From IMG/VR virus record IMGVR_UViG_3300027770_000025, positions 248,001 through 312,000 of that record: DNA of 64,000 nucleotides; one strand, given 5' to 3'. The position numbers and the translations under genes were made by a program. Shown here piece by piece: positions 1 through 64,000 of the stretch; positions within the stretch are counted from its first letter, which is position 1, and each line of letters begins with the position of its first letter. The notes under the pieces were generated by a model. That model worked only from the letters and a program-made list of their open reading frames with translations, was not told the DNA's origin and did not search any database.

Positions 1-1514
1 ATGGCACCACTTGATGACCAAGGTGCATAAGCACGATAGTAAACCGTAGTAACCCCAGTTCCGGTAACCCCTCTGGCAATAGTAAGATCCACTGTTGGTG
101 ATAGGAATGGCAAGGTTACCTTGGTTACACAAGAAGCTGAAGCCCCCGTGCCCACCCCTATAAACTTGAAACCTGAAGCTGATGTTGTTGGAGAATCTGA
201 GCTATTGTGAACTGTTATGTCAATCGATTCACCCATTTGAAGTCCTCCAGATCCGCCCCATCCTAAATTAGAGTCATTATATAGCCCAAGACCAACATGC
301 TGTCCTGAAACTATAGCTGGATTTATTATCATGGTATTTCCGTTATTTAAAGGAGATCCTAGCGTTGCAGAAGTTCTAGAAATAAAATACCAATTTATTG
401 CAGTAGCTCCGGAATAACCAACAGTTCTCTGAGTAGTAGACGGATATGATATACCCTCGACTGTTTTATTCATTTTAAGCTTTCCCTTAGTTGAAAGCCA
501 AACTTGCTTTCCTGTAGAGTTCACTAGTTCCAAATGATAAGTAAATTGGGAAATCGTACTATATGTGTCACCTATTCTGGTTGATCTAAATCCAGCTGTT
601 CCGGATGGGGTTATCTGTGTGTGGGGAGATGCAGATGCTACTGTTGCTATTGATCTAATAGGATCAAGAAAGCCTCCGGATACTCCGGATATATTAAGAT
701 ACTTACTTGTTACATTAAGCTGCCCAGTTAAATTGATATTATATCCGCCTGTTGCATATATTCCTGATGTCGAGTCTACTCCGTAGTTTATATCGGTACC
801 TTTTTGTGATTCCATTCTCAAAGATGAAAACCTCGATTCAAATCCCCCGGAAACCCCAATATCTAAAGTACCACCAGGGACTCTTATACCTAATGAATTG
901 TCGGTTGGTATAGTAGAAGGCCAATAAAAATATGGATGTTGTATATAATCGGTCACACTTCCATCTGCTACATCACTTCTAGAAAATTCTAAAAGTGGGG
1001 AATCATTTACAGCTGAATCGTTGGAAATAGAGAATTTAGAAAGCAATTCATTTATAACACCATTCTCAGGTGTAACATCGCTTAGTATAAACAGATAGTT
1101 CTTAGGTAATGTCTGAGCCATTTGTATAGCAGCACCAGTTCCCCCGTTATATGTAAAATCGTCTATTCTGAATAGATCTCCACCCGATCTTATATTATAT
1201 CCCGTTGGGTTCCACCCAGTTAACTCGAGGGTGTATATGTTACTGGTTATCGAGTCTATCCAATAATCCCCCTCCTGAGCGGATCCAGCAGGAGCTAAGG
1301 AAGAAACAAACCATCTAGTTCCTCTCGCACCATCTAATCCAGTATGGCCAAAAGTTCCAGAATCACCTATTGCTCCTCTGTCACCAGTAGGACCTACCGT
1401 ACCCTGAGTTCCCCCGTGTAGCTCCACTGTTTCGTCGAAGTTATTATTCAGCTTATTTATCAGTTGACTTTGGTTGTCGCTGTAGCTTAAGGCCTGTATA
1501 TTAGTATTTGGCAT
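1..1514 (-). CDS. Putative tail fibre/virion protein with short collagen-like segment (3' end runs off window)
   Basis: Not in the ORF track because it is truncated. ATG at 1514, open frame to the window edge: MPNTNIQALSYSDNQSQLINKLNNNF..., then 11 Gly-X-Y triplets (GTQ GTV GPT GDR GAI GDS GTF GHT GLD GAR GTR, about 1314-1412), then a Gly/Ser/Thr-rich body. Confidence 0.75.
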   Translation of the reverse strand, partial: MPNTNIQALSYSDNQSQLINKLNNNFDETVELHGGTQGTVGPTGDRGAIGDSGTFGHTGLDGARGTRWFVSSLAPAGSAQEGDYWIDSITSNIYTLELTGWNPTGYNIRSGGDLFRIDDFTYNGGTGAAIQMAQTLPKNYLFILSDVTPENGVINELLSKFSISNDSAVNDSPLLEFSRSDVADGSVTDYIQHPYFYWPSTIPTDNSLGIRVPGGTLDIGVSGGFESRFSSLRMESQKGTDINYGVDSTSGIYATGGYNINLTGQLNVTSKYLNISGVSGGFLDPIRSIATVASASPHTQITPSGTAGFRSTRIGDTYSTISQFTYHLELVNSTGKQVWLSTKGKLKMNKTVEGISYPSTTQRTVGYSGATAINWYFISRTSATLGSPLNNGNTMIINPAIVSGQHVGLGLYNDSNLGWGGSGGLQMGESIDITVHNSSDSPTTSASGFKFIGVGTGASASCVTKVTLPFLSPTVDLTIARGVTGTGVTTVYYRAYAPWSSSGA

Positions 1515-1517
1515 TTT

Positions 1518-4500
1518 TTATATCTTAGCTATTCTTATGTTAAACATTAAAGAGTAATAAAAACCAACTTCTGTTGGATATTCAAACTCGTATATTAAAT
1601 TAGTAATCGGTGTTAATTTATAGTTGTTATTTATAAAATATTCCAATTTATATCTATCGGTAGCAAATAGATCACCTCTAACTATTTCAAGGTTAGGTAT
1701 TGTTGAGTTTGCGATTTTCTTAACATAAAGATCAAATAAGTCACCTCTGTATATAGGGGCAACGTTTAAATCTATATAAGTGTTGATATCGTCATTTATT
1801 GATAAAGGATTGCCTACGCCAAACTGGGATATCATATTATCAATAAAGACTTTTTTTACCCCTGAATTTAACAGGTATCTTCTGAGTATTCTATCTAATC
1901 TTATTATACCTTTTATATTTCCCTGACCCGATCTATCTGAAAAATTCTGCCAAATAACTTCTGCGTTAGTGAATATTTTAAGATCTAGCTTATCGTAATC
2001 TACTCCAGAAAGATATGGGCCAACAGATCCTATTCCAGTACCGGAATTGCTCCTAGTTATTTCTTGGACACTCTTAATATAGCTGTCTATAGTTTCGTTT
2101 ATAATTTTTACATTTTTGCTACCTGTAGTTCTGGAAATTTCAAGAGTTATGTAATTATTAGCCTGGATAGGGTCGGGGGTCTGCATAACTTTAGAACCAA
2201 AGAAAGTTTTATATTCTTTCATAGCTCTTGTTCCTGCAACAGGAGATCCTGAATTAGTACCAATGTATCTGTTATAATATCCGGCATCCCATGAAGAAGA
2301 GAATATATTAAAATCTTTTTTTGCTATCGGGGTTAATCCTATTAATGGATAAACAGGCCCTTCCGGATACGAGCTTGCCGCAGCCAATATATTAGATCCC
2401 TCAGAAACTTTAGTATATCCTAGGTTTCTTGAAATACCGAAATACTCTTTATCGGGAGCAAAATTACAGTTTCTGAAAGAAAGATCTATCGAACTAGATC
2501 CGATTAATGTATCGGTTTTATCCCGATCAAAATGTATAACCTTTCTGAATATAGGCTCATATTCTCCAGAATATCTCGTCAAAATCGAAGGTCTTGTTGG
2601 ATCTGGGGTTCTTATAGCATATCCTGTTTCTACCCTAGAACCCTTTAAAGTTTGTGGTCCATTGAAATCACGAGAAACCAAAGATCCGCTAGGTTTAGTT
2701 ATCCTGGTTGGTCTTTCGAAATAAAGTTCAAATTCGTCAAGGGTTAATATTGTTGAACTTGAATTAGAGTCCCATTCATGAGTTGAATATTTTATGAATG
2801 GAGAGCTTCTGTTGAATTTATCTGCAATATACGAAACAGAGCATCTTGAAAGTAATCCTTTATAATACCTAGATCCACCTCCTATTTGTATAACTGGCTT
2901 GCCCTTATATACAGAAGATGGTCCGATAGGAACTGTAACAGGATTGGCCGTCGAGAAAGGAATAGTAAATAAGTATGCTGATCCGGTAGCGACCTTACCA
3001 AATTCTATAAAACTGGGACCAACCCCGGTTGGCCATGGATAAGTTGTAGACAGAGCTGAAACAATAAAACTTCCGTCCCCAGTAGAACTCGGTCCAGTAA
3101 CACCGTCCACATTGGGAACATATGTCGTATGTATTTCCTCTCTTAAATCTGTATCGTAATCTGGGTTATTTATTATGTTTATTATCCCGGTTTTTCTAGC
3201 TGTATTAACAACGCTACCTGACGGTAGGGAAAGATCTAAAGCAGCACTTAATTTTATATTATCTATAGAACAGAACTTCTGTGAGGAAGCTAAAGGTGAT
3301 CTTAGTTTCTCCTTGTCATTCAGTGTATAAAGTAGGGTGTAATCTAAAACTGGACTTCCCCCCGTTCCTCCAGTATAGCCAAGATTAAATGTTTTTTGAT
3401 CTTTTACAACAACATCGCAAACAAAAAGTATAAACTTCTGCTGGTCGTTTTCTATCACCTGATATTTAACAGGAGACTGTATAATTGTGGTATCCTCGGG
3501 TATTGCCCTTAATATAGCAGAGAATTTATAATCCTCGTAACCCCTATAGTATTTTATGTACCTGTCAGATTCAACAGATCCATCAAAAAAAGTATCTGAT
3601 CTCTTTTTTAATACTATTTTACAACCTCTGAATATTGTCTCATAATATCCTGATGCTTCGCTATAAACAAGAGGAGTAAATAACTCCTTAGTATAGTATG
3701 TCGTATCTCTAAATTCTGAAGTATAGTCGGAAGGTTCAGGGGTAAAGTATGACGCTAAATATAAAGCATCATCGGGATCAGAGCTTTTGGCTTTATCTAA
3801 ATCTATTTTATAAGGTAGATAACTATTCTGATTGTTCATAAACTCCTTAGGAAAATCTCTAGGTGGTTGTTCTAATAGGAACCATTCATGCGTTAGATAT
3901 TTAGGATCAGGAGTCGTTCTTTCAAAACTTGGTGAAAAGTTAGTAGGGGAGAAAGCCGGACTGCTGTTTAGCCTATACCTATTTCCTCTAGAATCTGTAC
4001 CTAAAGAAGATCCCCATTTATTTATATATGGGACTATTCTTGATATATTAGCTCTTTGTGTTGTGTAATTCTCTCTTAAATATTCGTATTCAGTATTAAG
4101 CTTACCATAATAAAATACCTCTTCCTTTGACGGATCTACGTTTTTAGGATCTAGTAGAATTCCCTGAATTCCTATAAACCCATTGAAAGTTTCTAAGTCT
4201 CCTGTGTATCCTATATTAGAATATGATGCAGAGTTAGTAGAATACGTAACGTTAGAATATTGAGCGGGAAATACAACAACATTACCAGAGGAAGAAGTTC
4301 TCGACTGAAGAGTATTTAATACTGCAGATGATGTGCTGAGATTTAAGCTGGGGTCGGAGACGGAGAACGAGGTATATCCGGTAGCCCCATAGAATAAATT
4401 TCCAGCATTATAAATATTGCCAGTCCCACCATAGCTTATTTGGCCTCTTTTTACAAAGTATGGGATGCCTGGTTTTATTACATTATCTGTATCAGGATTT

Positions 4501-7064
4501 ATCTGAAAATACTTGTAAGTCTCGGGGGTTGGTGAATAGCTATAATCAGAACTCCAGAAATCAAAATTGAATTCTTTTACATCAAAGAAAGTAAATACAC
4601 CTAAATTTAAAGAAGCAGAATCGTATACATTGAAAGATTGGTCTGAGCCTAGATTTATCTGAGAATATATGTCTTGTAGATTTAATACAAGCTTATATTC
4701 AAAATCATTAAATCCTATAATCTTTCTTGTAACAGGATCAATTTTTGGATCATCGACATAGCCATTAACAGAATCTATCATAGAAAATCCAGCATCTGTT
4801 TTAATGTAGTATCCGGGTAAAACTTGATTTGAGTATTTACTATCGAAGATTATTCTATTATTTTTATTTACTGTTCCGCCGATAAAATTAATATTCTTTT
4901 TTATACCCGATGCGTCTGTTCCGTTAATCTTAACATATCCCGGATAATTAAATGTTGAATATTCTTCCCAACTGCTAGAAGCGTCAGGCGAATTTGTGAA
5001 TTGCATACCCACTGTCGGACCAGTAGAACCTGCTATTGAATAATAGGTATTATCATAAAGAACTATGTCATCCGATACGTAATTTGTTATATTATCCCAT
5101 GATCCCTTATATTTTTGAATAAATTCTGGGTAGTTATCGAATATTGATATAGAGTAAGAGTTATTACCATATAATCCAGAATTCTTAACTCTAATAATAG
5201 ATGATTCGCCAGAATTACCATAATCCAGTGTTGAAGAATCTACATCGGAAAGAACCGACGAAAAAGCTAAAGCTATCTCATTGGTTGTACCACTAAAAGC
5301 ATTGAAATAATAGGAATTCCCCGTTGAATAATAAGATCCCCCTACCCATACCATCATCGAAGAATAATCAGCAGAGCTTATCAAATCATATCTTCTGGTT
5401 CCATCTTTTCTAGATCCATTTGGCCAATATAATTTTAACGTTAAAGGTATATTATTATCATATGCCTTTAGAAATTCAATCTCCACATAAGCTTTACCTG
5501 CTTCTTTTGCTAGATCCCCTTTGACAGTAACAAGTTTATCGTCACTTCCCGTGAAGTTCAGAAGATCTATCGTTTGATTTTGTATTACAAGTGATCCTGA
5601 AGTTGCTCCAGTTGAACCTGTTGCAGAGAATTCCCCAGTTGTATAATCAAAAGGTCCGTAAGAATACTTAGGCTCTGATCCTCCATATCCCCCGTAATCT
5701 TCAGTCCTTTTTAAGCTATAGAAACTATCATTTTTATCGGTTAAATAAAATAATTTATTAGGATCTAATAGATTAACATTATCGGATCCTGGTAAAAATC
5801 CAGTTGCATTTTCATAGAATAATCTAATACCCGAGGTAGCACCTATATTATATGGTTCATTGTTATAGTAATATCCAACATTATCTCTCGAAGGTATCGG
5901 GGTGTTTTCATTTCCTGATAAATTTCTATATTCGTAGAAAAATTCCCCATTAGTTCTGATTGTTGCAATGTCATTTCGTGAAACATACATACCAACATAT
6001 CTATTTATAGTATATAAATCTGAATCTGCATCATCAAAGAAAAACTCAAGATTTAATAAATTGGGGCACACAATTCCATTTCTAGAAAATCCAGAAGTTA
6101 TATAATCCTCCAAATCGATCATAGGGTCAGACTTAGCAGACGAAAGATATTGATTTAGTAGCTCTCCCTTTCTTGTATAAATACCTTCCGATACGCTAAT
6201 ACCTTTATAATAAGTATATGAATCATATCCCCAACTTACATCTAATGGCGAATTAGAAAACAGTTTATTATTAAATATCGATCTTATATATTTACCAATT
6301 TTTGTATTCTCTCTAAGATCAAAAGTTTTTATAGCGGTTGCGTTATTTAGTATCTTGTTTTTAAAAGTAGTGGATACATCATCTACGAGTGGAAGATTTT
6401 CAAGTTCAGCATAAACCGCAACCTTACCAGTACCACTTATTATACTATATGTTGAATTATTTGTGTTACCTTTAAAGATTTGCCCATCGTAATAATAAAT
6501 ATCATCACCTGAAGTATTCTTACCGTATGCTATCTTAAATTCTGTTGAAGTGTCATAATCAGCAATCACCTTATACCTCTTAGTTGCATCTATTTGGGTA
6601 ACGTTTGTTGAATATGGATAGGACAAAGGATTATCGAGCTTGAATATAACGAAAAAATCTGGTATCTCATTCTTAATCCATATCGGTGCAAAGTAGCTAA
6701 AGTCCTCGGGATAATTTTTATCTATTAATGCGGAGGCACCACTCGCATAGAAGAAATCATACTGGTCAGAAAAATATTGGGCTGGCTCATTTTCACCATT
6801 TGTGAATTTACCAACTTGAAATATTATATCATTTGAAATTTTACCATTTGAAAAGAAAGTAGAGACATCGCTGGCGTATGAATTTTCTCCTGTTACTGTG
6901 TACTTTTTAAATGCGTCGTTACTCAAAGTGTTGTTAACATCCATTGAATTAAACCAAACGCCACCCCCTGAATCTACTGAAATTTTAAAATTTCCAGTCA
7001 ATTTAGGATTTGTTCTAATAACAGAGAAAGAAGAGTTATAATCAAAAAGTCTGGATTGAGACAT
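1518..7064 (-). CDS. Large virion structural protein (tail/baseplate-associated), 1848 aa
   Basis: Long ORF, Tyr/Asn/Ser/Gly-rich, in a co-oriented structural gene run; no enzyme motif recognised. Confidence 0.65.
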   Translation of the reverse strand: MSQSRLFDYNSSFSVIRTNPKLTGNFKISVDSGGGVWFNSMDVNNTLSNDAFKKYTVTGENSYASDVSTFFSNGKISNDIIFQVGKFTNGENEPAQYFSDQYDFFYASGASALIDKNYPEDFSYFAPIWIKNEIPDFFVIFKLDNPLSYPYSTNVTQIDATKRYKVIADYDTSTEFKIAYGKNTSGDDIYYYDGQIFKGNTNNSTYSIISGTGKVAVYAELENLPLVDDVSTTFKNKILNNATAIKTFDLRENTKIGKYIRSIFNNKLFSNSPLDVSWGYDSYTYYKGISVSEGIYTRKGELLNQYLSSAKSDPMIDLEDYITSGFSRNGIVCPNLLNLEFFFDDADSDLYTINRYVGMYVSRNDIATIRTNGEFFYEYRNLSGNENTPIPSRDNVGYYYNNEPYNIGATSGIRLFYENATGFLPGSDNVNLLDPNKLFYLTDKNDSFYSLKRTEDYGGYGGSEPKYSYGPFDYTTGEFSATGSTGATSGSLVIQNQTIDLLNFTGSDDKLVTVKGDLAKEAGKAYVEIEFLKAYDNNIPLTLKLYWPNGSRKDGTRRYDLISSADYSSMMVWVGGSYYSTGNSYYFNAFSGTTNEIALAFSSVLSDVDSSTLDYGNSGESSIIRVKNSGLYGNNSYSISIFDNYPEFIQKYKGSWDNITNYVSDDIVLYDNTYYSIAGSTGPTVGMQFTNSPDASSSWEEYSTFNYPGYVKINGTDASGIKKNINFIGGTVNKNNRIIFDSKYSNQVLPGYYIKTDAGFSMIDSVNGYVDDPKIDPVTRKIIGFNDFEYKLVLNLQDIYSQINLGSDQSFNVYDSASLNLGVFTFFDVKEFNFDFWSSDYSYSPTPETYKYFQINPDTDNVIKPGIPYFVKRGQISYGGTGNIYNAGNLFYGATGYTSFSVSDPSLNLSTSSAVLNTLQSRTSSSGNVVVFPAQYSNVTYSTNSASYSNIGYTGDLETFNGFIGIQGILLDPKNVDPSKEEVFYYGKLNTEYEYLRENYTTQRANISRIVPYINKWGSSLGTDSRGNRYRLNSSPAFSPTNFSPSFERTTPDPKYLTHEWFLLEQPPRDFPKEFMNNQNSYLPYKIDLDKAKSSDPDDALYLASYFTPEPSDYTSEFRDTTYYTKELFTPLVYSEASGYYETIFRGCKIVLKKRSDTFFDGSVESDRYIKYYRGYEDYKFSAILRAIPEDTTIIQSPVKYQVIENDQQKFILFVCDVVVKDQKTFNLGYTGGTGGSPVLDYTLLYTLNDKEKLRSPLASSQKFCSIDNIKLSAALDLSLPSGSVVNTARKTGIINIINNPDYDTDLREEIHTTYVPNVDGVTGPSSTGDGSFIVSALSTTYPWPTGVGPSFIEFGKVATGSAYLFTIPFSTANPVTVPIGPSSVYKGKPVIQIGGGSRYYKGLLSRCSVSYIADKFNRSSPFIKYSTHEWDSNSSSTILTLDEFELYFERPTRITKPSGSLVSRDFNGPQTLKGSRVETGYAIRTPDPTRPSILTRYSGEYEPIFRKVIHFDRDKTDTLIGSSSIDLSFRNCNFAPDKEYFGISRNLGYTKVSEGSNILAAASSYPEGPVYPLIGLTPIAKKDFNIFSSSWDAGYYNRYIGTNSGSPVAGTRAMKEYKTFFGSKVMQTPDPIQANNYITLEISRTTGSKNVKIINETIDSYIKSVQEITRSNSGTGIGSVGPYLSGVDYDKLDLKIFTNAEVIWQNFSDRSGQGNIKGIIRLDRILRRYLLNSGVKKVFIDNMISQFGVGNPLSINDDINTYIDLNVAPIYRGDLFDLYVKKIANSTIPNLEIVRGDLFATDRYKLEYFINNNYKLTPITNLIYEFEYPTEVGFYYSLMFNIRIAKI

Positions 7065-7088
7065 ATTTTAAGCCCGTATTATGTTTTA

Positions 7089-10000
7089 TTAAAAATTAAG
7101 TGCTTTAACTCCGCTATCAAAATTAGGAGCTACTAAAGTGTCATTTTGATAAGATCCGCTGACCTGAACATCAAAAGAGAATGCGTCATCGTTTCTTATT
7201 TGTATATCTACACCTATTTTTTTAGTGTACGTTATATTGGATAAATTTCCTAGCTTTCTCCATCCTCCTATATAGCCCAATTTATCCACTGCTCTGAATT
7301 GGAATATCAACGGGATGTTTATAGCATTAGTTTCGCCTTCTCCCAGATACGTAACAGATAATGCTGTTGTCCCTGGAACTTGTAATGGGGTATTAGAAAT
7401 TGGTCCAAGATAAAGATAAGCACCACACGAATATTTACCTATTAGATATTGATCATCAGATGAAAATCCTAATTTATTTGCATACATATTATCTTCTCGA
7501 GAAGCAGTTGCTCCAGTAGCAAAATCTATCGGTGTTCTTGATGCTTGCTGAACCCAATATTGGGATAAAGTTGTATCACCCCAGAATGTTTGAGTGTGGC
7601 GGAATGGTGAATAGCTTACTGAAGTTGAGCTAAAAGGTTTAACCATATCAGAGTAGTTAGTGAAAGAATATGCGCTACCAACTGAGATTAAATAAGGGTG
7701 ACTTGTATGAATACAGAATTCTGATAGGTATCCGCTTCCTAGAGGAGATCCCCCAGTCGTACCACTAAATGCGCCATTCCAAACAGCTGCTGCAGTTCCG
7801 CCAATTACTGTAGAATAGTTAGCATATAATGTAGGATCATAAGGGGTAAATATAGTTCCATTCTGAGGATAAGTTCCAGATAAGCCAAAGTTAATCTGTG
7901 CAGAAGGTGAATCCCCATCATATGTATAAGATGAACTATATGAGTTAGTAAAATATTGACCCAAATCACCCACAGATGCATTATAATAAAGTACTTGATT
8001 AAATCCGATATTTCTATATCTAGGATAAATGTATTGTGAATATGCGCTGGAAGAAGCGTAAGGCGGAGCCTGCCTAAAATCAGTTGAGCTCTCAACATCA
8101 TTAGTTACTAGACCTGTTAAAGATATAGGGCCATCCCCATATCTTAGATTAGTATTATATCCTGAAGGAAAGGCAGAAGCTATTGAAGAAGGTGCTTGAA
8201 TTTCTAATCCTCCAGGAATTATCGAAGCAAGTTCAACAGGGGAAGCTTGCTCGTTAAATAACTGGATGCTATAAGATATAGAAGCTATTTTACCTGCGTC
8301 TGTAGTGGTTGCACTAGTAAAGATCTCGTTATAAAATCCTGCATTAAGCTTGATTACAGATCCTTTAGAAACTTTTATCTTGTTATTGTTTGAATCTACG
8401 AGATAAACCTGCAATACACCTTTAGCATTGCTTAATTCAGCTTTCATTAATGTTAACTGATTCTGAAGATCCGTTAGCTTATCGAATAGATTTAAAACAG
8501 TTCCTGAATTATTGTAGAATCCACTGGCAATACCTACTGCATTATGGTAATAAGTGTTATTTCCTGCCGTGTATTGCTCCGATAAATGCAAGTTAAGCCC
8601 CTGTGCATCCAATTGTGCTTGCATTCGAGTAACTGCAGAATCTTCTGTATTTCTTCTTAGTGCTACATCCACCCCGGTAATCGATAGGTTATCAGGAAAA
8701 GAAATTATAACGGTCTGAGAATAATCTGAGGTTAATGGGTTATCAGGCCAGCCTGCTTCAGAAATGGAAGCTATCTGTATTTCTACCTTTTCACCTTTCG
8801 TAATAGCTAGATCTAATTGGTTAATGTTTTGCACATCAGAATTACCTGGATCTTCAGGTGCCCAAACATAAACACCTTTTTGAGGATCGTAAACTTTTTT
8901 TCTAATGTCAGTTTTATATTCCGTCCAGTTTGAGAAAGAAGCATTTTTCTTAGTACCGTCATTATCAAGAAATTCTATTTGATCATTAGGTTGCGCAGAC
9001 CCATTGTCGCTAAGATATCTATATCTAACTTTGAATTGGATAACTTGCTGAGCTCCCGTAGATGGACTAATTTGAGGAGAAGGGAATGCCCAAAATCCTC
9101 TAACCCTATATTTAGGTTGCGTTACTATCTGGGGAACATCAACGCTCAAAGTATTAACCTCAGATACTAAAGATGCGTAAAGTTCTACCTTTTTAATTCT
9201 CTCCTGAATCAGTGAACTTAAGTTTGCTTTAACCGCCTGTACATTAACACCTATTGGTGTTGTTTTTTGTCCAACAACACTAACCGGTGTTATATTGGAA
9301 CCTAAGATAGGACTAGAATTTACGTTTGTTAACTGTAAGGATCCTTCATTTATAGAAGAAAGCCCAGTATTTAATTGAATCTTAGATTGATTGATGGAAT
9401 CATCCAACTGATTTATCTCGCTCTTTAACGAAGACTTCATTGCTAGTTTATCATTAACAACTTTTATTGGAGTTGAATCTGTTATCTGCTTGTTTATCTG
9501 TACTACTCTGAAGTTAGTCTGAGCAATAGTAGGAGCAGTCGGAACTAAACCTTCTATCGCATTGACTTTATTCTCTTTGGCAGCTCCTACAAAAATCTTA
9601 CCCAAATCAGATACCTCAGTTAAATAATAGGTTTCGAGATTTACTATGGTACCACTAGAATTTTTGGTTTGTAGTTCGTTGCTCCAAAATACTATTCCCG
9701 TCGACCAAACTGCTCCAACAATATTAAAGTTATCATCTATAGCTTTAAAGAAAATACCTTGTCTTTCGTTGTATCCAATATTAACTTGTGCATATCTAGG
9801 GCCAAAATCTATCGAAGATATAGAAAGTGTATCTGCACCTATCATGATTGGCTGATATCCAGAAACTCTTTTAGCTTGGATAGATGATTGATCCCTGTCA
9901 ACTGAAGTTACCTGATATTGTGTTCCGTCATTAGTAGAGATCTTATCTCCTACATTAAGTGATCTCCCATCAGTAAATGTACTAAGTGTGTCTGTATAAG

Positions 10001-10739
10001 TGAGATTATCTAATTTATAGTTTCTTCTTGTTTCCTGAAATTGGTTTCCTGCTGCATCAGTAACAGTAACTAAATCATCATAATAAGTCGTTACGCTAAA
10101 TCCACCTACAAATCTTATTGTTCTTAGCGGTAGCTGTTCGATCGATTCGTCTACAAAATAACCTATTCCATTATCGGTTAAATCCTGTATAAATTGATCA
10201 TAAGAAAGGTCGTTTCTGCCCTTTAAACTAGTATCAAAATAGTTTTTTTGAGCATCTGTTGTAGTGTTAGCGATTATTCTCTTAACTACTATTCTATCCG
10301 CTGCATCAGGAACTTGTCCTGTTACGTTTACATTTATGTACAAAAGTGGGGTAAGAAAGCTTTCAAAAAACCAGTTGTCCTTAATATCAAATGTACTAGG
10401 TACCTCTAAATTTGTTAATCTGGCTGGTTCTTTTAATGGTTCACTTTTATAAACCTGTGTGTATGTACCATCAGGATTTCTAACAGTTGCAGAAGATTCA
10501 CTAATACCAGCTAAAGCTTGTATGTTATTATCAATTCTTTGGATTTCTCCTCTCAGAAATCCATAAGAAGGAATGTTTTGATTTTGGGGTAAACCCTGTT
10601 CGTCAAGGTATTCTATCGTAACAGTGTTATTAGTAGATACCGCAACCTCATTTAATCCATTTATGATTTCTAATGAATTTCTTTGGAGTCTCAGAAACTG
10701 AGCTACTAATGAACTTATTGAATTTTGTGTGCCTGCCAT
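7089..10739 (-). CDS. Virion structural protein with coiled-coil segments, 1216 aa
   Basis: Long ORF; coiled-coil-like stretches (LKSEINQLDDSINQSK; LTDLQNQLTLMKAEL); structural context. Confidence 0.6.
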   Translation of the reverse strand: MAGTQNSISSLVAQFLRLQRNSLEIINGLNEVAVSTNNTVTIEYLDEQGLPQNQNIPSYGFLRGEIQRIDNNIQALAGISESSATVRNPDGTYTQVYKSEPLKEPARLTNLEVPSTFDIKDNWFFESFLTPLLYINVNVTGQVPDAADRIVVKRIIANTTTDAQKNYFDTSLKGRNDLSYDQFIQDLTDNGIGYFVDESIEQLPLRTIRFVGGFSVTTYYDDLVTVTDAAGNQFQETRRNYKLDNLTYTDTLSTFTDGRSLNVGDKISTNDGTQYQVTSVDRDQSSIQAKRVSGYQPIMIGADTLSISSIDFGPRYAQVNIGYNERQGIFFKAIDDNFNIVGAVWSTGIVFWSNELQTKNSSGTIVNLETYYLTEVSDLGKIFVGAAKENKVNAIEGLVPTAPTIAQTNFRVVQINKQITDSTPIKVVNDKLAMKSSLKSEINQLDDSINQSKIQLNTGLSSINEGSLQLTNVNSSPILGSNITPVSVVGQKTTPIGVNVQAVKANLSSLIQERIKKVELYASLVSEVNTLSVDVPQIVTQPKYRVRGFWAFPSPQISPSTGAQQVIQFKVRYRYLSDNGSAQPNDQIEFLDNDGTKKNASFSNWTEYKTDIRKKVYDPQKGVYVWAPEDPGNSDVQNINQLDLAITKGEKVEIQIASISEAGWPDNPLTSDYSQTVIISFPDNLSITGVDVALRRNTEDSAVTRMQAQLDAQGLNLHLSEQYTAGNNTYYHNAVGIASGFYNNSGTVLNLFDKLTDLQNQLTLMKAELSNAKGVLQVYLVDSNNNKIKVSKGSVIKLNAGFYNEIFTSATTTDAGKIASISYSIQLFNEQASPVELASIIPGGLEIQAPSSIASAFPSGYNTNLRYGDGPISLTGLVTNDVESSTDFRQAPPYASSSAYSQYIYPRYRNIGFNQVLYYNASVGDLGQYFTNSYSSSYTYDGDSPSAQINFGLSGTYPQNGTIFTPYDPTLYANYSTVIGGTAAAVWNGAFSGTTGGSPLGSGYLSEFCIHTSHPYLISVGSAYSFTNYSDMVKPFSSTSVSYSPFRHTQTFWGDTTLSQYWVQQASRTPIDFATGATASREDNMYANKLGFSSDDQYLIGKYSCGAYLYLGPISNTPLQVPGTTALSVTYLGEGETNAINIPLIFQFRAVDKLGYIGGWRKLGNLSNITYTKKIGVDIQIRNDDAFSFDVQVSGSYQNDTLVAPNFDSGVKALNF

Positions 10740-10752
10740 TTAATTTTTAATA

Positions 10753-12957
10753 TTATTGGTTGTTAGTTAAACTTTTTCCTACTATATCTACTTGAAATTT
10801 TAAATTCTTCTCGTCGATACAAACAATTTCGAAAACTGGCATATAATCATACCCTGAAAATGAGCTATCGTCAAGAGAAATTATCAACGTAGAATAACTA
10901 ACTCCTGAAGGATTGCTTAATGGATATAATCCATCTGCATTTGTTAATATATTTATAATAAAGCCTCCTGGATATACCTGATCTCCAAAAGATATTCTAA
11001 ATCTTTGCCCAGATTTCCATCTAGCATTAGTACTGTCTTTTAATCTTATTGTTAAATCACCAGTTAGAGTTAAGGGTACACCATTATTAACATGCTTAAA
11101 GTAGTTTGAATAAGATACCAAAGGAATCTCATTTAATCCGCTTTGTGTTAATGTACCTTTACTTTGTGTGTCGGATATATTAAAATCCTGAACTGCATTT
11201 ATTACGGAAAGCTGATTGGGTATACTTCTATCTACGATAATACCTGGACCCTGCTTAACTAGGTTAAGATCATATGATATTTCAACGCTAGTTTGATTAT
11301 TTAATATAGCCCTTACTAAATCATAATTTTGATCAATAAGTCCCATTATAGACTGCGTATTGTTAAATAGGGCTTGATTTGCAGCTAATGTTTGTTCTAT
11401 ATTTCCTATCCTTCTATCCATATTGATAGACGTAGGACTGCTTAGTGTTATATTCTCCAAGTTAGTTACCCTATTGCTTAACTCTATGAAATCAGAAGAA
11501 GCGTTATTCAATGTTGAACTTGCATCCTGTAAAACATTCATAGCATCCATGAACATAGAAAGTGAAAAAGGAGAATAGTCATTAATTGCCTGCTCTACTC
11601 CAGTCTGATCGACGTCGGTATCAAATTTAAGATTAATCTTAAATCCGTATGAGTTGCCGTTTAATTTTGTTACTGGATTAGGTCTATATTTCTTTAATCT
11701 AGGAATATAAATGTCCCCACCTTCACTATTTACATCATCTAAGAATAAGACACCATATAGGTTTGTAGCTGACGTAGCAGGATTTGCCGGATCATATACA
11801 TCATAATAGATTAATACTGCGTTAAACTCAAAATCTGCTGCGTCTGCGGTGGCGTTAAACTCCTCCAATGTAGAAATACTGGAGTTGGTTAATATCTCCT
11901 GATATGAGTTTGGATCAAAATCAATACCGATAGAATCCAATTTGCTCCTAGTGTAAACTAGGGTGTTAGAATTATCAGTCTTAGTAAGAATATAGTTAGA
12001 GGGATCTGTAAAAATGTTTTCTGAAAAATAAGTGTTTGCAGTGTCTCTTGGTGAATACCAATTACCAGCTATCGAAGATCCATTTACTCCGGTATCATAA
12101 TAACTAGCAGTAGGTGAACCTAAAACATCATCATCAAAAATTGCTAATGTTGTTAATCCACTAGGATTTGTTTCATCGTAATTTCTACTAAATAGATATT
12201 CATCATTTAAAGGATTACTTGGGTTATTAGTCCATTGATAATCTGGATAGTAATTTTTATCGGTTACGTTCTTAAATAAGACATAGGGTGTATTTCCGTC
12301 CTTAGTAGGAATATAAACATAAACTTCTGAATATGCGTTGGTCGAATTCTTTACAGAGTTAACAATATCTAGATTACCAACATATTGTACAACCCTATTA
12401 TAAGGTGCTCCCGTCATTCCGTAAGCTCCTGTAGTTCCGTAAGGTGCATCGCCTTCAACGTATCTTTTTTGAGTTATAGGAACGTCATTGACAATCGTAA
12501 CAGTATTCTGATCTAACGCAGGGGAAACCTCAGTCGAATCAGCTGCTGAATATCTGATTGCTCCTATTTCTTTTAGCCATTTAAAAAATATTCTTTCCGA
12601 AATATTTTGCTTTAATGAAGAATCGTATTGATCGTCACCTGTTATGGTAGACTCTATGTTTAAACAATAACTCTGAAAACTTTGAGAGAAATCTATATTT
12701 GCATCGCCAGTTATAATTTGCTGAGTGCTATTAGCCCAATCGAGAAATGCGCTATCAGGACCATTCAATCTCACATAGTTGGTTTGGGTAGACGCACTGT
12801 TATCTATATCAGGTATGTTCAATAAGGCAAACTTGGAAAATCTGAATTTACTATCTGAATTATTGAACGTAAATGAAAGATCCTCAGCAGATGAAGAGAA
12901 TGTATAAAATGTTCCGCCTTGTACTTGTAAAGGTCTTATAAATGGTGTCTTTGCCAT
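10753..12957 (-). CDS. Virion structural protein, 734 aa
   Basis: Long ORF with a coiled-coil segment (ELSNRVTNLENI) in the structural operon. Confidence 0.6.
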   Translation of the reverse strand: MAKTPFIRPLQVQGGTFYTFSSSAEDLSFTFNNSDSKFRFSKFALLNIPDIDNSASTQTNYVRLNGPDSAFLDWANSTQQIITGDANIDFSQSFQSYCLNIESTITGDDQYDSSLKQNISERIFFKWLKEIGAIRYSAADSTEVSPALDQNTVTIVNDVPITQKRYVEGDAPYGTTGAYGMTGAPYNRVVQYVGNLDIVNSVKNSTNAYSEVYVYIPTKDGNTPYVLFKNVTDKNYYPDYQWTNNPSNPLNDEYLFSRNYDETNPSGLTTLAIFDDDVLGSPTASYYDTGVNGSSIAGNWYSPRDTANTYFSENIFTDPSNYILTKTDNSNTLVYTRSKLDSIGIDFDPNSYQEILTNSSISTLEEFNATADAADFEFNAVLIYYDVYDPANPATSATNLYGVLFLDDVNSEGGDIYIPRLKKYRPNPVTKLNGNSYGFKINLKFDTDVDQTGVEQAINDYSPFSLSMFMDAMNVLQDASSTLNNASSDFIELSNRVTNLENITLSSPTSINMDRRIGNIEQTLAANQALFNNTQSIMGLIDQNYDLVRAILNNQTSVEISYDLNLVKQGPGIIVDRSIPNQLSVINAVQDFNISDTQSKGTLTQSGLNEIPLVSYSNYFKHVNNGVPLTLTGDLTIRLKDSTNARWKSGQRFRISFGDQVYPGGFIINILTNADGLYPLSNPSGVSYSTLIISLDDSSFSGYDYMPVFEIVCIDEKNLKFQVDIVGKSLTNNQ

Positions 12958-12981
12958 TAAATTTATTTTATTTTTATTCTA

Positions 12982-13896
12982 TTAAACCGTTACGTTGTTA
13001 GCAGATAAAACGATCCAAGAACCGTTTTGGTTTGCTTGTCCCTGTCCAACTCTCGTTTCCCATTGTAGAGTTATTGATGAACGATAGGACTTACTAGCAG
13101 TTACCGTTATACCGGATGTAGAATATCCGCCATAGGCTCCATAGGTATTAAATCCTGTATAGTAACTTGACGATGTACCTGTTATCCCGGTGTAAATAAA
13201 TCCGGCTGCTGCTGAAGTGTTAACGATAGTTACCCTAGTTCCTTGAGGAATATTAGGTAGCGTTCCACCTACTGGTGATGTGCCATCAACAACTTTCATA
13301 AAGAATCCAGTAGGACCGCAGTTTGCGTAGATAACATCTTCTAAACCAGTTATAGCATAAGGTGAGTTTACCGATGTTACATATCCACCGCCACCAATTC
13401 CTGATGTGTTTGCTGCAAATGCTGAACCTGCTGTTAATCCTGTTTTATAAGTTGTATTTGAACTTATAATATGTCCCTGGGTACCTAATTGAAATGCTCC
13501 ATTAGCACTTAGTCTTCCGTTGAAGCTAGAGGTTCCACCTGCTACGAAAATAGAAGATGTTCCTAAAGTTATTGTTCCGTTAAGAACTACCGCTCCTGAA
13601 GCTGTTACGTCTGTTGATTGTAAGCTTACGAACGAAGCTTGACCTAGATTATTTACTGATGCTGTTGGGGTTCCTGTGGAAGGAAGTGATAAAGCATCAA
13701 ATGATCCGATTTTTGCCTGAACCTTACCCGTTGAGGCTCCACTAAGATCTAATATACCATTTACCGTGTCTATACCGAAAACTGTAATGTATCCGTTTAT
13801 CCAGTTCTGTAAGATTAGAAAGTTGGAGTTAATTGTTACTCTTGAGCCTGATATAGAATCAGTGCCTAAAATTTCTGTAATGTTTACTGTTGCCAT
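12982..13896 (-). CDS. Putative short tail fibre/appendage protein
   Basis: N-terminus ITEILGTDSISGSRVTINSNF resembles the INxNF fibre-anchoring motif; Gly/Ser/Thr-rich; late-promoter motif upstream. Confidence 0.55.
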   Translation of the reverse strand: MATVNITEILGTDSISGSRVTINSNFLILQNWINGYITVFGIDTVNGILDLSGASTGKVQAKIGSFDALSLPSTGTPTASVNNLGQASFVSLQSTDVTASGAVVLNGTITLGTSSIFVAGGTSSFNGRLSANGAFQLGTQGHIISSNTTYKTGLTAGSAFAANTSGIGGGGYVTSVNSPYAITGLEDVIYANCGPTGFFMKVVDGTSPVGGTLPNIPQGTRVTIVNTSAAAGFIYTGITGTSSSYYTGFNTYGAYGGYSTSGITVTASKSYRSSITLQWETRVGQGQANQNGSWIVLSANNVTV

Positions 13897-13924
13897 TTTA
13901 TTGTTTTATTTCTTTTTGAAGTGA

Positions 13925-13934
13925 AATATATATC
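13925..13934. promoter_or_regulatory. Putative bidirectional late promoter (GATATATA on minus, AATATATA on plus)
   Basis: aaatatatatc lies between divergent genes (start 13896 on minus, 13958 on plus) and matches the motif found upstream of many genes here. Confidence 0.55.
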
Positions 13935-13957
13935 TACGTCTCAGACAACACTTAAAT

Positions 13958-14125
13958 ATGGCAATACATAAAAACGAACTTACCATAATGGACACCAAAG
14001 ACATATCTTTAAGTCCAAAACCAGTGATTTATTTCCCTAAAACACTAAAAAATTCAGACAATTTTACTAGCATCAAAAAAACCACTCCGATTGGGAGAAA
14101 TCTGTGCGGTTACACAAAAAAATAA
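13958..14125 (+). CDS. Small hypothetical protein (55 aa) upstream of phoH
   Basis: Manually translated MAIHKNELTIMDTKDISLSPKPVIYFPKTLKNSDNFTSIKKTTPIGRNLCGYTKK*. It fills the intergenic gap and stops 7 nt before the phoH ATG; below the ORF-track cutoff. Confidence 0.4.
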   Translation: MAIHKNELTIMDTKDISLSPKPVIYFPKTLKNSDNFTSIKKTTPIGRNLCGYTKK

Positions 14126-14132
14126 ATATAAT

Positions 14133-14900
14133 ATGGCTAACAGAAAAAAAAGAATTACCGACGAAGAATTTTATGAGGATTTCCCTCCTGGATATCAATC
14201 CCCTAATGCATCCAGATTCGATTTGCAAAAATTAAAGGTTGACTTTAAATTTAAAAACGAGAATCAAAAAAATCTCTCAAATCTTATAAATGACAATAAG
14301 ATCACTATCGTAGCTGGCCCAGCAGGAACAGGTAAAACTTATCTAGCATGTGCTCAAGCTCTAAAGCTCATAAAGAATGATACTAGGTTTAAGAAAATAA
14401 TACTAGTAAAAAGTGTAACTGTTTTAGAAGGGGAAGAGGTAGGATTCCTTAAAGGTGACCTTAAAGAAAAAATGTTACCCTTTACCATATCTTTCCTTGA
14501 TAACTTTCATAAAGTTATTGGAGAGGGGTTAACCCAAATTATGTTGGATCAAGGTTATATCGAGGTATTACCTTTAGCTTTTATTAGGGGTAGATCTATA
14601 GACAACGCAATTATAATAGTAGACGAAGCCCAGAATATAACTCAGAAAAATATGAGATCTACTATGACTAGAATAGGTACAGACACTAAGATGATTATTA
14701 CAGGTGACACCAAACAGATAGACATGAAAAATCCAAAGCTATCGTCTCTTGATTTAGTTGTTAAGATATTTCAAAATAAGGATAATATCGGAACAATGCA
14801 CTTTGGTGTTAACGATATAGTTAGGGATCCAATAGTAAAACTTATAGAGGAAACATTCGATGAATGGGAAGAAAAAAATTCAAAGCCAAATAAGGGATAA
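14133..14900 (+). CDS. phoH: PhoH-like ATPase
   Basis: GPAGTGKT Walker A, GFLKGDLKEK, LAFIRGRS, IIVDEAQN, TRIG and GDTKQID motifs. Start moved to ATG 14133. Confidence 0.95.
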   Translation: MANRKKRITDEEFYEDFPPGYQSPNASRFDLQKLKVDFKFKNENQKNLSNLINDNKITIVAGPAGTGKTYLACAQALKLIKNDTRFKKIILVKSVTVLEGEEVGFLKGDLKEKMLPFTISFLDNFHKVIGEGLTQIMLDQGYIEVLPLAFIRGRSIDNAIIIVDEAQNITQKNMRSTMTRIGTDTKMIITGDTKQIDMKNPKLSSLDLVVKIFQNKDNIGTMHFGVNDIVRDPIVKLIEETFDEWEEKNSKPNKG

Positions 14901-14909
14901 TCCGAAGAT

Positions 14910-17900
14910 TTATTCCCTATTGAATGTTGAATCTGGGTTATTTGGAATAACTATAGCAGATCCAAATTGACCTTTATTAGCTTGTAATATTTCCATTTCC
15001 TGATACATTAGATCCTTACCTAATCTCATTGCTTGATAATCCCTTGCAAGGAAAGGTGGATTAGGATATCCATAATCGCTGGAGTCAACAAAATCAGGTC
15101 TAGTGTCATCCGGTCTTTTATCCTTGTGATCTATTACTTTTATGAATCCTGGCTTAGAAACCTCGTAGATGTTTCCTGCAGAATCTTCTACCTGATTGTA
15201 TATCGTATAATATCCAGCATCTACAAAAGTGTAGATAAAGTATGGACTGCCCTTTATGTTAAGAAGCTCGTCTTTTGTTTCGGAGTTACTTAGTATCCAC
15301 TTATTGTTTTTCTTACCGTAAATATTAGAAGCATAGTTATTAAAAACCACGGTGGATAATAACGGAATCTCCATATAGTTATCTGTCGAATGAACATCGC
15401 ACCAGGTCCAAGCTCCTGACCCAGGCCTAGAAATAATATTTCCCAGATTTATACCTAACTCAGGATAGTATTGTTCAGACAGGGTAGAAAATCCTCCTGT
15501 TGAACCAAATGATATAAAACTTCCGGTACCCCCAGTAGAGCCACTAGTATTAACTCCGAAAATAAATACGTTTGAAGAAGTATCCTTAGAGAATGTTAGG
15601 TCGCCTTCAAAAGTACCTAAATTTTGTAGATCTAAATTTTTATTAGCATTATTCGTCTTGAGTAGTGCGACACTATATCCTGTTAATCCTGGTGTGTTTA
15701 TTTGATATGACGTAAAAAATTGGGATTCGTTGATTTTATCAAAAGCTAAAAATCCCATATCCCTATCAAGAACGCCAGTAGAATTATATGAAATATCCCT
15801 TAATGTTCCCTGATCTGTTATTTCAGCTGTGTATAAATAGTTCTGTCCTGTAGAGCCCAATACTATTTGGCTCCCGAAATAAGTACCAGTTACACCCTGA
15901 CCATAGTCTCCCCTAATGGTATTAACATAATAACCCGAATTATCCTTAGCTGTAATTATTTTCTTAATGCCGTTATAAGAGGAAGTACCGCCTATATCTA
16001 CGATTCCCCCAGTTATCCCGTTAGCTGTGGGACCTGAAATTATATAGAATGGATAATTTTTAGAAGCTGAGGGGGATGGATGCAGAATATTAAGCCCCAT
16101 CATATTAAAAGTACCAGATGATTGTCCAGTTATAATAAAGCCATTTTCGTTATTTGATGATTTTATATCTTCTATAGAAAATCCACCAGTTGAACCTGAA
16201 GTGCTTTTTATTTCAACTAAATCTAGATTATCTGAATCAAGTTTAATGTATGCACCAAATTCATTAGAAGCAAGGTCTCCGATATAATAAGGAACCGTCG
16301 ATATATCTCCCGTTCTATCCCATTCATTTTTTAAAGAGCTGAAAATGACAGGTGTGTTTGATGTGTGGGTAATCGCAAGATTCACATGATACCTAGAAGA
16401 ATCTATTTTAGTGCTTACAGTCCCACCTGGATAAGGTAATGCTACGGTTGAAACGGGAGGGAAATATCTAAACGAATTAATTCTATATTTTTTTCTTATG
16501 TTGCTTTCATAATCACCAGTAACCCCGTTTATATCGGTAAATGTAGAGGAACTTCCTAGATCTCTTCCTATTTTAACCACGTACGCTGCATTTGAATCAG
16601 TCTTTGATCCAGCATTAGCTATAGTGTATGGATAAACTGAAGGAGTCCATTGGCAAACTTGAATAGTAATAGATGTTCCGTTTGTATATGGAAATGCTGC
16701 TGTTGCCCCGCTCTGATAAGTTGTACGTATTCCGAATGAATTTGTATCCCTATAAATCTGATCTATTCTATAGTAAGCAGTGTTACCGCCCTGTACGATT
16801 ATTAAACTTTGTCCAGTCAGTCTGTTGTTAATAGATGAAAATTCATTGCCTCCTATTCCGTTTATAAAACTAAGATAGACCAAATTTACATTATCGTAGC
16901 TACCCCCAGTTCCTGCGGGGAATCCGGTAAACCCAAAGTCACAGTAAGTGTTTGCAACCGAATCACCGCTACCTACTGAAACCCTCCATGGGCTATTTAT
17001 GACCACCGTGCCAAATGAGGGTACACCTATCCCAGGATATGTCCCTGCAGTAGCACCGGGAACATTAGGATTGGTAATACCCACCGGTGCCCCAGTTGCA
17101 CCCCCCGTTGTAATTGGAAATCCGTATGCCCCCCAGACAAATTCGCCAACCTCAATAAATCTATTAAAAGTACCGGAAGCATATAAATATAATCCATCCT
17201 CGCTTGAGCAAAGACTTTGAACTTCGGTGCTAAATCCTTTAAATGGAAGTATCGATTCGACATTACCTCTCTCTGAATAAGAAACTATAAACCCGGTTTT
17301 TCCGTTATTAACTGAATTATAAGTTGATAGTGTGCCTGAATTTAAACTAGGTCCATAGTCAGATAATATTGCTGGGGTATTGTCCGCATAATATCCAAAC
17401 TGGATCGAATAATTTCCGGTATAAATATCGGGCTGAATGTAGCCTCCAACATAATATTTCTTCTCTCCTAGAAAAGTCTGTGTTGTCGAAGAGGTTACTC
17501 TAAACATTCCTATGTTACCAGATGCTCCTGAAATATATGAAATAGATTTCTCCCATTCGGAAGCTTGTATAGATTCCGAGATCTGATCTTGCTCAAATGA
17601 AGGCAAAGCCCAATTGTTCCAATATGGTTGTTTACCTGCTCTACCATCAGCTATATCACTTAATTTTGCGGTCAGAAATAAATTACGTGGATCCAGCCCA
17701 GGGTGCTTATATTCAAGGAAAGAGCTATCATAAACCATCCACTCCGGATAAGTCCATGTGTATTTATTTACTTTAGGTAAAGGTGAACCCCCGCCAGTGG
17801 CAGTATGGTAAGTGAAATTCCATCCCGTTGCTCCTGCATATTTAGAAGATCCATAAACGTGGGGCAAATCATAAGCGAAAAGCGAAAGTTGATTATATCC

Positions 17901-18944
17901 AAGAATCCATAAATCATTCGCGTGGATAGTTAGTCCATCCTGATTCGTATTGTGTCCTATTAGCTCTATACCAAGCACAGCATTTGAATTCAATGATGAA
18001 TTTGCTGTATTGAATTGCGTGTGTGATGTTCCATTAAAATGCCAAAGACCGGTTCCATCTCCAAGTTCCCCGTCTCCCATTGAATAAAAAACATGTCCAT
18101 TATCTCTTGCTTTCACACAAGTTATTGGTCCCCCACTAACCCCATAATTCCAGAATTCAAAACCATCAAAATACGAAATACCTATGTCAGTTCCGATCCA
18201 TAGGTTTCCATTCTCGTCAAAGTCTAAACAATATACGTTATCTGATATTATTCCGCTTGTGCTAGTGTTGTAAACTTTTGCCTGCTGGATATATTTTGAT
18301 CCGTTTGTTAAAGTTATGGTTTGTAATTTTCCTTGCGGAACAACAAAAAGTCCTTCCGAAGTTCCCATATAGTAAAGATAATCCTTACCGTCATACCCTT
18401 TAGTTTCTATATCATAGATATGCGGCCAAGTATAATCATCAACGGTTTCATCCCATTGATCTGTTTCTTTAAAATAATAAAATAATCTTCCACCGGTGGC
18501 TCCATTTATTCTTGTATAATCAGATGCACCGGTTCCTCCTACCCCGTTAAGTGGATTGATAAAAGCTAAAATATCGTCACCAAAGGGGCAAGCGTATATT
18601 AATGAAACTTCCTGAGGCTGATTAAAAGTTCCCAAAGCCTGGAATGTCCAGCTATCACCCTCGTCAACTTTATTAGTATTGATCCAAAAAACTGCAACCT
18701 GATTTATGTTAGCATTTCCTGCTGTTGGTCCTTGTGCTACTCCAACCCAGGCTTTATCCTCCGGATCTATTGATATACATCTGGTATCCAGATAGTATGG
18801 TGAAACCTGGGGAACTGCGGAGTTTGTGCTGTCGTAATATTCCCAGATTGACCCGTTGAATCTTCTAACATCCTGACCTGAAGCCCAAGCGTAAAATTCT
18901 TGATCTAGATCTATCTGATTAATATAAAGGGATGAATTAGGCAT
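14910..18944 (-). CDS. Large virion protein with beta-propeller (Reg_prop-like) repeats, probable receptor-binding/appendage protein
   Basis: IISDNVYCLDFDENGNLWIGTDIGISYFDG and FNTANSSLNSNAVLGI resemble two-component-regulator propeller repeats; C-terminal YTFVDAGYYTIYNQVEDSAGN is PKD-like. Confidence 0.65.
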   Translation of the reverse strand: MPNSSLYINQIDLDQEFYAWASGQDVRRFNGSIWEYYDSTNSAVPQVSPYYLDTRCISIDPEDKAWVGVAQGPTAGNANINQVAVFWINTNKVDEGDSWTFQALGTFNQPQEVSLIYACPFGDDILAFINPLNGVGGTGASDYTRINGATGGRLFYYFKETDQWDETVDDYTWPHIYDIETKGYDGKDYLYYMGTSEGLFVVPQGKLQTITLTNGSKYIQQAKVYNTSTSGIISDNVYCLDFDENGNLWIGTDIGISYFDGFEFWNYGVSGGPITCVKARDNGHVFYSMGDGELGDGTGLWHFNGTSHTQFNTANSSLNSNAVLGIELIGHNTNQDGLTIHANDLWILGYNQLSLFAYDLPHVYGSSKYAGATGWNFTYHTATGGGSPLPKVNKYTWTYPEWMVYDSSFLEYKHPGLDPRNLFLTAKLSDIADGRAGKQPYWNNWALPSFEQDQISESIQASEWEKSISYISGASGNIGMFRVTSSTTQTFLGEKKYYVGGYIQPDIYTGNYSIQFGYYADNTPAILSDYGPSLNSGTLSTYNSVNNGKTGFIVSYSERGNVESILPFKGFSTEVQSLCSSEDGLYLYASGTFNRFIEVGEFVWGAYGFPITTGGATGAPVGITNPNVPGATAGTYPGIGVPSFGTVVINSPWRVSVGSGDSVANTYCDFGFTGFPAGTGGSYDNVNLVYLSFINGIGGNEFSSINNRLTGQSLIIVQGGNTAYYRIDQIYRDTNSFGIRTTYQSGATAAFPYTNGTSITIQVCQWTPSVYPYTIANAGSKTDSNAAYVVKIGRDLGSSSTFTDINGVTGDYESNIRKKYRINSFRYFPPVSTVALPYPGGTVSTKIDSSRYHVNLAITHTSNTPVIFSSLKNEWDRTGDISTVPYYIGDLASNEFGAYIKLDSDNLDLVEIKSTSGSTGGFSIEDIKSSNNENGFIITGQSSGTFNMMGLNILHPSPSASKNYPFYIISGPTANGITGGIVDIGGTSSYNGIKKIITAKDNSGYYVNTIRGDYGQGVTGTYFGSQIVLGSTGQNYLYTAEITDQGTLRDISYNSTGVLDRDMGFLAFDKINESQFFTSYQINTPGLTGYSVALLKTNNANKNLDLQNLGTFEGDLTFSKDTSSNVFIFGVNTSGSTGGTGSFISFGSTGGFSTLSEQYYPELGINLGNIISRPGSGAWTWCDVHSTDNYMEIPLLSTVVFNNYASNIYGKKNNKWILSNSETKDELLNIKGSPYFIYTFVDAGYYTIYNQVEDSAGNIYEVSKPGFIKVIDHKDKRPDDTRPDFVDSSDYGYPNPPFLARDYQAMRLGKDLMYQEMEILQANKGQFGSAIVIPNNPDSTFNRE

Positions 18945-19001
18945 CTATCTTTTTTTAAATTGTATTGTATATATTTGAATTTTAATAACAGGGATATTAA
19001 A

Positions 19002-20732
19002 TTATGGACTGCCGAAATACCATCCTCTTACAGGACCAGTAGATCCGGGGTTGGCTATCTGATATGGGTTGGCTATTCTATTTGTATTGAAAGAAATCCA
19101 ATTTGTTTTACCTATGGTTGCTGTTGTAGGAACTCCTCGCCTCCCAGCCCAAGGACCGTTGTCGCTTAGATCTACTGCAGCTAGAAAAAGGCCCGAACCC
19201 CCCCAGTCGTTATCTATAATTGAAATTTTAAGGCCATTAAAAGTATTTGGATCTACTAATCCTATATTATACATCCATGCATAATCGGGAGAAGCCGAAG
19301 CAACAATGTTATTTTCAAACCCGTTTCCATTACTAACTAAAGCAGCATTTATTAGACTTGCAACACCTAATCCTGCTCCTGTATCCTGCATAAATACCAA
19401 TGTACCATCGGGGGAATTTCCCACACCCCCTGAAATTAATATATCAGATATTGTAACATCAACAGTCATATCATAGCCAGATTCGATATTATTTATACAA
19501 GGTGAAACCGTGCTAAATCTCAGGGTTAAATATAGTGTAACAGTACCTGATACATACGATGCAGAGGGAAGACAAGCCCCACCGTATCCCCCACTAGCAC
19601 CTCCTGCGCCATCAAGTTCATATTCATAAGCTACAGGATATTCACCGCTATAAAAGGCTACCTCTAATGCTTTAGAAGACTGGTACCCTATGGAAAATTC
19701 ATTAAAAATTAGATTCGATACCTGTGTACTTGTCCAATACCTGTTACTAACTAAAGATTTTCCATAGCCTTGTATATCAGCAAAATAAAATATATTACTG
19801 AAATAAGTACCAAGATCACCAGGAAGCATATAATTACCCAGTGTGTACCTTGTTAATGATCCCCATCCGGTTGCCCCAGGTACACCAAGAGCATTAAAAG
19901 CAAGACTGGAAGCAATATATTGTCCAGTAAACAAACCATAATTTAAACTGCTGGGCATTGTTATATCTTGCGAAGAAGACCAATATGATGTAATTTCTCC
20001 CTGAGCTCTGAATTGAGTGTTATTTATAGGAATAGGTACCGCAGAACTACCAGTGGTATTTACAGAATATGCATTACCAGAACCTGATATACCTAATGCT
20101 GTTAATAGAATTCCCGTGTCTGCCACGGATTGATAATGCAGGCCTAATGTAAAGGGAGATGCTAAATAATTATAACGCTCAAATAAGCCATTTTTGCTAT
20201 ATGTCACAGTCACGGAAGAAGATGCAGTGTTACCCAAAAGGCTAGTTAAAATAACAGAGGATGTTGATACGTAAGTTGAATATGTAGCACCAGACTCAGA
20301 TCCGGTTAAATCCAACCAGCTGTAAATTAGAGCACCCGTTTGGTTGTTTATCGTGGTAAGATTTGGGTTATTTAAACCAGCAAGGTTCCATGTATAGTAG
20401 GCAGCACTAGCTGTAGATCCTACTGCAGTATATGATACTGTGGTTCCCATAGGGACAACAGTGGTCTGGTTGCTGATCATTGTCATTGAGATATTCTCAG
20501 GGACTACAACAATTATGTTTGACTTCTCGTTGGAAGAACTGATGCTTCCGATGCTTACTGTCAATTTAGCACTAAATCCAGTATTTGATGGAGAAACATA
20601 TCTAACAATAGGATTAGTTGCTGTTGCCCCAGTAGGTGTTCCGCCGGGAAAATTCCAGATCCTTCCAGTAGGTGATCCCTCTGAGATGTCCTGATATAAA
20701 ATGTAATCCCCTTGGCTTATTGATATTGACAT
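19002..20732 (-). CDS. PKD-domain virion protein
   Basis: N-terminal YQDISEGSPTGRIWNFPGGTPTGATATNPIVRY is a PKD/Ig-like signature. Confidence 0.65.
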   Translation of the reverse strand: MSISISQGDYILYQDISEGSPTGRIWNFPGGTPTGATATNPIVRYVSPSNTGFSAKLTVSIGSISSSNEKSNIIVVVPENISMTMISNQTTVVPMGTTVSYTAVGSTASAAYYTWNLAGLNNPNLTTINNQTGALIYSWLDLTGSESGATYSTYVSTSSVILTSLLGNTASSSVTVTYSKNGLFERYNYLASPFTLGLHYQSVADTGILLTALGISGSGNAYSVNTTGSSAVPIPINNTQFRAQGEITSYWSSSQDITMPSSLNYGLFTGQYIASSLAFNALGVPGATGWGSLTRYTLGNYMLPGDLGTYFSNIFYFADIQGYGKSLVSNRYWTSTQVSNLIFNEFSIGYQSSKALEVAFYSGEYPVAYEYELDGAGGASGGYGGACLPSASYVSGTVTLYLTLRFSTVSPCINNIESGYDMTVDVTISDILISGGVGNSPDGTLVFMQDTGAGLGVASLINAALVSNGNGFENNIVASASPDYAWMYNIGLVDPNTFNGLKISIIDNDWGGSGLFLAAVDLSDNGPWAGRRGVPTTATIGKTNWISFNTNRIANPYQIANPGSTGPVRGWYFGSP

Positions 20733-20775
20733 TAAAGAATAAGATAGTTTGATTTATATATCCAGATTAATATGA

Positions 20776-23700
20776 TCATGGATAAAGTTGGTATGTGAAT
20801 TCGGCAACCAATAATCCGCTACCACCTATTTGTGAAGGTGGCGGAGCACTCTGAGAATTGGATACCCCCGAATCATTTACAGAAACATTTATTGGCGGGG
20901 TATTTAAAGGTAAATTACCGCTTTCATTAGGAATCGGTCTATAATAAAAATTCTGAATATTAGGATCCGCTGAATTATTTAGCTGATCTGCTAATTCCCC
21001 TATAGTCAAAGAAGCCGATCCTGGCTGTATAGTCATTCCCGTAGGAAATGGATAAAATTCGTTACCCGTGCTAATCTTTAAGAAATCACCTGGTGTTATG
21101 TTATGTAGTTCATATCCGCCAAGCCAATCGTTATTAAACTCATAATCAAACCATGTATGGGCATAGCCTTCGTCCCATCCATTATCCGTGAATATGTCCC
21201 AATTTATCTTTTTAGTCCCCCAATATTTTAAATTTGCATTGGGTAGAGCTGAACTAGATTCAGACCAATAAACGTATGTTTCGGCAGAACTAGATCCACC
21301 TGATAATCCCACAGAATCTGAAATTACAGAAATAGATCCAGTAGCTTCATATGTTAGTAATACACCATTTTGATCCGCACCTAGTTCATCGGGTGCACTG
21401 ATAACCAAAGTAACGGGATCGTTACTTGGATCCGTGCAAGAAGCAAAATAATCGGGATAGGTTCTAAGCGAATTAACAGAAGATGCTATAGCATTTACCG
21501 TTCTGTATAGGGAATCTCCAGATTCACTAGAACCTACTAATCTTCCACCTACATAGACAGAAATGCTTCCTGCCCCGGTAACATATTGGTTGGTAAATAC
21601 AGCGGAATCTACAGATAATCTGGAAGGTCCGGTTAAGCCTACTGTATTGCTCCACGAAGAACTGATTATTGTGGATACAGTAAAGGTATTATTAGATCCA
21701 GAAGGAACGGTTATTATCCATCTCCCTAGTAATTCCGGTATAGTATCAAATAAGGTTACTTCTTCGCCTGTGCTAAGATTATGTGGGGTAGCACATATCA
21801 CTGTGGCAAAACTATATTGTCCAGATATAATTAGATATGATGTTATCTCCGTTATAGCTATATTCGATTGGGTAAACGAAATATACCCAGTTGCTCCTAT
21901 AGGATCAGTGTTTACCTTAACATAAGCATCTTGTCCCTCTTCTGATTTATTTCCATAGGTAGCAAAATCTAGGATTTCGCTAGGTATGGTCTTTTCTAAA
22001 ACCTCTATCGTCTCACCCTCAGCAGGATATTCCCATATTGAATTATAATCTTCCCATCCCTTAAATACATTTCTCCATGTGTAATCCTCTACCTCTCTAT
22101 ATCTGGTCCACGCATCAATATCTATAATCTTTGGACTCACCGTTATAGCTCCATTCTTTATCGCTACTGTTTTAGCGTTAAAGGCGTCATAGACGTTGCA
22201 TGTTACCTGATAAACCCCAGTGTATGGTACAAAGTGGGCTAAGGTATAAAAGTCCAGTATAGACCCTCTAAATTGGAAATTATAAGGGCTTCCTTGTTGT
22301 GTTGCTGGTTTATTTATTATCCACTCAATATCAACCATGTTAGAGAAATCTACGTTTCTCCAGTTAAGCAAAGAATAATTCTGTATGGTTGAGAATAATG
22401 ATGCTTCGTCTGTGTTTACTGTCGTTGAGTTATCAAGGAAAACAGTATAGATCCCAGTGGAATAACTAACAGCTGTTACTTTACCGAATATGTTTGTTGG
22501 CTTGTATAAAACTCTGCTACCAACTTTAAATACAGGAATAAGAATGGATGACCAATTTATATTCAGCTCGTCCCAAGTCCATCTATCTAAAATAAGCTCC
22601 AATACTATTGGCATACCCAAAGGTGTATCGTAGATTAATCCTGTTGTTGGATCGGTATAAGCTGGTGGATCATATTTTCCATCACCTAATTCAAGCAATT
22701 CGTCATTCTGTTTAAGATCATAGAAATTAGTGATTGCATTCAATAAAGAATCATTCTGGGTAACCGTGTATAATTGCTGATTGGATAAAGGATCTATTAT
22801 ATTTCCCAAATCCGAAATCTCCGCCGGTGCAACTTCTATTATCCCATTAAGTAGGATTTTATTGGGGGAAGAATAATAATATACAGGTGATGTCTGCTGT
22901 GGTGTTACATTCCAAATTAAGCTAGGACCCCCTGAGGTAACTCCGTTATTAATTATACCTAATGGATCTATCTGGGAAAGTCCCGGATCGGTTGTTATAT
23001 AAAAATCAAATTCTGCTGTGGAAATACTAAATTCATAGGTATTACCAGCATTAATATTTAATACCGGGTTAGGTCCATTTAATCCAGTTGGTCCAGTAAG
23101 TCCAGCTATATAAAGCGCACTTCCTGTTCCCCCCGACACCTCCACGTAAGCATCAAACTTATTATAATATGAAGAAGGTGTCTGTATAGAAGTGCTTAAA
23201 GGTCTAGTAGAAAAATTTCTAAGATCCTCGATAAATCCAAAATCCGGGGTAACCTTAATGTCAGTATAAAACCCCGATTCAATATCAGGTCTTTGCATGA
23301 CATCTGTCCATGCCTTAGTATTATAAACGTTGAAATAAATACCCTCACCAGTTATATCAATGATTCTTGCATTAAGTGGTAAATAATCTCTCTTAAGCCT
23401 TTCCTTAAGGGCAAACATTTTTATAAGAACTTCCTCTTGAGTAAATTTAAAATTATCAACAACTTCAGGATACCCGTAATCTGAATCATTTCCCGTGGTT
23501 TTATTTATATCATAATATAGACCGAATAAAGAGGTTTTTTTATACGTTCTGCTAGGTAGAATTGTGGTATCAGAGGAAACATCAAGAACATATTGTCCAT
23601 CAGCATTTGGTCCATAAGTTTGAACCAATTTATATTTACCCGAATTTGGATTGTCTAAAACATCTCCTATCGAATAACTCTGGGTATATCCTCCAGATTG

Positions 23701-24966
23701 CTGTCTTTTTATCGCATTGAGGAATTGCTTATTCTGTTGTAGTGGTGATTCTAATCTTGCACTCCGGTATTGTAGGTTTAGCCAATATTCTTTTATTCTT
23801 AAATCCTGATATCCAAAGAATCTGATTGCATTGATTAGACCCTTGTAACTTCCTATGTAAGGAAATATCTCCTCTCCTGCTATTAATAACTCTTTCCTCT
23901 TATCATTTATTTCTAGGTAATTTGGAAGGGGTTCAGAAGGATCATGATCTCTTAGTATAATTGAATCGTCCTGGTAAAAAGCTCTACCCATGTTTTTTAA
24001 CATGACACTAAATCTCTCATCCTCACCGACTATTTCACCATAAAAATCCATCTCGATTATTTTCACAGGCGTGCCTGTACTAATATCCTCTATGATTAAT
24101 TTTCTCTCATAGATATTAGATGCTAAGTCAGTTGCATTAATAGCAACATTTATGGATAAAGCCTCCGAATTTATTAAAGATGTTGAAACATAACCATTAC
24201 CAGAAAGACTGTCAGTAGGACTGGCATCCACATTATAGACCAAGTTGGGATAGCTAACTATTAAAGGCTGCCCGTCACCCCCTTCAAGTTGGTCTTCTAT
24301 TTTGTATGTGAATATAATTTCAGATACGTCAGTTTCACCATAGCTATCATTATACCATCTGGATCTCCATTTACCAGCAGTAGCTCCAGTGGCTCCCGTA
24401 TGAGGGAGTCCATATTCTAGATTGCCTGAGTTATTAAGCGTCTGAACTATGAATATCTGCTGGTTCTCGTAAAGTCCGGAGGAAACCGGATCAAAATATA
24501 TGTTACCCTTAAAATATCCGCCAGGTCTGTTAGAATAAGTTGCATTAAAATAAATTTGATTATTTAGACTTATCAATCTTTGCCCATTAATAGTATCGAC
24601 TTCAAAGTTAACCCTTAAATATGTTGAATTATTTACAACAGATGATATCTTAGCTTCAAATTCCCCCTGGTTTGCTATTCTACCTTCAATGTATACATCT
24701 GCACCATTAAGTATAGCGCTGTTTATCGAATCACCCCAAGCTACAATGTTAAATCCATTTACATCAGCTATATTCAAATCGATATAAGATGGATTACTGT
24801 CCAGCTGACTAACTGATATCTGGCCCTCTGAAGAAACCGATGATGAAGTTACGTACGTAAACTTTTGATCAAGTTCACTAGGACCTGTTGCCCCAATGTA
24901 GTCAAAGTTTAGCGGACTTCCAGCCTTATCATAAAAATTAAGCCTTCTATAGAAAAATTCTGACAT
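20776..24966 (-). CDS. Large baseplate wedge-associated protein, 1396 aa
   Basis: YIGSYKGLINAIRFFGYQDLRIKEYW resembles the P2 gpI/T4 gp7-type wedge motif; lies two genes downstream of the gp6-like gene. Confidence 0.55.
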   Translation of the reverse strand: MSEFFYRRLNFYDKAGSPLNFDYIGATGPSELDQKFTYVTSSSVSSEGQISVSQLDSNPSYIDLNIADVNGFNIVAWGDSINSAILNGADVYIEGRIANQGEFEAKISSVVNNSTYLRVNFEVDTINGQRLISLNNQIYFNATYSNRPGGYFKGNIYFDPVSSGLYENQQIFIVQTLNNSGNLEYGLPHTGATGATAGKWRSRWYNDSYGETDVSEIIFTYKIEDQLEGGDGQPLIVSYPNLVYNVDASPTDSLSGNGYVSTSLINSEALSINVAINATDLASNIYERKLIIEDISTGTPVKIIEMDFYGEIVGEDERFSVMLKNMGRAFYQDDSIILRDHDPSEPLPNYLEINDKRKELLIAGEEIFPYIGSYKGLINAIRFFGYQDLRIKEYWLNLQYRSARLESPLQQNKQFLNAIKRQQSGGYTQSYSIGDVLDNPNSGKYKLVQTYGPNADGQYVLDVSSDTTILPSRTYKKTSLFGLYYDINKTTGNDSDYGYPEVVDNFKFTQEEVLIKMFALKERLKRDYLPLNARIIDITGEGIYFNVYNTKAWTDVMQRPDIESGFYTDIKVTPDFGFIEDLRNFSTRPLSTSIQTPSSYYNKFDAYVEVSGGTGSALYIAGLTGPTGLNGPNPVLNINAGNTYEFSISTAEFDFYITTDPGLSQIDPLGIINNGVTSGGPSLIWNVTPQQTSPVYYYSSPNKILLNGIIEVAPAEISDLGNIIDPLSNQQLYTVTQNDSLLNAITNFYDLKQNDELLELGDGKYDPPAYTDPTTGLIYDTPLGMPIVLELILDRWTWDELNINWSSILIPVFKVGSRVLYKPTNIFGKVTAVSYSTGIYTVFLDNSTTVNTDEASLFSTIQNYSLLNWRNVDFSNMVDIEWIINKPATQQGSPYNFQFRGSILDFYTLAHFVPYTGVYQVTCNVYDAFNAKTVAIKNGAITVSPKIIDIDAWTRYREVEDYTWRNVFKGWEDYNSIWEYPAEGETIEVLEKTIPSEILDFATYGNKSEEGQDAYVKVNTDPIGATGYISFTQSNIAITEITSYLIISGQYSFATVICATPHNLSTGEEVTLFDTIPELLGRWIITVPSGSNNTFTVSTIISSSWSNTVGLTGPSRLSVDSAVFTNQYVTGAGSISVYVGGRLVGSSESGDSLYRTVNAIASSVNSLRTYPDYFASCTDPSNDPVTLVISAPDELGADQNGVLLTYEATGSISVISDSVGLSGGSSSAETYVYWSESSSALPNANLKYWGTKKINWDIFTDNGWDEGYAHTWFDYEFNNDWLGGYELHNITPGDFLKISTGNEFYPFPTGMTIQPGSASLTIGELADQLNNSADPNIQNFYYRPIPNESGNLPLNTPPINVSVNDSGVSNSQSAPPPSQIGGSGLLVAEFTYQLYP

Positions 24967-24969
24967 ATT

Positions 24970-25500
24970 TTAAAAAACCCTTTTATTATTTTTTTTAACC
25001 GTGTAATTAATAAAATTCTTAATCTGTTTGGTCGTTTCAACTAGACCAAAAACTACCCTATTAAAATATCCGAGTATTCCCTCTTTGATCGGATCTCTAT
25101 AAAGAACGTTAGATAAAGATCTTTTTAATAACTGGTCTTTATAATCAAATCCGTTATAGAGATTGTCATTAAAGCTATCCCTTATATCATAGATATTCTG
25201 TGTGGGATCAAATTCATAGTACCTTCTTTCTACTGGAATTTTTGGCATTAATTTCATAATAGTTTTATATTGCAGCATATCAGAGCAAGGTGCATATTTA
25301 TATTCTCCTAAACCGCTAGAAAGAATTCTTCTATATCCAGAGCATCCTATATTATAAGATCTTTCGGAAGCAAGTTCTGCTGTTGGGTATAAATCCTTAG
25401 CATCGTAGAAAGTAGTGTTATTCGTTTGCGGTTTTATCCCAGCAACGGTATAGTTTATTCCTTTCTTAAGGTCCGGAAAAAATGGTGAATAGTTATCCAT
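24970..25500 (-). CDS. Hypothetical baseplate-region protein with a small two-Cys module
   Basis: ORF coupled to the gp6-like gene (TAATG overlap); contains LYPTAELASERSYNIGCSG...YAPC. Confidence 0.55.
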   Translation of the reverse strand: MDNYSPFFPDLKKGINYTVAGIKPQTNNTTFYDAKDLYPTAELASERSYNIGCSGYRRILSSGLGEYKYAPCSDMLQYKTIMKLMPKIPVERRYYEFDPTQNIYDIRDSFNDNLYNGFDYKDQLLKRSLSNVLYRDPIKEGILGYFNRVVFGLVETTKQIKNFINYTVKKNNKRVF

Positions 25501-27224
25501 TAGTTATTTTTTATAAGTTGAGATTTCATTTCAGCATTTAGAGACATGTTAAAATTCATGGGTATTATTTTAGCAATACTTACATTAAGAGCTCCAGGTT
25601 TACCCTGAATGATTCCCTGTTGATAATCTGTACCATTTCTATCGGTCCATCCTCCTCTTAAAACAACCAAGTCATTTCTACCTATTACAATATCTCCAAA
25701 TTCATTAAGTCCAACCTGGTTTTGTAACTGAGCAGCTGAAACGTTGGTTAAACTTCTAACTAGAGTTTGATTTTTTTCATTAGCTTCACCTACAAAATAG
25801 AAAGAAACCGAATCGACTCCATCAACAGATTCAACTAACGCTATTATATCAGATTTAGGAATGAAATCTCTTCTTTTTAGGTTTAGCATATACTCGGAAA
25901 TTTTCTTTCTTATAGCTTGTCTTATTGTCTCCGGATCATACCCTTCAAACATAGTAATTACCACGTTTGCAACATATCTTTTAATTCGAGGTTCAACTAT
26001 TCTAACAACAGTTGTTGCGATCATAGACCCTGAATCCTCAATAAGATTTATTATTTTATTTTTCTGGTTAGTGCTAAGTAAAAAGTCTGATACTGGAATA
26101 TCGAAATAATCCTCATTAGAAGAGATATTTAAAGTTATATCGGGAACTAAGAAAATATAAACAACGTTATCATCATCAAGATAATCATCATCAAATGTGG
26201 AAAATGCTTGAATCTGAGAGAATATACCAAGTTTATTTAGAAAAACTTCGTAATTTTGCGCATTGGCAAAAACAAAAGATCTGCTGGTCTTTGGTGCAAC
26301 CAATCTTATTAGATTTGTAGTTTCTGGATTGGTTCCGAAAGAAGGATCTATAGCATTAAGAGCATCTATATACTCATTTAGATCTACCTCAGCTCCAAAT
26401 AAATCTGTTCCGCTGGTAACCAATTTATAAGTTAGAGGTTTTTCCTTAGTGGAAATAGCGTTTCCTGATCCTCCTGATGTCTGAAGATATTCTATTCTTA
26501 TTCTCGAGCCTCTTTGCGGAACCATACCAAAATTAGAATTTCCAAAATAAACATCCAGTCCTTCCTGTATTCCCGTTCTAACAATAAATCCCTTTCCATT
26601 TAAAGGAATATCATATAATGAATCATATCTTCTCCATTTTTCCTCGTTAACATAAACATCAACATAGAACTGGTCAAGGTAAGATCCAGCGGAAGACGGA
26701 AGATTAAAACTTTGCAAAGCGTTTCCAGTTCCGGTTACTACAGAACTAATAAAATCCCCCTGTGCTACTTTAACTCTAAGCGGGCTTGGACTACCACTAA
26801 GTTGAATAGTTACCCTTGAAGATCCAAAAACTAAAGAATATAATTTACCATTTTCCTGACATCTTATTTGTGCATGGTTGTTGATTATAACCGCGCTTCC
26901 CCCTATATCTGATTGTCTTCTATTCCAGGATAATGTTACTTCACCTTGTGCAGTACTTGCTCTTCCGGGATCATAGCCGGCTATTCTAGCTAAACTCCTA
27001 ACAGAATAATCTCTAGTTGCTTGTTCTATATTTAATTCCGTTATTGAATCCTCTATAAAATACAGAATCATCTGCGAAAGGTTTTGCAAAACGAAAAGAA
27101 TCTGTCCCCAAGCAGATGCTACGGTAAAGAGATTTGTTGTTTGGTTATACGTGTCCTGCAGGAAAGAAAACGTGTCGTTTAATAGACCGTTAATAAGGAT
27201 ATTATTTTTCTTAAAAATATTCAT
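25500..27224 (-). CDS. gp6: Baseplate wedge protein, T4 gp6/baseplate J-like
   Basis: SVRSLARIAGYDPGR, VYFGNSNFGMVP, IEYLQTSGGSGN and ANAQNYE motifs typical of gp6; follows the gp25-like gene. Confidence 0.8.
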   Translation of the reverse strand: MNIFKKNNILINGLLNDTFSFLQDTYNQTTNLFTVASAWGQILFVLQNLSQMILYFIEDSITELNIEQATRDYSVRSLARIAGYDPGRASTAQGEVTLSWNRRQSDIGGSAVIINNHAQIRCQENGKLYSLVFGSSRVTIQLSGSPSPLRVKVAQGDFISSVVTGTGNALQSFNLPSSAGSYLDQFYVDVYVNEEKWRRYDSLYDIPLNGKGFIVRTGIQEGLDVYFGNSNFGMVPQRGSRIRIEYLQTSGGSGNAISTKEKPLTYKLVTSGTDLFGAEVDLNEYIDALNAIDPSFGTNPETTNLIRLVAPKTSRSFVFANAQNYEVFLNKLGIFSQIQAFSTFDDDYLDDDNVVYIFLVPDITLNISSNEDYFDIPVSDFLLSTNQKNKIINLIEDSGSMIATTVVRIVEPRIKRYVANVVITMFEGYDPETIRQAIRKKISEYMLNLKRRDFIPKSDIIALVESVDGVDSVSFYFVGEANEKNQTLVRSLTNVSAAQLQNQVGLNEFGDIVIGRNDLVVLRGGWTDRNGTDYQQGIIQGKPGALNVSIAKIIPMNFNMSLNAEMKSQLIKNN

Positions 27225-27233
27225 TTCTGTATA

Positions 27234-27605
27234 TTAGGTTATTCTTAATGTAACTAGAGGACTTAAACCCCCGTTAGCTGGTATTTTAAAATCTATAGTT
27301 GCTATGTCTCTCTCTGTTCCCTGATAAAATTTAAGGTCATAAGATCCACCTAGCTTTCTGAAAAGAGGAATATATGTTTTTAAAAACAAATCCAATTCAT
27401 TTCTAATGCTAGATTCGGAAAGATTTAAACTAAATATAAGCTCCTCCAGATTAAGTCCAAATTTAGTGTCGCCAAGTACTTCACCTTTATTAGTAAGAAG
27501 TATCATTTTTAATTGGCCAACGCAAATTTCTACCGGATCGGTTGTTTCGATCTGGTAGGGGTTGTAGCTTGGGTCTAGTGGATCCCTGTTATAAATCTCT
27601 CTCAT
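27234..27605 (-). CDS. gp25: Baseplate wedge/sheath initiator, gp25-like
   Basis: QLKMILLTNKGEVLGDTKFGLNLEELIF matches the GPW/gp25 family pattern; size and position fit. Confidence 0.8.
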   Translation of the reverse strand: MREIYNRDPLDPSYNPYQIETTDPVEICVGQLKMILLTNKGEVLGDTKFGLNLEELIFSLNLSESSIRNELDLFLKTYIPLFRKLGGSYDLKFYQGTERDIATIDFKIPANGGLSPLVTLRIT

Positions 27606-27621
27606 AGAAAATTTTTCATAT

Positions 27622-27629
27622 TATATATC
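27622..27629 (-). promoter_or_regulatory. Putative late promoter GATATATA
   Basis: Motif 16 nt upstream of the gp25-like start, just after a terminator. Confidence 0.6.
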
Positions 27630-27657
27630 TCTGGTTTTAAACACGACGAACGTAAAC

Positions 27658-27693
27658 AAAAAACCCCCAATTTATAAAAAATTAGGGGTTTTT
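27658..27693 (-). terminator. Intrinsic terminator after neck gene
   Basis: Imperfect hairpin aaacccccaattt...aaattaggggttt with a U-tract on the minus strand. Confidence 0.6.
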
Positions 27694-27708
27694 CTGTTAA
27701 TGTTTATT

Positions 27709-28485
27709 TTAATTCCACTGTAAAAAATAGGAAGGAGTGTTCTCACCATTAATCATATCCATAACTTCTTGTAATTCAGCTTCTCCTGTTGTTCTGATAT
27801 CAGAAGCGTTTATCTGAACACCACCAGGTAAATTATAGGTAAATACAGAAAGCATGTTTGCTAATGCTATTTTAGATTTAGCAATGCAATATCTAACAAA
27901 AAGCTCATCTGCAAAAAGATCATCGTCATTTAGTGCAACAAAGCATCTAACAGATACATCAGTACCACCAACCCCAAACCCCTGAGCAAGTTGGCCTTTA
28001 CCGGATCTACCAGGATCCCTACCCAGAATGGTTAATTTTTTGCTATTTTTATTCCATTTAAAAGCAAAAGTCTCTAATAAATATGCTTTAGCTAAATCGA
28101 AATATGAGTACATGACAGTACGATAAACTAGGTTATCCCCAACAAAAGGAGAAAGTAATAATTCAGATCCAAGCAATTTAGAATCACCAAAATCCCTATC
28201 TGGATTACCTGATATACCAGAGCCCCCAACTTCTCTAACATCATATATGCTAATAATTGATTCTGGTAATTTTATTTGTCTGGTTGCTCTAAATTCAGGA
28301 TGTCTGAATATTTCATTTTGTAAAATAAAAACTCTATCCTCAACAGCATATTGATAATTATCGAAAAACCATGCTTTGGCCCTTTTGATTATTCTTTTTG
28401 TTTCTTGCTGATTTAGATTATATGGAAGGGCACAGCTAAAAGAAAGTGCGTCTTCTATTTCTTGTATTAATTCTTCTTCTGTCAT
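27709..28485 (-). CDS. gp13: Neck protein, T4 gp13-like
   Basis: C-terminal YCIAKSK...NLPGGVQINASDIRTTGEAEL matches the gp13 LPGGV motif; size fits. Confidence 0.75.
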   Translation of the reverse strand: MTEEELIQEIEDALSFSCALPYNLNQQETKRIIKRAKAWFFDNYQYAVEDRVFILQNEIFRHPEFRATRQIKLPESIISIYDVREVGGSGISGNPDRDFGDSKLLGSELLLSPFVGDNLVYRTVMYSYFDLAKAYLLETFAFKWNKNSKKLTILGRDPGRSGKGQLAQGFGVGGTDVSVRCFVALNDDDLFADELFVRYCIAKSKIALANMLSVFTYNLPGGVQINASDIRTTGEAELQEVMDMINGENTPSYFLQWN

Positions 28486-28501
28486 CTTTTAGCGGTTATT
28501 T

Positions 28502-29908
28502 TTAAAAGTTCATGTTACCAAATCTTAAATTATTGTATCTATCATTTAGATCTTTTAATCTCTTATCAGTAACGAACCTTTCCTTTCTGAAATCTTCCCA
28601 GCCTTTAACTTTCAGCGTCTCCTTACTTACGTCAGCATTTTCACCAATCTCACCAGCCCTTAGAACTCCATCTTTTATCTTACAGTTAATACTTTTGCCT
28701 TCGCAATCAATAAAGCAATCTTCAAGTTCGTTTCCAAAATCAACAACGCAGTCTTTGATCTTCGAAGATGTAACTATAGTATCATTAACTATATAGCATT
28801 CCTCTATTGAGGATTTTTTTATCTTGGAGCTGTAAATATTACAGTTTTTTATTATACCATTCTTTATGTCGCAAAGGATCAAATCAATATCTTTGAGTTC
28901 CAAAGCCTCTCTACTTCTAGCGTCTTTTAATTGGCATCTTCCTGTGGTAGTGTCATAATTAAAATACCCAGAGGTAACGTTACCCTCAACGATTATATCA
29001 AATATTTTATCCCTGATAACAGACCAGTATGTTTTTATGTTCTCGTCCCATCCTTTAAGATCTACAAAAATATGGAAATCGGGGTAATTTCTAAAGAAGA
29101 AATCAGGATCACTAAAAGATCTAACAACCTTAGTATACTGATTCATCATACTCTGAAGCTTAGCAAGGTCATCTTTTGAGTATCCTGATATTCTGTGGCT
29201 AAGCAAGTCATAAAGGTAAAGAATCACATAATCTATAATCTCTCTTATGTCTTTGCTTTTCTTTTGGTAATCACGATTACCAAGATATCTAAATTCTAAA
29301 TATCCCTTGGGTATTTTTGTGAAGTTTACCCCGTAGTATTTGTCTTCTGGAACTTTAAACATTTTGGGATCAATAGTAGTTAGATTTTCGATCATAGAAA
29401 ATCTATTCCTAGGAACCACTCTTTTTATAGATTTAGCATAAACATTTTTAGATCTATCTCCAAATTTAGAATAGATGAAATTCTCATCAAATCCTAATAT
29501 AAATTTTAACTTGTCTAGATTTTCTATCCTATCCTTAACTTCTTTCCTGAACTTGTCAAAGCTAACAGAGAATTGGAATGCACATCTATCTGTCGTCCAA
29601 CCATTTTCGTCTATCCAATTAAGGACTTTAATTAATATAGTAATAGCTTCATTATAGGGTAGTGGACCAGTAATGAACTCCATCATTTTGCTCCCTCCAG
29701 AATAATCTGGTTCTAGCTTACATGTGCTGGCATCCACAACAATATTAGAGTGGTACCTTTCGGATACCACTACTTTTTTGTTTATTAGCTTGGAAAGGGA
29801 TTCAGCTGTTCTGCCCTTTAGCATATTGGTATAGAATTCAAACTCGAATCCTATTACCGAAGAGCTAAGAGCATGGAGCTTATCAAAATGTGTTCTATTA
29901 TCGCTCAT
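28502..29908 (-). CDS. Amidoligase (COOH-NH2 ligase)-like protein with C-terminal beta-helix-like repeats
   Basis: GFEFEF, EPDYSG, EFITGP, KYYGVNF and YLEFRY motifs; the usual HxH appears as QFS. Confidence 0.7.
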   Translation of the reverse strand: MSDNRTHFDKLHALSSSVIGFEFEFYTNMLKGRTAESLSKLINKKVVVSERYHSNIVVDASTCKLEPDYSGGSKMMEFITGPLPYNEAITILIKVLNWIDENGWTTDRCAFQFSVSFDKFRKEVKDRIENLDKLKFILGFDENFIYSKFGDRSKNVYAKSIKRVVPRNRFSMIENLTTIDPKMFKVPEDKYYGVNFTKIPKGYLEFRYLGNRDYQKKSKDIREIIDYVILYLYDLLSHRISGYSKDDLAKLQSMMNQYTKVVRSFSDPDFFFRNYPDFHIFVDLKGWDENIKTYWSVIRDKIFDIIVEGNVTSGYFNYDTTTGRCQLKDARSREALELKDIDLILCDIKNGIIKNCNIYSSKIKKSSIEECYIVNDTIVTSSKIKDCVVDFGNELEDCFIDCEGKSINCKIKDGVLRAGEIGENADVSKETLKVKGWEDFRKERFVTDKRLKDLNDRYNNLRFGNMNF

Positions 29909-31088
29909 TTACCGGCTCTGCGAAAATTTTTCCGCTAGCGGGTTCAACTTGATAAACCGTAACTAGTAGATCGTCCCCGGGTTTAAGATTATTGGTTTTT
30001 TTACCAATTCTCTCCTGAGGGATAAGAGCCATAAGACCAAATGCTACAAGATCAATAAGAATACCATTTTTTCTCTTGTGTTTAATTTTTGCTTCAATTG
30101 GCTCGCATGTTCCGTCCTTGATTTGTTTATCAAGATCGTGTATAATAACGTTTCTTTCTAGAGGTTTCTCTAGGGTTAATGTTAATCTGTTATTGTCTTT
30201 AATCTCCTTAACGTAAAATTCGATCTCATCACCAGGATTTACACTAGTAATTGAGTTATCCTCGCTGAATTCAGTTTTATGTATAAGTCCAGTATAAACC
30301 TCTTCCCATTCAACAAATACGCCAAAGTTGCTTGTTCCAGTAACATATCCTTTATATTTCTTAGTAAGATCCAATTCCTGAATCTTGCTTTCCATAATTT
30401 TATTAAGATATTTCTTATAAGAAACGATAAAGATGTCCTTAGCTTCAATGTATCCTTCAATCATTACATGTAATTCTTTACCTATATAAGATTCAAAATC
30501 AGTAATTCTATTAGCAGCAGCCAAAGATCCAGGTAAGAAACATTTAATACCAGATAGATCAACAATATATCCACCCTTATTAATGCTCTCTATCTTAACC
30601 AGGTATGCACTAGACTCCTTCTTAATCTGTTCGAATAATTCAACTCTAAGGCTGTGTATGTAATATTCAACAACAGAACCTGAGTATACTCCCCCGCTTT
30701 TTCTAATCTTAGCCTGTAATACATCTCCTGGATTGAAAGATATGTCAGTTATTTTTAATTTGTCAGCGTCTTTTCTCTCCTTCTTAAGATCTATGTAAAT
30801 TGTTTGCCCTGTGCTTGTTTGTGCTAGTGCTTCTGTCTCGGTAACACTAACGACCTTACATGGGTAAATGCTACCCTCGTCAAGATCTTTAGATAAACTC
30901 ACATTTCCAGAAACCTCTCCGAAATAATTATTATAAGCATCTAATAGTTCCTGAGCATAAGGCTCATGACAATAGACTTTAGATCCACTAGGAATCCTTT
31001 TTAGTTTAGTGTTTGGTTTTCTGCCATTCTCTACGTCCCAGTTAAAATCGTCCGGGTTGTGTGTTTTATTTGATGATAAATCGATCAT
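29898..31088 (-). CDS. rpsA: Ribosomal protein S1-like multi-S1-domain RNA-binding protein
   Basis: KGGYIVDLSGIKCFLPGS, GYVTGTSNFGVFVE...GLIHKTEFS and LKPGDDLLVTV indicate 3-4 S1 domains. Confidence 0.85.
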   Translation of the reverse strand: MIDLSSNKTHNPDDFNWDVENGRKPNTKLKRIPSGSKVYCHEPYAQELLDAYNNYFGEVSGNVSLSKDLDEGSIYPCKVVSVTETEALAQTSTGQTIYIDLKKERKDADKLKITDISFNPGDVLQAKIRKSGGVYSGSVVEYYIHSLRVELFEQIKKESSAYLVKIESINKGGYIVDLSGIKCFLPGSLAAANRITDFESYIGKELHVMIEGYIEAKDIFIVSYKKYLNKIMESKIQELDLTKKYKGYVTGTSNFGVFVEWEEVYTGLIHKTEFSEDNSITSVNPGDEIEFYVKEIKDNNRLTLTLEKPLERNVIIHDLDKQIKDGTCEPIEAKIKHKRKNGILIDLVAFGLMALIPQERIGKKTNNLKPGDDLLVTVYQVEPASGKIFAEPVNER

Positions 31089-31120
31089 GTTTTTTTTGTT
31101 TAAGAAGTTATTAATCTTAG

Positions 31121-31128
31121 TATATATC
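31121..31128 (-). promoter_or_regulatory. Putative late promoter GATATATA driving S1-amidoligase-neck genes
   Basis: Exact motif 32 nt upstream of the S1 start. Confidence 0.6.
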
Positions 31129-31161
31129 CAAGCTTAAGTTCCTTTAAAAGTCCGTAATTTT

Positions 31162-32697
31162 TTAAAAAACTACAGGAACAAAACCTACCATAGGAGCAGG
31201 CCCACCAGGGGTTGGTACACCTCCGTTATAAATTAGCTTAAACTCAAGCATATTGGCTGCAAAGGAGAAAGCTAGAGCACTAGAAACTGCGATAGCACTG
31301 ATTCTTCTTTCTGGTATTGTTTTAAAAATTTTTCCTGTATTAAATGCTCTTCTGAGATAATCAGCAAGTCTTTTTCGACTTCCGTAATAAATCGGTGTAT
31401 AGAAACCACCTAAGGGTGGAGGGATTACACAAGGGGGTACAGGGGGAGTTGTAGCAAATGGCTGTAGTATTGTAGATACCCAATAATCTGAAATCCCCTT
31501 AGCCATGATATTATAAGGATCATTAGGATTAGCCTCATCTTCCACCGAAGATCTATCTGCATCAGCAATTGCAGCATCTATTAATTCCTGTACGTATCTT
31601 CTTTTTAGCTCCAAGAATCTTTCTGCCTCTGCTTTATATTCTATAGCCTTAGATTCAGATATACCATCAGATGTGTTTACTATTTCCGAATAAAGCTCAG
31701 ATCCTGTAGATAACCCTTTAACTAGATAATCTAACTGGCCTACTCCAAAAGCATCAATCTCACCACCAAAGAGATTGTCTAGATTAGCATTAGTTAGTAT
31801 ATTGCTTACTTTAAAAGCCTCATCTATATTGGCATCTATCTCGTCATCAGTATCATAATATTCATCTCCAGAATTTATCTCTTCATCAGTATAATAATCG
31901 CTGCTCAAGATTTTTAATTTTTTGAATAGCCCACTATCATACCTTTTATCATAAGTGAACTTAGTTATAAAATCCATTACCATATAATTAGGAATCCTCT
32001 GCGGATCATTAATATGCTCCTCCTGAAATAGCTCCTTAGATATGTTAATATTACGAAGATTCTTAAAATCCTCTATTTTTTTATCGCTGCTAGTTCCTAT
32101 GCTTTTTATAATCTCTATAGATTTATCTACAACTTCCTTTGTCCAATCAGAATAGCTAGGATCGAATCCTATTACATATAACCATTGTATATAATCTGAT
32201 GTTCCGTCATATTTTTGAACTATTCTTCTAGCTATTTCTAAAACTTGCCCACTCCTTGTCTTTGGAAAATTTGGAAATTGTGAGAAAAATATTGAATATG
32301 TAAAATCAGGTATACTTGCCCCGTTTAACTCTGCCCATGCTAAAAATTCAAGATCAAATTTATCCCGATACTCCTCAATATCAATGAGCGGAATTGGCTC
32401 TTTTAGATCCTCATATTTAGGATCTTTTAATTTCTTCTCTAATGTAGGTGATTTTTCGCTCTCAAGCAATTTAAAAGCTTTCGAAAATGCAGTCTTTAAT
32501 AATTCTGAATTCCCCTTCCGGTGTAAGTTACCAAACGGTGTTTGTGCGTTATTGTTTACAGCTAAAACATATTGATCCGCAAGATATGTTGCAAAATCAT
32601 CGACATCCTTTCCTGCAGGATCATAAGGTCCCTGAATCGATTGTCCAGAAAGCTTATTAGAAACATTAGTTATAAAAGAACTCCAATTTGCTGGCAT
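31162..32697 (-). CDS. Hypothetical protein next to the gp5-like gene (likely virion-associated)
   Basis: 511-aa ORF 2 nt downstream of the gp5-like gene; Pro-rich C-terminus. Confidence 0.5.
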   Translation of the reverse strand: MPANWSSFITNVSNKLSGQSIQGPYDPAGKDVDDFATYLADQYVLAVNNNAQTPFGNLHRKGNSELLKTAFSKAFKLLESEKSPTLEKKLKDPKYEDLKEPIPLIDIEEYRDKFDLEFLAWAELNGASIPDFTYSIFFSQFPNFPKTRSGQVLEIARRIVQKYDGTSDYIQWLYVIGFDPSYSDWTKEVVDKSIEIIKSIGTSSDKKIEDFKNLRNINISKELFQEEHINDPQRIPNYMVMDFITKFTYDKRYDSGLFKKLKILSSDYYTDEEINSGDEYYDTDDEIDANIDEAFKVSNILTNANLDNLFGGEIDAFGVGQLDYLVKGLSTGSELYSEIVNTSDGISESKAIEYKAEAERFLELKRRYVQELIDAAIADADRSSVEDEANPNDPYNIMAKGISDYWVSTILQPFATTPPVPPCVIPPPLGGFYTPIYYGSRKRLADYLRRAFNTGKIFKTIPERRISAIAVSSALAFSFAANMLEFKLIYNGGVPTPGGPAPMVGFVPVVF

Positions 32698-32699
32698 CG

Positions 32700-33401
32700 T
32701 TATTTGGTTTTAGATACTTGACTTAAATGCTGAGGATCTGTCATAGGTACAATAGGTACACCAGAAGGTCCTACCCCAGTTGGGTGTGTATGGGCATTAA
32801 AGAAAGTTAGAAAGGTGCTTCCTAAAACTAGTTTCTCTATAGCGGCTTCCCCCAGCTCTATATTTTGAGATTTTACAATCACTTTTTGCTTTGCCCCTTG
32901 TTTTTCCATTCTAACCTCGTCATCATTCAGTTTTAAAACTATTCTAAGTTTCTCTTTATCCGTTCCAGCATTTTGTGTATCAAGTTGAATAGTTGCATCA
33001 CCGAGTTGAAAAACAAGACCTTTTTTTCTTGTGTATATCATCTTCAGAGTTCCTGGTTGAGCCTCCGAGTCATAAATTAAAGCATGTGTACCCTCATATG
33101 AATTATCCTCCTTGAGTTCTGTCATAAGATCCTTAGAAATCTCCTTAATATAGTGATAGCTTATCTTGTAATAATTATTATCCTCAAAATGAACTGCTAC
33201 GACAGAGCCTACTCTAGGTATGCTTATGTTGCCTCCGCCGAAATCTCCGCCAAAAGATAAACCTGCAATCTGTTCTGCCCAGGGCAAATCATCAGAAGGA
33301 ATACCGTCAAATATACCAAAAACTTCTATTTTTGCTCTTCCTTGGTAAAGTGGATCTTCAATATCAACCACCTTACCAAGGTATGTTTTTTCACTTGGCA
33401 T
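32700..33401 (-). CDS. gp5: Baseplate central spike, gp5/gpV-like (OB fold, no lysozyme)
   Basis: YLGKVVDIEDPLYQGRAKIEVFG...LPWA...IPRVGSVVAVHF is the gp5 OB domain; C-terminal AHTHP is the metal-binding apex. Confidence 0.85.
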   Translation of the reverse strand: MPSEKTYLGKVVDIEDPLYQGRAKIEVFGIFDGIPSDDLPWAEQIAGLSFGGDFGGGNISIPRVGSVVAVHFEDNNYYKISYHYIKEISKDLMTELKEDNSYEGTHALIYDSEAQPGTLKMIYTRKKGLVFQLGDATIQLDTQNAGTDKEKLRIVLKLNDDEVRMEKQGAKQKVIVKSQNIELGEAAIEKLVLGSTFLTFFNAHTHPTGVGPSGVPIVPMTDPQHLSQVSKTK

Positions 33402-33403
33402 AA

Positions 33404-35944
33404 TTATTCAAATTTTTCAGGACTAGGATTCATCCCACCTGTGCTAATATTATACTTATCTTTCGATTTTAAATTTCCCATATCTAAAGGGTTTTCGACT
33501 ATAAAATCTCCGCTCGTGTTCGGATAAGCTTTTCCTATATCTCCCCTTGATTTTCTACTCTCCATTTCAGATTTTTGATAAACTGCATTAGGCTTTGTAG
33601 TGAATGTGTTTACTGCATCTCTAAGTTCCCCATTAGAAGCAATTTTTTGTGTTTGTGCATAAACAGGTCCTGCTTCTATAGTTGTTTGATTTGCATTTTT
33701 TACAGCATCAGGATAAACCTTTTGTTCAGTGAGTGGTATTGGATTTTGATTAGGTGGATATACATCGTCTGATATTTGGGGATAAACTCTATCAGGTACA
33801 CCTAGATCAGATCCAGGAACGTTGGAATAAGCATCACCTCCTGGATTAGTGTAAACCCTATCGGGTACACCTAGGTCAGATCCGGGAACGTTGGAATAAG
33901 CATCACCTACTGGATTAGTGTAAACCCTATCGGGTACACCTAGAGCAGTTCCTGGTACATCACTATAAACGTCTCCACCGGGATTAGTGTAAACCCTATC
34001 GGGAACACCTAGAGCAGTTCCTGGTACATCACTATAAACGTCTCCACCAGGATTAGTATAAACCCTATCTGGTACACCTAAGTCTGTTCCAGGTACGCTA
34101 GTGTACGCGTCCCCGCCAGGTGCGGGATATACCCTATCGGGGACTCCTAAGTCTGCTCCAGGCACAGTAGCATAGACGTCACCAGTGGGAACAGGATATA
34201 CCCTATCAGGAACACCTAAATCAGTCCCAGGCACAGTAGCATAGACGTCACCCGTGGGAACAGGATATACCCTTCCAGGTACACCCAAATCTGTACCAGG
34301 TACTTCGTTGTAAGCATCACCCACTGGTGCGGTATAAACTCTATCAGGAACTCCTAAATCAGGTCCGGGTACACTCGTGTATGAGTCTCCCCCGGGTGCA
34401 GGGTAAACCCTACCTTGAATACCAGATACGCTGCTAACACCTAAATCTTGACCCGGTACTTTACCATATACGTCATCTGATACTTTTTTATAAACTCTCT
34501 GTGGCGGACCACCTAAACCTGCTGTTTGTGGATTAGGTAGCTCTGTCTTTTTGAATCCAGCATTAACATTACCTAGTTGATCCAAGAATTGCTGAGCACT
34601 GTTAAATGATAATTTACCTAATACCTGGGAAGGATTCAAGCTATATATGTTACCAAGGGCTAGTGAGTCTAAGCCAGCAACATTAGGTTTTATGAAGCTT
34701 GCAACTCCTTCGTTAATAAGATCATTTAGTGAATTACTTAAAAAGTTAGTTAATAGCTCACCCCCCATAGAAAGAATATCACTACCTAAATTACTAGGAT
34801 TTCTCTGAACCGATGATCTAGCTCCGTCCCAACTATCACCAAGAATCATCGGCTTACCGTCTTGTCTGATATTTGGATATTGGTTTCTCATTCTGACCCT
34901 GCCTACTATAATTCTGAATTTCTGTCCTACTGGTGTTGCTATGTCTGAACCCGCACTGATCTCAGTTGGAATTGCTGTGCTCTCGCTGAAATCGAATTCA
35001 CAATTTCTGCACTCAAAAACTATAACCGGCTTTATGCCTGATTGATCTTGTTGATTTCTAAACATAGACAAATCGTTATCAACACCAGCCCCACCTAAGA
35101 CATTACCTACAAACGAATTAAATCCGCTTGCAGGATTTGTGTCTGATGATCCCCCGTTATTTTCGCTATTCTGTTCACCCGCAACATCTCCTATGTTTGT
35201 CCCTGGGTTATTGCCGGATCCAAGCATCGATGTTAAATTGTCTATCGTAGTTAAAGCAGCAGAAGATCCTATAAGTCTAGATGTCTTGAAAAAATTACGT
35301 ATTTCAGAAACGAAAATATACATAGTAAATTTTCTAAGGTTTCTTGGAACTAACTCTCTCATATTATCATAGTCAAAAGTTGCCTGATTATATAGATCTG
35401 CAAGAGCACTCATTCTCAAATTTAGAGACTCCAATGTGGTAAACTCTAAAGCCTTACTTGCAGTTCTTTGTGAGTTAAATTCACTACCAGACTCAGCAGC
35501 AAATCCCTTTCTTGATACCAAAGATAATTGATCTAATCCTGATATTGTCTGTAAAAACCAAGGTGAATTATTAAGTAAGTCAGTTAAACTATTTTTAAAC
35601 TGTATAAGCATATCTGATCTTTTTCCTCCCCTAGGAAATTGTGCCTCCCTTTCTCTTAGATATGATGTTGCAGAATAAAAATTGATAGCTCCATTTGGTG
35701 TAGTCCTGTAGGAATACTGCGGTTGGCCGAAAGGATTATTTGAGCTAAATCCACTAGGAATATATGATGTTTCTCTAAAAAGAGGACTGGGAGGAAGACC
35801 GTCGTCATCTCTTATTGGGAGTGTACCGAAATCTATCACTATTTTAAATCCAAGATATGTTGGATCCTCGTACTTTCCTTGTTTGGATAGCTTAAAGCCT
35901 TTTAAAAATAGACTCCTTAATTTATCTGTTGCTCCTAGTGACAT
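33404..35944 (-). CDS. Baseplate/tail-tube-associated protein with 23-aa tandem repeats
   Basis: 846-aa ORF in the hub cluster; C-terminal repeats RVYxxPxGDxYxxVPGxDLGVPD. Confidence 0.55.
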   Translation of the reverse strand: MSLGATDKLRSLFLKGFKLSKQGKYEDPTYLGFKIVIDFGTLPIRDDDGLPPSPLFRETSYIPSGFSSNNPFGQPQYSYRTTPNGAINFYSATSYLREREAQFPRGGKRSDMLIQFKNSLTDLLNNSPWFLQTISGLDQLSLVSRKGFAAESGSEFNSQRTASKALEFTTLESLNLRMSALADLYNQATFDYDNMRELVPRNLRKFTMYIFVSEIRNFFKTSRLIGSSAALTTIDNLTSMLGSGNNPGTNIGDVAGEQNSENNGGSSDTNPASGFNSFVGNVLGGAGVDNDLSMFRNQQDQSGIKPVIVFECRNCEFDFSESTAIPTEISAGSDIATPVGQKFRIIVGRVRMRNQYPNIRQDGKPMILGDSWDGARSSVQRNPSNLGSDILSMGGELLTNFLSNSLNDLINEGVASFIKPNVAGLDSLALGNIYSLNPSQVLGKLSFNSAQQFLDQLGNVNAGFKKTELPNPQTAGLGGPPQRVYKKVSDDVYGKVPGQDLGVSSVSGIQGRVYPAPGGDSYTSVPGPDLGVPDRVYTAPVGDAYNEVPGTDLGVPGRVYPVPTGDVYATVPGTDLGVPDRVYPVPTGDVYATVPGADLGVPDRVYPAPGGDAYTSVPGTDLGVPDRVYTNPGGDVYSDVPGTALGVPDRVYTNPGGDVYSDVPGTALGVPDRVYTNPVGDAYSNVPGSDLGVPDRVYTNPGGDAYSNVPGSDLGVPDRVYPQISDDVYPPNQNPIPLTEQKVYPDAVKNANQTTIEAGPVYAQTQKIASNGELRDAVNTFTTKPNAVYQKSEMESRKSRGDIGKAYPNTSGDFIVENPLDMGNLKSKDKYNISTGGMNPSPEKFE
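33757..34498 (-). repeat. Coding tandem repeat, 69-nt (23-aa) unit, 9 full plus 2 degenerate copies
   Basis: Visible in the translation and the DNA (e.g. taaaccctatcggg.acacctag recurring every 69 nt). Confidence 0.9.
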
Positions 35945-35962
35945 TAATAGATTTAATTTTTA

Positions 35963-35970
35963 TATTTATC
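35963..35970 (-). promoter_or_regulatory. Putative late promoter GATAAATA
   Basis: One mismatch to the T4 late promoter TATAAATA, 18 nt upstream of the 35944 start. Confidence 0.5.
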
Positions 35971-35977
35971 TTATTTT

Positions 35978-37537
35978 TTAAACTTCATTTTTAAGAATAG
36001 AAATAGGGAATGCCTTAGGAGCAGCTCCCGAAGAGTTAGCTTTCCATGTTCTTTTAGCTAATACTAAATGTTGCTTCATTCCCGCACTTCCTCTGTTCCA
36101 ATATATTGACATAGAGAAAACGACATAATTACCAGACAAAAACTCATCTTTAGTTGGGCTCATTGAGGTATTATTTTCTTTATTAGGTAGATCTCCAACA
36201 TTCTGTTGTCTTATGCCTCCGCTCGAAACGTAAATAGCTACAGGGATAACCTGACCCCTATAGATTCCAGGAAAGAAATCAGTAAGCTCCACTTCTAGTG
36301 TTAGCTTTGTGCAATCGTTTATATTTATAAGATTCTGATATTTAGCATGAAGGTAATTCTTATGAACACCACCATTATCAGAAACCTGGGTATTTAATAC
36401 TCCAAGCCATTCTCTTCTTTTTTCTTCCTTGTATTCATTTCCTCTGGCTCTACCTTTTTGTAGAATAGCTCCTACACCAACATGCTCAGCTGTAATTGAC
36501 TCTATTGGATAGCTAACATATTTTTGACCAGGATCATCATTTTCTGTATTTTCGTCATAGAATCCTATGTCGGTAATATAACCACTCTGATTTACATTAT
36601 TACCTGCCCTAGAGGTTAAGGTATATCCATTTATAAAATAAGGCACTAAGCCAAATCCTACCCTATTAGTTATAACCAAAGGTACAGTTTGAGCTGTTGG
36701 TGCGGTTCCCTCCGGAAGAGCAGCATCTATTTTATTACCCGCCGAGGTATATCCAGGTAAAATCCTAGCCTCTGCTTTAGGATCTTTATCAAATGCAAAT
36801 TGAGATCCAAGGTTAACAAAATTAAGATTATAATAAGGATCTATCCAGCAATCATAAAAGCTAGTATCGTCGTCTTTATAAGATCTAAGTGAAACCTCCT
36901 GTATGAAATCATAATAAGAATAATTTGGACATATCCAAGTCATTTTATCCGCTAGCGATTTATCATTAGAAGAAAATCCCAGATTCAAATCTTGCGAGAC
37001 CTCAAGCAGAGTATCGTGTGAATTTAAACTACTGAATGATTTTATTCGGTTTGTGTAAATTCCGGGTATTCTGCATTCTGCAACTATATTAAATCTTAAA
37101 TTAATACCCTTCCCCTCAGGATCACTTCCAGATTCAGAGTATTTACTCGATACATCACTAGCAACATTTAGTATATTAAAATCCATTCTTATTGGCTTAT
37201 AGTAATCACCAGGTGCTCTCATGTAGAGAGAAACTATGTCTCCATCTTTAGGGTAATTCACTGATATAAATATGCTTTCAGCTGCAATAAAAGAAAATCT
37301 GATGACTGGCATAAACCCACCAAGATCCATGTCAAATTTAGTAAGATATAGCGAAATATTATAACCATTAATCGAAATAAACGGCACATTTAATCCCGTA
37401 GATTTTTCTGCAGTTTCCCCTGAACTTCTTAATGAATTAACATCACTAGCTCCGTTAGCAAGGTCAGTCTGAACTAGCTCGTCCAGCTTCATGTTGTTTA
37501 GTGCTGAACTAGATATAATTATAGAATCTCTTTCCAT
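35978..37537 (-). CDS. Putative baseplate hub protein (gp27-like)
   Basis: Lies between the gp53-like and gp5-like genes; MTWICPN, CWIDPYYNLNFV and FLSGNYVVFSM resemble hub proteins. Confidence 0.5.
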   Translation of the reverse strand: MERDSIIISSSALNNMKLDELVQTDLANGASDVNSLRSSGETAEKSTGLNVPFISINGYNISLYLTKFDMDLGGFMPVIRFSFIAAESIFISVNYPKDGDIVSLYMRAPGDYYKPIRMDFNILNVASDVSSKYSESGSDPEGKGINLRFNIVAECRIPGIYTNRIKSFSSLNSHDTLLEVSQDLNLGFSSNDKSLADKMTWICPNYSYYDFIQEVSLRSYKDDDTSFYDCWIDPYYNLNFVNLGSQFAFDKDPKAEARILPGYTSAGNKIDAALPEGTAPTAQTVPLVITNRVGFGLVPYFINGYTLTSRAGNNVNQSGYITDIGFYDENTENDDPGQKYVSYPIESITAEHVGVGAILQKGRARGNEYKEEKRREWLGVLNTQVSDNGGVHKNYLHAKYQNLININDCTKLTLEVELTDFFPGIYRGQVIPVAIYVSSGGIRQQNVGDLPNKENNTSMSPTKDEFLSGNYVVFSMSIYWNRGSAGMKQHLVLAKRTWKANSSGAAPKAFPISILKNEV

Positions 37538-37543
37538 TTATCT

Positions 37544-38134
37544 TTAGCTTGTCTGCGGTGTATTGAATCCTCCTCCGCCAGCATTCGGAGCGAATACAAA
37601 GAATCCTTTTTTCTTTAATATTGTCTTTTCCCCTGGTTGTAATACATTAGGTGGAAGATTAAGCTCGGGCTTATTTTTTATTTTATCCTGTAAAAATTTC
37701 TTTCTGCCGTCACTCACTTTAAATTTTTTCTGCTCCTGATTTTTCTTGAATACGTTATTAGGATTTGTATTTGTATTAGAAGTAACCTGCTGATTCTGTA
37801 TTTTCTTAACCCTAAAAGTTTCCTTTACCGTACTGGCATCAGGGATTGCTAAAGCCATACCCTCCTTTAAAGCAAAGGGATTACCTATTGCATTAAACTT
37901 TAATAGCGACCCAACCATACCGGGATCTCCCAGTTTAATAGCTGCTATTAGATCTGGTCTCATTTGATAATACTCGGTAACAATAAAGAAAGAAGCTATC
38001 GATACAGGTAAGTTTTTATATGTTATAGAAGCTTTAGTTAAATCCCATATACCATAGGTTCCCGTTGTATTCAAATCAGTTTGAGGATTGAATACTGATT
38101 TATTCTGGGTGATGGTGTCTATTATTAATGCCAT
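37544..38134 (-). CDS. Baseplate wedge protein, gp53/LysM-like
   Basis: YQMRPDLIAAIKLGD...LLKFNAIGNPFALKEGMALAIP fits the gp53/tail-X LysM-like pattern. Confidence 0.7.
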   Translation of the reverse strand: MALIIDTITQNKSVFNPQTDLNTTGTYGIWDLTKASITYKNLPVSIASFFIVTEYYQMRPDLIAAIKLGDPGMVGSLLKFNAIGNPFALKEGMALAIPDASTVKETFRVKKIQNQQVTSNTNTNPNNVFKKNQEQKKFKVSDGRKKFLQDKIKNKPELNLPPNVLQPGEKTILKKKGFFVFAPNAGGGGFNTPQTS

Positions 38135-38144
38135 TTTATATTAA

Positions 38145-40016
38145 TTAATTTCCTTCCGGACCTAAAGTATCAGGTAAATCGTCAATCTGGCTATTCCATA
38201 AGCCGGTCGATAATGCTTGATCCGGGGTATCCTCGCTAAGTACGTTTCCTGCTACATCAGCAAATGCACCAAAGCTTTGTAAGTTAGCAGATGTTTTTTG
38301 AGTGCTATGATAAAGTCTTCCGTCCCCTCTATTGAATATGCTTTCAATCTCACCCCTTTCCCTGCTTCTTGCGTGTTTGAGTGTGAATGTTGCTTTCATA
38401 GTAGTTGGAAAATCATCAGGTCCTAGCGTGTCACCAAATCCAATAGTAACACCATCACATATTAAATTTCCAATCATTGCAATAGGATTACATGGATTGC
38501 CTATAACTACATGCCATTCTCCTATTGGTGCTCCTGTTAAAAAGCTTAAAGGTGCTTGGTACTTCTCTATAAATTCACCAGTCATAGCTGTTTTCAAGAA
38601 TCTAGAAGCATCGTCGCCTAAAGCATTTGTTATTTCTGCTAGTGTATCTGATATATTATTTCCTGAATTTTTACCCAATCTTGTATAGATCTCCTTTATC
38701 TTAGCAATCGATGCCTCGTCGGTTCCCCCCTGGTCTCCACCTACAGTTTCTGGTGTCTCCGATGAATCGCTACCCCCTGTGACGTTAGCTATCTTGGATC
38801 CATAGGTAAGTAACCATCCCATAGGATCTTTATAGTATTCTTGAAGCCCCTCATCTCCACCAGGAAATCCTATGGCAGGAAAGTTGCTGTTATATCTAAT
38901 ATCCGGAGTTAAAAAATTACCATAATTTGTACCGATCGATAAAAGATTACCCATTAAATCCAAAAAAGCAGCTTTACTATTAACCTCACCAACTGAGCTT
39001 AATTCATATTCAAATATTAGACTTAATCCCTCCCATGTAAAACTAAGACCTGTACCTCTGGTATATCCATCGGTAACAACATCAACAGGGGTCCAGATAT
39101 ATTCCCCCATTATACCAGCTCTTTCCTTAGCAAGATCTCTTAGCCCCTTAGCTCTTATACCCTTAGATATTGTTTCATCCTCGTCAGTTGCAATCATGAT
39201 TCCTTCAGAAAGAGCTGCAGTCGCATCAAAAGCATTACCCATGTCTTCAGATATTTTCTGCATAGCGCCGCCAAAAAATTTAATTGGGCCATCCTGGAAA
39301 AATCCCTTAGAAAAAGCTTCCTGTACTAAAGTAGCTCCCTGAGAACTTGTGCTCCATACTATGCCTGTACTAAATGTAATAAGCTCGGTTAGAGCATTTC
39401 CCGTATTACCTCCAAACCAGGTAACTGCCTGTGCAACAGGTCTTCCTGCTCCCCCTGCATGATATGATTCGCTGCTTTTAATACTATTCTTTTCGCCAGG
39501 TACAGAAAGATTATCCAAAACTGGTGTGGGAAATCTTCTCAGGGTTATCATATAGTTATTCGGGATAGTACCATAGTATTTACAGTACAAGAAGTCTTTC
39601 CAGTAGTAAGGTGCAGAAAGTCCGCCTATTATTGATCCCTCAACGCTACCAAGAAGACCACTTAATATTCCAGTGTTCACGTCGGCTACTGATTCGAATG
39701 TTGCAGTTTCTCTAACAAGAAAACCCGCTGTTGGATTTTTAGATTGTATTGAAGATACCCTAGTGTTATAGTCGGAAGATTCTGATCTGTAATAAGCATC
39801 AATGAAATCGTTTCCCCCGCTTCCTAGCGAATAAAAAAGATATTGCCCATATTTTCCAGGATTCCTCTTAGAAGCCTCGTAGAATAAACTCCTGGCAGTT
39901 GGACCCTTATATGGATTATTAGAACCTAGATTGCTTGCTTCCGATATAATATCATTAGCAGTACCCTGAAGCGTTGCTTCATAGAGTAAACCAATCTTTT
40001 GCTTATCTGCTGGCAT
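38145..40016 (-). CDS. Putative baseplate tail-tube junction protein
   Basis: 623-aa ORF; WHVVIGNPCNPIAMIGNLIC...LGPDDFPTTMKATFTL is a tube-fold-like ending; context. Confidence 0.45.
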   Translation of the reverse strand: MPADKQKIGLLYEATLQGTANDIISEASNLGSNNPYKGPTARSLFYEASKRNPGKYGQYLFYSLGSGGNDFIDAYYRSESSDYNTRVSSIQSKNPTAGFLVRETATFESVADVNTGILSGLLGSVEGSIIGGLSAPYYWKDFLYCKYYGTIPNNYMITLRRFPTPVLDNLSVPGEKNSIKSSESYHAGGAGRPVAQAVTWFGGNTGNALTELITFSTGIVWSTSSQGATLVQEAFSKGFFQDGPIKFFGGAMQKISEDMGNAFDATAALSEGIMIATDEDETISKGIRAKGLRDLAKERAGIMGEYIWTPVDVVTDGYTRGTGLSFTWEGLSLIFEYELSSVGEVNSKAAFLDLMGNLLSIGTNYGNFLTPDIRYNSNFPAIGFPGGDEGLQEYYKDPMGWLLTYGSKIANVTGGSDSSETPETVGGDQGGTDEASIAKIKEIYTRLGKNSGNNISDTLAEITNALGDDASRFLKTAMTGEFIEKYQAPLSFLTGAPIGEWHVVIGNPCNPIAMIGNLICDGVTIGFGDTLGPDDFPTTMKATFTLKHARSRERGEIESIFNRGDGRLYHSTQKTSANLQSFGAFADVAGNVLSEDTPDQALSTGLWNSQIDDLPDTLGPEGN

Positions 40017-40036
40017 TTTTAGCTATCACTATTTTT

Positions 40037-40366
40037 TTACAAATTGTGGATAGCATAATCTATTGTTTCTGGGAATTCCTCAAGAAACTCCTCCAAATTT
40101 GATTTAAAGTCAGGAGGCATGTTTCTATAGCAAACAAGTATACTATCACACTTGTTACTATATATTCCTTGAGTTATTTTATTACGAATTGAATGATTTA
40201 GTATAAATTCTGATTCTGGATTTAGATTAATCGTCTCATACCCAAGATCCCTTATTATTTTGGTTATGTCTATAACATAGAAATCGCAAGAAAAATTTGA
40301 TCTTTTCCTTGCTTCTTTTGGAGAGTTCTTGGAGATATAAAAATTAACATTAGTTCCTTTATCCAT
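40037..40366 (-). CDS. Hypothetical protein
   Basis: ORF in a tightly packed run. Confidence 0.6.
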   Translation of the reverse strand: MDKGTNVNFYISKNSPKEARKRSNFSCDFYVIDITKIIRDLGYETINLNPESEFILNHSIRNKITQGIYSNKCDSILVCYRNMPPDFKSNLEEFLEEFPETIDYAIHNL

Positions 40367-40368
40367 TA

Positions 40369-40647
40369 TTAACTATTTTCTATTTTGTCCCAATCTTTGC
40401 TTAATAGCATCGAATGAAAGCTATCATATTCGTTGGATTCGTTTCGGTAGGTAAATATTTCGTTATCTACAATGCTATTAGGTGTTTCTTTCTTCTGATT
40501 GATTATCTGTTGATTCTTCATATCCTGTAAATTTTGTCTATGAATCTCGTTTCCTGCCTCTATGCTGGAAAAATGTGAAAATTGTTTATTTGGCTTAAGT
40601 AAACCAAACTGTCTGAGTAGCTTTCTTCTCTCTCTTCTATTTTCCAT
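40369..40647 (-). CDS. Hypothetical protein (N-terminal NRRERR motif)
   Basis: ORF in a tightly packed run. Confidence 0.6.
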   Translation of the reverse strand: MENRRERRKLLRQFGLLKPNKQFSHFSSIEAGNEIHRQNLQDMKNQQIINQKKETPNSIVDNEIFTYRNESNEYDSFHSMLLSKDWDKIENS

Positions 40648-40663
40648 TTATAATTTATTTATT

Positions 40664-41251
40664 TTAGATATCTACGCTAAATCCTTTTGATTTACCAAAA
40701 GTTGAATCGTCTCTATTATAAAGATCCATGCCAACTACAAACTTAAAAAGTTTTAAAAATATTGCAGGGACAAATACGTCTTTTGCTTTAACCACGTCGT
40801 TAGCAGGAATGAAAATGAACTCTGATAATCTTTCCGATTCTGTCCCATCTGTCGTAGGAGTACCCCTTTCTATTCCAGTGACATCAACACCAAAGCAAGG
40901 ATGCTCCGCATCCACCATTTTAGAGGCCGTTACCGTGCCTAAAAAGTGCCACTTAGTGTTATCATCAATATCAAATCCTGACTCTTCTTTTAGCTCTCTT
41001 TTAGCTGTTTCTAGGAAGTCCGGATCTTCGTCTTCTGCGGTACCTGATATTAGGCTAATCGAATATCCACCTTCCCTAAAAGGATTTTTTTCTTTAAGAA
41101 CTCCTAGCATTAAGGGTAGTCCTTGATCGTCAGTAATAAAAGGTAAAATCACTACAGATTCTACTGTTGATCTTATTCCTATTTTACCGTCTATCTCAAC
41201 AACATCGAATCTTGGGGTTGTTAAAAGTATTTTTTCCTCAGGGTTATTCAT
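40664..41251 (-). CDS. NUDIX hydrolase
   Basis: Nudix box GTAEDEDPDFLETAKRELKEESGF. Confidence 0.85.
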   Translation of the reverse strand: MNNPEEKILLTTPRFDVVEIDGKIGIRSTVESVVILPFITDDQGLPLMLGVLKEKNPFREGGYSISLISGTAEDEDPDFLETAKRELKEESGFDIDDNTKWHFLGTVTASKMVDAEHPCFGVDVTGIERGTPTTDGTESERLSEFIFIPANDVVKAKDVFVPAIFLKLFKFVVGMDLYNRDDSTFGKSKGFSVDI

Positions 41252-41912
41252 TGTCAGTTTCTTTATTATTTGTTACTAATGTTCTTTTATCTGATGCTCC
41301 AGGAGAAGGAGATTTAGATTTTTCCACCTTTTCGTAATAAGACTTTTTAATAGAATCAGCCAGAGAAGCTTTAATATCCTCTATATCTACTCCATCTAAA
41401 ACAAAGTCTATAATTTCTCTTTCCGCATCTTCAAAAGAACCTGATAAAACTGTATAAAGATCCTTAGGAGGAAGATTCAATTTTATTTTAATTGAAACAT
41501 CAACCATGTTCTTTTTCTGTTTCTTCAGTAGCTTATATATCGGAGAATCGTTTTGTGAGATTTTAGAATCTTCGTATATGATGGATGTAACCGTTGTCTG
41601 CTCATTCGGTCTCGTATGAATCTGCTGATTATTAACGGGAATGACCTGTGCAAGTTGTGCGGGTAGCATAATCACATACTCATTAAGAAGCTCTGAATTT
41701 ATTCTTTTCCCGCTCTGAAATTCTATAAATGAAATATCTCCATTTAATACGATGTCCTTGTATTTTTCATCGATTCCAATGTCATCCCCTTTGATCCACT
41801 GGTAATCAAATGAGCTATAATGTGAGCGAGCATCATTTATTGTTTGTTCACTTATTTCCATTTTTTTCTTTTTTTTATTCCCCTTATTAAATAATGAAGA
41901 TAATATCCCCAT
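41244..41912 (-). CDS. Hypothetical protein
   Basis: ORF overlapping the NUDIX start by 8 nt. Confidence 0.65.
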   Translation of the reverse strand: MGILSSLFNKGNKKKKKMEISEQTINDARSHYSSFDYQWIKGDDIGIDEKYKDIVLNGDISFIEFQSGKRINSELLNEYVIMLPAQLAQVIPVNNQQIHTRPNEQTTVTSIIYEDSKISQNDSPIYKLLKKQKKNMVDVSIKIKLNLPPKDLYTVLSGSFEDAEREIIDFVLDGVDIEDIKASLADSIKKSYYEKVEKSKSPSPGASDKRTLVTNNKETDNE

Positions 41913-41916
41913 AGCT

Positions 41917-42186
41917 TTACTTTTTATCAGATTTTTTAGTAATTGTTTCTAAAGTACTTTGGTTATATAATTCACCGAGGGATCTTATGTTGCTATAAAG
42001 ATCTCCGGTGGTTATCCAGGAGGACTCACCTTTTTTACTTTTTCTCTTATCATATTTCCAGACCTCTATTATATTATCTAGATCCTTATCTGGATGCCGG
42101 GAATACTCTACCGCAGAATACCCTGGAATCTTACTTAAAGTAAGTCTTTCCCCATAGGGTAAAACAAAATTCTCATCTATCTCCAT
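41917..42186 (-). CDS. Hypothetical protein
   Basis: First ORF downstream of a GAAAC-N18-TACAAT element. Confidence 0.55.
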   Translation of the reverse strand: MEIDENFVLPYGERLTLSKIPGYSAVEYSRHPDKDLDNIIEVWKYDKRKSKKGESSWITTGDLYSNIRSLGELYNQSTLETITKKSDKK

Positions 42187-42191
42187 ACCTA

Positions 42192-42220
42192 ATTGTAGAA
42201 ATCAGAAGAGCCTTTGTTTC
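42192..42220 (-). promoter_or_regulatory. Putative promoter GAAAC-N18-TACAAT
   Basis: The same bipartite motif with identical spacing occurs at 62306-62334; both copies are intergenic and upstream of minus-strand genes. Confidence 0.45.
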
Positions 42221-42231
42221 GGTTTACGTAT

Positions 42232-43149
42232 TTATTCTTCTGGCATTTTTGCAGAGATCTCTTCAACTTTTCTTTTGTCGATGAATTCGGAAAGTAATGA
42301 AGCTATATTTTTTAGCATCTCTCTGTCTTGAGATCCTGAATCTACGGATCTTTTATAGTGGTTAAGTAAAGACTCCTCATCAGAATTGCTCTGTATATCC
42401 ATTGCTCTCCTAGTTAAATATTTAATATAAGGATCTGGATTTTTTACATCGCTAAAACCACAGGGAACTGTAATTATACCCATATCTTGAATTTTAAAAG
42501 AGGTTTTTTTATTTAGAGAATCGTTGTTTATATAAACACAAGGATGATGATCGCTAGAATTTAGATATATTTTAAATTCAGATAAAAGATCATCTTTAGA
42601 TCTCTTTGATATCTCGATAAGCATTCCATTATCTAGTGTAGCATCCCAAATATAATCACCGCAGGATTCAAATGATTCTATGGAACCAGGTATACCTATC
42701 AGATCCATAAGCAATTCTACATCGTCTTGTGCATTTTGTTTTATTCTATCTTGTCCTGTGGTTTTTGAATATTCTAAGTGATTTGCAAATTCCTCGATAA
42801 AGTCATCCATTCTTGATTTGTTATCTTCTTTTGATATCCACTTCTTATTCGGATCTAAGTCTAATTCTATTATAGCGCCATCAGCATCTTTTTTAAATGA
42901 AATTGCGTCATTGGGTATCCAAACGTGATCAGATTCTTTGCCATCTGAATCGACATAGCATATAGCTATAGATGTTCCATTTTTCTTAGGAATTATTATT
43001 TTATCTGAGGGTACTTCCTTTTCTCCAGCTGTTAAATCAATTGCGGATATAATATAACCACCGTCCCACGAATCTTTAATCCCGGGGATCTGGTAAGATT
43101 GACTCTCGTTAATTTTATTCTTCTGAAAATCTTTAAATCCTAATACCAT
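42232..43149 (-). CDS. Putative internal head protein (capsid-targeting-like N-terminus)
   Basis: Likely start ATG 43149: MVLGFKDFQKNKINES. Confidence 0.55.
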   Translation of the reverse strand: MVLGFKDFQKNKINESQSYQIPGIKDSWDGGYIISAIDLTAGEKEVPSDKIIIPKKNGTSIAICYVDSDGKESDHVWIPNDAISFKKDADGAIIELDLDPNKKWISKEDNKSRMDDFIEEFANHLEYSKTTGQDRIKQNAQDDVELLMDLIGIPGSIESFESCGDYIWDATLDNGMLIEISKRSKDDLLSEFKIYLNSSDHHPCVYINNDSLNKKTSFKIQDMGIITVPCGFSDVKNPDPYIKYLTRRAMDIQSNSDEESLLNHYKRSVDSGSQDREMLKNIASLLSEFIDKRKVEEISAKMPEE

Positions 43150-43153
43150 ATTA

Positions 43154-43594
43154 TTATACGTTATCGTTTCCAAAAGAAACCGTGATTTTAAAATTCTTTG
43201 GATCCGTAGATTTATTCATATCAATGGATAAATTACTGGGATAAGTAGGCATTACACTAGCAAGCTTTTCCACATTAAGTTGGCTATAATCTATTGTTTT
43301 GCCCGGTATCAAATCTATATCAAATTGTTTATGCTCGTTCGGATAATCATCCACGCTAAACTCTAGCTCTATTAGATCGATATTAAATACGAAATCATCA
43401 ATACCTGATTTTTTAATTATCAGATCAATGCTATATTCAATAAAAGCTTTAGAATCGTCAATGTCGCTATATTCCTCTGGTCTGTTAAAAAGATCGATTT
43501 CAATATATTTTAGTTCCGTGCCAAATGAGTAATCACCTCTAGAACTACCCTTCTTAGAAGAGCTAAATGCAGAATAGTCGTAAATTCTTCCCAC
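43154..43594 (-). CDS. Hypothetical late protein
   Basis: GTG start, GATATATA 19 nt upstream. Confidence 0.6.
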   Translation of the reverse strand: MGRIYDYSAFSSSKKGSSRGDYSFGTELKYIEIDLFNRPEEYSDIDDSKAFIEYSIDLIIKKSGIDDFVFNIDLIELEFSVDDYPNEHKQFDIDLIPGKTIDYSQLNVEKLASVMPTYPSNLSIDMNKSTDPKNFKITVSFGNDNV

Positions 43595-43613
43595 TTTTGT
43601 TAGATTTTTCTTC

Positions 43614-43653
43614 TATATATCCAATTTACTATTTTTAATAGCAGGAATATATA
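43614..43653. promoter_or_regulatory. Back-to-back putative late promoters (GATATATA minus 43614-43621; AATATATA plus 43646-43653)
   Basis: Motifs sit in the divergent intergenic gap. Confidence 0.55.
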
Positions 43654-43682
43654 ATTAAGTATACTAACTAAATAATAAGGGT

Positions 43683-44411
43683 ATGTCAAAGAGCATAAGT
43701 CCTATATGGTTCCTTAGAGAGCCTATAGATCCGGAGCACAAAGAGTATGTGCTATTAGATTACTTAAAAGAAACGAGTAAGGGGTTAAACAAGGAAAATT
43801 GTTACCCTATAATGAAAGAAATATCACGGATTGTAAAAATACTAAACGAATTTAGAAAGGATAAGATAATTAGTGAATCAGTCAAGAAGTCTCTAGGAAA
43901 AGAGGACAGAGAATATATCAATTCTTTTGTCCTTATTAATCTTCTACCAGAGCAAAGGGAAACACTAAATATTATAATAGAAGACTCACTGGATACATTA
44001 TATGATTATTCGGAGATATGTCTGGACATTTTAAAAGAAGAAGAATCTAAAATAAAAATATTTAGAATTCAATCAAAATTTGATGACGCGGATAATCTAG
44101 TAAATTCAGGGATAGTTATTATCAGAAATATGGTAACAGATAAACTACTTAATTATTTCTTTAAATCAAACGTTAGAATGGAAACGCCAGATGGAGAAAA
44201 GGAGGTTTCAATTTTAAAAAAAATACACCTAAAAAATTCATTCTTCTCATTGAACTATGAGTATATCTACCATGAGATACTAAATGAAATAAACACAGAT
44301 AATAAATACTCGCCTAAATTCTATGTTGTTGAAATATACGAGAACTTTGAAGAAACATCAGAGATCTATAAGTTAGCTAAAGAGAAATTCATAGAACATA
44401 TAGGGATATAA
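43683..44411 (+). CDS. Hypothetical protein (WFLREPIDPEHKEYVLLDYL)
   Basis: 242-aa plus-strand ORF with its own promoter motif and terminator. Confidence 0.75.
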   Translation: MSKSISPIWFLREPIDPEHKEYVLLDYLKETSKGLNKENCYPIMKEISRIVKILNEFRKDKIISESVKKSLGKEDREYINSFVLINLLPEQRETLNIIIEDSLDTLYDYSEICLDILKEEESKIKIFRIQSKFDDADNLVNSGIVIIRNMVTDKLLNYFFKSNVRMETPDGEKEVSILKKIHLKNSFFSLNYEYIYHEILNEINTDNKYSPKFYVVEIYENFEETSEIYKLAKEKFIEHIGI

Positions 44412-44418
44412 AGATCAC

Positions 44419-44444
44419 AAAAAAAGAGCCTATTGGCTCTTTTT
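44419..44444. terminator. Bidirectional intrinsic terminator
   Basis: aaaaagagcc-tatt-ggctcttttt between convergent genes. Confidence 0.85.
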
Positions 44445-44462
44445 ATTATAGAGTTATTCTTT

Positions 44463-44807
44463 TTAAAAATTATTTAGTCTTTTAATAAAAGAATTGTTAT
44501 CTAAAGACTCATTAGTATCCATATTAGCAATATTACCAAATCCTGCTACATCCATCATACCGGGTTTCCCGTTGAGATCTATTCTATAACCAGGTGAATC
44601 TATTTTAGATTGCTTAGCAAAAACTGCATCTGCATATCCTGCATAATCGTATGCTGGTTCTCTTTTTATTTCGGATTGTCCCGATTTTGAAGATATCTCT
44701 CCTGTCTGATTTTCACCAGAAAGAGGTTTGTATGTGTTATCATGCACTTTTGAAAGAAACTTCTTAAAATCTAAGATTTCCCTTTGTGTTACGTTTTGTA
44801 TATTCAT
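44463..44807 (-). CDS. Hypothetical protein, possible internal head protein
   Basis: ILDFKKF near the N-terminus and TNES near the C-terminus. Confidence 0.55.
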   Translation of the reverse strand: MNIQNVTQREILDFKKFLSKVHDNTYKPLSGENQTGEISSKSGQSEIKREPAYDYAGYADAVFAKQSKIDSPGYRIDLNGKPGMMDVAGFGNIANMDTNESLDNNSFIKRLNNF

Positions 44808-44824
44808 GTTTTTAGTTTTTAATA

Positions 44825-45487
44825 TTAAGCTTCTTTTTTTCCAGTCAAAGAATTCCAGAAAGTTGAAAGATAATCCATTGCTCCTTTATCAGAATTCGAT
44901 TGTGATGCAGAGCTAGGGTTTCCGTAGAATTGTGATGCCTTATCTCTTGCAATACTAGAAAGCTGATTTTTGTCGGTATCACTTAGTGATGCTAAAGCAT
45001 CTCTTCCGACAGATCCTTTTGCTCCTGGTCCTCCGAATGCTTCTATTAATGCGTTCTCAATTATAGCTTTTCCTTTTTCTGATTGTAATCCTTCTCTCAA
45101 TGTTGAGTAAAGCCATCCGGTAGGTTTTATACCCATTTGGGTAGCTAAACTATCCAAACCTTTTCTTTGTATAAACTCTTGTAAAGCTTTTGCCATTAGC
45201 GGAGCAAGATAATCAACGTTAGCTTTTTCCCCTGTTAATAATTCAGGGTAATCCTCAATCGGAATCTGATCTACAACTTCCTGTACTATAACGGACATAT
45301 TGGAGTTTTCTTCAACACCAATCTGTTCCATTAACTTAGCAGCAACCTTTTGCTTTATAGTTTTTCTTAGACCCTCTCCGGCAAATCCAAGTAAGCCATT
45401 AAAGAATCCGCCTAAATCGCTAAACTGGAATGATTCGTTTGTTTCTCCATCCGAAAATGAATCAAAATTTTTAATAATTCTAGACAT
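44825..45487 (-). CDS. Putative internal head protein
   Basis: MSRIIKNFDSFSDGETNES N-terminus; GATATATA at 45508-45515. Confidence 0.55.
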   Translation of the reverse strand: MSRIIKNFDSFSDGETNESFQFSDLGGFFNGLLGFAGEGLRKTIKQKVAAKLMEQIGVEENSNMSVIVQEVVDQIPIEDYPELLTGEKANVDYLAPLMAKALQEFIQRKGLDSLATQMGIKPTGWLYSTLREGLQSEKGKAIIENALIEAFGGPGAKGSVGRDALASLSDTDKNQLSSIARDKASQFYGNPSSASQSNSDKGAMDYLSTFWNSLTGKKEA

Positions 45488-45545
45488 CTATATTCTTTTA
45501 TTTTATCTATATATCCACAGAAGAATTATTAATCCAAGGGGTATG

Positions 45546-46952
45546 CTATATGTTGTCCAGAAAAAGATCCACAGCTTTTTGTCTGTATTTAAGCTTATCC
45601 TCCTTGATCTCTGGATTTTTTAATGCCTCTTTCTTCCTATTGACAACAGAGTCGGGAAGCATTGGTCCGAATGTGTCTTTTAGAATCTTTTTATCAGTTC
45701 TCCATTCGAGCGGAAGATGTAAAGCAAATCTAACTATATCAAGGTTTAAGAAGGGGCTTCTTAGCTCTAGAGTATGAGCCATAGACATCTTATCCAATCT
45801 AGGTAAATGATAATAAGACAGTTCATCAAATACATCAGATTGCTGGGAGTCATATTCATGTATTCTTGAATATCCTCCAAATAGCTCATCAGATCCATCA
45901 CCACTTAAAACTATTCTATAACCAGATTCTTTCTTAACTGCCTCAAATAAATGATACTGCGGGATCACTGATCCTAAATCCACCGGTGTTTCATTCCATA
46001 GCGTGTATATAAGAGCATTCTTACTTGAATCCATACTATAGTCTAGAAAATTGACAGAAGTGCTTAAATGTGCGCTTAAATCGTTTACAAACGGTGTTTC
46101 CCCATTCTCTATAGTAAACCACGTAACCTTGGCATTCATTTCTTTTAGTACCCCTGCTATAATCGAAGAATCAAGACCCCCTGATACCAAAAGTGATATT
46201 GGGTAGTTCTTAGAGACAAGTCTATTTTTTACGCTCTCAAACATCTTATCCCACAGCCAACTCATGTGTGTCTCGTAATCTGCACCTTCTAGTTCGGATA
46301 TTGGTGATTCCCATGTTCTGTAATAAGGACCATATGTTTGTTCAAATAGAGGAGACGCTATATTATAAAAATAAAACGTATTAGGTAGAATCCTTTTAAT
46401 CGATTTAATCGGTGTTCTGTTGTCCTTATTGTAACCCCATTTTCTGATAGCACTTATATAGGTTTCGTCTAGCTCATCCAATACAGTGGTAAGACCCTTG
46501 ATCTCCGAACAAATCTCACCAAGATCATTCTTATAAAGGCATTTCTTTCCCAATGGATCAGTAAATGCGATTACACTTCCTTTATTAGAATCGTATATTA
46601 CTACCGCCCAAAATCCATCCCATGTTTGTATATGGGGTAAATATGCAGCAGCAAAGAATTCTAGATTTCCCCCTTTATATCCGCTGAATAAACTGCATAA
46701 ATATTCCGTATCAGAAGAAAATGTATTCCTGTCATAATTAAATATTTCCCCATTGAACATCAAATACACCCCGGGAGAAACTTCTCTTGGCTGATTCCAT
46801 TCGTCACCATCGGATGTTTGTATAGGCAATCTATGATGACATAATGTAATCTTATCAAGTTCCTCTACAGATCTTTCAATTCCCCTATGTTTTATCGTAT
46901 CTAAAATTTCAGGATGTTTATCCGCTCTAGTTGTTAATAATATTCCGCACAT
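45546..46952 (-). CDS. asnB: Asparagine synthetase B-like glutamine amidotransferase
   Basis: MCGI N-terminal nucleophile, HRG, FNGEIFNY, SDTE, SGGLDSS, SGDGSDELFGGY and RSPFL motifs. Confidence 0.92.
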   Translation of the reverse strand: MCGILLTTRADKHPEILDTIKHRGIERSVEELDKITLCHHRLPIQTSDGDEWNQPREVSPGVYLMFNGEIFNYDRNTFSSDTEYLCSLFSGYKGGNLEFFAAAYLPHIQTWDGFWAVVIYDSNKGSVIAFTDPLGKKCLYKNDLGEICSEIKGLTTVLDELDETYISAIRKWGYNKDNRTPIKSIKRILPNTFYFYNIASPLFEQTYGPYYRTWESPISELEGADYETHMSWLWDKMFESVKNRLVSKNYPISLLVSGGLDSSIIAGVLKEMNAKVTWFTIENGETPFVNDLSAHLSTSVNFLDYSMDSSKNALIYTLWNETPVDLGSVIPQYHLFEAVKKESGYRIVLSGDGSDELFGGYSRIHEYDSQQSDVFDELSYYHLPRLDKMSMAHTLELRSPFLNLDIVRFALHLPLEWRTDKKILKDTFGPMLPDSVVNRKKEALKNPEIKEDKLKYRQKAVDLFLDNI

Positions 46953-46958
46953 GTTTTT

Positions 46959-47519
46959 TTAATTAAAAAGTATATCCTCAAACATTGAACTAATATTGCT
47001 CACTGATTGATCGTCAAATTTATTTGTAATTGTCCATATTTTATGAAGTCCAGCTTCCTGAAACATAGATATTACTTTCTCATAAGTGTCTCTTTCTCTT
47101 GTATCTCCATCAATGTGATCCCACTGATCTTTGCTTCTATCGGACTTATCCGGATTTTCACCATTTATATAGATTATAGTTATCTCGTCAAGAAGTGAGT
47201 ATTTCTTAACTATCCCTATTTGATCCCTAGCTTCGTCTTCTGTTATTCTACCCTCAAGCAATCCCCACACTAAGACAGTTAATATTCCTCTATCATGTAT
47301 GAATGATTCCCCGGGGATGTCCTTTGCTAACTGCATAAGCATAAACTCTTTACCTAATGAAAATGCATGTGCTTCTTTGCTATCCTCACTTTTTAGATTT
47401 AAGTCGGCAAAGAAATTGGCAAACTTAAACTGAAATCTTGGGATGCTAAAAGATTCTGAGATATATTCAGATAAAAATGTCTTGCCTGAATTTCTTGGGC
47501 CTTCGAATACGTATACCAT
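46959..47519 (-). CDS. P-loop nucleotide (dNMP/thymidylate kinase-like) kinase
   Basis: VFEGPRNSGKT Walker A and FIHDRG motif. Start moved to ATG 47519. Confidence 0.75.
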   Translation of the reverse strand: MVYVFEGPRNSGKTFLSEYISESFSIPRFQFKFANFFADLNLKSEDSKEAHAFSLGKEFMLMQLAKDIPGESFIHDRGILTVLVWGLLEGRITEDEARDQIGIVKKYSLLDEITIIYINGENPDKSDRSKDQWDHIDGDTRERDTYEKVISMFQEAGLHKIWTITNKFDDQSVSNISSMFEDILFN

Positions 47520-47561
47520 ATATTTCTTTTTATGGTGGAACATCGCACATGTTCCACCTAG

Positions 47562-47569
47562 CAAATATA
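47562..47569 (-). promoter_or_regulatory. Bacteroidota-type sigma70 -7 element TATATTTG
   Basis: Matches TAnnTTTG; lies after a terminator and upstream of kinase-asnB. No canonical -33 TTTG seen. Confidence 0.5.
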
Positions 47570-47593
47570 ATAAATTAGTACGGGGAAAGCACG

Positions 47594-47626
47594 AAAAACC
47601 CCGATCTTTATTAAAATCGGGGTTTT
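47594..47626 (-). terminator. Intrinsic terminator
   Basis: aaaaccccgat...atcggggtttt hairpin right after the 825-aa gene. Confidence 0.8.
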
Positions 47627-47628
47627 AT

Positions 47629-50106
47629 TTATTTTGCGTCAATGTTGACGCATTTAAAAGGTGATTGCTGGGGTATCTCATCGAATGAAGTTGAATTCAT
47701 TCTTTTAACGTGTGTTGCTATGCTAGGATAAATGTCAGCAGCTATATAATAGCAGTTATTACCTAGGATGTTTTTTATTCCACTATCAGACCCTTTCATG
47801 TTACTCAATGTACCAATTCCCTCAAGTGCAGATGACACCTGTCTTTTTGAAGTTGTTTTCCTTTTCTTAATATCATCATACTCACCTACAATGATTTTAG
47901 ATCCTTCATAAGTTAATAAAGGTCCGCTGTCCGAGTCATCTTCAGTTAGACCAAATATACTATCCTTAGATATTCTTTTAGCTGTAGAAGATCCTAAAAC
48001 ATTATCATTAATCCATTTTATACAGCTTACAAATTTGCTTCCATCGAAGGTAACACAGTTAGCTATCATTACGAGGAAGTTGTTGATAGCAACAAATTCT
48101 TCCTTACCTAAATCTGGGCTTCTGTCACTTTTTTGTAAAGCAATATTGAAAGCTCTAGATATATCGCTCTTAAGATTATCATAATCAATAAAAGGAATTT
48201 CTTTATTCTTGATAGACGATTCCATCATTTCAAAAGGTCCGGAAAGATCTAGATCATCATTATCTGAATTTTTATTAATTAATTGTTTTATACCATCATA
48301 TCTAAACTGGGGTCTAATCATACCAAATGTTGTCCAGCCTTTAAGATAATTTCTAAGAAATTCCGTTGCGTCTTCGTTACCTAGTGTTTTAATCTGTCTA
48401 GTCTCTGCCCATTTATTCCAGTTGCATGGGGTTTTTAATGACGATGACCCTAGGTTGATATTATAAACTGCACCTTTAGCAAAAAAGTATGAAAATTCTT
48501 CCGCTGGTTTAGCTTTATCTAAAGCTAAATTCCAATCTTTTATAAATTCTGTGCTGTAGGATGATTTAAGAGATCCGTCCTGCTTAACAAAATCCTCAGA
48601 CTCCACTTTTATATTATACTCAGATCTAAGCTTTTTAGCTAATCCCCGTACTCCTGACGCTGATTTTGCATCAGATGATCCAGATGATTTTTCTGGAGAT
48701 GCTATTGCTCCTTGAGCTTTGTATTGAACAGCTAGCTCCTTTTCGAAGTCAGAATTGTTGATAATAATTTTACCCTCATTAACACTAGAGAATAATTCAG
48801 AAATACTTTTAACATATCCTGAATTAGATGTGCTCTCATGCATTTTTGTTCCTATCATGTGCAAAGCTGCATTAATGGCTTTCCTATTCTTAGCTGAAAC
48901 CCAATCAGAAGCAATTATATCAGTTAACAATGCTTGGTCTATCTGACCACTTGCATTTTTATTACCTGATAATTTTTGGATAGTTGAGATAACAGAAGTT
49001 GTAGCTGGGCCATATTTTCCATTAGGACCTCCTTTAGATTTTATCAGCTTACCTGCAGAAGTTATACCGTCACAAAGTGCAGTTTGAATAGCAAAGATTA
49101 ATCCGCTTCCTTTTATCTTCTTATCAGAATCTGAATCCCCTCTTTTTAAAGGAAAAATAGCTTTAGCAGTTTCTACTTCTTTAACCTCATTTTCATCCTT
49201 GATAACCCTAACCGCTATTCCATACTGTGTCTTTGCTCTAGTCATAAGATCTAGTGCTTGACTAACTAAATTAGTAACATCAGAATATGTTGTATAAACT
49301 TCTTCATCATCCTCTAATTTTTGTAAAGACCTATTTGCTGTTTGGATCATAGTGTTGTTAAATTCTTCTTGAAATTTATCAACTTGCTTTTCTAATTCTT
49401 CAAGCATTTTTCTATCCTTGTCGCCACCATCTGTATTATCTAAAGTCTTTCTCTTCTCGTCAAGATCTAAAAATGTTCTTTTCCAATCCCTTCCGTATCC
49501 TGATTTTTGATCTTTACCCTCAGAAGAACTTATTAAATTAGTAAGTAATTTTTTTAGATTATCAACTCTTCTTTTATACCCAGTGAAAATAGATTCATTT
49601 AGTATATCATCAAATTCAAATCCTTCGCTGTCATTTAGCTTTTCAGCTTCTTCTTCTGCTTGTTTAGCTATATTGTCTATCGAATTCTGAAGTTTAGTTG
49701 TAGCCATCTTAAACTGCTTAAATATAACATCATCTTTAGATTTAGAAATTTCCGAAGTCCTATCAAGTGCTTCAGCAAATTTATATAAGCTCTCTAGATA
49801 CAGTCTTTTAGCTTCAGCATATTTAGAATTTGCTAGATCATTATCGTCTGCGTAGTCGATCAATTTAGCGGTTAAAGATTTTACAGTTTTAGAACTTGCA
49901 ACATCAGAAAGCTTAAGTCTAATAACATCGGGATTTCTATCTCTCTTAGGAGCTAGGTCAAAGGTTAATATCTTGAAAGCATTCAAAGCATTATCGCAAA
50001 CCTTAACAAGCAAAGAATCTACTTGTTCATTTTCTAATAGCTTACTATAATACCCTTCTAATAGCTGTTTAGCTACCTGATTGTGAATATATGGATTATT
50101 GTTCAT
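47629..50106 (-). CDS. Putative internal virion protein with coiled coil and peptidoglycan-binding-like domain
   Basis: PLKRGD...IQTAL...GKYGPATTSVISTIQKLSG...SGQID resembles PG_binding_1; several LLE/LNE/VNE sites. Confidence 0.55.
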   Translation of the reverse strand: MNNNPYIHNQVAKQLLEGYYSKLLENEQVDSLLVKVCDNALNAFKILTFDLAPKRDRNPDVIRLKLSDVASSKTVKSLTAKLIDYADDNDLANSKYAEAKRLYLESLYKFAEALDRTSEISKSKDDVIFKQFKMATTKLQNSIDNIAKQAEEEAEKLNDSEGFEFDDILNESIFTGYKRRVDNLKKLLTNLISSSEGKDQKSGYGRDWKRTFLDLDEKRKTLDNTDGGDKDRKMLEELEKQVDKFQEEFNNTMIQTANRSLQKLEDDEEVYTTYSDVTNLVSQALDLMTRAKTQYGIAVRVIKDENEVKEVETAKAIFPLKRGDSDSDKKIKGSGLIFAIQTALCDGITSAGKLIKSKGGPNGKYGPATTSVISTIQKLSGNKNASGQIDQALLTDIIASDWVSAKNRKAINAALHMIGTKMHESTSNSGYVKSISELFSSVNEGKIIINNSDFEKELAVQYKAQGAIASPEKSSGSSDAKSASGVRGLAKKLRSEYNIKVESEDFVKQDGSLKSSYSTEFIKDWNLALDKAKPAEEFSYFFAKGAVYNINLGSSSLKTPCNWNKWAETRQIKTLGNEDATEFLRNYLKGWTTFGMIRPQFRYDGIKQLINKNSDNDDLDLSGPFEMMESSIKNKEIPFIDYDNLKSDISRAFNIALQKSDRSPDLGKEEFVAINNFLVMIANCVTFDGSKFVSCIKWINDNVLGSSTAKRISKDSIFGLTEDDSDSGPLLTYEGSKIIVGEYDDIKKRKTTSKRQVSSALEGIGTLSNMKGSDSGIKNILGNNCYYIAADIYPSIATHVKRMNSTSFDEIPQQSPFKCVNIDAK

Positions 50107-50120
50107 AATTTATTAATCTT

Positions 50121-50393
50121 TTAGTATATATTTTCTTTAGGCCCAGCAGCATCCTTACCCGTATTGTTCTTTTGTATTTCAGCTGAAAGCGTTTTCATCA
50201 AAACCGATATTTCCTGATATATTCCAGCCTGTTGGTTTATACTTGCTATCTCTGAAGCAGTATCTCCAGGTTTTTTAGAATTCTTAGCATTTTTAATTGC
50301 ATCAAATTTTTGGGAAAGAGTTGTTTTTATTCCCTGTATTTTGGTCTCCCCGCTGTCTTCCTCGTTAATAACGAATTCTCTATATTTAAGCAT
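50121..50393 (-). CDS. Small putative internal head protein
   Basis: Likely start ATG 50393: MLKYREFVINEE. Confidence 0.6.
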   Translation of the reverse strand: MLKYREFVINEEDSGETKIQGIKTTLSQKFDAIKNAKNSKKPGDTASEIASINQQAGIYQEISVLMKTLSAEIQKNNTGKDAAGPKENIY

Positions 50394-51321
50394 ACTTTCT
50401 AGCAATTGTTATTTTAGATCTTAGATCTCTTATCTCATCCATATACTTCTCTCTAATCTCCTTTATTCTTTTAGAAGCTAGTTCTCTTGCTCGATCCGGA
50501 CTGGCTGAATTTTCAACTTCTTTATTTAGGATGTCCCTTTCCATATCCATAGCAACATATCTGTCGTTCCTCTCTTTTAAAAGGAAAGAAACAAGTTTTT
50601 TTCCTTGAGCTGGAACGTATTCTTTTATAGCATTTGTAAATTCGACTAAAGGAAGTTTAGCTACGAATTCAAACGAGGCATCGCTTTCATTCCCTGATTT
50701 AGTATAATTATCTGGACCTGATGTTGATTTAGTTGATCCTGATTTATCCTTAAATCTCTCCCCTGCTTCAATGTCTTTAGTCATCAGGTTTCCGTACTTA
50801 TTTCTGAAGTCAATATCTTTCTGCTTAGCTTTTAATAATGCTGCTTTATATTTAGAGTATAATGATCCAGAAAGCGAAGAATCTGCTAGGTTTTTAGCTC
50901 TCTTATACATCTCCTCAGCTATATCAGCATCAACTTTTGTTTTAAGCTTTTCCCAATATATTCTAACTCTTTTATTATCGCTTATGACATCTCTAACCTT
51001 AGTGAATATGCTTTCCGTCTTCTTCTCGTGAGATCTAGACTGAGCATCCATTAACTCATTATTTCTTTGAATCAAACGATCGATTCTTTTTATCTCTGCA
51101 GGATCGCTTTTGGTTTGGGATCTTTCTAGATCTAACTTATCGATCTCAACATTAATATCTTCCCATTTTTCAACATATTCAAGCTCTGCTGATCTGTACT
51201 CATTAGCTAATTTATCTAGTGATTCTATACTGCCACCAAAAGTTCCACTTAGCCAGTTTTTTATAGTGTCGAATATGCCAGCTTCATTTAAGCTGTCCCA
51301 TTCTTTAAATTTTAAAGTCAT
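50386..51321 (-). CDS. Coiled-coil putative internal head/core protein
   Basis: MTLKFKEWDSLNEAGIF N-terminus; charged helical protein; apparent paralog of the next gene. Confidence 0.6.
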   Translation of the reverse strand: MTLKFKEWDSLNEAGIFDTIKNWLSGTFGGSIESLDKLANEYRSAELEYVEKWEDINVEIDKLDLERSQTKSDPAEIKRIDRLIQRNNELMDAQSRSHEKKTESIFTKVRDVISDNKRVRIYWEKLKTKVDADIAEEMYKRAKNLADSSLSGSLYSKYKAALLKAKQKDIDFRNKYGNLMTKDIEAGERFKDKSGSTKSTSGPDNYTKSGNESDASFEFVAKLPLVEFTNAIKEYVPAQGKKLVSFLLKERNDRYVAMDMERDILNKEVENSASPDRARELASKRIKEIREKYMDEIRDLRSKITIARKYA

Positions 51322-51323
51322 AC

Positions 51324-52472
51324 CTAGTTGTTTAGTTTATCTTTTGCAGTTCTTAATTTACTGGCGTCAATATTACCTGAAGGAGTAACGAATACATCAG
51401 AAATTATTTTCTTAGTTCCTGAGTTTGCATCTTCACCATCAGCTATTCCTTGATTTATCATATTAGTTAACTTTGTGAACTCTTGCTCCTTGCTTAATGT
51501 CTTATCTATATCAGATTCAGTTTTGCCTAGATTCCTGAATAATTTTAATAGATTTTTCTTAGAATCCAAAGCTGAGCTAAGTTCAAGTAATTCAATCTTA
51601 GATTTTTCTATGTAAGATTTGCTAACCTTATCTGGATTAGCACCTATTCTTTTCTCCAATACTGTTAACTTTCTCTCGATATTTGCTCTTAAATCAGCAA
51701 TATCTTTTTCAAGTTCCTTTTTTCTCTCGATGATATCTTTTCCTCTTCTCCCCGCAACCTTTTTCTTTTCCTTTTCCGAATCTAAGGAAAGGTCCTCCGT
51801 ATCGGGTCCATTATCCTTCTTTTCTTCTTCCGATTTTTTATCCATTTGATCTTTCAGATTCTGAGCTTTCTCTTCTGCTTCTTTCTTTTTAGCATTAATC
51901 TTATCCTGAAACTTCTTGATGTCTACGTCGTCAGCTTTATCCCTAGCCAATTTATATTCAAGTTCAGCTAATGCAATTTCATCGTCTGCTCTTCCTGCCT
52001 CGTAATACTCTCTTCTTCTAGTGTTATTATCAATAACCTTAGAGACGAAATCTTTTGCTTTTTTTATCTTAAGTGAATGCGACTTAATGAAAGTTTCAAA
52101 CTCTTTCGTTTTAACGTCTCTTTCTCTTTCAACAGAGCTTATTTTTCCCTTGTCGTTTATTGAACTTAAACCATCTATTTCAGATTCCAGTTTTTCGATA
52201 TTTTCTTCGAAATTTGCTCTTTTCTCGATAGCATCAATTTCTAAATCTACAAGAAGCTTTCTTGCCTTATCGATCATTCCTACCCTAGATAAAGAGCCTA
52301 AGAAAAACTTAGAAAGTGAATTTTTAAGGTAGTCACCAAAGATGCCTTCGTTTACTGTGTGATTGGGTTCTGATCTCTCTAGGGAAGCAAACTCCTCACT
52401 AAGTTCACGGTCTACAGTTTCTATCAGAGACTCGTATTTTTTAAAATCATTAAAAGATGGTAGATTCTTCAT
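51324..52472 (-). CDS. Coiled-coil putative internal head/core protein
   Basis: MKNLPSFNDFKKYESLIE...VNEGIF; K/E-rich; GATATATA at 52499-52506. Confidence 0.6.
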   Translation of the reverse strand: MKNLPSFNDFKKYESLIETVDRELSEEFASLERSEPNHTVNEGIFGDYLKNSLSKFFLGSLSRVGMIDKARKLLVDLEIDAIEKRANFEENIEKLESEIDGLSSINDKGKISSVERERDVKTKEFETFIKSHSLKIKKAKDFVSKVIDNNTRRREYYEAGRADDEIALAELEYKLARDKADDVDIKKFQDKINAKKKEAEEKAQNLKDQMDKKSEEEKKDNGPDTEDLSLDSEKEKKKVAGRRGKDIIERKKELEKDIADLRANIERKLTVLEKRIGANPDKVSKSYIEKSKIELLELSSALDSKKNLLKLFRNLGKTESDIDKTLSKEQEFTKLTNMINQGIADGEDANSGTKKIISDVFVTPSGNIDASKLRTAKDKLNN

Positions 52473-52539
52473 TACAAAACAATACTTTTTTTATATTGTA
52501 TATATCCAATTGGAATTTTTATTCTTAACCAGGAAGCAC

Positions 52540-52570
52540 AAAAAAACCCTAGGATAAATCCTAGGGTTTT
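52540..52570 (-). terminator. Intrinsic terminator after the major capsid gene
   Basis: aaaaccctaggat-aa-atcctagggtttt hairpin with U-tract. Confidence 0.85.
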
Positions 52571-52588
52571 AATTATGCGTGAGTTAGA

Positions 52589-54319
52589 TTATGCTAAACC
52601 ACCAGCAGGTACGTTAACAAAGAATGTTAAGTACATAGTTTCTGGTAAGAAACCAGCTTCTACTAATGCGTATCTAGATTTAACTGCGATCTTAGGTGAC
52701 ATTGTTCCTTCAGAGATAGTCTGAATAGACTCTGCCATCATGTAAGGCATAAATTTGATACCTGGTTCATCGTCTCCACCTTTTCTTCCAACTAATACTC
52801 TTGTATCACCGTAGCTCATGTTTTGATCAACATATACAGTCATACCAGCAAGCGAACCTACAGGGTATAAAGTACCATTGTTTTGAGTTAAAGTGTTAGA
52901 GAATGGTGCGAAAGTGAATTGAGAGATATCTTGAAGTGCACTTGCAACTGCAGCGTTTGTAACGATGAAGTTAGCAGGACCTCTTCTACCTCTGTTAGCT
53001 ACCACGTTACCAGCTGCAAGAATTCTTGAGAATAATCTTCTTTGTAAAGTTGATAAGTTCTCATATCCTCCTGATGAAGGACCTGCAGGGATTACCATTG
53101 TAGATGTAGTGTCGTCTTTCTTAACATAAGCAGATGTAGTTGAAACACTACCGTTAATAATTAAGTTTAAGTTAAGGTTTTGGCTTTCTACGTTTAAGAA
53201 TTGTACGTGGTTAGACCATCCTAAAGCAAATGCTCTTGAAAGGATGTGTTTGTTGATTGCTTGAGAAACCTCATTAACCAATGCGTTCTCGATCATTGAA
53301 ATAACATCGATACCGAATTGTTTGTTAAGATCCTGAATTTGCTCAGTTGTAACTGAAGCAGCAACTTGGAAAGTTTCAGCTTCTACGAACTTAGTGAAAG
53401 TCGAAAGACCCATTGAGTTGTAGTAAGTAGATTCTCCAACACCTCTTAACATTGGGTTGTAAGTTTTAGTACCATCAACGTAAGGACCTTGGTAAGCTTG
53501 GTCGTTGTTGAAACCAGCACCAGAATAACCTTGGATGTGATCTTCTAAAGCTTTAACTAATTGTGCAGTTCCAGCTGAGTTTTGAGTGTAGAATCCTGAT
53601 CCACCAGCTCCAGTAACTACTTGATAAGGAGTACCGTTGAAATAAGTAGCAACGGGAGTACCTGATGCAATACCTGTGATTTGGAAGATAGGGAAACCAT
53701 CAATTCTTGATAGACCTACGAAAGTTAAAAGTAAAGTGGTGTTTATAGAAGCTGTAGCACCTACTGTGAAAGTTGTAGCATTAGCACCAGTAGCACCAGT
53801 AGCACCAGGGATACCTGAAGCAATTTGGTAAACTGGGAATTTAATCATTGAAGGAGCAGTAGCTAACTGATCAGCAGCTGAACTAGCAGCAGCAGCACCT
53901 ACTTTACCACCTGCGTATACGTAGTCTAAGTAAGACAGAATACCAGTTGGACCTGACATAGGGATAACAGGAACGATATCAAAACCTACAGTCTTCGCAG
54001 CTACCTGAATAGCTAATGGAAGTAATGAAGGGAATTTATCGCCTGAACCTTGCCAAGTGTTGTTATAAAAACCAGCGTTTGCGCCAGTTGTTAAAGCAGC
54101 AGCACCACCAAATGATGCTCCTGGGAATGCTGGAGGAGCAACAGTACCCATACCGTTTACTACGCCTAGTGAGTTGTATGCACCAGCAGATTCATTTAAT
54201 GAATGGTAATGACAATATTTAGTCAACCACCCTTTTTTGTTCTCGTCTGTGATACCAGCCTTGCTCTCAATAAGAGGTGACCAGGTTTCATAGATTTCTT
54301 GTTCGTTTATCAATTTCAT
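52589..54319 (-). CDS. gp23: Major capsid protein, T4 gp23-like
   Basis: VPVIPMSGPTG, TTEQIQDL, RGRRGPANFIV, FMPY and PKIAVKSRYAL are gp23 motifs. Start moved to ATG 54319 (MKLINE). Confidence 0.93.
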   Translation of the reverse strand: MKLINEQEIYETWSPLIESKAGITDENKKGWLTKYCHYHSLNESAGAYNSLGVVNGMGTVAPPAFPGASFGGAAALTTGANAGFYNNTWQGSGDKFPSLLPLAIQVAAKTVGFDIVPVIPMSGPTGILSYLDYVYAGGKVGAAAASSAADQLATAPSMIKFPVYQIASGIPGATGATGANATTFTVGATASINTTLLLTFVGLSRIDGFPIFQITGIASGTPVATYFNGTPYQVVTGAGGSGFYTQNSAGTAQLVKALEDHIQGYSGAGFNNDQAYQGPYVDGTKTYNPMLRGVGESTYYNSMGLSTFTKFVEAETFQVAASVTTEQIQDLNKQFGIDVISMIENALVNEVSQAINKHILSRAFALGWSNHVQFLNVESQNLNLNLIINGSVSTTSAYVKKDDTTSTMVIPAGPSSGGYENLSTLQRRLFSRILAAGNVVANRGRRGPANFIVTNAAVASALQDISQFTFAPFSNTLTQNNGTLYPVGSLAGMTVYVDQNMSYGDTRVLVGRKGGDDEPGIKFMPYMMAESIQTISEGTMSPKIAVKSRYALVEAGFLPETMYLTFFVNVPAGGLA

Positions 54320-54344
54320 GATTTTAGTTGTTTTTTTTTGTTTT

Positions 54345-56309
54345 TTATCTTTTTGGAAATTTTTGCTCAAGTGCAGAAGCAATATAATTCATATAATCTG
54401 AAGAATATCCTTGTGGTTTTGCAGTCTCGGCTACATTTTCACTCTCGTCAAGTTTTTGTACTCCAACTGTTTTAGCTCCAAGCTGACGTGTTGACCAGAA
54501 ATTTTTGATCTGATAAGGTGTATCTAAATTATAGAAGTTTGACTGAGCAACAATTGATTGCTGATGTCCTTCAGATAAAGATTCCCATACCGGAGCATAT
54601 TCTGCTGGCATTTGGTCAATAAACTTAAGACCTGTTTTAGAGGTGTCTTCTGACTCGTTAAGAGTTGTTTCGTTAGCCTTTTGTGTTTCGGCTGATGTTC
54701 TTACTGCTTTAGCAGCTTCGTTGATATTTGAAGCGGTTTTTTGTGTCTTAACCGATTCTATTAATGAATCAATCTGTGAAGTTAGGTTCTCGTAGTTTCC
54801 AGCAAAGCCAGATTCGTTAAGACCTGCTTCTGCAGATAGATTTACATTTTCTATTAATGATTGCGTAGATCCTATAGGCAATTTGTTAGCAACTGATTCT
54901 GCAATATACTCACTGTAAGCAATACCTTTGTTTAATTTCTCCGCAATGTATTCTGAATAATCTAATCCTTTATTAACATTCTCTGCTAAATAATCAGAAT
55001 ACTCAATGTTTTTGTTTAGATTCTCTGCAATGTATTCAGTGTATTCGATTCCGTTGTTTAATTTTTCTGCAACGTACTCAGTGTAAGCAATACCTTTATC
55101 TAAGCTTTCGCCAAGATATTCTGAATAAGCAATACCTTTATCTACGTTTTCTGCTAGATACTCAGAATATTGAACGCTTTGATCTAATTTTTCTGCTAGG
55201 TATTTAGAATACTCGATGTTCTTATCTACGCTCTCAGCTACATACTCTGAATAAGAAATAGATTTGTCAACATTCTCAGCTAGATATTTAGCATAAGAAA
55301 TATTTTTGTCTAGATTTTCAGCTAAATATTTACTGTAGCTAATATTGCTATCTAAGTTTTCTGCAAGATATTCGCCATACTTAATAGAATCTTCTAAATT
55401 CTCAGCTAAATATTCTGCATATTTTTCAAGCTTAGCAACTCTTTCCTCAAGAGCATCATTAGCTTTACTTAAATCTTCGGATTCGCTTAGCGATGTTTTT
55501 TGGGTTTTAGCCTCTGCGATAGCTGCTTTCATCGAATCCATTTCTTTTTTCAAGAATACTGAATACTGATTAAGCTCCTCCGCAGTAACAAATTCATTGT
55601 TCTCCATAAGGACTGATTTATTTTTATTGTCTGATTTATTCACGATTTTGTTGAATTCTTCGTTATTTTCAACTTTATATATCTTCAGTGAAGATTCTTT
55701 TTCGATACCTAAAGATTCATTTAAGCATTCTAATGAATTTAATATGCTATTATTTTTCATTGCTTGAAAATATTGAGATGTAAACCCTTCACTCTCATAT
55801 ACTCTTTCAAGCTGAGCATCCTTAAATCCAGGATCTGCTACTAGATCATAGGTAAAAATTTTCTTAATCGCCACCTTCTTATCGTTGCCAACGGATCCAG
55901 CTGCTCTTGAAGAAATAGAAAGAGGAACACCAGCATCTACTAGATTCTTAGCTATTCTACCCGCTGGGGTATCAAGAAGCTTAACCTTAATTTTAAGATC
56001 CCTATTGCTTTTGTCGTAGTTAAGATCTGTCACCATATGTGAGATATTCTTAAGTGATACGTCAAATTTCTCCGGGTGATCTAATTCTCCAACTAGTCTA
56101 TTCTGAGATATCTTATCTTTTAAATAATCTAGGTGAGGTAGATATTCGCTCTCTTCGTAAATTCTATTGTTGTTGTTCTCTTTACCGAAAACAGCAGCAA
56201 TACCTTCCAGAACGTAATCATCTTTATCAGACTTTTTAGCTTCTAGAACGGAATTCTGTCTTTCGAGGATGAATACCATGTTTTCGTTTATTGATTGCAG
56301 TTGTGGCAT
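54345..56309 (-). CDS. gp21: Prohead protease (T4 gp21-like) fused to a repetitive scaffold domain
   Basis: NNNNRIY, GELDHP, LLDTPAGRI, ISSRAAGSV and YDLVADPGF motifs, followed by 14-aa repeats; immediately upstream of the capsid gene. Confidence 0.92.
   Translation of the reverse strand: MPQLQSINENMVFILERQNSVLEAKKSDKDDYVLEGIAAVFGKENNNNRIYEESEYLPHLDYLKDKISQNRLVGELDHPEKFDVSLKNISHMVTDLNYDKSNRDLKIKVKLLDTPAGRIAKNLVDAGVPLSISSRAAGSVGNDKKVAIKKIFTYDLVADPGFKDAQLERVYESEGFTSQYFQAMKNNSILNSLECLNESLGIEKESSLKIYKVENNEEFNKIVNKSDNKNKSVLMENNEFVTAEELNQYSVFLKKEMDSMKAAIAEAKTQKTSLSESEDLSKANDALEERVAKLEKYAEYLAENLEDSIKYGEYLAENLDSNISYSKYLAENLDKNISYAKYLAENVDKSISYSEYVAESVDKNIEYSKYLAEKLDQSVQYSEYLAENVDKGIAYSEYLGESLDKGIAYTEYVAEKLNNGIEYTEYIAENLNKNIEYSDYLAENVNKGLDYSEYIAEKLNKGIAYSEYIAESVANKLPIGSTQSLIENVNLSAEAGLNESGFAGNYENLTSQIDSLIESVKTQKTASNINEAAKAVRTSAETQKANETTLNESEDTSKTGLKFIDQMPAEYAPVWESLSEGHQQSIVAQSNFYNLDTPYQIKNFWSTRQLGAKTVGVQKLDESENVAETAKPQGYSSDYMNYIASALEQKFPKR
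54897..55421 (-). repeat. Coding tandem repeat, 42-nt (14-aa) unit, 13 copies
   Basis: Y(S/A/T/G)(E/K/D)Y(L/V/I)(A/G)E counted 13 times at 14-aa spacing. Confidence 0.9.
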
Positions 56310-56336
56310 GTTTTTATACTACTTTTTTATGTTTAT

Positions 56337-56344
56337 TATATATC
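56337..56344 (-). promoter_or_regulatory. Putative late promoter GATATATA for protease-capsid genes
   Basis: Exact motif 27 nt upstream of the gp21 start. Confidence 0.65.
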
Positions 56345-56367
56345 GACAGAAAAAATTATTTTTTTGC

Positions 56368-58992
56368 TTATTCATATTTTATTCTATCCTTTGTCTGCTC
56401 AACAAATCTTTTAGCAAGTTCAAAGGCTTCACCATCTGTCACCCTATATTTTCTTGTTTTATCTCCAAAAGCAGCATATCTGTTTTTAAACTTAACCTCT
56501 GTAGTATCCCCCTTATCATCAAAAAATTCTTTTGCAAAAGTTATTGTTTTCCAATTTTCTATCTTAAGTGCCTCCTTATCCCTTGTGGTTAATATGGTAT
56601 CGAAGAGATTGACACCTCCAGGCAATTGTGTGTCTTTTATAACTGTAGAATTTTTTCTATCCTTAATATCAACGTCTTTGGCATTAGTTTTTATATAATA
56701 ATCATCCGCCTTGATATCTACATCTTTTTCCTTATCCTTATCCTTATCCTTATCATTATTAGAGTCATCAGCATCTTGAACCTCATCTTTGACAACTGGT
56801 TTAATCTCTTCTTTCTTTTCTACGTAATTATAAAGTCCTCTTTTAGTTTCTTCCAGCATCTCATCGGTATTAGGTTCAATCTCAATTGAATCACCATTTC
56901 TAGCCTCCCAGTCGATAGGATCTAATAAGAAGTTGGTAAAATCACCAGTCTCATATTTTCCTCTAAGCTTAGGATCTGCATAATCCCTCTCTACAACAAT
57001 ATAGATTGCTATTTCTGCAGGTCCGCTTTTTTGTTCAGAAGTTAGATCTATCATTTGTGATCCTTTAGAATCCATATCATCCTTTCCTTCTACCGAATTT
57101 CCACTTACTGTTTTAGTCTGAACGTTTTCGTCTTCTAATACAGGATACCCCTGTTTCTTAAAGTCAGAGAATTTAGTTATTACCTGAGACGATGTATTTA
57201 AGTTATCGTTAACCTCTACCTCTACCTTCTCTTCATCCTCAACAGGTTTTTGTTCAGCAGTTTCTATTTTATTTTCAGTCTCTCTTGATAAGGTAACCCC
57301 AAAAATCCTATCAAGATCAGCAGAAGAATATTTAGATAATTCCTCAGTGGTTACTTTTTTACCAACAACATTTATTATATTATCCTCAGAGTCACTGAAA
57401 TGAAACTCATACGATTCTGGTGCATCCGGATCAGATATCAATAATGTTCCAGACGAATTATCAAACTCGGACTCAAATAATTCCCAATCACATGAACCTT
57501 GGTAATTAAACAGAGCATTAAGATCATTCTCGATAGATAACATTTTAAAATCAAGATCTTCATTATCGAAATAGCCTCTTTCTACCACATCACTATTATC
57601 AAATGAGATTAAAGTTAGATCATACTTTGATATTTGCTTCTGTACTTCTTTCGAGTTGATCTGGCTTAATATGAATACTGATTCGGATCCTGTATCTGCA
57701 ACCTTTACTATCTCCATCGTTGTTCTAGTCTCATTGCTGAATAAGAATGAAACAGCCATTCCCCATCCTCCAGCAGGTTGTGACCAACATACGGTGATAG
57801 GCACACCAATCTTTATTGATTTTGGATCGAATGATTCTTTAGCAAAATCATCAACGTTTCCTAATCTAGGAGCTTGATTTCCACTATACCAATTCCAAGT
57901 TGATCCGACAGCATTAATAGCTAAAAGTGCCCAACCTATCGGATTTGTCCATTCTGCTGCTTTAACAATACTGCCTGCGGCTTTAGCTCCAGTAACAAAT
58001 CCTTTGACCATACCTAAAGATTTTGCTGCTATACCTGCATTCTGCATTCTGCCCAATGATCTCTGGAGTTTAGCTCCTTCTACCCCGGCCTTTCCTATCT
58101 TACTCCAGAATGAAACTGCTTTCATTGGATTTACTGCGCTCCAAATTCCCTTTATACCTTTACTGGCTTTAGTAAGCAGGCTAGCTGATTTTACTGCAGT
58201 CTTTCCTGTTCTTAGAAACTTTATTGCTTTCCAACCTCTTCTTAGAACAATTGCACCACCTAAATATTTAAGGCTAGCAAATATTGCGGTTCCTGCTACA
58301 GCATAAGTAGCTACTTTAATACCAGTATTAAGTGCGTCCTTTGCTAAACCAGGTCCAGTAGAATCTTCATCTACTTTTCCAGCTAGTTTTCTGTCACTGA
58401 TGTCAAATAACATAAACTTAGAGTTTTTGTTATTTGTCTCTAGAGGCATCATCTTATAGGCATCCAATGTCTCAATTAGATTAGCCCCAGACTCCTGATC
58501 TTCCAGACAAAGAAAAACAGCTTTTGGATTTCCTGGTGTCTGGCTCTTAACAATAAATTCATTATCCAATTTTCCGTCCGCCTCTAATTTATTATAGGCA
58601 AAGTGGAATTTTACAACCTTTTCCTCTTCTGACTTAGTATTGGCAGCATCTTCAAATACTGAATTGGAAATGAAATCACCAAATTTAGATACCCTTCCTT
58701 CTGGCTGAAATTCATTAGATTCCCTTAATGCTTTTTGCATAGAGTAACCGCTGCCTCCTAAAGATTCCCTAATTATCTCAGAAATATCCCCGTAGTTTGG
58801 TATTTCTTCGGAATCAGCAACCCATTCGCTAGGGTTTTTATCCAACCAATTTTTAAAGTCTGATGAGTATGCCCACCACTGAAAGTCTTCGAGTGATTGA
58901 CTTGTTGCTCCCTCCATTTTAATAGGTATAGTAAACATGGGGAAATCGTTTCCCCTAGCATATTTACCGTCTGTTGCTAATAATATTATCAT
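56368..58992 (-). CDS. Putative internal/ejection protein with a basic-hydrophobic membrane-active segment
   Basis: Acidic protein with a central Ala/Gly/Lys-rich segment ending TNPIGWALLAINAVG; adjacent to head genes. Confidence 0.5.
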   Translation of the reverse strand: MIILLATDGKYARGNDFPMFTIPIKMEGATSQSLEDFQWWAYSSDFKNWLDKNPSEWVADSEEIPNYGDISEIIRESLGGSGYSMQKALRESNEFQPEGRVSKFGDFISNSVFEDAANTKSEEEKVVKFHFAYNKLEADGKLDNEFIVKSQTPGNPKAVFLCLEDQESGANLIETLDAYKMMPLETNNKNSKFMLFDISDRKLAGKVDEDSTGPGLAKDALNTGIKVATYAVAGTAIFASLKYLGGAIVLRRGWKAIKFLRTGKTAVKSASLLTKASKGIKGIWSAVNPMKAVSFWSKIGKAGVEGAKLQRSLGRMQNAGIAAKSLGMVKGFVTGAKAAGSIVKAAEWTNPIGWALLAINAVGSTWNWYSGNQAPRLGNVDDFAKESFDPKSIKIGVPITVCWSQPAGGWGMAVSFLFSNETRTTMEIVKVADTGSESVFILSQINSKEVQKQISKYDLTLISFDNSDVVERGYFDNEDLDFKMLSIENDLNALFNYQGSCDWELFESEFDNSSGTLLISDPDAPESYEFHFSDSEDNIINVVGKKVTTEELSKYSSADLDRIFGVTLSRETENKIETAEQKPVEDEEKVEVEVNDNLNTSSQVITKFSDFKKQGYPVLEDENVQTKTVSGNSVEGKDDMDSKGSQMIDLTSEQKSGPAEIAIYIVVERDYADPKLRGKYETGDFTNFLLDPIDWEARNGDSIEIEPNTDEMLEETKRGLYNYVEKKEEIKPVVKDEVQDADDSNNDKDKDKDKEKDVDIKADDYYIKTNAKDVDIKDRKNSTVIKDTQLPGGVNLFDTILTTRDKEALKIENWKTITFAKEFFDDKGDTTEVKFKNRYAAFGDKTRKYRVTDGEAFELAKRFVEQTKDRIKYE

Positions 58993-58999
58993 TGTATTT

Positions 59000-59809
59000 T
59001 TATTTTTCTGTGTATATTTTATCGTAAGACTCGGAATTTACATCTATTAACTTTTCTATATATCCCTCGTTTCTAAGCTTCTTAAATGTTAAATTCCCTA
59101 TAGAGAACTCACCATCTTTACTTAATCCCTCTTTTCTCATCTTCATAATTTTCTCTTTCAGCTTAGTACTTCTCTTATAAAGCTCTTTTGCATTGTGTGG
59201 TAGAACTGAAGAAGCTACTAGTCTAGTGTGAAGCTGCTCAATCTCGTATGCCATAGCCTCGAATTTTTTATTCACATCCTTCTCGTCTATCTCTGGCGGA
59301 TCAAATACTGGGTTCTTTATCCATTCGTTATTCAGTAGAGAAAATAATCCAGATGAGTTATGGGGGAATTTAGCATCCTGTATATAAAGCTCGACGTCAT
59401 ATCCTCGAATAGCTACATTATGTCTTAGATTCCATATGAATCTAATACCATCTAAAGCTGATTTAAGTATCTGAGGATTTTCATCATCAATCCCCTCAAG
59501 ATTAACTATAACATGAACGTCAAGATCTGATAGATTTGTGTAATTGAAATTGGCTAGTGATCCGGTTAATTGGATATCGACTATATCTTTCTCTTTAAGT
59601 ATTTCGCCGAACTTTTTAAAAAAATCACCTGCTATCCTAAGAAGTTTTTTTCTAACCCTCTGGTCTAATGTCCATTCAATATCATCTCCCTTGGTTTTCT
59701 TAGTCCAAAAAATAGGGTTTAGCTCATCGTGATAGAATGGATTTACCTGTCTCTCTAGTATAGGAGAAGATAAGTTAATGTAATTTTTATAAGATAATAC
59801 TGAACCCAC
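59000..59809 (-). CDS. Pol-beta superfamily nucleotidyltransferase
   Basis: LTGSLANFNYTNLSDLDVHV (GS...DxD) plus VELY. Likely GTG start at 59809, downstream of GATATATA. Confidence 0.8.
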   Translation of the reverse strand: MGSVLSYKNYINLSSPILERQVNPFYHDELNPIFWTKKTKGDDIEWTLDQRVRKKLLRIAGDFFKKFGEILKEKDIVDIQLTGSLANFNYTNLSDLDVHVIVNLEGIDDENPQILKSALDGIRFIWNLRHNVAIRGYDVELYIQDAKFPHNSSGLFSLLNNEWIKNPVFDPPEIDEKDVNKKFEAMAYEIEQLHTRLVASSVLPHNAKELYKRSTKLKEKIMKMRKEGLSKDGEFSIGNLTFKKLRNEGYIEKLIDVNSESYDKIYTEK

Positions 59810-59826
59810 AAAAAAAGCTTTTCTTG

Positions 59827-59918
59827 TATATATCAAAGAAAAGCTTTAGATGTTATTATAAACTGAATATTTAGCTAGGGAAGCATACCTTTAGCATAAC
59901 TTCCATTACTGTACTAAC
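59827..59918. repeat. 92-bp direct repeat, copy 1 (3' end of exonuclease gene plus late promoter)
   Basis: Identical by eye to 60595-60686. Confidence 0.9.
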
Positions 59919-59985
59919 TCGAGAAGATAGTAGGGAAAGAGCTGTTAACTAATTCTCTTGCTTGGTCTAATGTGCGTTTTTCCAT
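59914..59985 (-). pseudogene. Truncated gene fragment (MEKRTLDQARELVNSSFPTIFSS*)
   Basis: ATG with an A-rich leader after a terminator; the frame stops as soon as it enters repeat copy 1. Confidence 0.5.
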
Positions 59986-60055
59986 TTTGTATATAGTTTT
60001 AATTGGTTATGAAGTAAATGTACAAATCCCCTACGTAGGAAAAAACCCTAGGCAC

Positions 60056-60087
60056 AAAAAAAATCCCTGGGGGTTACCAGGGATTTT
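60056..60087 (-). terminator. Intrinsic terminator
   Basis: aaaatccctgg-gggtta-ccagggatttt hairpin with U-tract after the 156-aa gene. Confidence 0.85.
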
Positions 60088-60104
60088 AATTTAATTTATT
60101 GGAA

Positions 60105-60575
60105 TTATCTCCCGAAATAATCTTTAACCTCTTTTGCGGTAAGAAGTTCATATTCAGCATAACCATTCGTTAAAACTAGAAATTTTCCGTTTGGTATGGT
60201 GAAGACAAAACTATCGTCCAGTACTTTAAAATTATCACCTATTTTATAAAGATCGAAAACCCCCTCGCTAAAGCAAGCGAATTCAAAAGTATCCCCCAAA
60301 GATGGAAATACCTGTATACTTATTTGACTGGCGTAATCGGCTCCATATACATCGTCTTTCGATACAAATTGTTCTAACTCTCGTAGGTAAGCTGCCTCTG
60401 ATAGGCTATTTATGGTACCAACTGCTAATCCGCCACCGCCCATATCGGCTATACAAATTACCCCGTTCCTGTAATCATTAGAACCTTCTCTAAAACCTGC
60501 ATTAGGGTTAGGTGTTCCAATTCTTGGATCTTCTCTGAAAGATTCAAATTGTGCAATGTGTTTTGTTCTGTTCAT
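60105..60575 (-). CDS. Hypothetical protein with capsid-targeting-like N-terminus, inside the repeat-flanked insert
   Basis: MNRTKHIAQFESFRED; GATATATA at 60595-60602. Confidence 0.65.
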   Translation of the reverse strand: MNRTKHIAQFESFREDPRIGTPNPNAGFREGSNDYRNGVICIADMGGGGLAVGTINSLSEAAYLRELEQFVSKDDVYGADYASQISIQVFPSLGDTFEFACFSEGVFDLYKIGDNFKVLDDSFVFTIPNGKFLVLTNGYAEYELLTAKEVKDYFGR

Positions 60576-60594
60576 TTTTAGTTATTATTTTACC

Positions 60595-60686
60595 TATATA
60601 TCAAAGAAAAGCTTTAGATGTTATTATAAACTGAATATTTAGCTAGGGAAGCATACCTTTAGCATAACTTCCATTACTGTACTAAC
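60595..60686. repeat. 92-bp direct repeat, copy 2
   Basis: Identical by eye to 59827-59918; overlaps the true 3' end of the exonuclease gene. Confidence 0.9.
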
Positions 60687-61346
60687 ATCGAGTTCACAGT
60701 ACGTTTTAATGTTTTCATAGTCTTTATCAATCCAGAATGAATCATTTACTTTGGATCCGTCCATTATTCCCTTAGGCGATTCTATACCAAGAGAACAAGA
60801 AAGAAGATCCAGGCTTAAGTATTTTTGATGTGTCCAGCTACCGAAAGCAAACACGTCTGATGTATCAACATACGGAATCTCCCATGGCTTCTTGTCCCAG
60901 ATTCTAATATTTGCTGGCGGATTGATTCCATTATAGACCATTCTTTTACCTAAGCAGGGAACGTCAAATCCTTTTATATTATGACCGCACAACTTCCAAT
61001 TTTTTGAAGCTGCATTATTAAGCACCTTAGCTGTTTTAGTTAGAATGTCATGCTCATCGTCCCCGTAGAAAGATGCGAATCTCACCTCTCCTATATCAGT
61101 AAATGATCCAAAAGAAACACACACAACTCTGGAAAATTCAGGCTCTAATCCAGCCTTTTGTTTATAAATAGTTTCAGGATCTTCAGCAGATAATGACGGA
61201 TATGCTCCAAGATAATATGCTTCCCTCTTTTTCCATAGCTGCCATAAACGGGGATTAGCATCATGTAATGTTTCGAGATCCTTATAAAGAGCTGCGGTCT
61301 CAACATCAAAATAAAGATATTTATAAATGTCTTCTTTTTTAAACAT
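60639..61346 (-). CDS. 3'-5' exonuclease related to the PolB proofreading domain (DEDDy)
   Basis: Exo I LYFDVET, Exo II GHNIKGFD, Exo III YCELDV. Confidence 0.88.
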   Translation of the reverse strand: MFKKEDIYKYLYFDVETAALYKDLETLHDANPRLWQLWKKREAYYLGAYPSLSAEDPETIYKQKAGLEPEFSRVVCVSFGSFTDIGEVRFASFYGDDEHDILTKTAKVLNNAASKNWKLCGHNIKGFDVPCLGKRMVYNGINPPANIRIWDKKPWEIPYVDTSDVFAFGSWTHQKYLSLDLLSCSLGIESPKGIMDGSKVNDSFWIDKDYENIKTYCELDVSTVMEVMLKVCFPS

Positions 61347-61360
61347 AATTTGGTTTTTTA

Positions 61361-61368
61361 CAAAGATA
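61361..61368 (-). promoter_or_regulatory. Bacteroidota-type sigma70 -7 element TATCTTTG
   Basis: Matches TAnnTTTG, 14 nt upstream of the exonuclease start. Confidence 0.5.
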
Positions 61369-61391
61369 ATAGAATATCGCGGGAATAAAAA

Positions 61392-62291
61392 TTATTTCTT
61401 CGAATTTTTATTTATTACTATAGGGGGAAGAGATTTATGATCCATTCTGTATTTTAAGCATGCATCTTCTCTTGCTGGGGATTCTATGATTACGTCTATA
61501 TCCAAGCCGAATGTTGGTATCCTTCTTTTGAGGTATTCTGATTGCTTTGGTATAGATGGTATTCCATAAGCATCACATTCTTGTGACTCTGAATGTATAA
61601 ATACAGGTTTTTGCCCAGCCTTCCAGGTTGAGCAGGAAAGAAAAAGGGCTTCTCTTATACTAAGTCCACCATCATTAAACTGATGTGGCAATAGCCTAAA
61701 ACATATTGGAATATTAGATCTGTAGTAAATACCAGATAGAAGATCAGTAACTGAGAAAAGACTGGGTTTGTCATCATTAACAACACAAAGTTTAGAAACG
61801 ACTGTACTGTCCATCTCCGATAATCTCTCACAAAAGAGATCCATAGTATTTCTTCTATTTCCATAAGCTGATCCAACTCTAACCATTATAGACGGGTAGT
61901 TAATCCCAATTAAATCCAGAATGCTAGATAGTCTGGATAGTAACGATATTGTAGAGCTCTTAATATTATCCAATTGCGTACCTAAGAAATATTCCCTGTT
62001 TATACATAGAAATATTCTGAGATCATTTTTAGTTATTGCCGAATTTATCTCATCGATTATATTCGATACAGGGGATTCTTCCTCTATTACCTCATTAAAG
62101 AAATTTGGTGAAAATTTAAAATTACATACATCTATACATGTGATCTCTATATCGAGCTCAAGATTTAATTTTATATTATCTCTAATTACACAGAGAAACT
62201 CCTCATATGAATTTATCGGGTAGTTTATATCATATGATTCAGAGTGTGGACCTATATAAGATAATTTCGGTGGCGTTTGTCCTAATATCAT
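61392..62291 (-). CDS. uvsE: UV-damage endonuclease (UvsE/UvdE)-like protein, catalytically degenerate
   Basis: VGSAYGNR, NDDKPSLFSVTDLL, IPICF, EALFLSCSTW and HSES follow the UvsE motif order, but several metal ligands are replaced. Confidence 0.75.
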   Translation of the reverse strand: MILGQTPPKLSYIGPHSESYDINYPINSYEEFLCVIRDNIKLNLELDIEITCIDVCNFKFSPNFFNEVIEEESPVSNIIDEINSAITKNDLRIFLCINREYFLGTQLDNIKSSTISLLSRLSSILDLIGINYPSIMVRVGSAYGNRRNTMDLFCERLSEMDSTVVSKLCVVNDDKPSLFSVTDLLSGIYYRSNIPICFRLLPHQFNDGGLSIREALFLSCSTWKAGQKPVFIHSESQECDAYGIPSIPKQSEYLKRRIPTFGLDIDVIIESPAREDACLKYRMDHKSLPPIVINKNSKK

Positions 62292-62305
62292 TTAATCTTT
62301 TTAAG

Positions 62306-62334
62306 ATTGTACTGATAAAAGTATTTTTAGTTTC
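62306..62334 (-). promoter_or_regulatory. Putative promoter GAAAC-N18-TACAAT
   Basis: Second copy of the motif at 42192-42220. Confidence 0.45.
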
Positions 62335-62341
62335 TGTTAAA

Positions 62342-62830
62342 TTAGCCCCCTGTTGTTTCCAGTCCTAACTCGGACGAATTATAAACAGTTTTAGAATTAT
62401 ATCCTTTATCAACGATTTCGCTGTTTTTGTATTTGGTTTTTGTGGAAATGTTACCGTGTTCACCACCTTCTGCAAACTTAACGGTATTACCCTTAATCTC
62501 TATAACTCTTTCAGTCTTTTTACCTTTATTATAAACTTGAATGAAATATCTATAGCCTATATTATTAGGATTTCTGAATGCTCTAACAATAACACCAGTT
62601 ACTTTATCCTTTGAATCTAACGGTTCAGCTATTACCACATCACCTATCTTATATTCATCACCCTTTACATTGGTTGGCATATTGGGATCAGTACCGACAG
62701 AAATTGATAAATCGCTAAAAGGTTTATAGTTTATTTTTAGGACGCCATTAGCTCCTCCATAACCATAGGTATCACCAAAAGCTCCGCTTTCTCCACCAAA
62801 GTCCTCGTTTATTGATTTAATATACTTCAT
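62342..62830 (-). CDS. Hypothetical protein with capsid-targeting-like N-terminus and an SH3/KOW-like domain
   Basis: Likely start ATG 62830: MKYIKSINEDF; YKIGDVVIAE...VTGVIVR; GATAAATA at 62836-62843. Confidence 0.6.
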   Translation of the reverse strand: MKYIKSINEDFGGESGAFGDTYGYGGANGVLKINYKPFSDLSISVGTDPNMPTNVKGDEYKIGDVVIAEPLDSKDKVTGVIVRAFRNPNNIGYRYFIQVYNKGKKTERVIEIKGNTVKFAEGGEHGNISTKTKYKNSEIVDKGYNSKTVYNSSELGLETTGG

Positions 62831-62834
62831 TATG

Positions 62835-63392
62835 CTATTTATCTTCGGAGGCCTCACCATTCTGAAGCGCTAGTAGATCTTTTATTTTTGTAGCTAATTC
62901 AAAATTCTCTGTATCGATTGCTTTTTTAAGCATTGCTTCCAGTCTGATAATATCGGATTCATCCTTTGCTATATCATTTTTTTCTGTATTGCCTATTACA
63001 TGAATTCTTTGTGGCGAATAAATAACTTCCAAGCTAGAATCAAATCTTATATTTAATCCCGCTTTTATATCACCTCTAGAAGGTTCATCGTCTTCATCAT
63101 CATAGTCGTCATCACTTAATTCTACCCATTCCCCATTAACCCAGAATATCATCCAAGGTCCATAGAAAAGCTCGGCCACATCATTATCGATAGCATAGTT
63201 AAGCAACATCTTCAGCTCAGATTTAATGTCATTTTTATTTAAAGTATCTGAAAATACCTTTCTCTTAATACCAGGGATTACTGATGTTCCCTCGCCTACC
63301 CCTATCTTAAAGCATTTATTAACCCCGATAATAGAGTCCCAATCCAAGCTGGAAATAACCTTGTCAATTAGTTTGTTATTCGGTTTCTTCAT
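62835..63392 (-). CDS. Hypothetical protein with a C-terminal UVR (UvrB/C) motif
   Basis: LEAMLKKAIDTENFELATKIKDLL matches the UVR coiled-coil motif. Confidence 0.7.
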   Translation of the reverse strand: MKKPNNKLIDKVISSLDWDSIIGVNKCFKIGVGEGTSVIPGIKRKVFSDTLNKNDIKSELKMLLNYAIDNDVAELFYGPWMIFWVNGEWVELSDDDYDDEDDEPSRGDIKAGLNIRFDSSLEVIYSPQRIHVIGNTEKNDIAKDESDIIRLEAMLKKAIDTENFELATKIKDLLALQNGEASEDK

Positions 63393-63405
63393 TTCTTATA
63401 TATTT

Positions 63406-63825
63406 CTATTTTTGAAGCCCTGCCTGGTCTGATATATCAGATACCCAAGAAGCATATTTAGCTGGATAAAAATTCTTAATAGTTTCTATGTCTCTTTTGG
63501 ATACCCTATATTTATCTCTTATGAAAGATTCTATTAATTCTGACGCTTTAACCTCCTCTATCTTAATTCCTTCAGATTTCTTAGTCTTTGTATATAACCA
63601 AACTGGGGGTTTGGAAAACCTTGCTGAAAGAGTTCCGTGCCACCAATCTACCACCGGTGCGGGTACGATTTTCATCTTATTGAACTGATTTGCTTGAACG
63701 GGGAATTGTATAGACATTATCCTGTTGATCATAAAAAAGTTTCTGGACTTATCTATTTTACCAACAGCTTTCCATTCGTTTGCTTTGTTATTAAAAATAA
63801 GTTTTATAATATCAAATAATTGCAT
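63406..63825 (-). CDS. Possible clamp-loader small subunit (T4 gp62-like)
   Basis: FFMINRIMS...QANQFN resembles the gp62 FMxNRxLS...ANxxN motif; size fits. Confidence 0.4.
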   Translation of the reverse strand: MQLFDIIKLIFNNKANEWKAVGKIDKSRNFFMINRIMSIQFPVQANQFNKMKIVPAPVVDWWHGTLSARFSKPPVWLYTKTKKSEGIKIEEVKASELIESFIRDKYRVSKRDIETIKNFYPAKYASWVSDISDQAGLQK

Positions 63826-63831
63826 AGTGTA

Positions 63832-64000
63832 TTATTTTAAGAAATTTTCAAATGGATCAAATCCTTTAGGCTGGACTGGGGTAACTATCCATTCTGTTCC
63901 GTCTAATATTTTTATTCTATCCAGGGTTACTGATTTTTTTTCTAGCTTAATCCCTCTTGTTGTTTCCATTTTACATGAGAAAGAAACATTCTCCGGTATC
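63832..64000 (-). CDS. C-terminal end of a gene entering from the right edge
   Basis: Open frame ...IPENVSFSCKMETTRGIKLEKKSVTLDRIKILDGTEWIVTPVQPKGFDPFENFLK* ending at 63832. Confidence 0.6.
   Translation of the reverse strand, partial: IPENVSFSCKMETTRGIKLEKKSVTLDRIKILDGTEWIVTPVQPKGFDPFENFLK

What the first reader, a model, noticed from the sequence alone, without database searches (positions are those of the whole stretch)
1..24966. G-x-T-G motif enriched across outward-facing virion proteins: candidate sequon for virion surface modification
Seen: the tetrapeptide G-x-T-G (GATG, GSTG, GGTG, GVTG, GLTG, GPTG, GYTG, plus GxTA variants) recurs as dispersed, non-collagen hits in otherwise dissimilar structural proteins. 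Manual counts are about 15 in the 1344-aa protein (roughly 1-2 expected from my estimate of its G and T content), about 8 in the 1848-aa and about 7 in the 1396-aa, with more in the 734-, 576-, 304- and 1216-aa proteins and the first ORF. It also forms PGATGATGA in a variable region of the major capsid protein (about 53785-53812). I did not see it in the enzymes or the putative internal proteins (47.6-52.5 kb, 56.4-59 kb). Established: some mycobacteriophage virions are O-glycosylated by phage glycosyltransferases, and the Bacteroidota host O-glycosylation sequon D-(S/T)-x is different. Inference: GxTG may mark Thr sites for a phage-directed glycosylation or other modification that coats the particle.
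Basis: partly seen in the sequence, partly recalled or inferred. Interest (0 to 1): 0.8.

Follow-up and report, generated by a model that had tools for sequence, protein, structure and literature searches.

The report
Clade-specific Gly-x-Thr-Gly motif in tail proteins
The outer tail proteins of an uncultivated giant freshwater-type phage clade carry six to ten times more copies of the four-residue pattern Gly-x-Thr-Gly than chance, fold or phage ancestry explains, which fits a recognition site read by a shared factor such as a threonine-modifying enzyme, although no modification or enzyme has been shown.

Summary
GxTG occurs 15, 8 and 7 times in the 1344-, 1848- and 1396-aa proteins, against 1.5, 0.8 and 0.65 expected. 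It is the top a-x-b-c pattern in the tail module (41 vs 6.2), survives 20-residue block shuffles, and is in-frame only.

It holds across about 70 related metagenomic contigs down to roughly 30% identity. It spans unrelated architectures: β-propellers, β-sandwiches, collagen-like fibres and a capsid loop. It is gained at 3–3.5 times more alignment columns than matched control patterns.

It is absent from 106 ORFs of seven other phages, 126 cellular propellers of the same fold family (O/E 0.5) and 62 non-tail ORFs of the same contig. The motif is G-[small/apolar]-T-[G>A]; Thr:Ser is 18:1 and charged x residues are excluded.

Composition, one repeated fold, decayed collagen and a generic β-turn preference are therefore rejected. 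The best reading (confidence about 0.4) is a lineage-specific short linear motif read by a shared trans-acting factor, with Thr modification such as O-glycosylation the leading candidate.

Nothing shows modification. No glycosyltransferase lies in 110 kb around the module, and capsid and tail motif loads do not co-vary. A clade-specific structural loop idiom remains a close rival.

The parts
14910..18944 (-). 1344-aa distal-tail protein. It has an N-terminal 7-bladed WD40/Reg_prop-like propeller (residues 3-363), a conserved low-confidence linker (361-445) and a second, much-inserted propeller (462-1160). It carries 15 GxTG sites.
   Evidence: Counts are, coordinates. The AF2 model has pTM 0.83. 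Fold matches reach Z 24-27 and a PDB profile hit to BT4663 has E 2.5e-14. The family mean is 11.6 vs 1.17.
18492..18539 (-). Two near-invariant GxTG sites (residues 136-139 GGTG and 148-151 GATG) in one conserved loop of the first propeller.
   Evidence: G136 and T138 are invariant, and both motifs are at least 94% conserved across 51 sequences at 35-81% identity. Residues 137-140 have pLDDT below 50.
17823..17834 (-). Near-invariant GATG at residues 371-374 (context SSKYAGATGWNF) in the conserved linker.
   Evidence: 98% conserved.
17091..17102 (-). Near-invariant GATG at residues 615-618, in a long conserved Gly/Pro/Thr-rich loop of the second propeller.
   Evidence: 96% conserved, with x varying among P, A and V.
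16008..16019 (-). Near-invariant GITG at residues 976-979, at the start of a β-strand.
   Evidence: 96% conserved, with x varying among V, I, S and L; secondary structure.
20776..24966 (-). 1396-aa tail protein of mixed α/β architecture with Ig-like/β-sandwich domains. It lies directly downstream of the baseplate-wedge gene and carries 7 GxTG sites.
   Evidence: Orthologues show 473 vs 60.9. Sites 25, 191 and 612 are 70-85% conserved.
1518..7064 (-). 1848-aa tail protein with 8 GxTG sites.
   Evidence: Orthologue fragments show 112 vs 22.8. PHROG 31887, function unknown.
1..1517 (-). C-terminal 505 residues of a 517-aa collagen-like tail fibre that runs off the window. It has 4 GxTG in the window and 5 in the full protein.
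   Evidence: PHROG tail-fibre hits and a sub-threshold Pfam Collagen hit. The full gene is L073:15551-17104. It has a 10-triplet G-X-Y run.
7089..10739 (-). 1216-aa tail protein with 1 GxTG (residue 993).
   Evidence: Family O/E is 2.3 and the site is 66% conserved. PHROG 29329.
10753..12957 (-). 734-aa tail protein with GTTGAYGMTG at residues 174-183.
   Evidence: Family O/E is 10.8. The two sites are 100% and 82% conserved.
12982..13896 (-). 304-aa Gly/Thr-rich tail protein with 2 GxTG.
   Evidence: Family O/E is 2.5. The sites are 73-78% conserved.
19002..20732 (-). 576-aa variable tail protein with a weak PKD-domain hit and 2 GxTG.
   Evidence: Pfam PKD at 23.2 bits. Homologues average about 2.3 motifs at non-conserved positions, occupying 39 distinct columns vs 12.3 for controls.
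53786..53806 (-). GATGATG in a hypervariable loop of the T4 gp23-type major capsid protein (gene 52589-54382). It is an exact 9-nt tandem duplication.
   Evidence: A core 'TGxTGATAG' is conserved in one subclade and absent in another.
25500..27224 (-). gp6-like baseplate wedge subunit. It marks the upstream border of the GxTG-rich block and is itself motif-free.
   Evidence: PHROG 219, E 7e-33. Orthologues show 1 vs 8.5.

Best explanation
G-[small/apolar]-T-[G>A] is a short linear motif under lineage-specific selection on the motif itself. It occurs in the distal tail proteins of one uncultivated giant-phage clade, that is, the baseplate-periphery and fibre proteins encoded downstream of the baseplate wedge.

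The same tetrapeptide has accumulated in at least ten non-homologous proteins of different folds. It has not accumulated in the same folds elsewhere, in other phages, or in the rest of this genome. The most economical cause is therefore a common trans-acting reader of an exposed Thr flanked by glycines. The leading candidate is a phage- or host-encoded cytoplasmic enzyme that modifies the Thr hydroxyl, with O-glycosylation the best-precedented chemistry.

**Shown:** the enrichment, its protein-level nature, clade specificity, cross-fold distribution, positional conservation plus recurrent gain, and the residue preferences.
**Inferred:** that a shared factor reads the motif.
**Speculative:** that the factor is a glycosyltransferase.
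For: - **Robust enrichment.** 41 vs 6.2 in the window's tail set and 50 vs 7.8 over ten tail proteins. It is the top pattern in an unbiased scan, robust to local shuffles, and in-frame only.
- **Kept across the clade.** All seven orthogroups in 69 related loci are enriched, O/E 2.3-10.8. The 1344-aa family stays at about 10x down to roughly 30% identity.
- **Not a fold property.** 126 cellular Reg_prop propellers give 47 vs 94.8. The families have different architectures and no profile similarity within or between them.
- **Not a general phage-fibre property.** 106 ORFs of T4, crAss001, lambda, T5, phiKZ, B40-8 and LR745206 give 30 vs 24.4, none below p 0.01.
- **Selected as a motif.** GxTG occupies 63, 55 and 39 distinct alignment columns, against 17.9, 15.2 and 12.3 for control patterns of equal expectation.
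- **Tight chemical definition.** Thr:Ser is 1097:61. D/E/K/R/N/Q/H at x total 11 of 1097. Asp and Asn are not favoured at the Thr position, unlike generic turns.
- **Loop tips.** Three of the four isolated short low-pLDDT segments in the two models sit exactly on motifs, P about 4e-4.
- **Precedent.** Thr in G-P-T-G repeats of BclA3 is O-GlcNAcylated by SgtA (PMC7157674). Lak phages have a core Glyco_tranf_2_4 protein (PMC8346664). A possibly related aquatic lineage has four core putative glycosyltransferase orthogroups (PMC12619734).
Against: - No modification has been observed, and these phages are uncultivated.
- No glycosyltransferase or other obvious protein-modifying domain occurs in the window or in contig positions 221-331 kb, which include the whole structural block. 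In the BclA3/SgtA precedent the enzyme gene is adjacent to its substrate gene.
- Five sites are nearly invariant over deep divergence with strict glycines. This is more typical of a backbone-conformation constraint than of a glycan site.
- Ser is rarely tolerated, whereas SgtA accepts Ser.
- Half the sites directly precede a β-strand and 27% form tight hairpins, so a structural role is plausible.
- Capsid and tail motif loads do not co-vary (rho -0.52).
- Other proteins of the genome show no avoidance of the motif (5 vs 5.45).
- Orthologue counts are phylogenetically non-independent.
Confidence: 0.4

Rival explanations
1. The motif is a clade-specific structural loop idiom that acts only in cis. 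G-x-T-G is a preferred chain-reversal or strand-capping loop: the last Gly is left-handed, Thr caps the backbone and x packs against the sheet. The clade's receptor-binding proteins reuse it when loops are remodelled. No other molecule reads it.
For: - 73% of sites abut a strand end or start (null 46%, p 0.01), 50% directly precede a strand (null 27%, p 0.02), and 27% are tight hairpins.
- Both glycines and Thr are invariant at several sites while x varies among small or apolar residues.
- A-T-G resembles the GB1 hairpin loop DDATKT (PMC4239826) and its designed NPATGK variant (my own knowledge, not verified here).
Against: - A generally good loop should be enriched in β-rich proteins elsewhere, and it is not. 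Cellular propellers of the same family give O/E 0.5 and seven other phages give 1.2.
- β-rich non-fibre virion proteins of the same genome are at or below expectation.
- Other GxxG tetrapeptides sit next to strands equally often (77%), so placement does not explain the Thr specificity.
- The generic turn residues D, N and S are not favoured.
- Several of the most conserved sites lie in long, low-confidence loops, not tight turns.
- This reading offers no reason for the restriction to one lineage.
Confidence: 0.3
2. The loops are functional contact points. GxTG loops dock the distal tail proteins onto one another, onto a shared assembly chaperone or decoration protein, or onto a common host surface polymer.
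For: - The restriction to baseplate-periphery and fibre proteins, cross-fold spread and clade specificity also fit a shared binding partner.
- The most conserved sites lie in conserved but low-confidence loops and linkers that may order only on assembly.
- A conserved TGxTGATAG core persists inside a hypervariable capsid loop.
Against: - A tetrapeptide with two glycines and a variable x offers very little binding surface.
- Many sites turn over rapidly in variable regions, which is unusual for assembly interfaces.
- No candidate partner was identified.
Confidence: 0.15
3. The motif is a remnant or by-product of collagen-like G-X-Y sequence, spread by triplet slippage.
For: - Three fibre paralogues carry genuine 10-triplet G-X-Y runs.
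- Tandem GxTGxTG is over-represented (4 vs 0.1-0.4).
- Three tandem pairs are exact or near-exact 9-nt duplications.
Against: - Only 4-5 of 50 hits lie in G-X-Y runs of three or more triplets.
- The genuine collagen runs place Thr at Y in only 4 of 30 triplets.
- Dispersed single sites use varied codons and sit in globular propeller and sandwich domains.
- Glycine periodicity around the sites is weak.
Confidence: 0.05
4. The excess is a chance or compositional artefact of Gly/Thr-rich proteins.
For: The tail proteins are rich in Gly (up to 14%) and Thr (up to 13%).
Against: - Whole-protein and 20-residue block shuffles never approach the observed counts.
- Patterns of the same composition in a different order are not enriched.
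- Equally Gly/Thr-rich cellular propellers are depleted.
Confidence: 0.01

Closest known systems
BclA/BclA3 collagen-like exosporium glycoproteins and the SgtA O-GlcNAc transferase (Bacillus, Clostridioides difficile)
   Same: The acceptor Thr sits in a G-x-T-G context, flanked by glycines with a small residue at x. The modification is made in the cytoplasm or mother cell on a surface-structure protein (PMC7157674).
   Different: - BclA sites are long tandem GPT repeats in a collagen triple helix. Here they are single dispersed units in globular β-domains.
- sgtA lies next to bclA3, whereas no transferase lies near this module.
- SgtA accepts Ser, whereas Ser is rare here.
- Nothing here is shown to be modified.
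Mycobacteriophage virion O-glycosylation (Freeman et al. 2023, as summarised in PMC12619734)
   Same: It would be a phage-directed glycan decoration of virion proteins made by cytoplasmic transferases.
   Different: - In mycobacteriophages the glycans are on C-terminal parts of capsid and tail-tube subunits, and the phages carry recognisable glycosyltransferase genes.
- Here the candidate sites are a defined tetrapeptide dispersed through distal tail proteins, the likely host is Gram-negative (Bacteroidota-type), and no enzyme is identified.
Sequon-based glycan decoration of viral surface proteins (for example N-x-S/T sites on enveloped-virus spikes; my own knowledge)
   Same: A short motif is enriched in surface proteins. 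Some sites are conserved and others turn over between positions while the count is maintained.
   Different: The chemistry, cellular compartment and enzymes differ. The analogy is evolutionary only.
Asp-box (S-x-D-x-G-x-T-W) β-hairpin of propellers (PMC2716378)
   Same: It has a G-x-T core at a hairpin in β-propellers. Site 371 (S-K-Y-A-G-A-T-G-W) resembles it.
   Different: - The residue after Thr is Gly, not an aromatic.
- Ser at -4 and Asp at -2 are not enriched.
- The motif also occurs outside propellers, and cellular propellers lack it.
GB1-type hairpin loop D-D-A-T-K-T and the designed N-P-A-T-G-K (PMC4239826; design from my own knowledge)
   Same: An x-A-T-G chain reversal with a left-handed Gly. 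Ala is the most favoured x here (GATG is 29-fold enriched).
   Different: Such a universal loop preference predicts enrichment in β-proteins generally, which the controls do not show.

Membership tests
Collagen triple-helix repeat (Pfam PF01391) | Uninterrupted runs of many G-X-Y triplets | tested here: not met
   Only the three 517/571/582-aa fibre paralogues have 10-triplet runs. Of the 50 GxTG hits, 45-46 lie outside any run of three or more triplets. The Pfam hit in the first ORF is below cut-off (20.1 vs 27.2 bits).
BclA/SgtA-type Thr-glycosylated GXT proteins | Tandem GPT/GXT repeats as acceptor region | tested here: not met
   The sites are dispersed single units, at most two in tandem.
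BclA/SgtA-type Thr-glycosylated GXT proteins | Dedicated glycosyltransferase gene adjacent to the substrate gene | tested here: not met
   There is no glycosyltransferase Pfam hit in the window or on record in contig positions 221-331 kb. The rest of the genome (at least 348 kb) was not examined.
BclA/SgtA-type Thr-glycosylated GXT proteins | Thr carries an O-linked sugar | not testable with these tools
   This needs mass spectrometry of virions or recombinant protein.
Bacteroidota general O-glycosylation sequon D-(S/T)-(A/I/L/V/M/T) | Asp immediately before the Ser/Thr and an aliphatic residue or Thr after it | tested here: not met
   The residue before Thr is Asp in 1 of 1097 family-wide instances, and the residue after Thr is Gly by definition. 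That system also acts in the periplasm (my own knowledge).
Mycobacteriophage-type virion glycosylation | Phage glycosyltransferases with the structural genes; glycans on C-terminal parts of capsid and tail-tube subunits | tested here: not met
   No transferase lies in or near the structural block (same calls as above). The candidate sites are internal and dispersed, and the capsid site is an internal loop. Glycans themselves are not testable here.
Asp-box β-hairpin | S-x-D-x-G-x-T-[W/F/Y] | tested here: not met
   Position +1 after Thr is Gly or Ala. The -4 and -2 positions show no Ser/Asp signal.
Generic type I + G1-bulge hairpin loop | Short loop between two antiparallel strands; a preference shared by β-proteins in general; D/N/S/T at the position before Gly | tested here: inconclusive
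   27% of the 22 modelled sites are tight hairpins and 73% abut a strand. But D and N are not favoured, and there is no enrichment in other β-rich proteins.
Reg_prop / WD40-like β-propeller (applies to the 1344-aa protein only) | Seven-bladed propeller fold with Reg_prop repeats | tested here: met
   Pfam Reg_prop scores 19.4 bits, just under the 20.4 cut-off. A profile hit to the BT4663 sensor has E 2.5e-14. Fold matches reach Z 23-27 for residues 3-363 and 462-1160.

The most novel reading that the evidence does not exclude
GxTG is the acceptor sequon of a so far unidentified cytoplasmic Thr-O-glycosyltransferase, or another Thr-modifying enzyme, encoded by this giant-phage clade or its host. 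The enzyme decorates at least ten distal tail proteins at about 50 sites per genome and, in some subclades, a capsid loop. This would be the first sequon-defined virion modification system in phages of Gram-negative hosts, and it could be predicted from sequence alone.
Probability: 0.22. Interest if true: 0.85.

Novelty: new variant of a known kind. Interest (0 to 1): 0.62.

Why it matters
Short linear motifs that accumulate convergently in unrelated proteins are the signature of sequons and docking sites in eukaryotes and their viruses. To my knowledge, and in the literature searched, nothing comparable has been described for phage tail proteins.

If the motif marks modified threonines, virion glycosylation would extend beyond mycobacteriophages to giant phages of Bacteroidota-type hosts. 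It would also come with a sequence rule that lets sites be predicted in metagenomes. That would bear on receptor recognition, on shielding from host or animal defences, and on engineering receptor-binding proteins.

If the motif is purely structural, it is still an unusual case of a lineage-restricted loop idiom. It would be a useful marker for recognising the distal tail proteins of this otherwise unannotatable clade.

Tried and rejected
1. **Stop-codon recoding.** Lak-type recoding could have corrupted the ORFs. Code 11 gives tightly packed ORFs, 32 of 36 ending in TAA, and no read-through is needed.
2. **DNA-level cause.** The GG....AC.GG pattern occurs essentially only in frame 0 and with mixed codons. 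Only three tandem pairs show 9-nt duplication.
3. **Duplicated domains.** BLASTP among and within the tail proteins finds nothing below E 0.1. hhalign of five putative blade units, a self-comparison of residues 450-1165 and all family pairs give probabilities of at most 16%.
4. **Per-blade motif.** A signature recurring once per blade in the C-terminal propeller is not supported by profile comparison.
5. **Orthologues in deposited phages.** tblastn of the 1344-aa protein against 50,697 genomes gives no hit. The syntenic region of LR745206 holds only a weak homologue of the 1396-aa protein, with no enrichment.
6. **Capsid-tail covariation.** This was a test of a shared factor. No positive correlation was found.
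7. **Motif avoidance in other proteins.** None was found.
8. **Walking the 348-kb contig for glycosyltransferases.** I stopped after about 110 kb (221-331 kb) with none found. The remaining two thirds or so could not be covered within the look-up cap.
9. **Literature.** There are no papers on a GxTG motif. The NPATGK design paper is not in the library.
10. **Moraphage membership.** Whether the phage belongs to the 'moraphage' lineage could not be tested because no moraphage sequences were available.
11. **Solvent exposure.** Thr exposure could not be computed because the structure tool returns no coordinates.

Full report
**What the window is**

All long ORFs lie on the - strand and are tightly packed under the standard bacterial code. 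32 of 36 end in TAA and no read-through is needed. Recognisable genes include:
- a T4 gp23-type major capsid protein (52589-54382) and a prohead protease (54345-56309)
- a gp5-like baseplate hub OB domain (32700-33401) and a gp6-like baseplate wedge subunit (25500-27224; PHROG 219, E 7e-33)
- scattered enzymes: AsnB-type asparagine synthase, NUDIX, an S1-domain protein and PhoH

It holds seven large proteins with essentially no family annotation, plus the start of a collagen-like tail fibre.

The capsid and protease region is distantly similar (65-71% over short stretches) to Lak and other 460-735-kb 'huge phage' genomes. The window is 100% identical to a 348,582-bp metagenomic contig.

No shuffle in 2000 reaches the observed counts.
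- The capsid GATGATG is at residues 193-199, nt 53786-53806.
- The enzymes and the 47.6-52.5 kb and 56.4-59 kb blocks contain none.

An unbiased scan of all 8000 a-x-b-c patterns over the tail set puts GxTG first by far (41 vs 6.2, p about 2e-20). Thr occupies 41 of 99 G-x-Y-G sites.

The excess is not local composition. Shuffling within 20-, 30-, 50- or 100-residue blocks gives 6.5-7.3 with a maximum of 18. It is also not a DNA feature, because the nucleotide pattern occurs almost only in the coding frame and with mixed codons.

Including three further fibre genes just beyond the window edge (517, 571 and 582 aa, with 5, 3 and 5 sites), ten tail proteins carry 50 sites against 7.8 expected.

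**Definition of the motif**

The motif is G-[A>S,G,V,L,P]-T-[G>A].
- GATG alone is 29-fold enriched.
- Position 1 is Gly (6.4x; other residues 1-2x).
- Position 3 is Thr (6.4x), Ser only 1.9x, and Asp and Asn about 1x.
- Position 4 is Gly (6.4x) or Ala (3.5x).
- The next residue is often G, A or P.

At recurrent sites across the families, Thr outnumbers Ser 1097 to 61 when both glycines are kept. D, E, K, R, N, Q and H together fill x only 11 times in 1097, against about 28% of the background composition.

**It is a property of a whole clade**

The 1344-aa protein has a deep full-length family. Across 51 members at 35-81% identity the mean is 11.6 sites against 1.17 expected. Five sites (136, 148, 371, 615, 976) are at least 94% conserved as G-x-T-G with x free.

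In 69 related viral contigs every tail orthogroup is enriched:

| Orthogroup | O/E |
|---|---|
| 734 aa | 10.8 |
| 1344 aa | 9.3 |
| 1396 aa | 7.8 |
| 1848 aa | 4.9 |
| 576 aa | 3.4 |
| 304 aa | 2.5 |
| 1216 aa | 2.3 |

The adjacent wedge and adaptor-like genes are not enriched (1 vs 8.5 and 2 vs 2.1). Representatives at about 30-39% identity still show about 10x (115 vs 11.3). These counts are phylogenetically non-independent, but they show that the trait is maintained.

**It is selected as a motif**

Besides the conserved sites, GxTG appears at many different alignment columns. It occupies 63, 55 and 39 distinct columns in the 1344-, 1396- and 576-aa families. Control patterns with the same expected frequency average 17.9, 15.2 and 12.3. 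In the highly variable 576-aa family no site is positionally conserved, yet homologues average about 2.3 sites.

**It is not one repeated fold**

The AlphaFold model of residues 1-1200 of the 1344-aa protein (pTM 0.83) has three parts:
- a seven-bladed WD40/Reg_prop-like propeller (residues 3-363, Z about 24)
- a conserved but low-confidence linker
- a second, much-inserted propeller (462-1160, Z 27 to the CylK propeller)

The 1396-aa protein models as a mixed α/β multi-domain protein. Its only matches are Ig-like and β-sandwich folds (pTM 0.34, with domain pLDDT of 80-90).

The capsid site lies in a hypervariable loop of a gp23-fold protein. Sequence and profile comparisons find no similarity within or between the families.

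**It is not a generic structural preference**

Two sets of controls show no enrichment:
- Virion and fibre proteins, and all ORFs of at least 300 aa, in structural regions of T4, crAss001, lambda, T5, phiKZ, Bacteroides phage B40-8 and the huge phage LR745206: 106 ORFs, 30 vs 24.4, none below p 0.01.
- 126 cellular multi-repeat Reg_prop propeller proteins, the fold family of the N-terminal domain, with similar Gly and Thr content. These are actually depleted (47 vs 94.8).

Within the same contig, 62 non-tail ORFs are at expectation (5 vs 5.45).

**Where the sites sit**

In the two models 73% of the 22 sites abut a strand end or start (null 46%). Half directly precede a strand (null 27%) and 27% form tight hairpins. 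Other GxxG tetrapeptides behave the same way (77%), so placement does not explain the Thr specificity.

Several of the most conserved sites (136, 148, 615) lie in long conserved loops. Three of the four isolated short segments with pLDDT below 50 coincide exactly with motifs (137-140 and 807-809 in the 1344-aa protein; 625-628 in the 1396-aa protein; P about 4e-4). This suggests protruding, flexible loop tips. Solvent exposure could not be computed because coordinates are not returned.

**Collagen and slippage**

Genuine collagen-like runs of 10 triplets occur only near the N-termini of the three fibre paralogues, and they place Thr at Y in just 4 of 30 triplets. Tandem GxTGxTG is over-represented (4 vs 0.1-0.4), and three pairs are exact or near-exact 9-nt duplications. 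Slippage therefore expands some sites locally but cannot explain the dispersed ones.

**The enzyme question**

No glycosyltransferase domain is found in any window protein. None is on record for the genes in contig positions 221-331 kb, which include the whole structural block and its flanks. The remaining two thirds or so of the contig could not be examined.

Three literature points are relevant:
- Lak phages have a core, Lak-specific Glyco_tranf_2_4 + pyruvyltransferase protein (PMC8346664).
- A recently described lineage of large aquatic Bacteroidota phages, possibly related to this one, has four core putative glycosyltransferase orthogroups. Our contig also encodes an HSP70. Membership of that lineage is untested (PMC12619734).
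- SgtA O-GlcNAcylates Thr in the GPT repeats of BclA3 but also accepts Ser, and its gene is adjacent to its substrate gene (PMC7157674).

The residue before Thr is almost never Asp, so this is not the Bacteroidota D-(S/T)-x sequon.

A simple prediction of one factor acting on both capsid and tail fails. Tail enrichment stays at 4.3-7.1x in contigs whose capsid loop lacks the motif.

**Interpretation**

Composition, DNA bias, domain duplication, a single repeated fold, decayed collagen and a universal turn preference are each contradicted by a direct test. What remains must explain one fact: unrelated proteins of one functional module in one lineage converge on the same tetrapeptide.

A shared trans-acting reader does this most economically. 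It would be a Thr-modifying enzyme, with glycosylation the best-precedented chemistry, or less likely a docking partner. I give the trans-acting reading about 0.4, of which glycosylation specifically is about 0.2-0.25.

The close rival (about 0.3) is a cis-acting loop idiom peculiar to this clade. It is favoured by the invariant glycines, the strand-flanking placement and the missing enzyme. It offers no reason for the lineage restriction.

Noticed in passing
window 14091-14900 (+): A PhoH-like ATPase gene sits on the opposite strand in the middle of the otherwise co-directional tail-protein block.
   Followed up: no
window 45546-46952 (-): An AsnB-type asparagine synthase with an N-terminal glutamine amidotransferase domain is embedded, co-oriented, in the structural gene block. 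This is an unusual position for a metabolic enzyme.
   Followed up: no
window 59000-59836 (-): A protein with a borderline Pol-β-type nucleotidyltransferase domain (NTP_transf_2, 20.3 bits vs cut-off 21; PHROG 36119, E 4e-38) lies next to an 874-aa unknown near the capsid genes. It is one conceivable protein-modifying enzyme and was not examined further.
   Followed up: no
L075:2112-3722 and L075:3732-5345 (just beyond the right window edge): Two adjacent genes of 536 and 537 aa both hit Portal_T4. The portal is either duplicated or split.
   Followed up: no
window 17610-17864 (residues 361-445 of the 1344-aa protein): This is one of the most conserved stretches of the family, yet AlphaFold gives pLDDT of only about 41-46. 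It probably orders only on assembly with a partner.
   Followed up: partly
L073:15551-20607 (window 1-1517 plus two genes beyond the left edge): Three tandem fibre genes (517, 571 and 582 aa) of similar size and layout, probably paralogues, each carry about 10 collagen-like G-X-Y triplets at residues 34-65.
   Followed up: partly
window 53786-53806 and L073:18859-20607: Exact 9-nt tandem duplications (GGT GCT ACT and GGA GCT ACT) create GATGATG in the capsid loop and in the 582-aa fibre. They indicate recent triplet slippage.
   Followed up: yes
L162:13802-14209, 15546-17435 and 18824-19822: A SET-domain protein, an HSP70/DnaK homologue and a peptidase M28 are encoded left of the fibre module. 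The DnaK recalls the 'moraphage' lineage of large aquatic Bacteroidota phages (PMC12619734).
   Followed up: partly
window 29898-31088 (-): A protein with an S1 RNA-binding domain (E 1.7e-17) lies among the baseplate-region genes.
   Followed up: no
window 52589-54382 and 54345-56309 (-): The listed capsid ORF starts at a TTG that overlaps the protease ORF by 38 nt. The public gene call for the capsid protein is 576 aa, not 597, so the true start is probably further downstream.
   Followed up: no
window 14910-18944 vs deposited phage genomes: The 1344-aa protein has no tblastn match in 50,697 deposited phage genomes. Yet it has more than 150 clusters of homologues in metagenomes, on contigs up to 435 kb. 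The clade is abundant but unrepresented among deposited genomes.
   Followed up: yes

Follow-up and report, generated by a model that had tools for sequence, protein, structure and literature searches.

Do the many dissimilar proteins encoded near the head genes of an uncultured phage, and beginning with a similar short peptide, carry a capsid-targeting tag of the type known from phage T4, and if so how far does the set extend? The question arises from a window of 64,000 nucleotides (positions 248,001 to 312,000 of IMG/VR record IMGVR_UViG_3300027770_000025), in which a preliminary description pointed to eight such N-termini, to partial versions and internal copies in further proteins, and to their likely use in tagging ten or more diverse proteins for encapsidation and injection. 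The observation is real and the set is much larger than was described, with about 50 genes (roughly 45-60, ~12%) of the 348,582-bp genome beginning with the two-part peptide where about one is expected by chance. Most lie outside the window, about 30 of them in an island at genome 97-138 kb. The aspects of the interpretation that can be tested from sequence came out in its favor, though encapsidation, cleavage after the Glu and injection are inferred by analogy with T4, as there are no proteomic or experimental data and no cultured relative.

The shared N-terminal peptide

The peptide has the form M-[KR]-x-[IL]-K-x-aromatic-x-x-aromatic, a spacer of 0-7 residues, and then [LIV]-N-E followed by S/A/G. 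Tags are 13-19 residues, or 11 in a compact form in which the two blocks overlap. Among the 40 strongest, the residue at P3 is L in 23, I in 9 and V in 6, that at P1 is always E, and that at P1′ is S, A or G in 23. All eight N-termini of the preliminary description are present at minus-strand starts (Table 1). With a position-specific matrix five of them are strong (21-25 bits) and one, for which a GTG start that is conserved in relatives is used, is intermediate. Another is a short form with the lead-in and the INE site but without the aromatic pair, and though its matrix score is low, the form MK[YH]IK[ST][IL][NY]E is conserved in relatives. The remaining one is weak and doubtful, with no orthologue in 80 related loci. 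The two cases considered partial have conserved N-termini with an aromatic pair but no [LIV]-x-E site, and so are not full tags and are not counted here. Of the internal copies, the two in the 874-aa protein are real and conserved in relatives, whereas in the 825-aa protein the conserved feature is [LIV]-N-E followed by SIFTGY and not an aromatic-pair copy.

The signal is far above chance. A loose regular expression hits 52 of 434 N-termini, against 10-13 in three controls (shuffled, internal-window and internal-Met). The matrix gives 48 genes at >=12 bits against 0.86 expected, and 32 at >=20 bits against 0.05, with internal positions matching at about 1/50 of the N-terminal rate. Aromatic-x-x-aromatic is the strongest column pair, and an untrained search for gapped triplets places hydrophobic-x2-aromatic-x2-aromatic first, at 75 genes against 20.6 expected (z = 12), while the same analysis on the related jumbo phage PTm1 finds nothing (6 against 8.3 expected). 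However, judging by the rate in T4, about 5 of the 40 strongest hits may be chance, and four false positives were identified, namely a dTMP-kinase-like P-loop, the tail sheath, a cREC domain and an antisense ORF.

With the tag removed, the proteins are almost all unrelated, 59 ORFs falling into 56 BLAST clusters. They include peptidoglycan hydrolases, a GDPD esterase, an ATP-grasp enzyme and an adenylate kinase, and the domains start only after the tag, from residue 27 for the adenylate kinase domain, 21 for RimK pre-ATP-grasp, 63 for CHAP, 121 for GDPD and 191 for SLT. Most, though, are small ORFans with no enzyme domain. Selection acts on the protein, since synonymous codons are mixed at the conserved positions, with all six Leu codons plus Ile and Val at P3, and GAA:GAG at 26:14, the same as the genome ratio. 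Orthologues in 80 environmental relatives keep the tag, its grammar being retained in 48/48, 85/95 and 71/95 orthologues at >=60, 40-60 and <40% identity, respectively. There are 163 tagged ORFs in 1.1 Mb of relatives, and the strict DNA pattern occurs in five complete relatives with zero hits in the control.

Tagged genes sit almost only in units headed by the GATATATA motif, which also heads structural genes and is inferred to be a late promoter. The motif lies directly upstream of 32/48 tagged genes against 50/377 untagged (Fisher p = 1e-14), and at unit level 44/48 are of the late-motif type and 2/48 early. Equal frequency in early genes, which the preliminary description had named as counting against its interpretation, is accordingly not what is found. 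The genome also encodes a homologue of the T4 gp55 late sigma factor.

Table 1. Features of the head region and of the tagged genes in the window (window coordinates).
Feature	Position	Strand	Gene or product	Matrix score (bits)	Details
Short form MKYIKSINE	62804..62830	-	162-aa protein (62342-62830)		
Doubtful tag MNRTKHIAQFESFRE	60531..60575	-	156-aa ORFan (60105-60575)	5.2	Late motif 27 nt upstream
Tag (V)GSVLSYKNYINLSSPILE	59753..59809	-	269-aa nucleotidyltransferase-like protein (59000-59809)	15.3	Weak Pfam NTP_transf_2 match and phrog_36119; tag grammar kept in 46 of 47 orthologues
Two internal tag-like modules	56368..58992	-	874-aa head-cluster protein		VSKFGDFISNSVFE at residues 101-114 (58651-58692); ITKFSDFKKQGYPVLE at residues 605-620 (57133-57180)
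Prohead protease fused to scaffold-like extension	54345..56309	-	654 aa		S77 domain roughly residues 29-144 (55878-56225); Pfam Peptidase_S77 and S80, phrog_207
Thirteen tandem 14-residue repeats	54885..55442	-	Inside the protease		Residues ~290-475; TRF period 42 nt
Major capsid protein, T4 gp23 family	52589..54319	-	576 aa		N-terminal 43 residues (54191-54319) with sites LINE-6, P[LI]IE-18 and HSLNE-43 followed by SAGAY
Tag MKNLPSFNDFKKYESLIE	52419..52472	-	382-aa protein (51324-52472), just downstream of the capsid gene	21.5	Second conserved site, ..HTVNE followed by G, ends at residue 42 (52344-52367)
Tag MTLKFKEWDSLNE	51283..51321	-	311-aa protein (50386-51321)	21.3	Tag kept in 48 of 51 distinct orthologues
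Tag MLKYREFVINE	50361..50393	-	90-aa protein (50121-50393)	23	Kept in 24 of 24 distinct orthologues
Conserved internal site ..ILNE followed by SIFTGY	47629..50106	-	825-aa protein		E171 (49579-49629); conserved in 23 distinct orthologues
Tag MSRIIKNFDSFSDGETNE	45434..45487	-	220-aa protein (44825-45487)	25.2	Late motif 28 nt upstream
Targeting-type block without a cleavage site		-	114-aa protein (44463-44807)		..REILDFKKF..
Targeting-type block without a cleavage site	43154..43594	-	146-aa protein		Conserved N-terminus M-[SG]-R-I-Y-D-Y-x-A-F
Tag MVLGFKDFQKNKINE	43105..43149	-	305-aa protein (42232-43149)	24.6	Kept in 20 of 20 distinct orthologues, down to 27% identity

The head genes

The head module is of T4 type. 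The capsid protein matches Pfam Gp23 (PF07068) at 1e-40 and aligns end to end with T4 gp23, though at only about 21% identity, the closest capsid protein of an isolate being 44% identical. Its N-terminus, with three sites of the kind found in the tags, is invariant in 55 relatives. The protease (Peptidase_S77, PF03420) gives E = 2e-6 to T4 gp21 in BLASTP, with GELDHPE and SISSRAAGS aligned to T4 GELNHPP and GVSSRGLGS, the conserved GELxHP and SSR motifs. Each of the 13 tandem repeats in its scaffold-like extension holds Y-x-x-Y-[LIV]-[AG]-E, the same core as the cargo tags and as T4 YQEFIAE, and each holds a cleavage-type site. About 60 full-length orthologues have 10-14 copies, mostly 12-14. 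The array is predicted to be helical, but at low confidence.

The 382- and 311-aa proteins are paralogues, with 30% identity over 139 aa. Orthologues of the former keep its tag, E42 is invariant in 32 sequences, and in an AF2 model (pLDDT 79) the protein is all long helices, with residues 7-17 forming a helix. The 874-aa protein, for which no family hit was obtained, is probably a multiply cleaved core protein; both its modules are conserved in relatives with variable spacer length, the second being preceded there by a [LI][LN]E site followed by S. The 825-aa protein is a candidate for having a long propeptide.

Relation to known systems

[quoted passage not shown] In the IPIII tag, MKTYQEFIAE, to which the tag of the 90-aa protein is the closest copy, the aromatic residues 4 and 7 drive targeting and residues 8 and 10 (I, E) drive processing, with gp21 cutting after L/I-x-E (PMC9026906), and gp22 being cut at a Glu-Ala bond. 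The two blocks of the present tag correspond to these residues. A matrix trained only on the phage under study scores T4 ipIII, ipII and ipI at 15.6, 12.3 and 11.4 bits, which is above the 12-bit gene cutoff for ipIII and ipII only, and several non-IP T4 ORFs score as high or higher. There are differences, as here carriers number about 50 instead of 3-4, there are three extra lead-in residues (M-K-x-I-K-x), a spacer of 0-7 residues separates the blocks where T4 has none, and Asn is strongly preferred at P2. The carriers include enzymes, and their mature parts are not basic like the T4 internal proteins, their median pI of 5.5 being that of the whole proteome. The phage itself is an uncultured one, probably of a Bacteroidota host.

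The variable internal-protein loci of T-even phages, whose diverse products share only a CTS and are thought to be anti-restriction cargo (PMC3012670, PMC9026906), offer a parallel to the island of tagged genes in that a conserved tag is found on a fast-changing set of small unrelated proteins. Here, however, the scale is larger, the genes are scattered over the whole genome and no anti-defense function has been identified. In the giant phages phiKZ, 201phi2-1 and SPN3US many head proteins (19 processed in 201phi2-1; more than 50 head proteins in SPN3US) are cut after Glu by a gp21-related protease, and many are ejected. Those propeptides are mostly over 100 residues, share no common sequence and have S/A-x-E sites, in contrast to the short stereotyped tag with L/I/V at P3, and only the 825-aa protein resembles the long-propeptide type. 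Tenacibaculum phage PTm1 ORF-300, annotated as ‘prohead core scaffolding protein and protease’, likewise has an S77 domain followed by a long repetitive extension just upstream of the capsid gene. Its repeat unit is different (W..[FY]TKxLSE[GS]), while LR756500 has a degenerate form of the Y..[YH][LIV]A repeat. Relatives with the same kind of fusion nevertheless lack the tag family, PTm1 genome-wide and LR756500 and Lak-A2 around the capsid gene, and so the protease family alone does not predict the system. Judged from the tag sequences, without a dedicated predictor, Sec, Tat or lipoprotein signal peptides are not indicated, as polar and aromatic residues alternate, the tag ends in Asn-Glu and no hydrophobic run is visible.

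Alternative interpretations

It is possible, though unlikely, that the peptide is only a removable propeptide that keeps enzymes inactive or soluble until a protease cuts after the Glu, without directing them into the head. The processing block is the best-conserved part, and several tagged proteins are lytic enzymes for which a zymogen form would make sense. However, the conserved aromatic pair and the M-K-x-I-K lead-in have no role in a pure cleavage site, and in T4 those positions are the targeting determinants; the preponderance of small ORFans among the carriers also counts against it. About as unlikely is an address for some other late destination or partner, such as a chaperone, the tail or baseplate lumen, or a cytoplasmic assembly such as a nucleotide-synthesis complex. 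The N-terminus of T4 gp23 directs proteins to GroEL (cited in PMC10052503), and the N-terminus of the capsid protein here has a related W-x-P-[LI]-[IL]-E segment shared with gp23. The tagged adenylate kinase lies directly behind the two ribonucleotide reductase subunits without a late motif of its own, although its tag is kept in five relatives. Set against this are the gp21-type site with which the tag ends, the repetition of its core in the protease-scaffold, the strongest cluster of tagged genes flanking the capsid and protease genes, and the lack of the tag on any recognized tail protein except one false positive.

That the shared N-terminus is a nucleotide-level feature of late mRNAs, such as a translation-initiation region or a downstream box, seems very doubtful. 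The tag does begin at the start codon, lies 8-39 nt behind the late motif and starts with AT-rich Lys, Asn and Ile codons, but synonymous codons vary freely at the conserved residues, substitutions are conservative at the protein level (F/Y/W, L/I/V), the spacer length varies, and internal copies occur in the 874-aa protein and the protease. Chance, composition or recent duplication of a single gene family was tested and rejected. About seven island genes share a downstream EQIxWLDKC module and are paralogues, as are the 382- and 311-aa proteins, but the cluster counts and the controls above point the other way, and T4 and PTm1, both AT-rich, give background levels.

A proposed route into the head

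The favored interpretation, held with fair though not full confidence, is that the peptide is a T4-type capsid-targeting sequence joined to a prohead-protease cleavage site, the lead-in and aromatic pair being the targeting block and [LIV]-N-E the processing block. Some features fit less well. Certain tagged proteins, the adenylate kinase among them, look like housekeeping enzymes, the tag is only weakly amphipathic as an alpha-helix (z = 1.8), a prediction of the complex of tag plus repeat array gave no answer, and about 12% of genes as head cargo would be very many. In the sequence of events proposed, the tagged proteins would be made late in infection together with the head proteins, and the tag would dock them onto the assembling prohead core, which is probably built around the repeat array fused to the S77 protease. 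Once the gp23-type shell closes, the protease would cut after the Glu, freeing the mature proteins inside the head and chopping the scaffold and propeptides into short peptides that leave. Docking, cleavage, retention and ejection into the host are each inferred, but on this view the retained proteins would be available to leave with the DNA at the next infection, and the sequence alone seems to list the proteins that this phage packs beside its DNA.

Genome context and extent of the tag family

The 348,582-bp virus contig (an IMG/VR record, CheckV 100% complete) has 33-39% G+C with nearly all genes on the minus strand, and the region of interest holds the head module, with an 874-aa protein, a 654-aa prohead protease (Pfam Peptidase_S77 and S80, phrog_207), a 576-aa major capsid protein of the T4 gp23 family (Pfam Gp23, 1e-40) and a run of unknown proteins. 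For most of the head-cluster and cargo proteins PHROGs, Pfam and NCBIfam gave nothing, and a Foldseek search of the PDB with a model of the 382-aa protein gave only generic helical-bundle matches, none with E <= 0.001. That the 874-aa protein is the portal was considered and rejected, two T4-type portal genes lying elsewhere (an unusual tandem duplication). By capsid protein, the nearest database phages are an uncultured 462-kb phage (LR756500) and the Prevotella Lak megaphages (43-44% identity), then Tenacibaculum phages PTm1 and PTm5 (35%), though IMG/VR holds at least 80 closer environmental relatives with 71-97% capsid identity, several of them complete genomes of 270-434 kb.

All eight N-terminal peptides to which the preliminary description drew attention are where it placed them. 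With 434 genes called crudely across the genome, a loose expression (aromatic-x-x-aromatic, up to 7 residues, [LIVMFT]-x-E, within the first 24 residues) hits 52 N-termini, whereas random internal windows give 12.3 +/- 3.2, shuffled N-termini 10.1 +/- 3.1 and windows starting at internal Met 13.5. Alignment of the hits on the aromatic pair shows a sharp consensus, M-[KR]-x-[IL]-K-x-[FY]-x-x-[FYW], a spacer of 0-7, then [LIV]-N-E followed by S/A/G. A matrix of these two blocks finds 48 genes at >=12 bits against 0.86 expected from the rate at 89,003 internal positions, and 32 at >=20 bits against 0.05, while scanning every ATG, GTG or TTG that opens an ORF of at least 45 codons gives 59 distinct ORFs at >=13 bits. 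A compact 11-residue form, in which the site overlaps the aromatic pair (for example MKNLKPFAIFE/A, the slash marking the putative cut), adds ten genes against 0.26 expected, some of them missed by the matrix. A search that assumes nothing, comparing gapped residue-class triplets in the first 25 residues with the rest of the proteome, ranks hydrophobic-x2-aromatic-x2-aromatic first (75 genes against 20.6 expected, z = 12.3), followed by hydrophobic-N-E and hydrophobic-x-E-small.

The family therefore has about 50 members (range 45-60), roughly 12% of the genes, an extension of about five-fold over the ten or more proposed in the preliminary description. Most lie outside the window, with about 30 in an island at genome 97-138 kb, where many are small ORFans, most have their own late motif, about seven share an EQIxWLDKC module after a compact 11-residue tag and one has leucine-rich repeats; the island resembles the variable internal-protein loci of T-even phages. 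Four false positives were identified: a dTMP-kinase-like protein whose first strand and P-loop mimic the pattern, the tail sheath, a cREC domain read from an internal GTG, and an antisense ORF. The rate of strong hits in T4 (2 per 150 kb) suggests about five chance hits among the 40 strongest. Literature searches, which did not extend to subscription journals, found no description of such an expanded tag family.

Coordinates of features considered in the text (L013, L101 and L103 are locus designations)
Feature	Position	Strand	Remark
Major capsid protein	window 52589-54319		
Protease-scaffold	window 54345-56309		
Promoter-like motif example	window 56310-56345		upstream of the protease gene
Asparagine synthase (GATase + Asn_synthase) and thymidylate-kinase-like P-loop protein	window 45546-46952 and 46959-47543	minus	inside the head-gene cluster; neither truly tagged; both with early-type boxes upstream
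3'-5' exonuclease (phrog_25228, DNA polymerase exonuclease-like)	window 60639-61346	minus	between tagged late genes; early-type box upstream
Nucleotides preceding the 269-aa nucleotidyltransferase-like gene	window 59810-59840		read as ..RKAFF in frame
Two adjacent T4-type portal genes (538 and 536 aa)	genome 316138-317394 and 317764-319008	minus	Pfam Portal_T4, 230 and 192 bits; outside the window
Ribonucleotide reductase subunits, dUTPase-like gene and tagged adenylate kinase	genome 217032-221656 (L013:7032-11656)		
Island of about 30 tagged genes	genome 97,700-138,300	both	
gp55-like sigma factor	genome 320414-320773		Sigma70_r2
T4 gene 61.1 and uvsW.1 region	NC_000866: 18966-19130 and 114210-114440, respectively		CTS-like N-termini
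Protease-scaffold fusions, PTm1 ORF-300 and LR756500	L103:10153-11922 and L101:18052-19950, respectively		

Paralogy and RNA signals as alternatives

Neither shared ancestry of the tagged genes nor a signal acting at the RNA level accounts for the pattern. With the tag removed, the 59 ORFs fall into 56 BLASTP clusters at E 1e-3, the exceptions being the 382- and 311-aa proteins next to the capsid gene and the small family sharing the EQIxWLDKC module. Recognizable domains begin only after the tag, and are adenylate kinase (from residue 27), RimK-type ATP-grasp (21), CHAP (63), PG_binding_1 (68), GDPD (121) and SLT (191), plus leucine-rich repeats and a weak cell-wall hydrolase match. At the conserved positions codons vary synonymously, P3 using all six Leu codons plus Ile and Val codons, with the GAA:GAG ratio at P1 being 26:14, equal to the genome ratio. 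The substitutions (F/Y/W, L/I/V) and the variable spacer are also what selection on a peptide would produce.

Association with promoter-like motifs

The most over-represented upstream 8-mer is GATATATA, with 60 of its 77 copies within 80 nt upstream of a called gene. It precedes the protease, the 874-aa gene, portal, sheath and baseplate genes, and lies 8-39 nt before the starts of structural and tagged genes. A second motif class, TAnnTTTG, is found about 33 nt upstream of runs of small genes, at 74-95 kb; it appears to resemble the -7 box of Bacteroidota sigma-A promoters, which also hints at the host. A late-type motif lies within 100 nt upstream of 32 of 48 tagged genes, against 50 of 377 untagged (Fisher p = 1e-14). 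When each gene is assigned the first motif upstream in its unit, tagged genes give 44 late, 2 early and 2 unassigned, and untagged genes 133, 124 and 120. Tagged genes inside the early block at 74-95 kb lie on the opposite strand with their own late motif. The genome encodes a homologue of the T4 late sigma factor gp55. A condition which the preliminary description set for its own rejection, that the motif be equally common in early genes, is not fulfilled, though that GATATATA is a late promoter is an inference. With the 269-aa nucleotidyltransferase-like gene, which starts at a GTG, conservation across relatives of the nucleotides preceding the start suggests a conserved promoter or leader rather than coding sequence.

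A difficulty is the tagged adenylate kinase, which lies immediately behind the two ribonucleotide reductase subunits (large and small) and a dUTPase-like gene, with no late motif of its own. This looks like a metabolic gene rather than cargo. Its tag is nevertheless kept in five relatives at 63-70% identity, one of which has an AATATATA box in front.

Phylogenetic conservation

Orthologues of six tagged window proteins in the 80 related loci keep the grammar in 48/48, 85/95 and 71/95 distinct sequences at >=60, 40-60 and <40% overall identity, with the residues in between changing freely. The related loci hold 163 tagged ORFs in 1.1 Mb (14.7 per 100 kb), the figure being 11.5 for this genome, 1.3 for T4, and zero for about 100 kb of LR756500, Lak-A2 and PTm1. 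The strict DNA pattern for M-K-x-[IL]-K-x-[FY]-x-x-[FY] occurs 13 times here and 2-6 times in each of five complete relatives, with the reversed control giving none. In more distant relatives, the tag was not found in about 40 kb around the capsid gene of LR756500 and of Lak-A2 (read with TAG = Q as published for Lak), nor in 216 kb of PTm1, a related AT-rich jumbo phage that shows no excess (6 against 8.3 expected). The tag family is thus a trait of this clade, not of all phages with this type of protease.

Relationship to the T4 capsid-targeting sequence

The T4 internal proteins carry the tag MKTYQEFIAE, which is cut off by gp21, and any protein fused to it is packed into the head. The tags are 10-20 residues long and bind proteins to the scaffolding core. 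Suppressor genetics on IPIII placed targeting mainly at residues 4 and 7 (Tyr, Phe) and processing at residues 8 and 10 (Ile, Glu), while gp21 cuts after L/I-x-E, and cuts gp22 at a Glu-Ala bond. These are exactly the two blocks found here. A matrix trained only on this genome scores T4 ipIII at 15.6, ipII at 12.3 and ipI at 11.4 bits, though only ipIII and ipII clear the 12-bit gene cutoff, and several non-IP T4 ORFs score as high or higher. The matrix also picked up two small T4 ORFs that begin with CTS-like peptides, MKTFKEFIKE (gp61.1, 54 aa) and MLLEFKQFLYE. The protease aligns to gp21 across the conserved GELxHP and SSR motifs, and the capsid protein aligns end to end with gp23.

The same site type is invariant in the capsid protein's N-terminal 43 residues (LINE-6, P[LI]IE-18, HSLNE-43/SAGAY). 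It also occurs in the 382-aa protein (VNE-42/G, with the Glu invariant), in the 825-aa protein (ILNE-171/SIFTGY), and twice in the 874-aa protein, where it forms whole tag-like modules with variable spacers.

The reading as a T4-type capsid-targeting and cleavage tag is consistent with the defining features that can be assessed from sequence, though packaging, cleavage and ejection are not shown directly. The two-block logic is that of T4. What differs is an added lead-in and a variable spacer, a far larger and more varied set of carriers, their presence in a distant, uncultured clade of jumbo phages, and a putative protease-scaffold built from tandem copies of the tag core. The mature proteins are not basic, unlike the T4 internal proteins, and an amphipathic alpha-helix test of the tags gave only a weak result (the hydrophobic moment at 100 degrees gives z = 1.8, and the peak is at 120 degrees). 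Fifty cargo species is a large number, though giant phages such as SPN3US do have more than 50 head proteins, and 201phi2-1 has 19 processed ones.

Tandem repeats of the tag core in the protease

Residues ~290-475 of the 654-aa protease are 13 tandem 14-residue units (DNA period 42 nt), each of which holds Y-x-x-Y-[LIV]-[AG]-E (YSEYLAE and variants), the T4 core YQEFIAE with Tyr in place of Phe. The copy number is 10-14 (mostly 12-14) in about 60 full-length orthologues, and no other protein in the genome has more than one such heptad. An AF2 model of the whole protease is poor (pLDDT 46), and gives only a low-confidence indication that residues 281-476 are helical. The protease-scaffold fusion is older than this clade, but the repeat unit differs: PTm1's homologue, annotated as a scaffold-protease fusion, has W..[FY]TKxLSE[GS], and LR756500 has a degenerate version of the present one, Y..[YH][LIV]A.

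It is proposed, as an inference, that this array is the core scaffold, that cargo tags would join it as extra copies of the same helix, and that the protease would dismantle everything by cutting each unit. A complex prediction of the array (residues 285-480) with the first 60 residues of the best-tagged protein gave no answer (score 0.00), which is not evidence either way. In a more far-reaching form, which is tentative and perhaps less likely than not, the phage addresses about 50 different proteins to its head with one bipartite tag, and the scaffold is itself a polymer of that tag, so that cargo would be loaded by co-assembly of like helices and released when the protease cuts every copy. 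If so, any protein could become cargo by acquiring about 15 codons, and the full set of packaged and probably injected proteins, including hydrolases, kinases and an ATP-grasp enzyme, could be read from sequence in a whole clade of uncultured 270-430-kb phages.

Implications

Proteins that phages carry in the head and inject ahead of gene expression are a main route for countering host defences, and are normally found only by virion proteomics of cultured phages. If the reading is right, a short sequence rule lists the candidate cargo of an uncultured jumbo phage and of dozens of environmental relatives, giving a ready catalogue of candidate take-over and envelope-attacking proteins. It would also extend the T4 targeting tag, a proven tool for packing foreign proteins into capsids, to a distant lineage that probably infects Bacteroidota, with the repeat array on the protease offering a concrete and testable idea of what the tag binds, which is still unclear even for T4.

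What the first reader, a model, noticed from the sequence alone, without database searches (positions are those of the whole stretch)
45546..47569. Kinase plus AsnB-like amidotransferase operon: possible nucleotide or DNA modification module
A dNMP-kinase-like gene and an intact glutamine-dependent amidotransferase are 6 nt apart. They are insulated by a terminator and preceded by a host-type promoter element, unlike the late genes around them. Established: AsnB-family enzymes amidate diverse carboxylates, and phages with modified bases encode dedicated dNMP kinases. Inference: amidation of a carboxylated nucleotide (or sugar) followed by phosphorylation, rather than asparagine supply. The nearby NUDIX could sanitise pools.
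Basis: partly seen in the sequence, partly recalled or inferred. Interest (0 to 1): 0.6.

Follow-up and report, generated by a model that had tools for sequence, protein, structure and literature searches.

The report
Phage kinase–amidotransferase nucleotide-modification module
A freshwater jumbo phage carries a tightly coupled thymidylate-kinase-like gene and an unusual asparagine-synthetase-like gene that, across many phage lineages, always travel with a cytosine-type thymidylate-synthase relative, which points to synthesis of an undescribed modified DNA base rather than to asparagine supply.

Summary
The two genes are real. A 186-194 aa P-loop kinase (46959-47543, minus strand) lies 6 nt upstream of a 468 aa AsnB-like glutamine amidotransferase (45546-46952). 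A strong hairpin terminator precedes the pair. No host-type promoter was found.

The window lies in a 348.6-kb T4-like freshwater jumbo phage, and the pair sits 5-8 kb from the major capsid gene in 52 of 53 related contigs.

The amidotransferase keeps the glutaminase and PP-loop sites. It scores below the asparagine-synthase cut-off and replaces two key synthetase residues (E. coli AsnB E348 to Asp, D384 to His). This signature is invariant in about 215 mostly viral clusters.

In 135 of 138 phage loci the gene is next to this kinase, or within 3.5 kb of a short ThyA homologue with Asp at the cytosine-determining position. Both flank it in five loci, and the other three are cut. dNTP pyrophosphatases, dUTPase and dCMP deaminase are often nearby. 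The window's genome has the same ThyA homologue 95 kb away, plus a normal ThyA.

Best reading: a T4-like base-replacement pathway with an added ATP- and glutamine-dependent step. The chemistry is unknown.

The parts
46959..47543 (-). P-loop kinase with a thymidylate-kinase-like fold. It is 194 aa from ATG 47543; the conserved Met at 47519 gives 186 aa; the mechanical ORF starts at TTG 47564. Motifs: FEGPRNSGKT (Walker A), HDRG, NPxKxxRxKDQWD.
45546..46952 (-). AsnB-superfamily glutamine amidotransferase, 468 aa. It has an Ntn glutaminase domain (Cys2) and a PP-loop synthetase domain (SGGLDSS). The subfamily signature is SGDGSDE...YDSQxSD...YHLPRLDK.
   Evidence: (TIGR01536 scores 208 bits, below the cut-off of 267).
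46953..46958 (-). 6-nt spacer (AAAAAC) between the kinase stop codon and the amidotransferase ATG. It contains no Shine-Dalgarno sequence, so the two genes are probably co-transcribed and translationally coupled (inferred).
   Evidence: In relatives the spacing ranges from -22 to +13 nt.
47595..47626 (-). Intrinsic-terminator-like hairpin (14-bp stem, 4-nt loop, U-run) directly after the stop of the upstream 825-aa gene.
   Evidence: -18.4 kcal/mol, z = -4.75, 0 of 200 shuffles fold as well. Hairpins with T-runs and different stem sequences sit at the same place in 7 of 16 relatives inspected.
40664..41251 (-). NUDIX hydrolase, 195 aa. It is a candidate dNTP pyrophosphatase of the pathway; its membership of the module is tentative.
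   Evidence: (PF00293, 31.4 bits). Homologues lie 3-4 kb downstream of the AsnB-like gene in L073, L080 and L088. The genome has no MazG-like or trimeric dUTPase homologue by small HMMs.
41244..41912 (-). 222-aa protein of unknown function, always next to the NUDIX gene. Its membership of the module is tentative.
   Evidence: It co-occurs with the NUDIX gene near the AsnB-like gene in L073, L080 and L088. It has no Pfam, PHROG or Atlas lead.

Best explanation
The pair belongs to a phage pathway that makes a non-canonical pyrimidine deoxynucleotide, most likely derived from cytosine, on the pattern of T4's dCTPase / dCMP hydroxymethylase / dNMP kinase route.

Proposed roles:
- A short ThyA homologue with Asp at the position of E. 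coli ThyA N177 modifies C5 of dCMP. In this genome it lies at G000 197404-198189, outside the window.
- The AsnB-like enzyme adds one ATP-dependent (adenylating) and glutamine-dependent (ammonia-delivering) step on that nucleotide or on its C5 substituent.
- The adjacent thymidylate-kinase-like enzyme phosphorylates the resulting dNMP, so that it can reach the triphosphate pool and the phage DNA.
- The NUDIX enzyme may remove the canonical dNTP.

Shown: gene identities at family or fold level, intact catalytic motifs, the altered residue pair in the synthetase site, and the gene linkage across lineages.

Inferred: the substrate, the order of steps, that the kinase acts on a dNMP, and that the phage DNA is modified at all.
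For: 1. Linkage.
- In 80 loci found with the AsnB-like profile, the kinase sits directly upstream in 55.
- In 24 of the other 25, a ThyA-like gene sits directly upstream.
- Over 138 loci (104 unique proteins), 135 have the kinase or the ThyA-like gene within the locus and 5 have both. The 3 exceptions are cut on the upstream side.
- L062, L064 and L065 read kinase - AsnB-like - ThyA-like. In L064 a dUTPase and a family B DNA polymerase follow.

2. Members at 35% identity keep the context.
- L099: AsnB-like - methyltransferase fusion - ThyA-like - PRA-PH pyrophosphatase.
- L100: TMPK-like - dUTPase_2 - ThyA-like - dCMP deaminase - AsnB-like - PolB.
- L067: dCMP deaminase, MazG-like pyrophosphatase, C5-methyltransferase-like, ThyA-like, AsnB-like, dUTPase, ThyX.

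3. All 35 ThyA-like proteins keep the catalytic Cys and R-S-x-D and have Asp where ThyA has N177. They are 206-283 aa long.
- This genome also has a normal ThyA (304 bits on TIGR03284).
- The ThyA-like gene is present in 5 of 5 other jumbo relatives.

4. The AsnB-like subfamily has E348 to Asp and D384 to His (E. coli numbering), invariant or nearly so in 40 diverse representatives. Remote phage AsnB-likes keep Glu. It scores below NCBIfam's asparagine-synthase cut-offs.

5. The kinase fold is closest to thymidylate kinases, and the genome has no other PF02223 match.

6. Precedents.
- CmoY, an asparagine-synthetase homologue, amidates 5-carboxymethylcytosine in phage DNA with glycine, and a glutaminase-bearing sister cluster is uncharacterised (PMC12783734).
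- Achromobacter phage Motura has an AsnB-like gene between QueC and a TGT.
- T4 gene 1 (dNMP kinase) also lies among structural genes.

7. The pair is a fixed element of the clade, present in 52 of 53 MCP-anchored loci. Pieces of both genes occur in metatranscriptome assemblies of three studies, which is weak evidence of expression.
Against: - No step of the chemistry is shown.
- No enzyme that would create a carboxyl group on a nucleotide was found, yet every characterised AsnB-family member acts on a carboxylate.
- Most residues that bind aspartate or the adenylate in real asparagine synthetases are kept (D351, E352, R387, K449 in E. coli numbering), so aspartate itself remains a possible substrate.
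- From memory, an E348D variant of E. coli AsnB is still active.
- In this genome the ThyA-like gene is 95 kb away, and the pair sits in the head-gene region, not in a nucleotide-metabolism cluster.
- The kinase shows no sequence homology beyond the P-loop to T4 gp1 or to a 5-hmdU DNA kinase, and its Walker A lacks the acidic residue typical of thymidylate kinases (from memory).
- The Asp-for-Asn rule for cytosine specificity was established in canonical ThyA and T4 gp42, not in this divergent ThyA clade. Cultured-phage members of that clade are annotated as thymidylate synthase.
- The AF2 model of the substrate region (residues 346-401) is unreliable.
Confidence: 0.55

Rival explanations
1. 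Two independent auxiliary genes. The first is a compact but genuine glutamine-dependent asparagine synthetase that supplies Asn for an AT-rich, Asn-rich phage proteome. The second is a divergent thymidylate or dNMP kinase for ordinary dNTP supply. They are adjacent by history, not by function.
For: - The closest solved and curated relatives are asparagine synthetases: human ASNS 7.6e-30 by profile, E. coli AsnB 3.3e-26, and TIGR01536 as best family at 208 bits.
- The glutaminase site, the PP-loop, D351, E352, R387 and K449 are kept.
- Giant viruses carry similar asparagine synthases, and Nucleocytoviricota clusters appear among the Atlas neighbours.
- Genome GC is about 35%.
- The genome lacks any other thymidylate kinase.
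Against: - It scores below both NCBIfam asparagine-synthase cut-offs (208 < 267; 147 < 499).
- E348 to Asp and D384 to His are invariant across the subfamily. Replacing the equivalent human Glu-364 with Ala or Gln inactivates ASNS (PMC6748925).
- The gene is near-obligatorily linked to a cytosine-type ThyA homologue or to this kinase in 135 of 138 loci, across lineages with different DNA polymerases, including 36-kb phages where a 450-aa amino-acid gene would be costly.
- The kinase-to-AsnB spacing of -22 to +13 nt is kept down to 48% identity.
Confidence: 0.2
2. Post-replicative DNA hypermodification. The kinase phosphorylates a 5-hydroxymethyl pyrimidine in DNA, like the 5-hmdU DNA kinases. 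The AsnB-like enzyme then modifies the base within the polymer, like CmoY, for example by delivering ammonia or amidating an appended acid.
For: - P-loop kinases and glutamine amidotransferases are listed together as thymidine-hypermodification machinery, and amidotransferases remain uncharacterised there (PMC8989533, PMC13229309).
- CmoY acts on DNA (PMC12783734).
- M6 gp54 (187 aa) is the same size as this kinase.
- A hydroxymethylase-like ThyA homologue is present.
- C5-methyltransferase-like genes flank the AsnB-like gene in L067 and L099.
Against: - The kinase profile matches M6 gp54 only over the 17-residue P-loop (hhalign probability 25%).
- tblastn of the kinase against 50,697 phage records finds nothing at E <= 0.01.
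- Thymidylate kinases are the best structural matches, and a DR motif typical of NMP kinases is present.
- Kinase-less clades would lack the activating step.
- The window's genome has no C5-methyltransferase.
- An amino-acid:DNA transferase was not looked for, because I had no accession for it.
Confidence: 0.12
3. A function tied to the virion. Because the pair is fixed inside the head-gene region, the amidotransferase could amidate or cross-link a capsid or internal protein, or a cell-wall precursor, with the kinase as an unrelated neighbour.
For: - The pair lies 5-8 kb downstream of the major capsid gene in 52 of 53 related loci.
- The neighbouring genes are of unknown function.
- AsnB relatives include lasso-peptide cyclases and peptidoglycan amidotransferases (weak NCBIfam hits; otherwise from general knowledge).
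Against: - In all other lineages the same subfamily sits in replication and nucleotide-metabolism clusters, not in structural ones.
- The Cys nucleophile of the glutaminase domain is conserved, unlike in the cyclases.
- T4's own dNMP kinase gene also sits among structural genes, so position alone says little.
Confidence: 0.05

Closest known systems
T4 hydroxymethylcytosine pathway (gp56 dCTPase, gp42 dCMP hydroxymethylase, gp1 dNMP kinase)
   Same: - A ThyA homologue of about 250 aa with Asp at the base-specificity position.
- A dedicated small P-loop kinase.
- dNTP pyrophosphatases nearby in relatives.
- Co-existence with a normal thymidylate synthase and a dCMP deaminase.
- The kinase gene lies among structural genes in both phages.
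   Different: - There is an additional AsnB-like amidotransferase with no counterpart in T4.
- The kinase is not a sequence relative of gp1.
- The pyrophosphatase in this genome would be a NUDIX, not a gp56 type.
- No glucosyltransferase link was examined.
CmoA-CmoX-CmoY system of Synechococcus phage S-B43 and its glutaminase-bearing 'second cluster' (Yang et al. 2025, PMC12783734); Streptomyces phage TurkishDelight gp121-125 looks like the latter
   Same: A phage asparagine-synthetase homologue is used to turn a carboxyl group on a modified cytosine into an amide. The second cluster also has the glutamine-hydrolysing domain.
   Different: - The window's genome has no CmoA and no C5-methyltransferase.
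- The partner here is a folate-type ThyA homologue and a kinase, which suggests action on nucleotides rather than on DNA.
- TurkishDelight gp124 keeps Glu in GEGSDE and matches the window protein only over residues 233-446, at 26% identity.
Asparagine synthetase B (E. coli AsnB, human ASNS)
   Same: The two-domain architecture, Cys1 glutaminase, PP-loop, and D351, E352, R387 and K449.
   Different: - It is about 85-90 residues shorter.
- It scores below the curated cut-offs.
- E348 is Asp and D384 is His.
- It has subfamily-specific conserved blocks (KWGY...RTP, GGYxR, YDSQxSD).
- It is viral in distribution and linked to nucleotide-metabolism genes.
Thymidylate kinase (PF02223)
   Different: - There is no Pfam match even at E <= 1.
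- The Walker A reads GPRNSGKT, without the acidic residue.
- The motif is DRG rather than DRY/H/F.
- The lid region is distinct (NPxKxxRxKDQWD).
AsnB-like gene in the 7-deazaguanine cluster of Achromobacter phage Motura
   Same: A phage AsnB-like amidotransferase embedded in a DNA base-modification cluster (FolE, QueE, QueC, TGT).
   Different: It is only 23% identical to the window protein, keeps Glu in GEGADE, and works in a different pathway. The window's genome has no QueC or TGT.

Membership tests
Asparagine synthetase B (glutamine-hydrolysing, EC 6.3.5.4) | N-terminal Cys nucleophile and the Ntn glutaminase residues (R49, N74-G75-E76, D98 in E. coli) | tested here: met
   MCGI start; R41, N67, G68, E69 and D81 are invariant in 32 relatives.
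Asparagine synthetase B (glutamine-hydrolysing, EC 6.3.5.4) | PP-loop SGGxDS and the adenylate-binding Lys (K449) | tested here: met
   SGGLDSS at 257-263; K441 aligns with K449.
Asparagine synthetase B (glutamine-hydrolysing, EC 6.3.5.4) | Score at or above the curated equivalog cut-off | tested here: not met
   TIGR01536 scores 208.3 against 267.1; PRK09431 scores 147.1 against 499.
Asparagine synthetase B (glutamine-hydrolysing, EC 6.3.5.4) | Catalytic Glu (E348 in E. coli, E364 in human) and Asp (D384 / D400) of the aspartate amino-group pocket | tested here: not met
   These positions are Asp352 and His382, invariant or nearly so in 40 diverse representatives. The human E364A and E364Q variants are inactive (PMC6748925).
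Asparagine synthetase B (glutamine-hydrolysing, EC 6.3.5.4) | Converts Asp to Asn | not testable with these tools
   This needs an enzyme assay or asnA asnB complementation.
CmoY-type DNA 5-carboxymethylcytosine amide ligase system | Co-occurrence with CmoA (Cx-SAM synthase) and CmoX (C5-methyltransferase homologue with an SPPC motif) | tested here: not met
   PF00145 and TIGR00740 give no match in the 348.6-kb genome. The methyltransferase-like neighbour in L067 has TEC, not SPPC.
Thymidylate kinase (PF02223) | Match to the family profile | tested here: not met
   There is no Pfam hit and no PF02223 match in the genome at E <= 1. The only hit is PHROG 761, 1e-6 over residues 11-112.
Thymidylate kinase (PF02223) | Fold, P-loop and DR(Y/H/F) motif | tested here: inconclusive
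T4 gp1 dNMP kinase | Sequence homology to gp1 | tested here: not met
   hhalign aligns the P-loop region only, at 2% probability.
5-hydroxymethyluracil DNA kinase (5-HMUDK) | Sequence homology to M6 gp54 and its relatives | tested here: not met
   hhalign aligns 17 P-loop residues at 25% probability. tblastn against all phage records finds no match.
5-hydroxymethyluracil DNA kinase (5-HMUDK) | Co-occurring amino-acid:DNA transferase (aGPT-Pplase) | not tested
   I had no reliable family accession to search with.
T4-type base-replacement pathway | ThyA homologue with Asp at the N177 position (cytosine type) alongside a normal thymidylate synthase | tested here: met
   Asp in 35 of 35, with the Cys nucleophile kept. 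The normal ThyA lies at G000 180422-181633.
T4-type base-replacement pathway | Enzyme that removes the canonical dNTP | tested here: inconclusive
   MazG-like, dUTPase_2 or PRA-PH genes lie in the relatives' clusters. In this genome only a NUDIX of unknown specificity was found.
T4-type base-replacement pathway | Modified base in virion DNA | not testable with these tools
   This needs nucleoside LC-MS, or nanopore or PacBio signal analysis.

The most novel reading that the evidence does not exclude
These phages make a so-far undescribed C5-substituted deoxycytidine that carries an amide or amine, and they make it at the mononucleotide level. One concrete version follows:
- The gp42-like enzyme's exocyclic-methylene intermediate is captured by an amino acid such as aspartate instead of water.
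- The Asp/His-type AsnB-like enzyme recognises the appended aspartyl part and converts its side-chain carboxylate to the amide. This would explain why the aspartate-binding residues are kept while the two residues next to the alpha-amino group are changed.
- The thymidylate-kinase-like enzyme then passes the bulky dNMP on towards the polymerase.

This would be a new route to hypermodified DNA that works before replication rather than after it.
Probability: 0.1. Interest if true: 0.85.

Novelty: new variant of a known kind. Interest (0 to 1): 0.68.

Why it matters
Modified bases are a main way for phages to escape restriction and CRISPR. They are also a source of enzymes for DNA chemistry.

An asparagine-synthetase homologue was first shown to modify phage DNA only in 2025 (CmoY). 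The subfamily found here differs from CmoY in three ways: an Asp/His pair replaces Glu/Asp in the synthetase site, the glutaminase domain is intact, and the partners are a cytosine-type ThyA homologue and a thymidylate-kinase-like enzyme.

It is large, with about 215 clusters at 50% identity, almost all viral. It is a fixed core gene of an abundant clade of freshwater jumbo phages seen in at least ten lake studies.

If the inference is right, it marks an unknown modified cytosine that is widespread in nature. It also gives a simple sequence signature (GDGxDE ... YHxPRxD next to ThyA with Asp) for finding the phages that make it.

Tried and rejected
- **DNA search against cultured phages.** Nothing matched the region.
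- **Kinase by sequence.** It had no hit against solved structures and no tblastn hit against all phage records.
- **7-deazaguanine route.** I rejected it for this genome because there is no TGT and no QueC; the only QueC hit is the PP-loop of the AsnB-like gene itself.
- **CmoA/CmoX route.** I rejected it for this genome.
- **5-HMUDK and T4 gp1 homology of the kinase.** Both were rejected at sequence level.
- **Structure model of the AsnB-like protein.** It was unusable in the substrate region (pLDDT 32-37 over residues 350-400), so I did no pocket analysis and no fold search on it.
- **Single-protein locus searches with distant representatives.** These found nothing; an alignment query was needed.
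- **Atlas search for the 222-aa protein.** It gave no lead.
- **Absence variants.** I looked among capsid-related contigs for relatives that lack the pair, to run a co-loss test with the ThyA-like gene. None lacked it: 52 of 53 have it, and the exception is a cut locus.
- **Literature.** Searches for this gene combination found only the CmoY paper.
- **Complex prediction.** I did not run it, because I do not claim that the proteins bind each other.
- **Metatranscriptome contigs.** They lie on both genes, but none bridges the junction and DNA carry-over cannot be excluded. Co-transcription is therefore not shown.
Full report
**What is there**

The window is bases 248001-312000 of a 348,582-bp IMG/VR virus record from a freshwater metagenome, judged complete by CheckV. 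It is a T4-like jumbo phage with about 35% GC.
- A Gp23-type major capsid gene and a prohead-protease gene lie 5-9 kb upstream of the finding, on the same strand.
- At the given coordinates there are two minus-strand genes.

The first gene is a P-loop protein.
- The mechanical ORF starts at TTG 47564.
- The gene caller starts it at ATG 47543 (194 aa).
- All 31 relatives aligned share the Met at 47519 (MVYVFEG...), which gives 186 aa.

The second gene (45546-46952, 468 aa) starts 6 nt after the first one's stop codon. No Shine-Dalgarno sequence lies in between.

A 14-bp hairpin followed by a U-run lies directly after the upstream 825-aa gene (-18.4 kcal/mol, z = -4.75).
- Hairpins with different stem sequences occupy the same place in 7 of 16 relatives inspected.
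- No sigma-70-like promoter is called upstream of the pair, and promoter-like sites in the region are at chance level.
- No terminator follows the second gene.
- In many relatives a TATAAT- or TATAAA-like box lies 5-15 nt before the conserved kinase start. I cannot say what kind of promoter, if any, this is.

**The kinase**

- It reaches no Pfam or NCBIfam family; AAA_14 scores 20.8 bits, below cut-off.
- Its only named hit is PHROG 761 'thymidylate kinase' (1e-6, residues 11-112).
- A profile of 31 relatives finds nothing among solved structures by sequence.
- Its AlphaFold model is good (pLDDT 86, pTM 0.83).
- Invariant motifs are FEGxRNSGK(T/S), IHDRG followed by VLxWG (reminiscent of the DRY...AYQ block of thymidylate kinases; that comparison is from memory), and NPxxxxxxKDxWD in a low-confidence lid.
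- It is not a detectable sequence relative of T4 gp1 or of the 5-hmdU DNA kinase M6 gp54.
- It has no tblastn match in 50,697 phage records.
- The genome has no PF02223 match at all.

**The amidotransferase**

- Pfam finds Asn_synthase (1e-40) and GATase_6/7.
- The best NCBIfam model is asparagine synthase TIGR01536, but at 208 bits against a cut-off of 267. AsnB PRK09431 scores 147 against 499.
- The Cys nucleophile and the glutamine-binding residues are invariant, as are SGGLDSS and the Lys that aligns with E. coli K449.
- In the alignment with E. coli AsnB, D351, E352 and R387 are kept. E348 is Asp and D384 is His.
- The same is seen against human ASNS (E364 to Asp, D400 to His). There, E364A and E364Q are inactive, and E364, D367, E368 and D400 form the pocket for the substrate's amino group (PMC6748925).
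- The Asp and His are invariant in 32 close relatives. In 40 representatives down to 28% mutual identity the His is invariant and the Asp nearly so.
- Remote phage AsnB-likes (Motura, TurkishDelight) keep Glu.
- From memory, the same two positions carry the Tyr/Glu dyad that defines beta-lactam and carbapenam synthetases. A change there is therefore the classic sign of a changed reaction in this superfamily. I could not print that alignment here.
- The exhaustive search finds 215 clusters (50% identity) at E <= 1e-30. The 150 listed are mostly about 420-490 aa long (a minority are shorter fragments) and 35-57% identical (one short partial match at 78%). This set stands apart from about 13,000 general AsnB relatives.
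- Atlas neighbours are viral.

**Context: the decisive evidence**

- With the family profile I fetched 80 viral loci. In 55 the kinase gene ends within a few bases of the AsnB-like start. The other 25 have no kinase.
- In 24 of those 25, a 250-260 aa ThyA-like gene lies directly upstream. The exception has only 1.2 kb of upstream sequence.
- These ThyA-like proteins are homologous to an ORF of the window's own genome at 197404-198189 (27-37% identity, E down to 6e-53).
- Three kinase-bearing loci read kinase - AsnB-like - ThyA-like. In L064 a dUTPase and a family B DNA polymerase follow.
- A second fetch centred on a distant representative brought the total to 138 loci with 104 distinct proteins. 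Of these, 84 have the kinase, 56 have the ThyA-like gene, 5 have both and 3 have neither. All 3 are cut less than 2.1 kb upstream.
- On a maximum-likelihood tree, the kinase-linked genes form one clade (support 97). The three-gene arrangement is basal within it, and all other lineages are ThyA-linked. The root is at the midpoint only.
- Members at 35% identity keep the theme.
  - L099: PolA ... AsnB-like, a methyltransferase fusion, ThyA-like, PRA-PH pyrophosphatase.
  - L100: DnaB, a faint thymidylate-kinase hit, dUTPase_2, ThyA-like, dCMP deaminase, AsnB-like, PolB.
- In the 36-45 kb phages the order is a small conserved protein, a MazG-like NTP pyrophosphohydrolase (PHROGs 12184/173), ThyA-like, AsnB-like, a 133-aa protein, then dUTPase. 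L067 adds dCMP deaminase, a C5-methyltransferase-like protein and ThyX.

**The ThyA-like protein**

- All 35 examined keep the catalytic Cys and the R-S-x-D block. All have Asp where the genome's own normal ThyA has the Asn of PFNIASY (E. coli N177). They end early, at 206-283 aa.
- By established knowledge on thymidylate synthase and T4 gp42, Asn to Asp at this site switches the enzyme from dUMP to dCMP, and gp42 (246 aa) has Asp there. Applying that rule to this divergent clade is inference.
- The window's genome has both this protein and a normal ThyA (403 aa, 304 bits on TIGR03284), plus a dCMP deaminase homologue.
- Five of five other jumbo relatives have the ThyA-like gene.
- Relatives of the ThyA-like protein in 124 cultured-phage records are annotated thymidylate synthase, and none has this AsnB-like gene. 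The ThyA-like enzyme can therefore work without it, but not the reverse.

**How it most likely works**

The set ThyA(Asp) + dNTP pyrophosphatase + small kinase + normal TS + dCMP deaminase mirrors T4's route to hydroxymethyl-dCTP. The AsnB-like enzyme is the extra part. Its intact domains say that it hydrolyses glutamine, uses ATP to adenylate an oxygen, and transfers ammonia.
- What it adenylates is unknown.
- A carboxyl group on a C5 substituent would fit the family's chemistry and the CmoY precedent, but I found no enzyme that would supply one.
- Retention of most aspartate-binding residues, with changes only next to the amino-group pocket, would also fit a substrate that still contains an aspartate-like part.
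- Amination of a ring carbonyl, as PP-loop enzymes such as GMP synthetase do, cannot be excluded.
- The strict coupling of the kinase to the AsnB-like gene, rather than to the ThyA-like gene, suggests that the kinase takes the AsnB-like product.
- The NUDIX gene and its 222-aa neighbour, 4.3 kb downstream, recur 3-4 kb downstream of the AsnB-like gene in a kinase-less lineage (L073, L080, L088). They may supply the pyrophosphatase step, because the genome has no MazG-like or dUTPase homologue by my small HMMs.

I put 0.55 on a nucleotide-level modification role and 0.12 on a DNA-level variant. Plain asparagine synthesis with an unrelated kinase gets 0.2, and a virion-linked role gets 0.05.

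**Position and expression**

- The pair lies 5-8 kb downstream of the capsid gene in 52 of 53 capsid-anchored loci with enough sequence. The exception is a cut locus whose contig does hold the pair.
- It is therefore a fixed core element of the clade. T4's own gene 1 lies between 57A and gene 3, so a structural neighbourhood is no argument against a nucleotide role.
- The stretch occurs in lake and freshwater metagenomes of at least ten studies.
- Short contigs from three metatranscriptome libraries lie on both genes at 90-99% likeness. None bridges the junction, and DNA carry-over is possible.

**Comparison with what is known**

- The nearest known systems are the T4 hmC pathway (same logic, no amidotransferase) and CmoA-CmoX-CmoY (same superfamily used on a modified cytosine, different partners, acts on DNA; PMC12783734).
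- TurkishDelight's ParB - methyltransferase - GATase - methyltransferase cluster looks like that paper's uncharacterised glutaminase-bearing cluster. It is only distantly related to the window protein.
- Phage Motura places another AsnB-like gene between QueC and a TGT.
- Lee et al. (PMC8989533) and a 2026 PNAS paper (PMC13229309) note amidotransferases and P-loop kinases around thymidine-hypermodification genes, without characterising them.
- In the searchable library I found no description of the ThyA-linked Asp/His subfamily.

**Verdict**

I rate it a new variant of a known kind, with interest 0.68.

Noticed in passing
G000 197404-198189 (= L012:7404-8189, minus strand; outside the window, about 50 kb before its start): A divergent 261-aa ThyA homologue with Asp at the N177 position. 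It is the recurrent partner of the AsnB-like gene in other phages. A calcineurin-like phosphoesterase lies next to it, and a RimK-type ATP-grasp ligase lies 4.4 kb away (202577-204034).
   Followed up: yes
G000 180422-181633 (L011:10422-11633, minus strand): A canonical thymidylate synthase of 403 aa. It has large insertions and a C-terminal extension compared with the 266-position Pfam model.
   Followed up: partly
G000 174042-175730 and 186972-189323 (L011:4042-5730 and 16972-19323): A NodU/CmcH-type carbamoyltransferase (562 aa) and a 783-aa protein with a glycosyltransferase family 9 domain. Either could act on a hydroxymethyl base; neither was examined further.
   Followed up: no
window 40664-41912 (minus strand); L073 6100-7416, L080 9461-10777, L088 8897-10213: The NUDIX gene and its 222-aa upstream neighbour form a pair. 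The pair recurs 3-4 kb downstream of the AsnB-like gene in a kinase-less phage lineage.
   Followed up: partly
L015-L064, about 5-15 nt upstream of the conserved kinase start codon: Many relatives carry a TATAAT- or TATAAA-like box very close to the kinase start codon. This suggests a very short leader or a phage-specific promoter. In the window itself the box is degenerate (CATAAAAAG).
   Followed up: partly
window 43683-44411 (plus strand): A single plus-strand gene (242 aa, no family) sits in an otherwise uniformly minus-strand block of more than 40 genes. The inversion is conserved in the 391-kb relative L005.
   Followed up: no
L241 (Streptomyces phage TurkishDelight, 88490-93518): The cluster reads ParB-like, ParB-like, methyltransferase, AsnB-like GATase, methyltransferase. 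This matches the CmoA/CmoX/ligase-with-glutaminase arrangement that Yang et al. 2025 could not characterise. It is a cultured phage in which that prediction could be tested.
   Followed up: partly
L006 (Achromobacter phage Motura, 17431-20735): An AsnB-like gene lies between QueC and a tRNA-guanine-transglycosylase homologue, inside a FolE/QueE 7-deazaguanine cluster. This suggests a glutamine-dependent step in a deazaguanine DNA modification.
   Followed up: no
L067 3262-4491: A C5-cytosine-methyltransferase homologue whose catalytic motif reads HTECGNFS instead of the usual PPC or the SPPC of CmoX. It sits two genes upstream of the AsnB-like gene.
   Followed up: partly
P0148: One 198-aa relative of the kinase (91% identity over 76% of the query) carries a precomputed Maf (PF02545) hit. 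It may be a chimera or a frameshift product.
   Followed up: no
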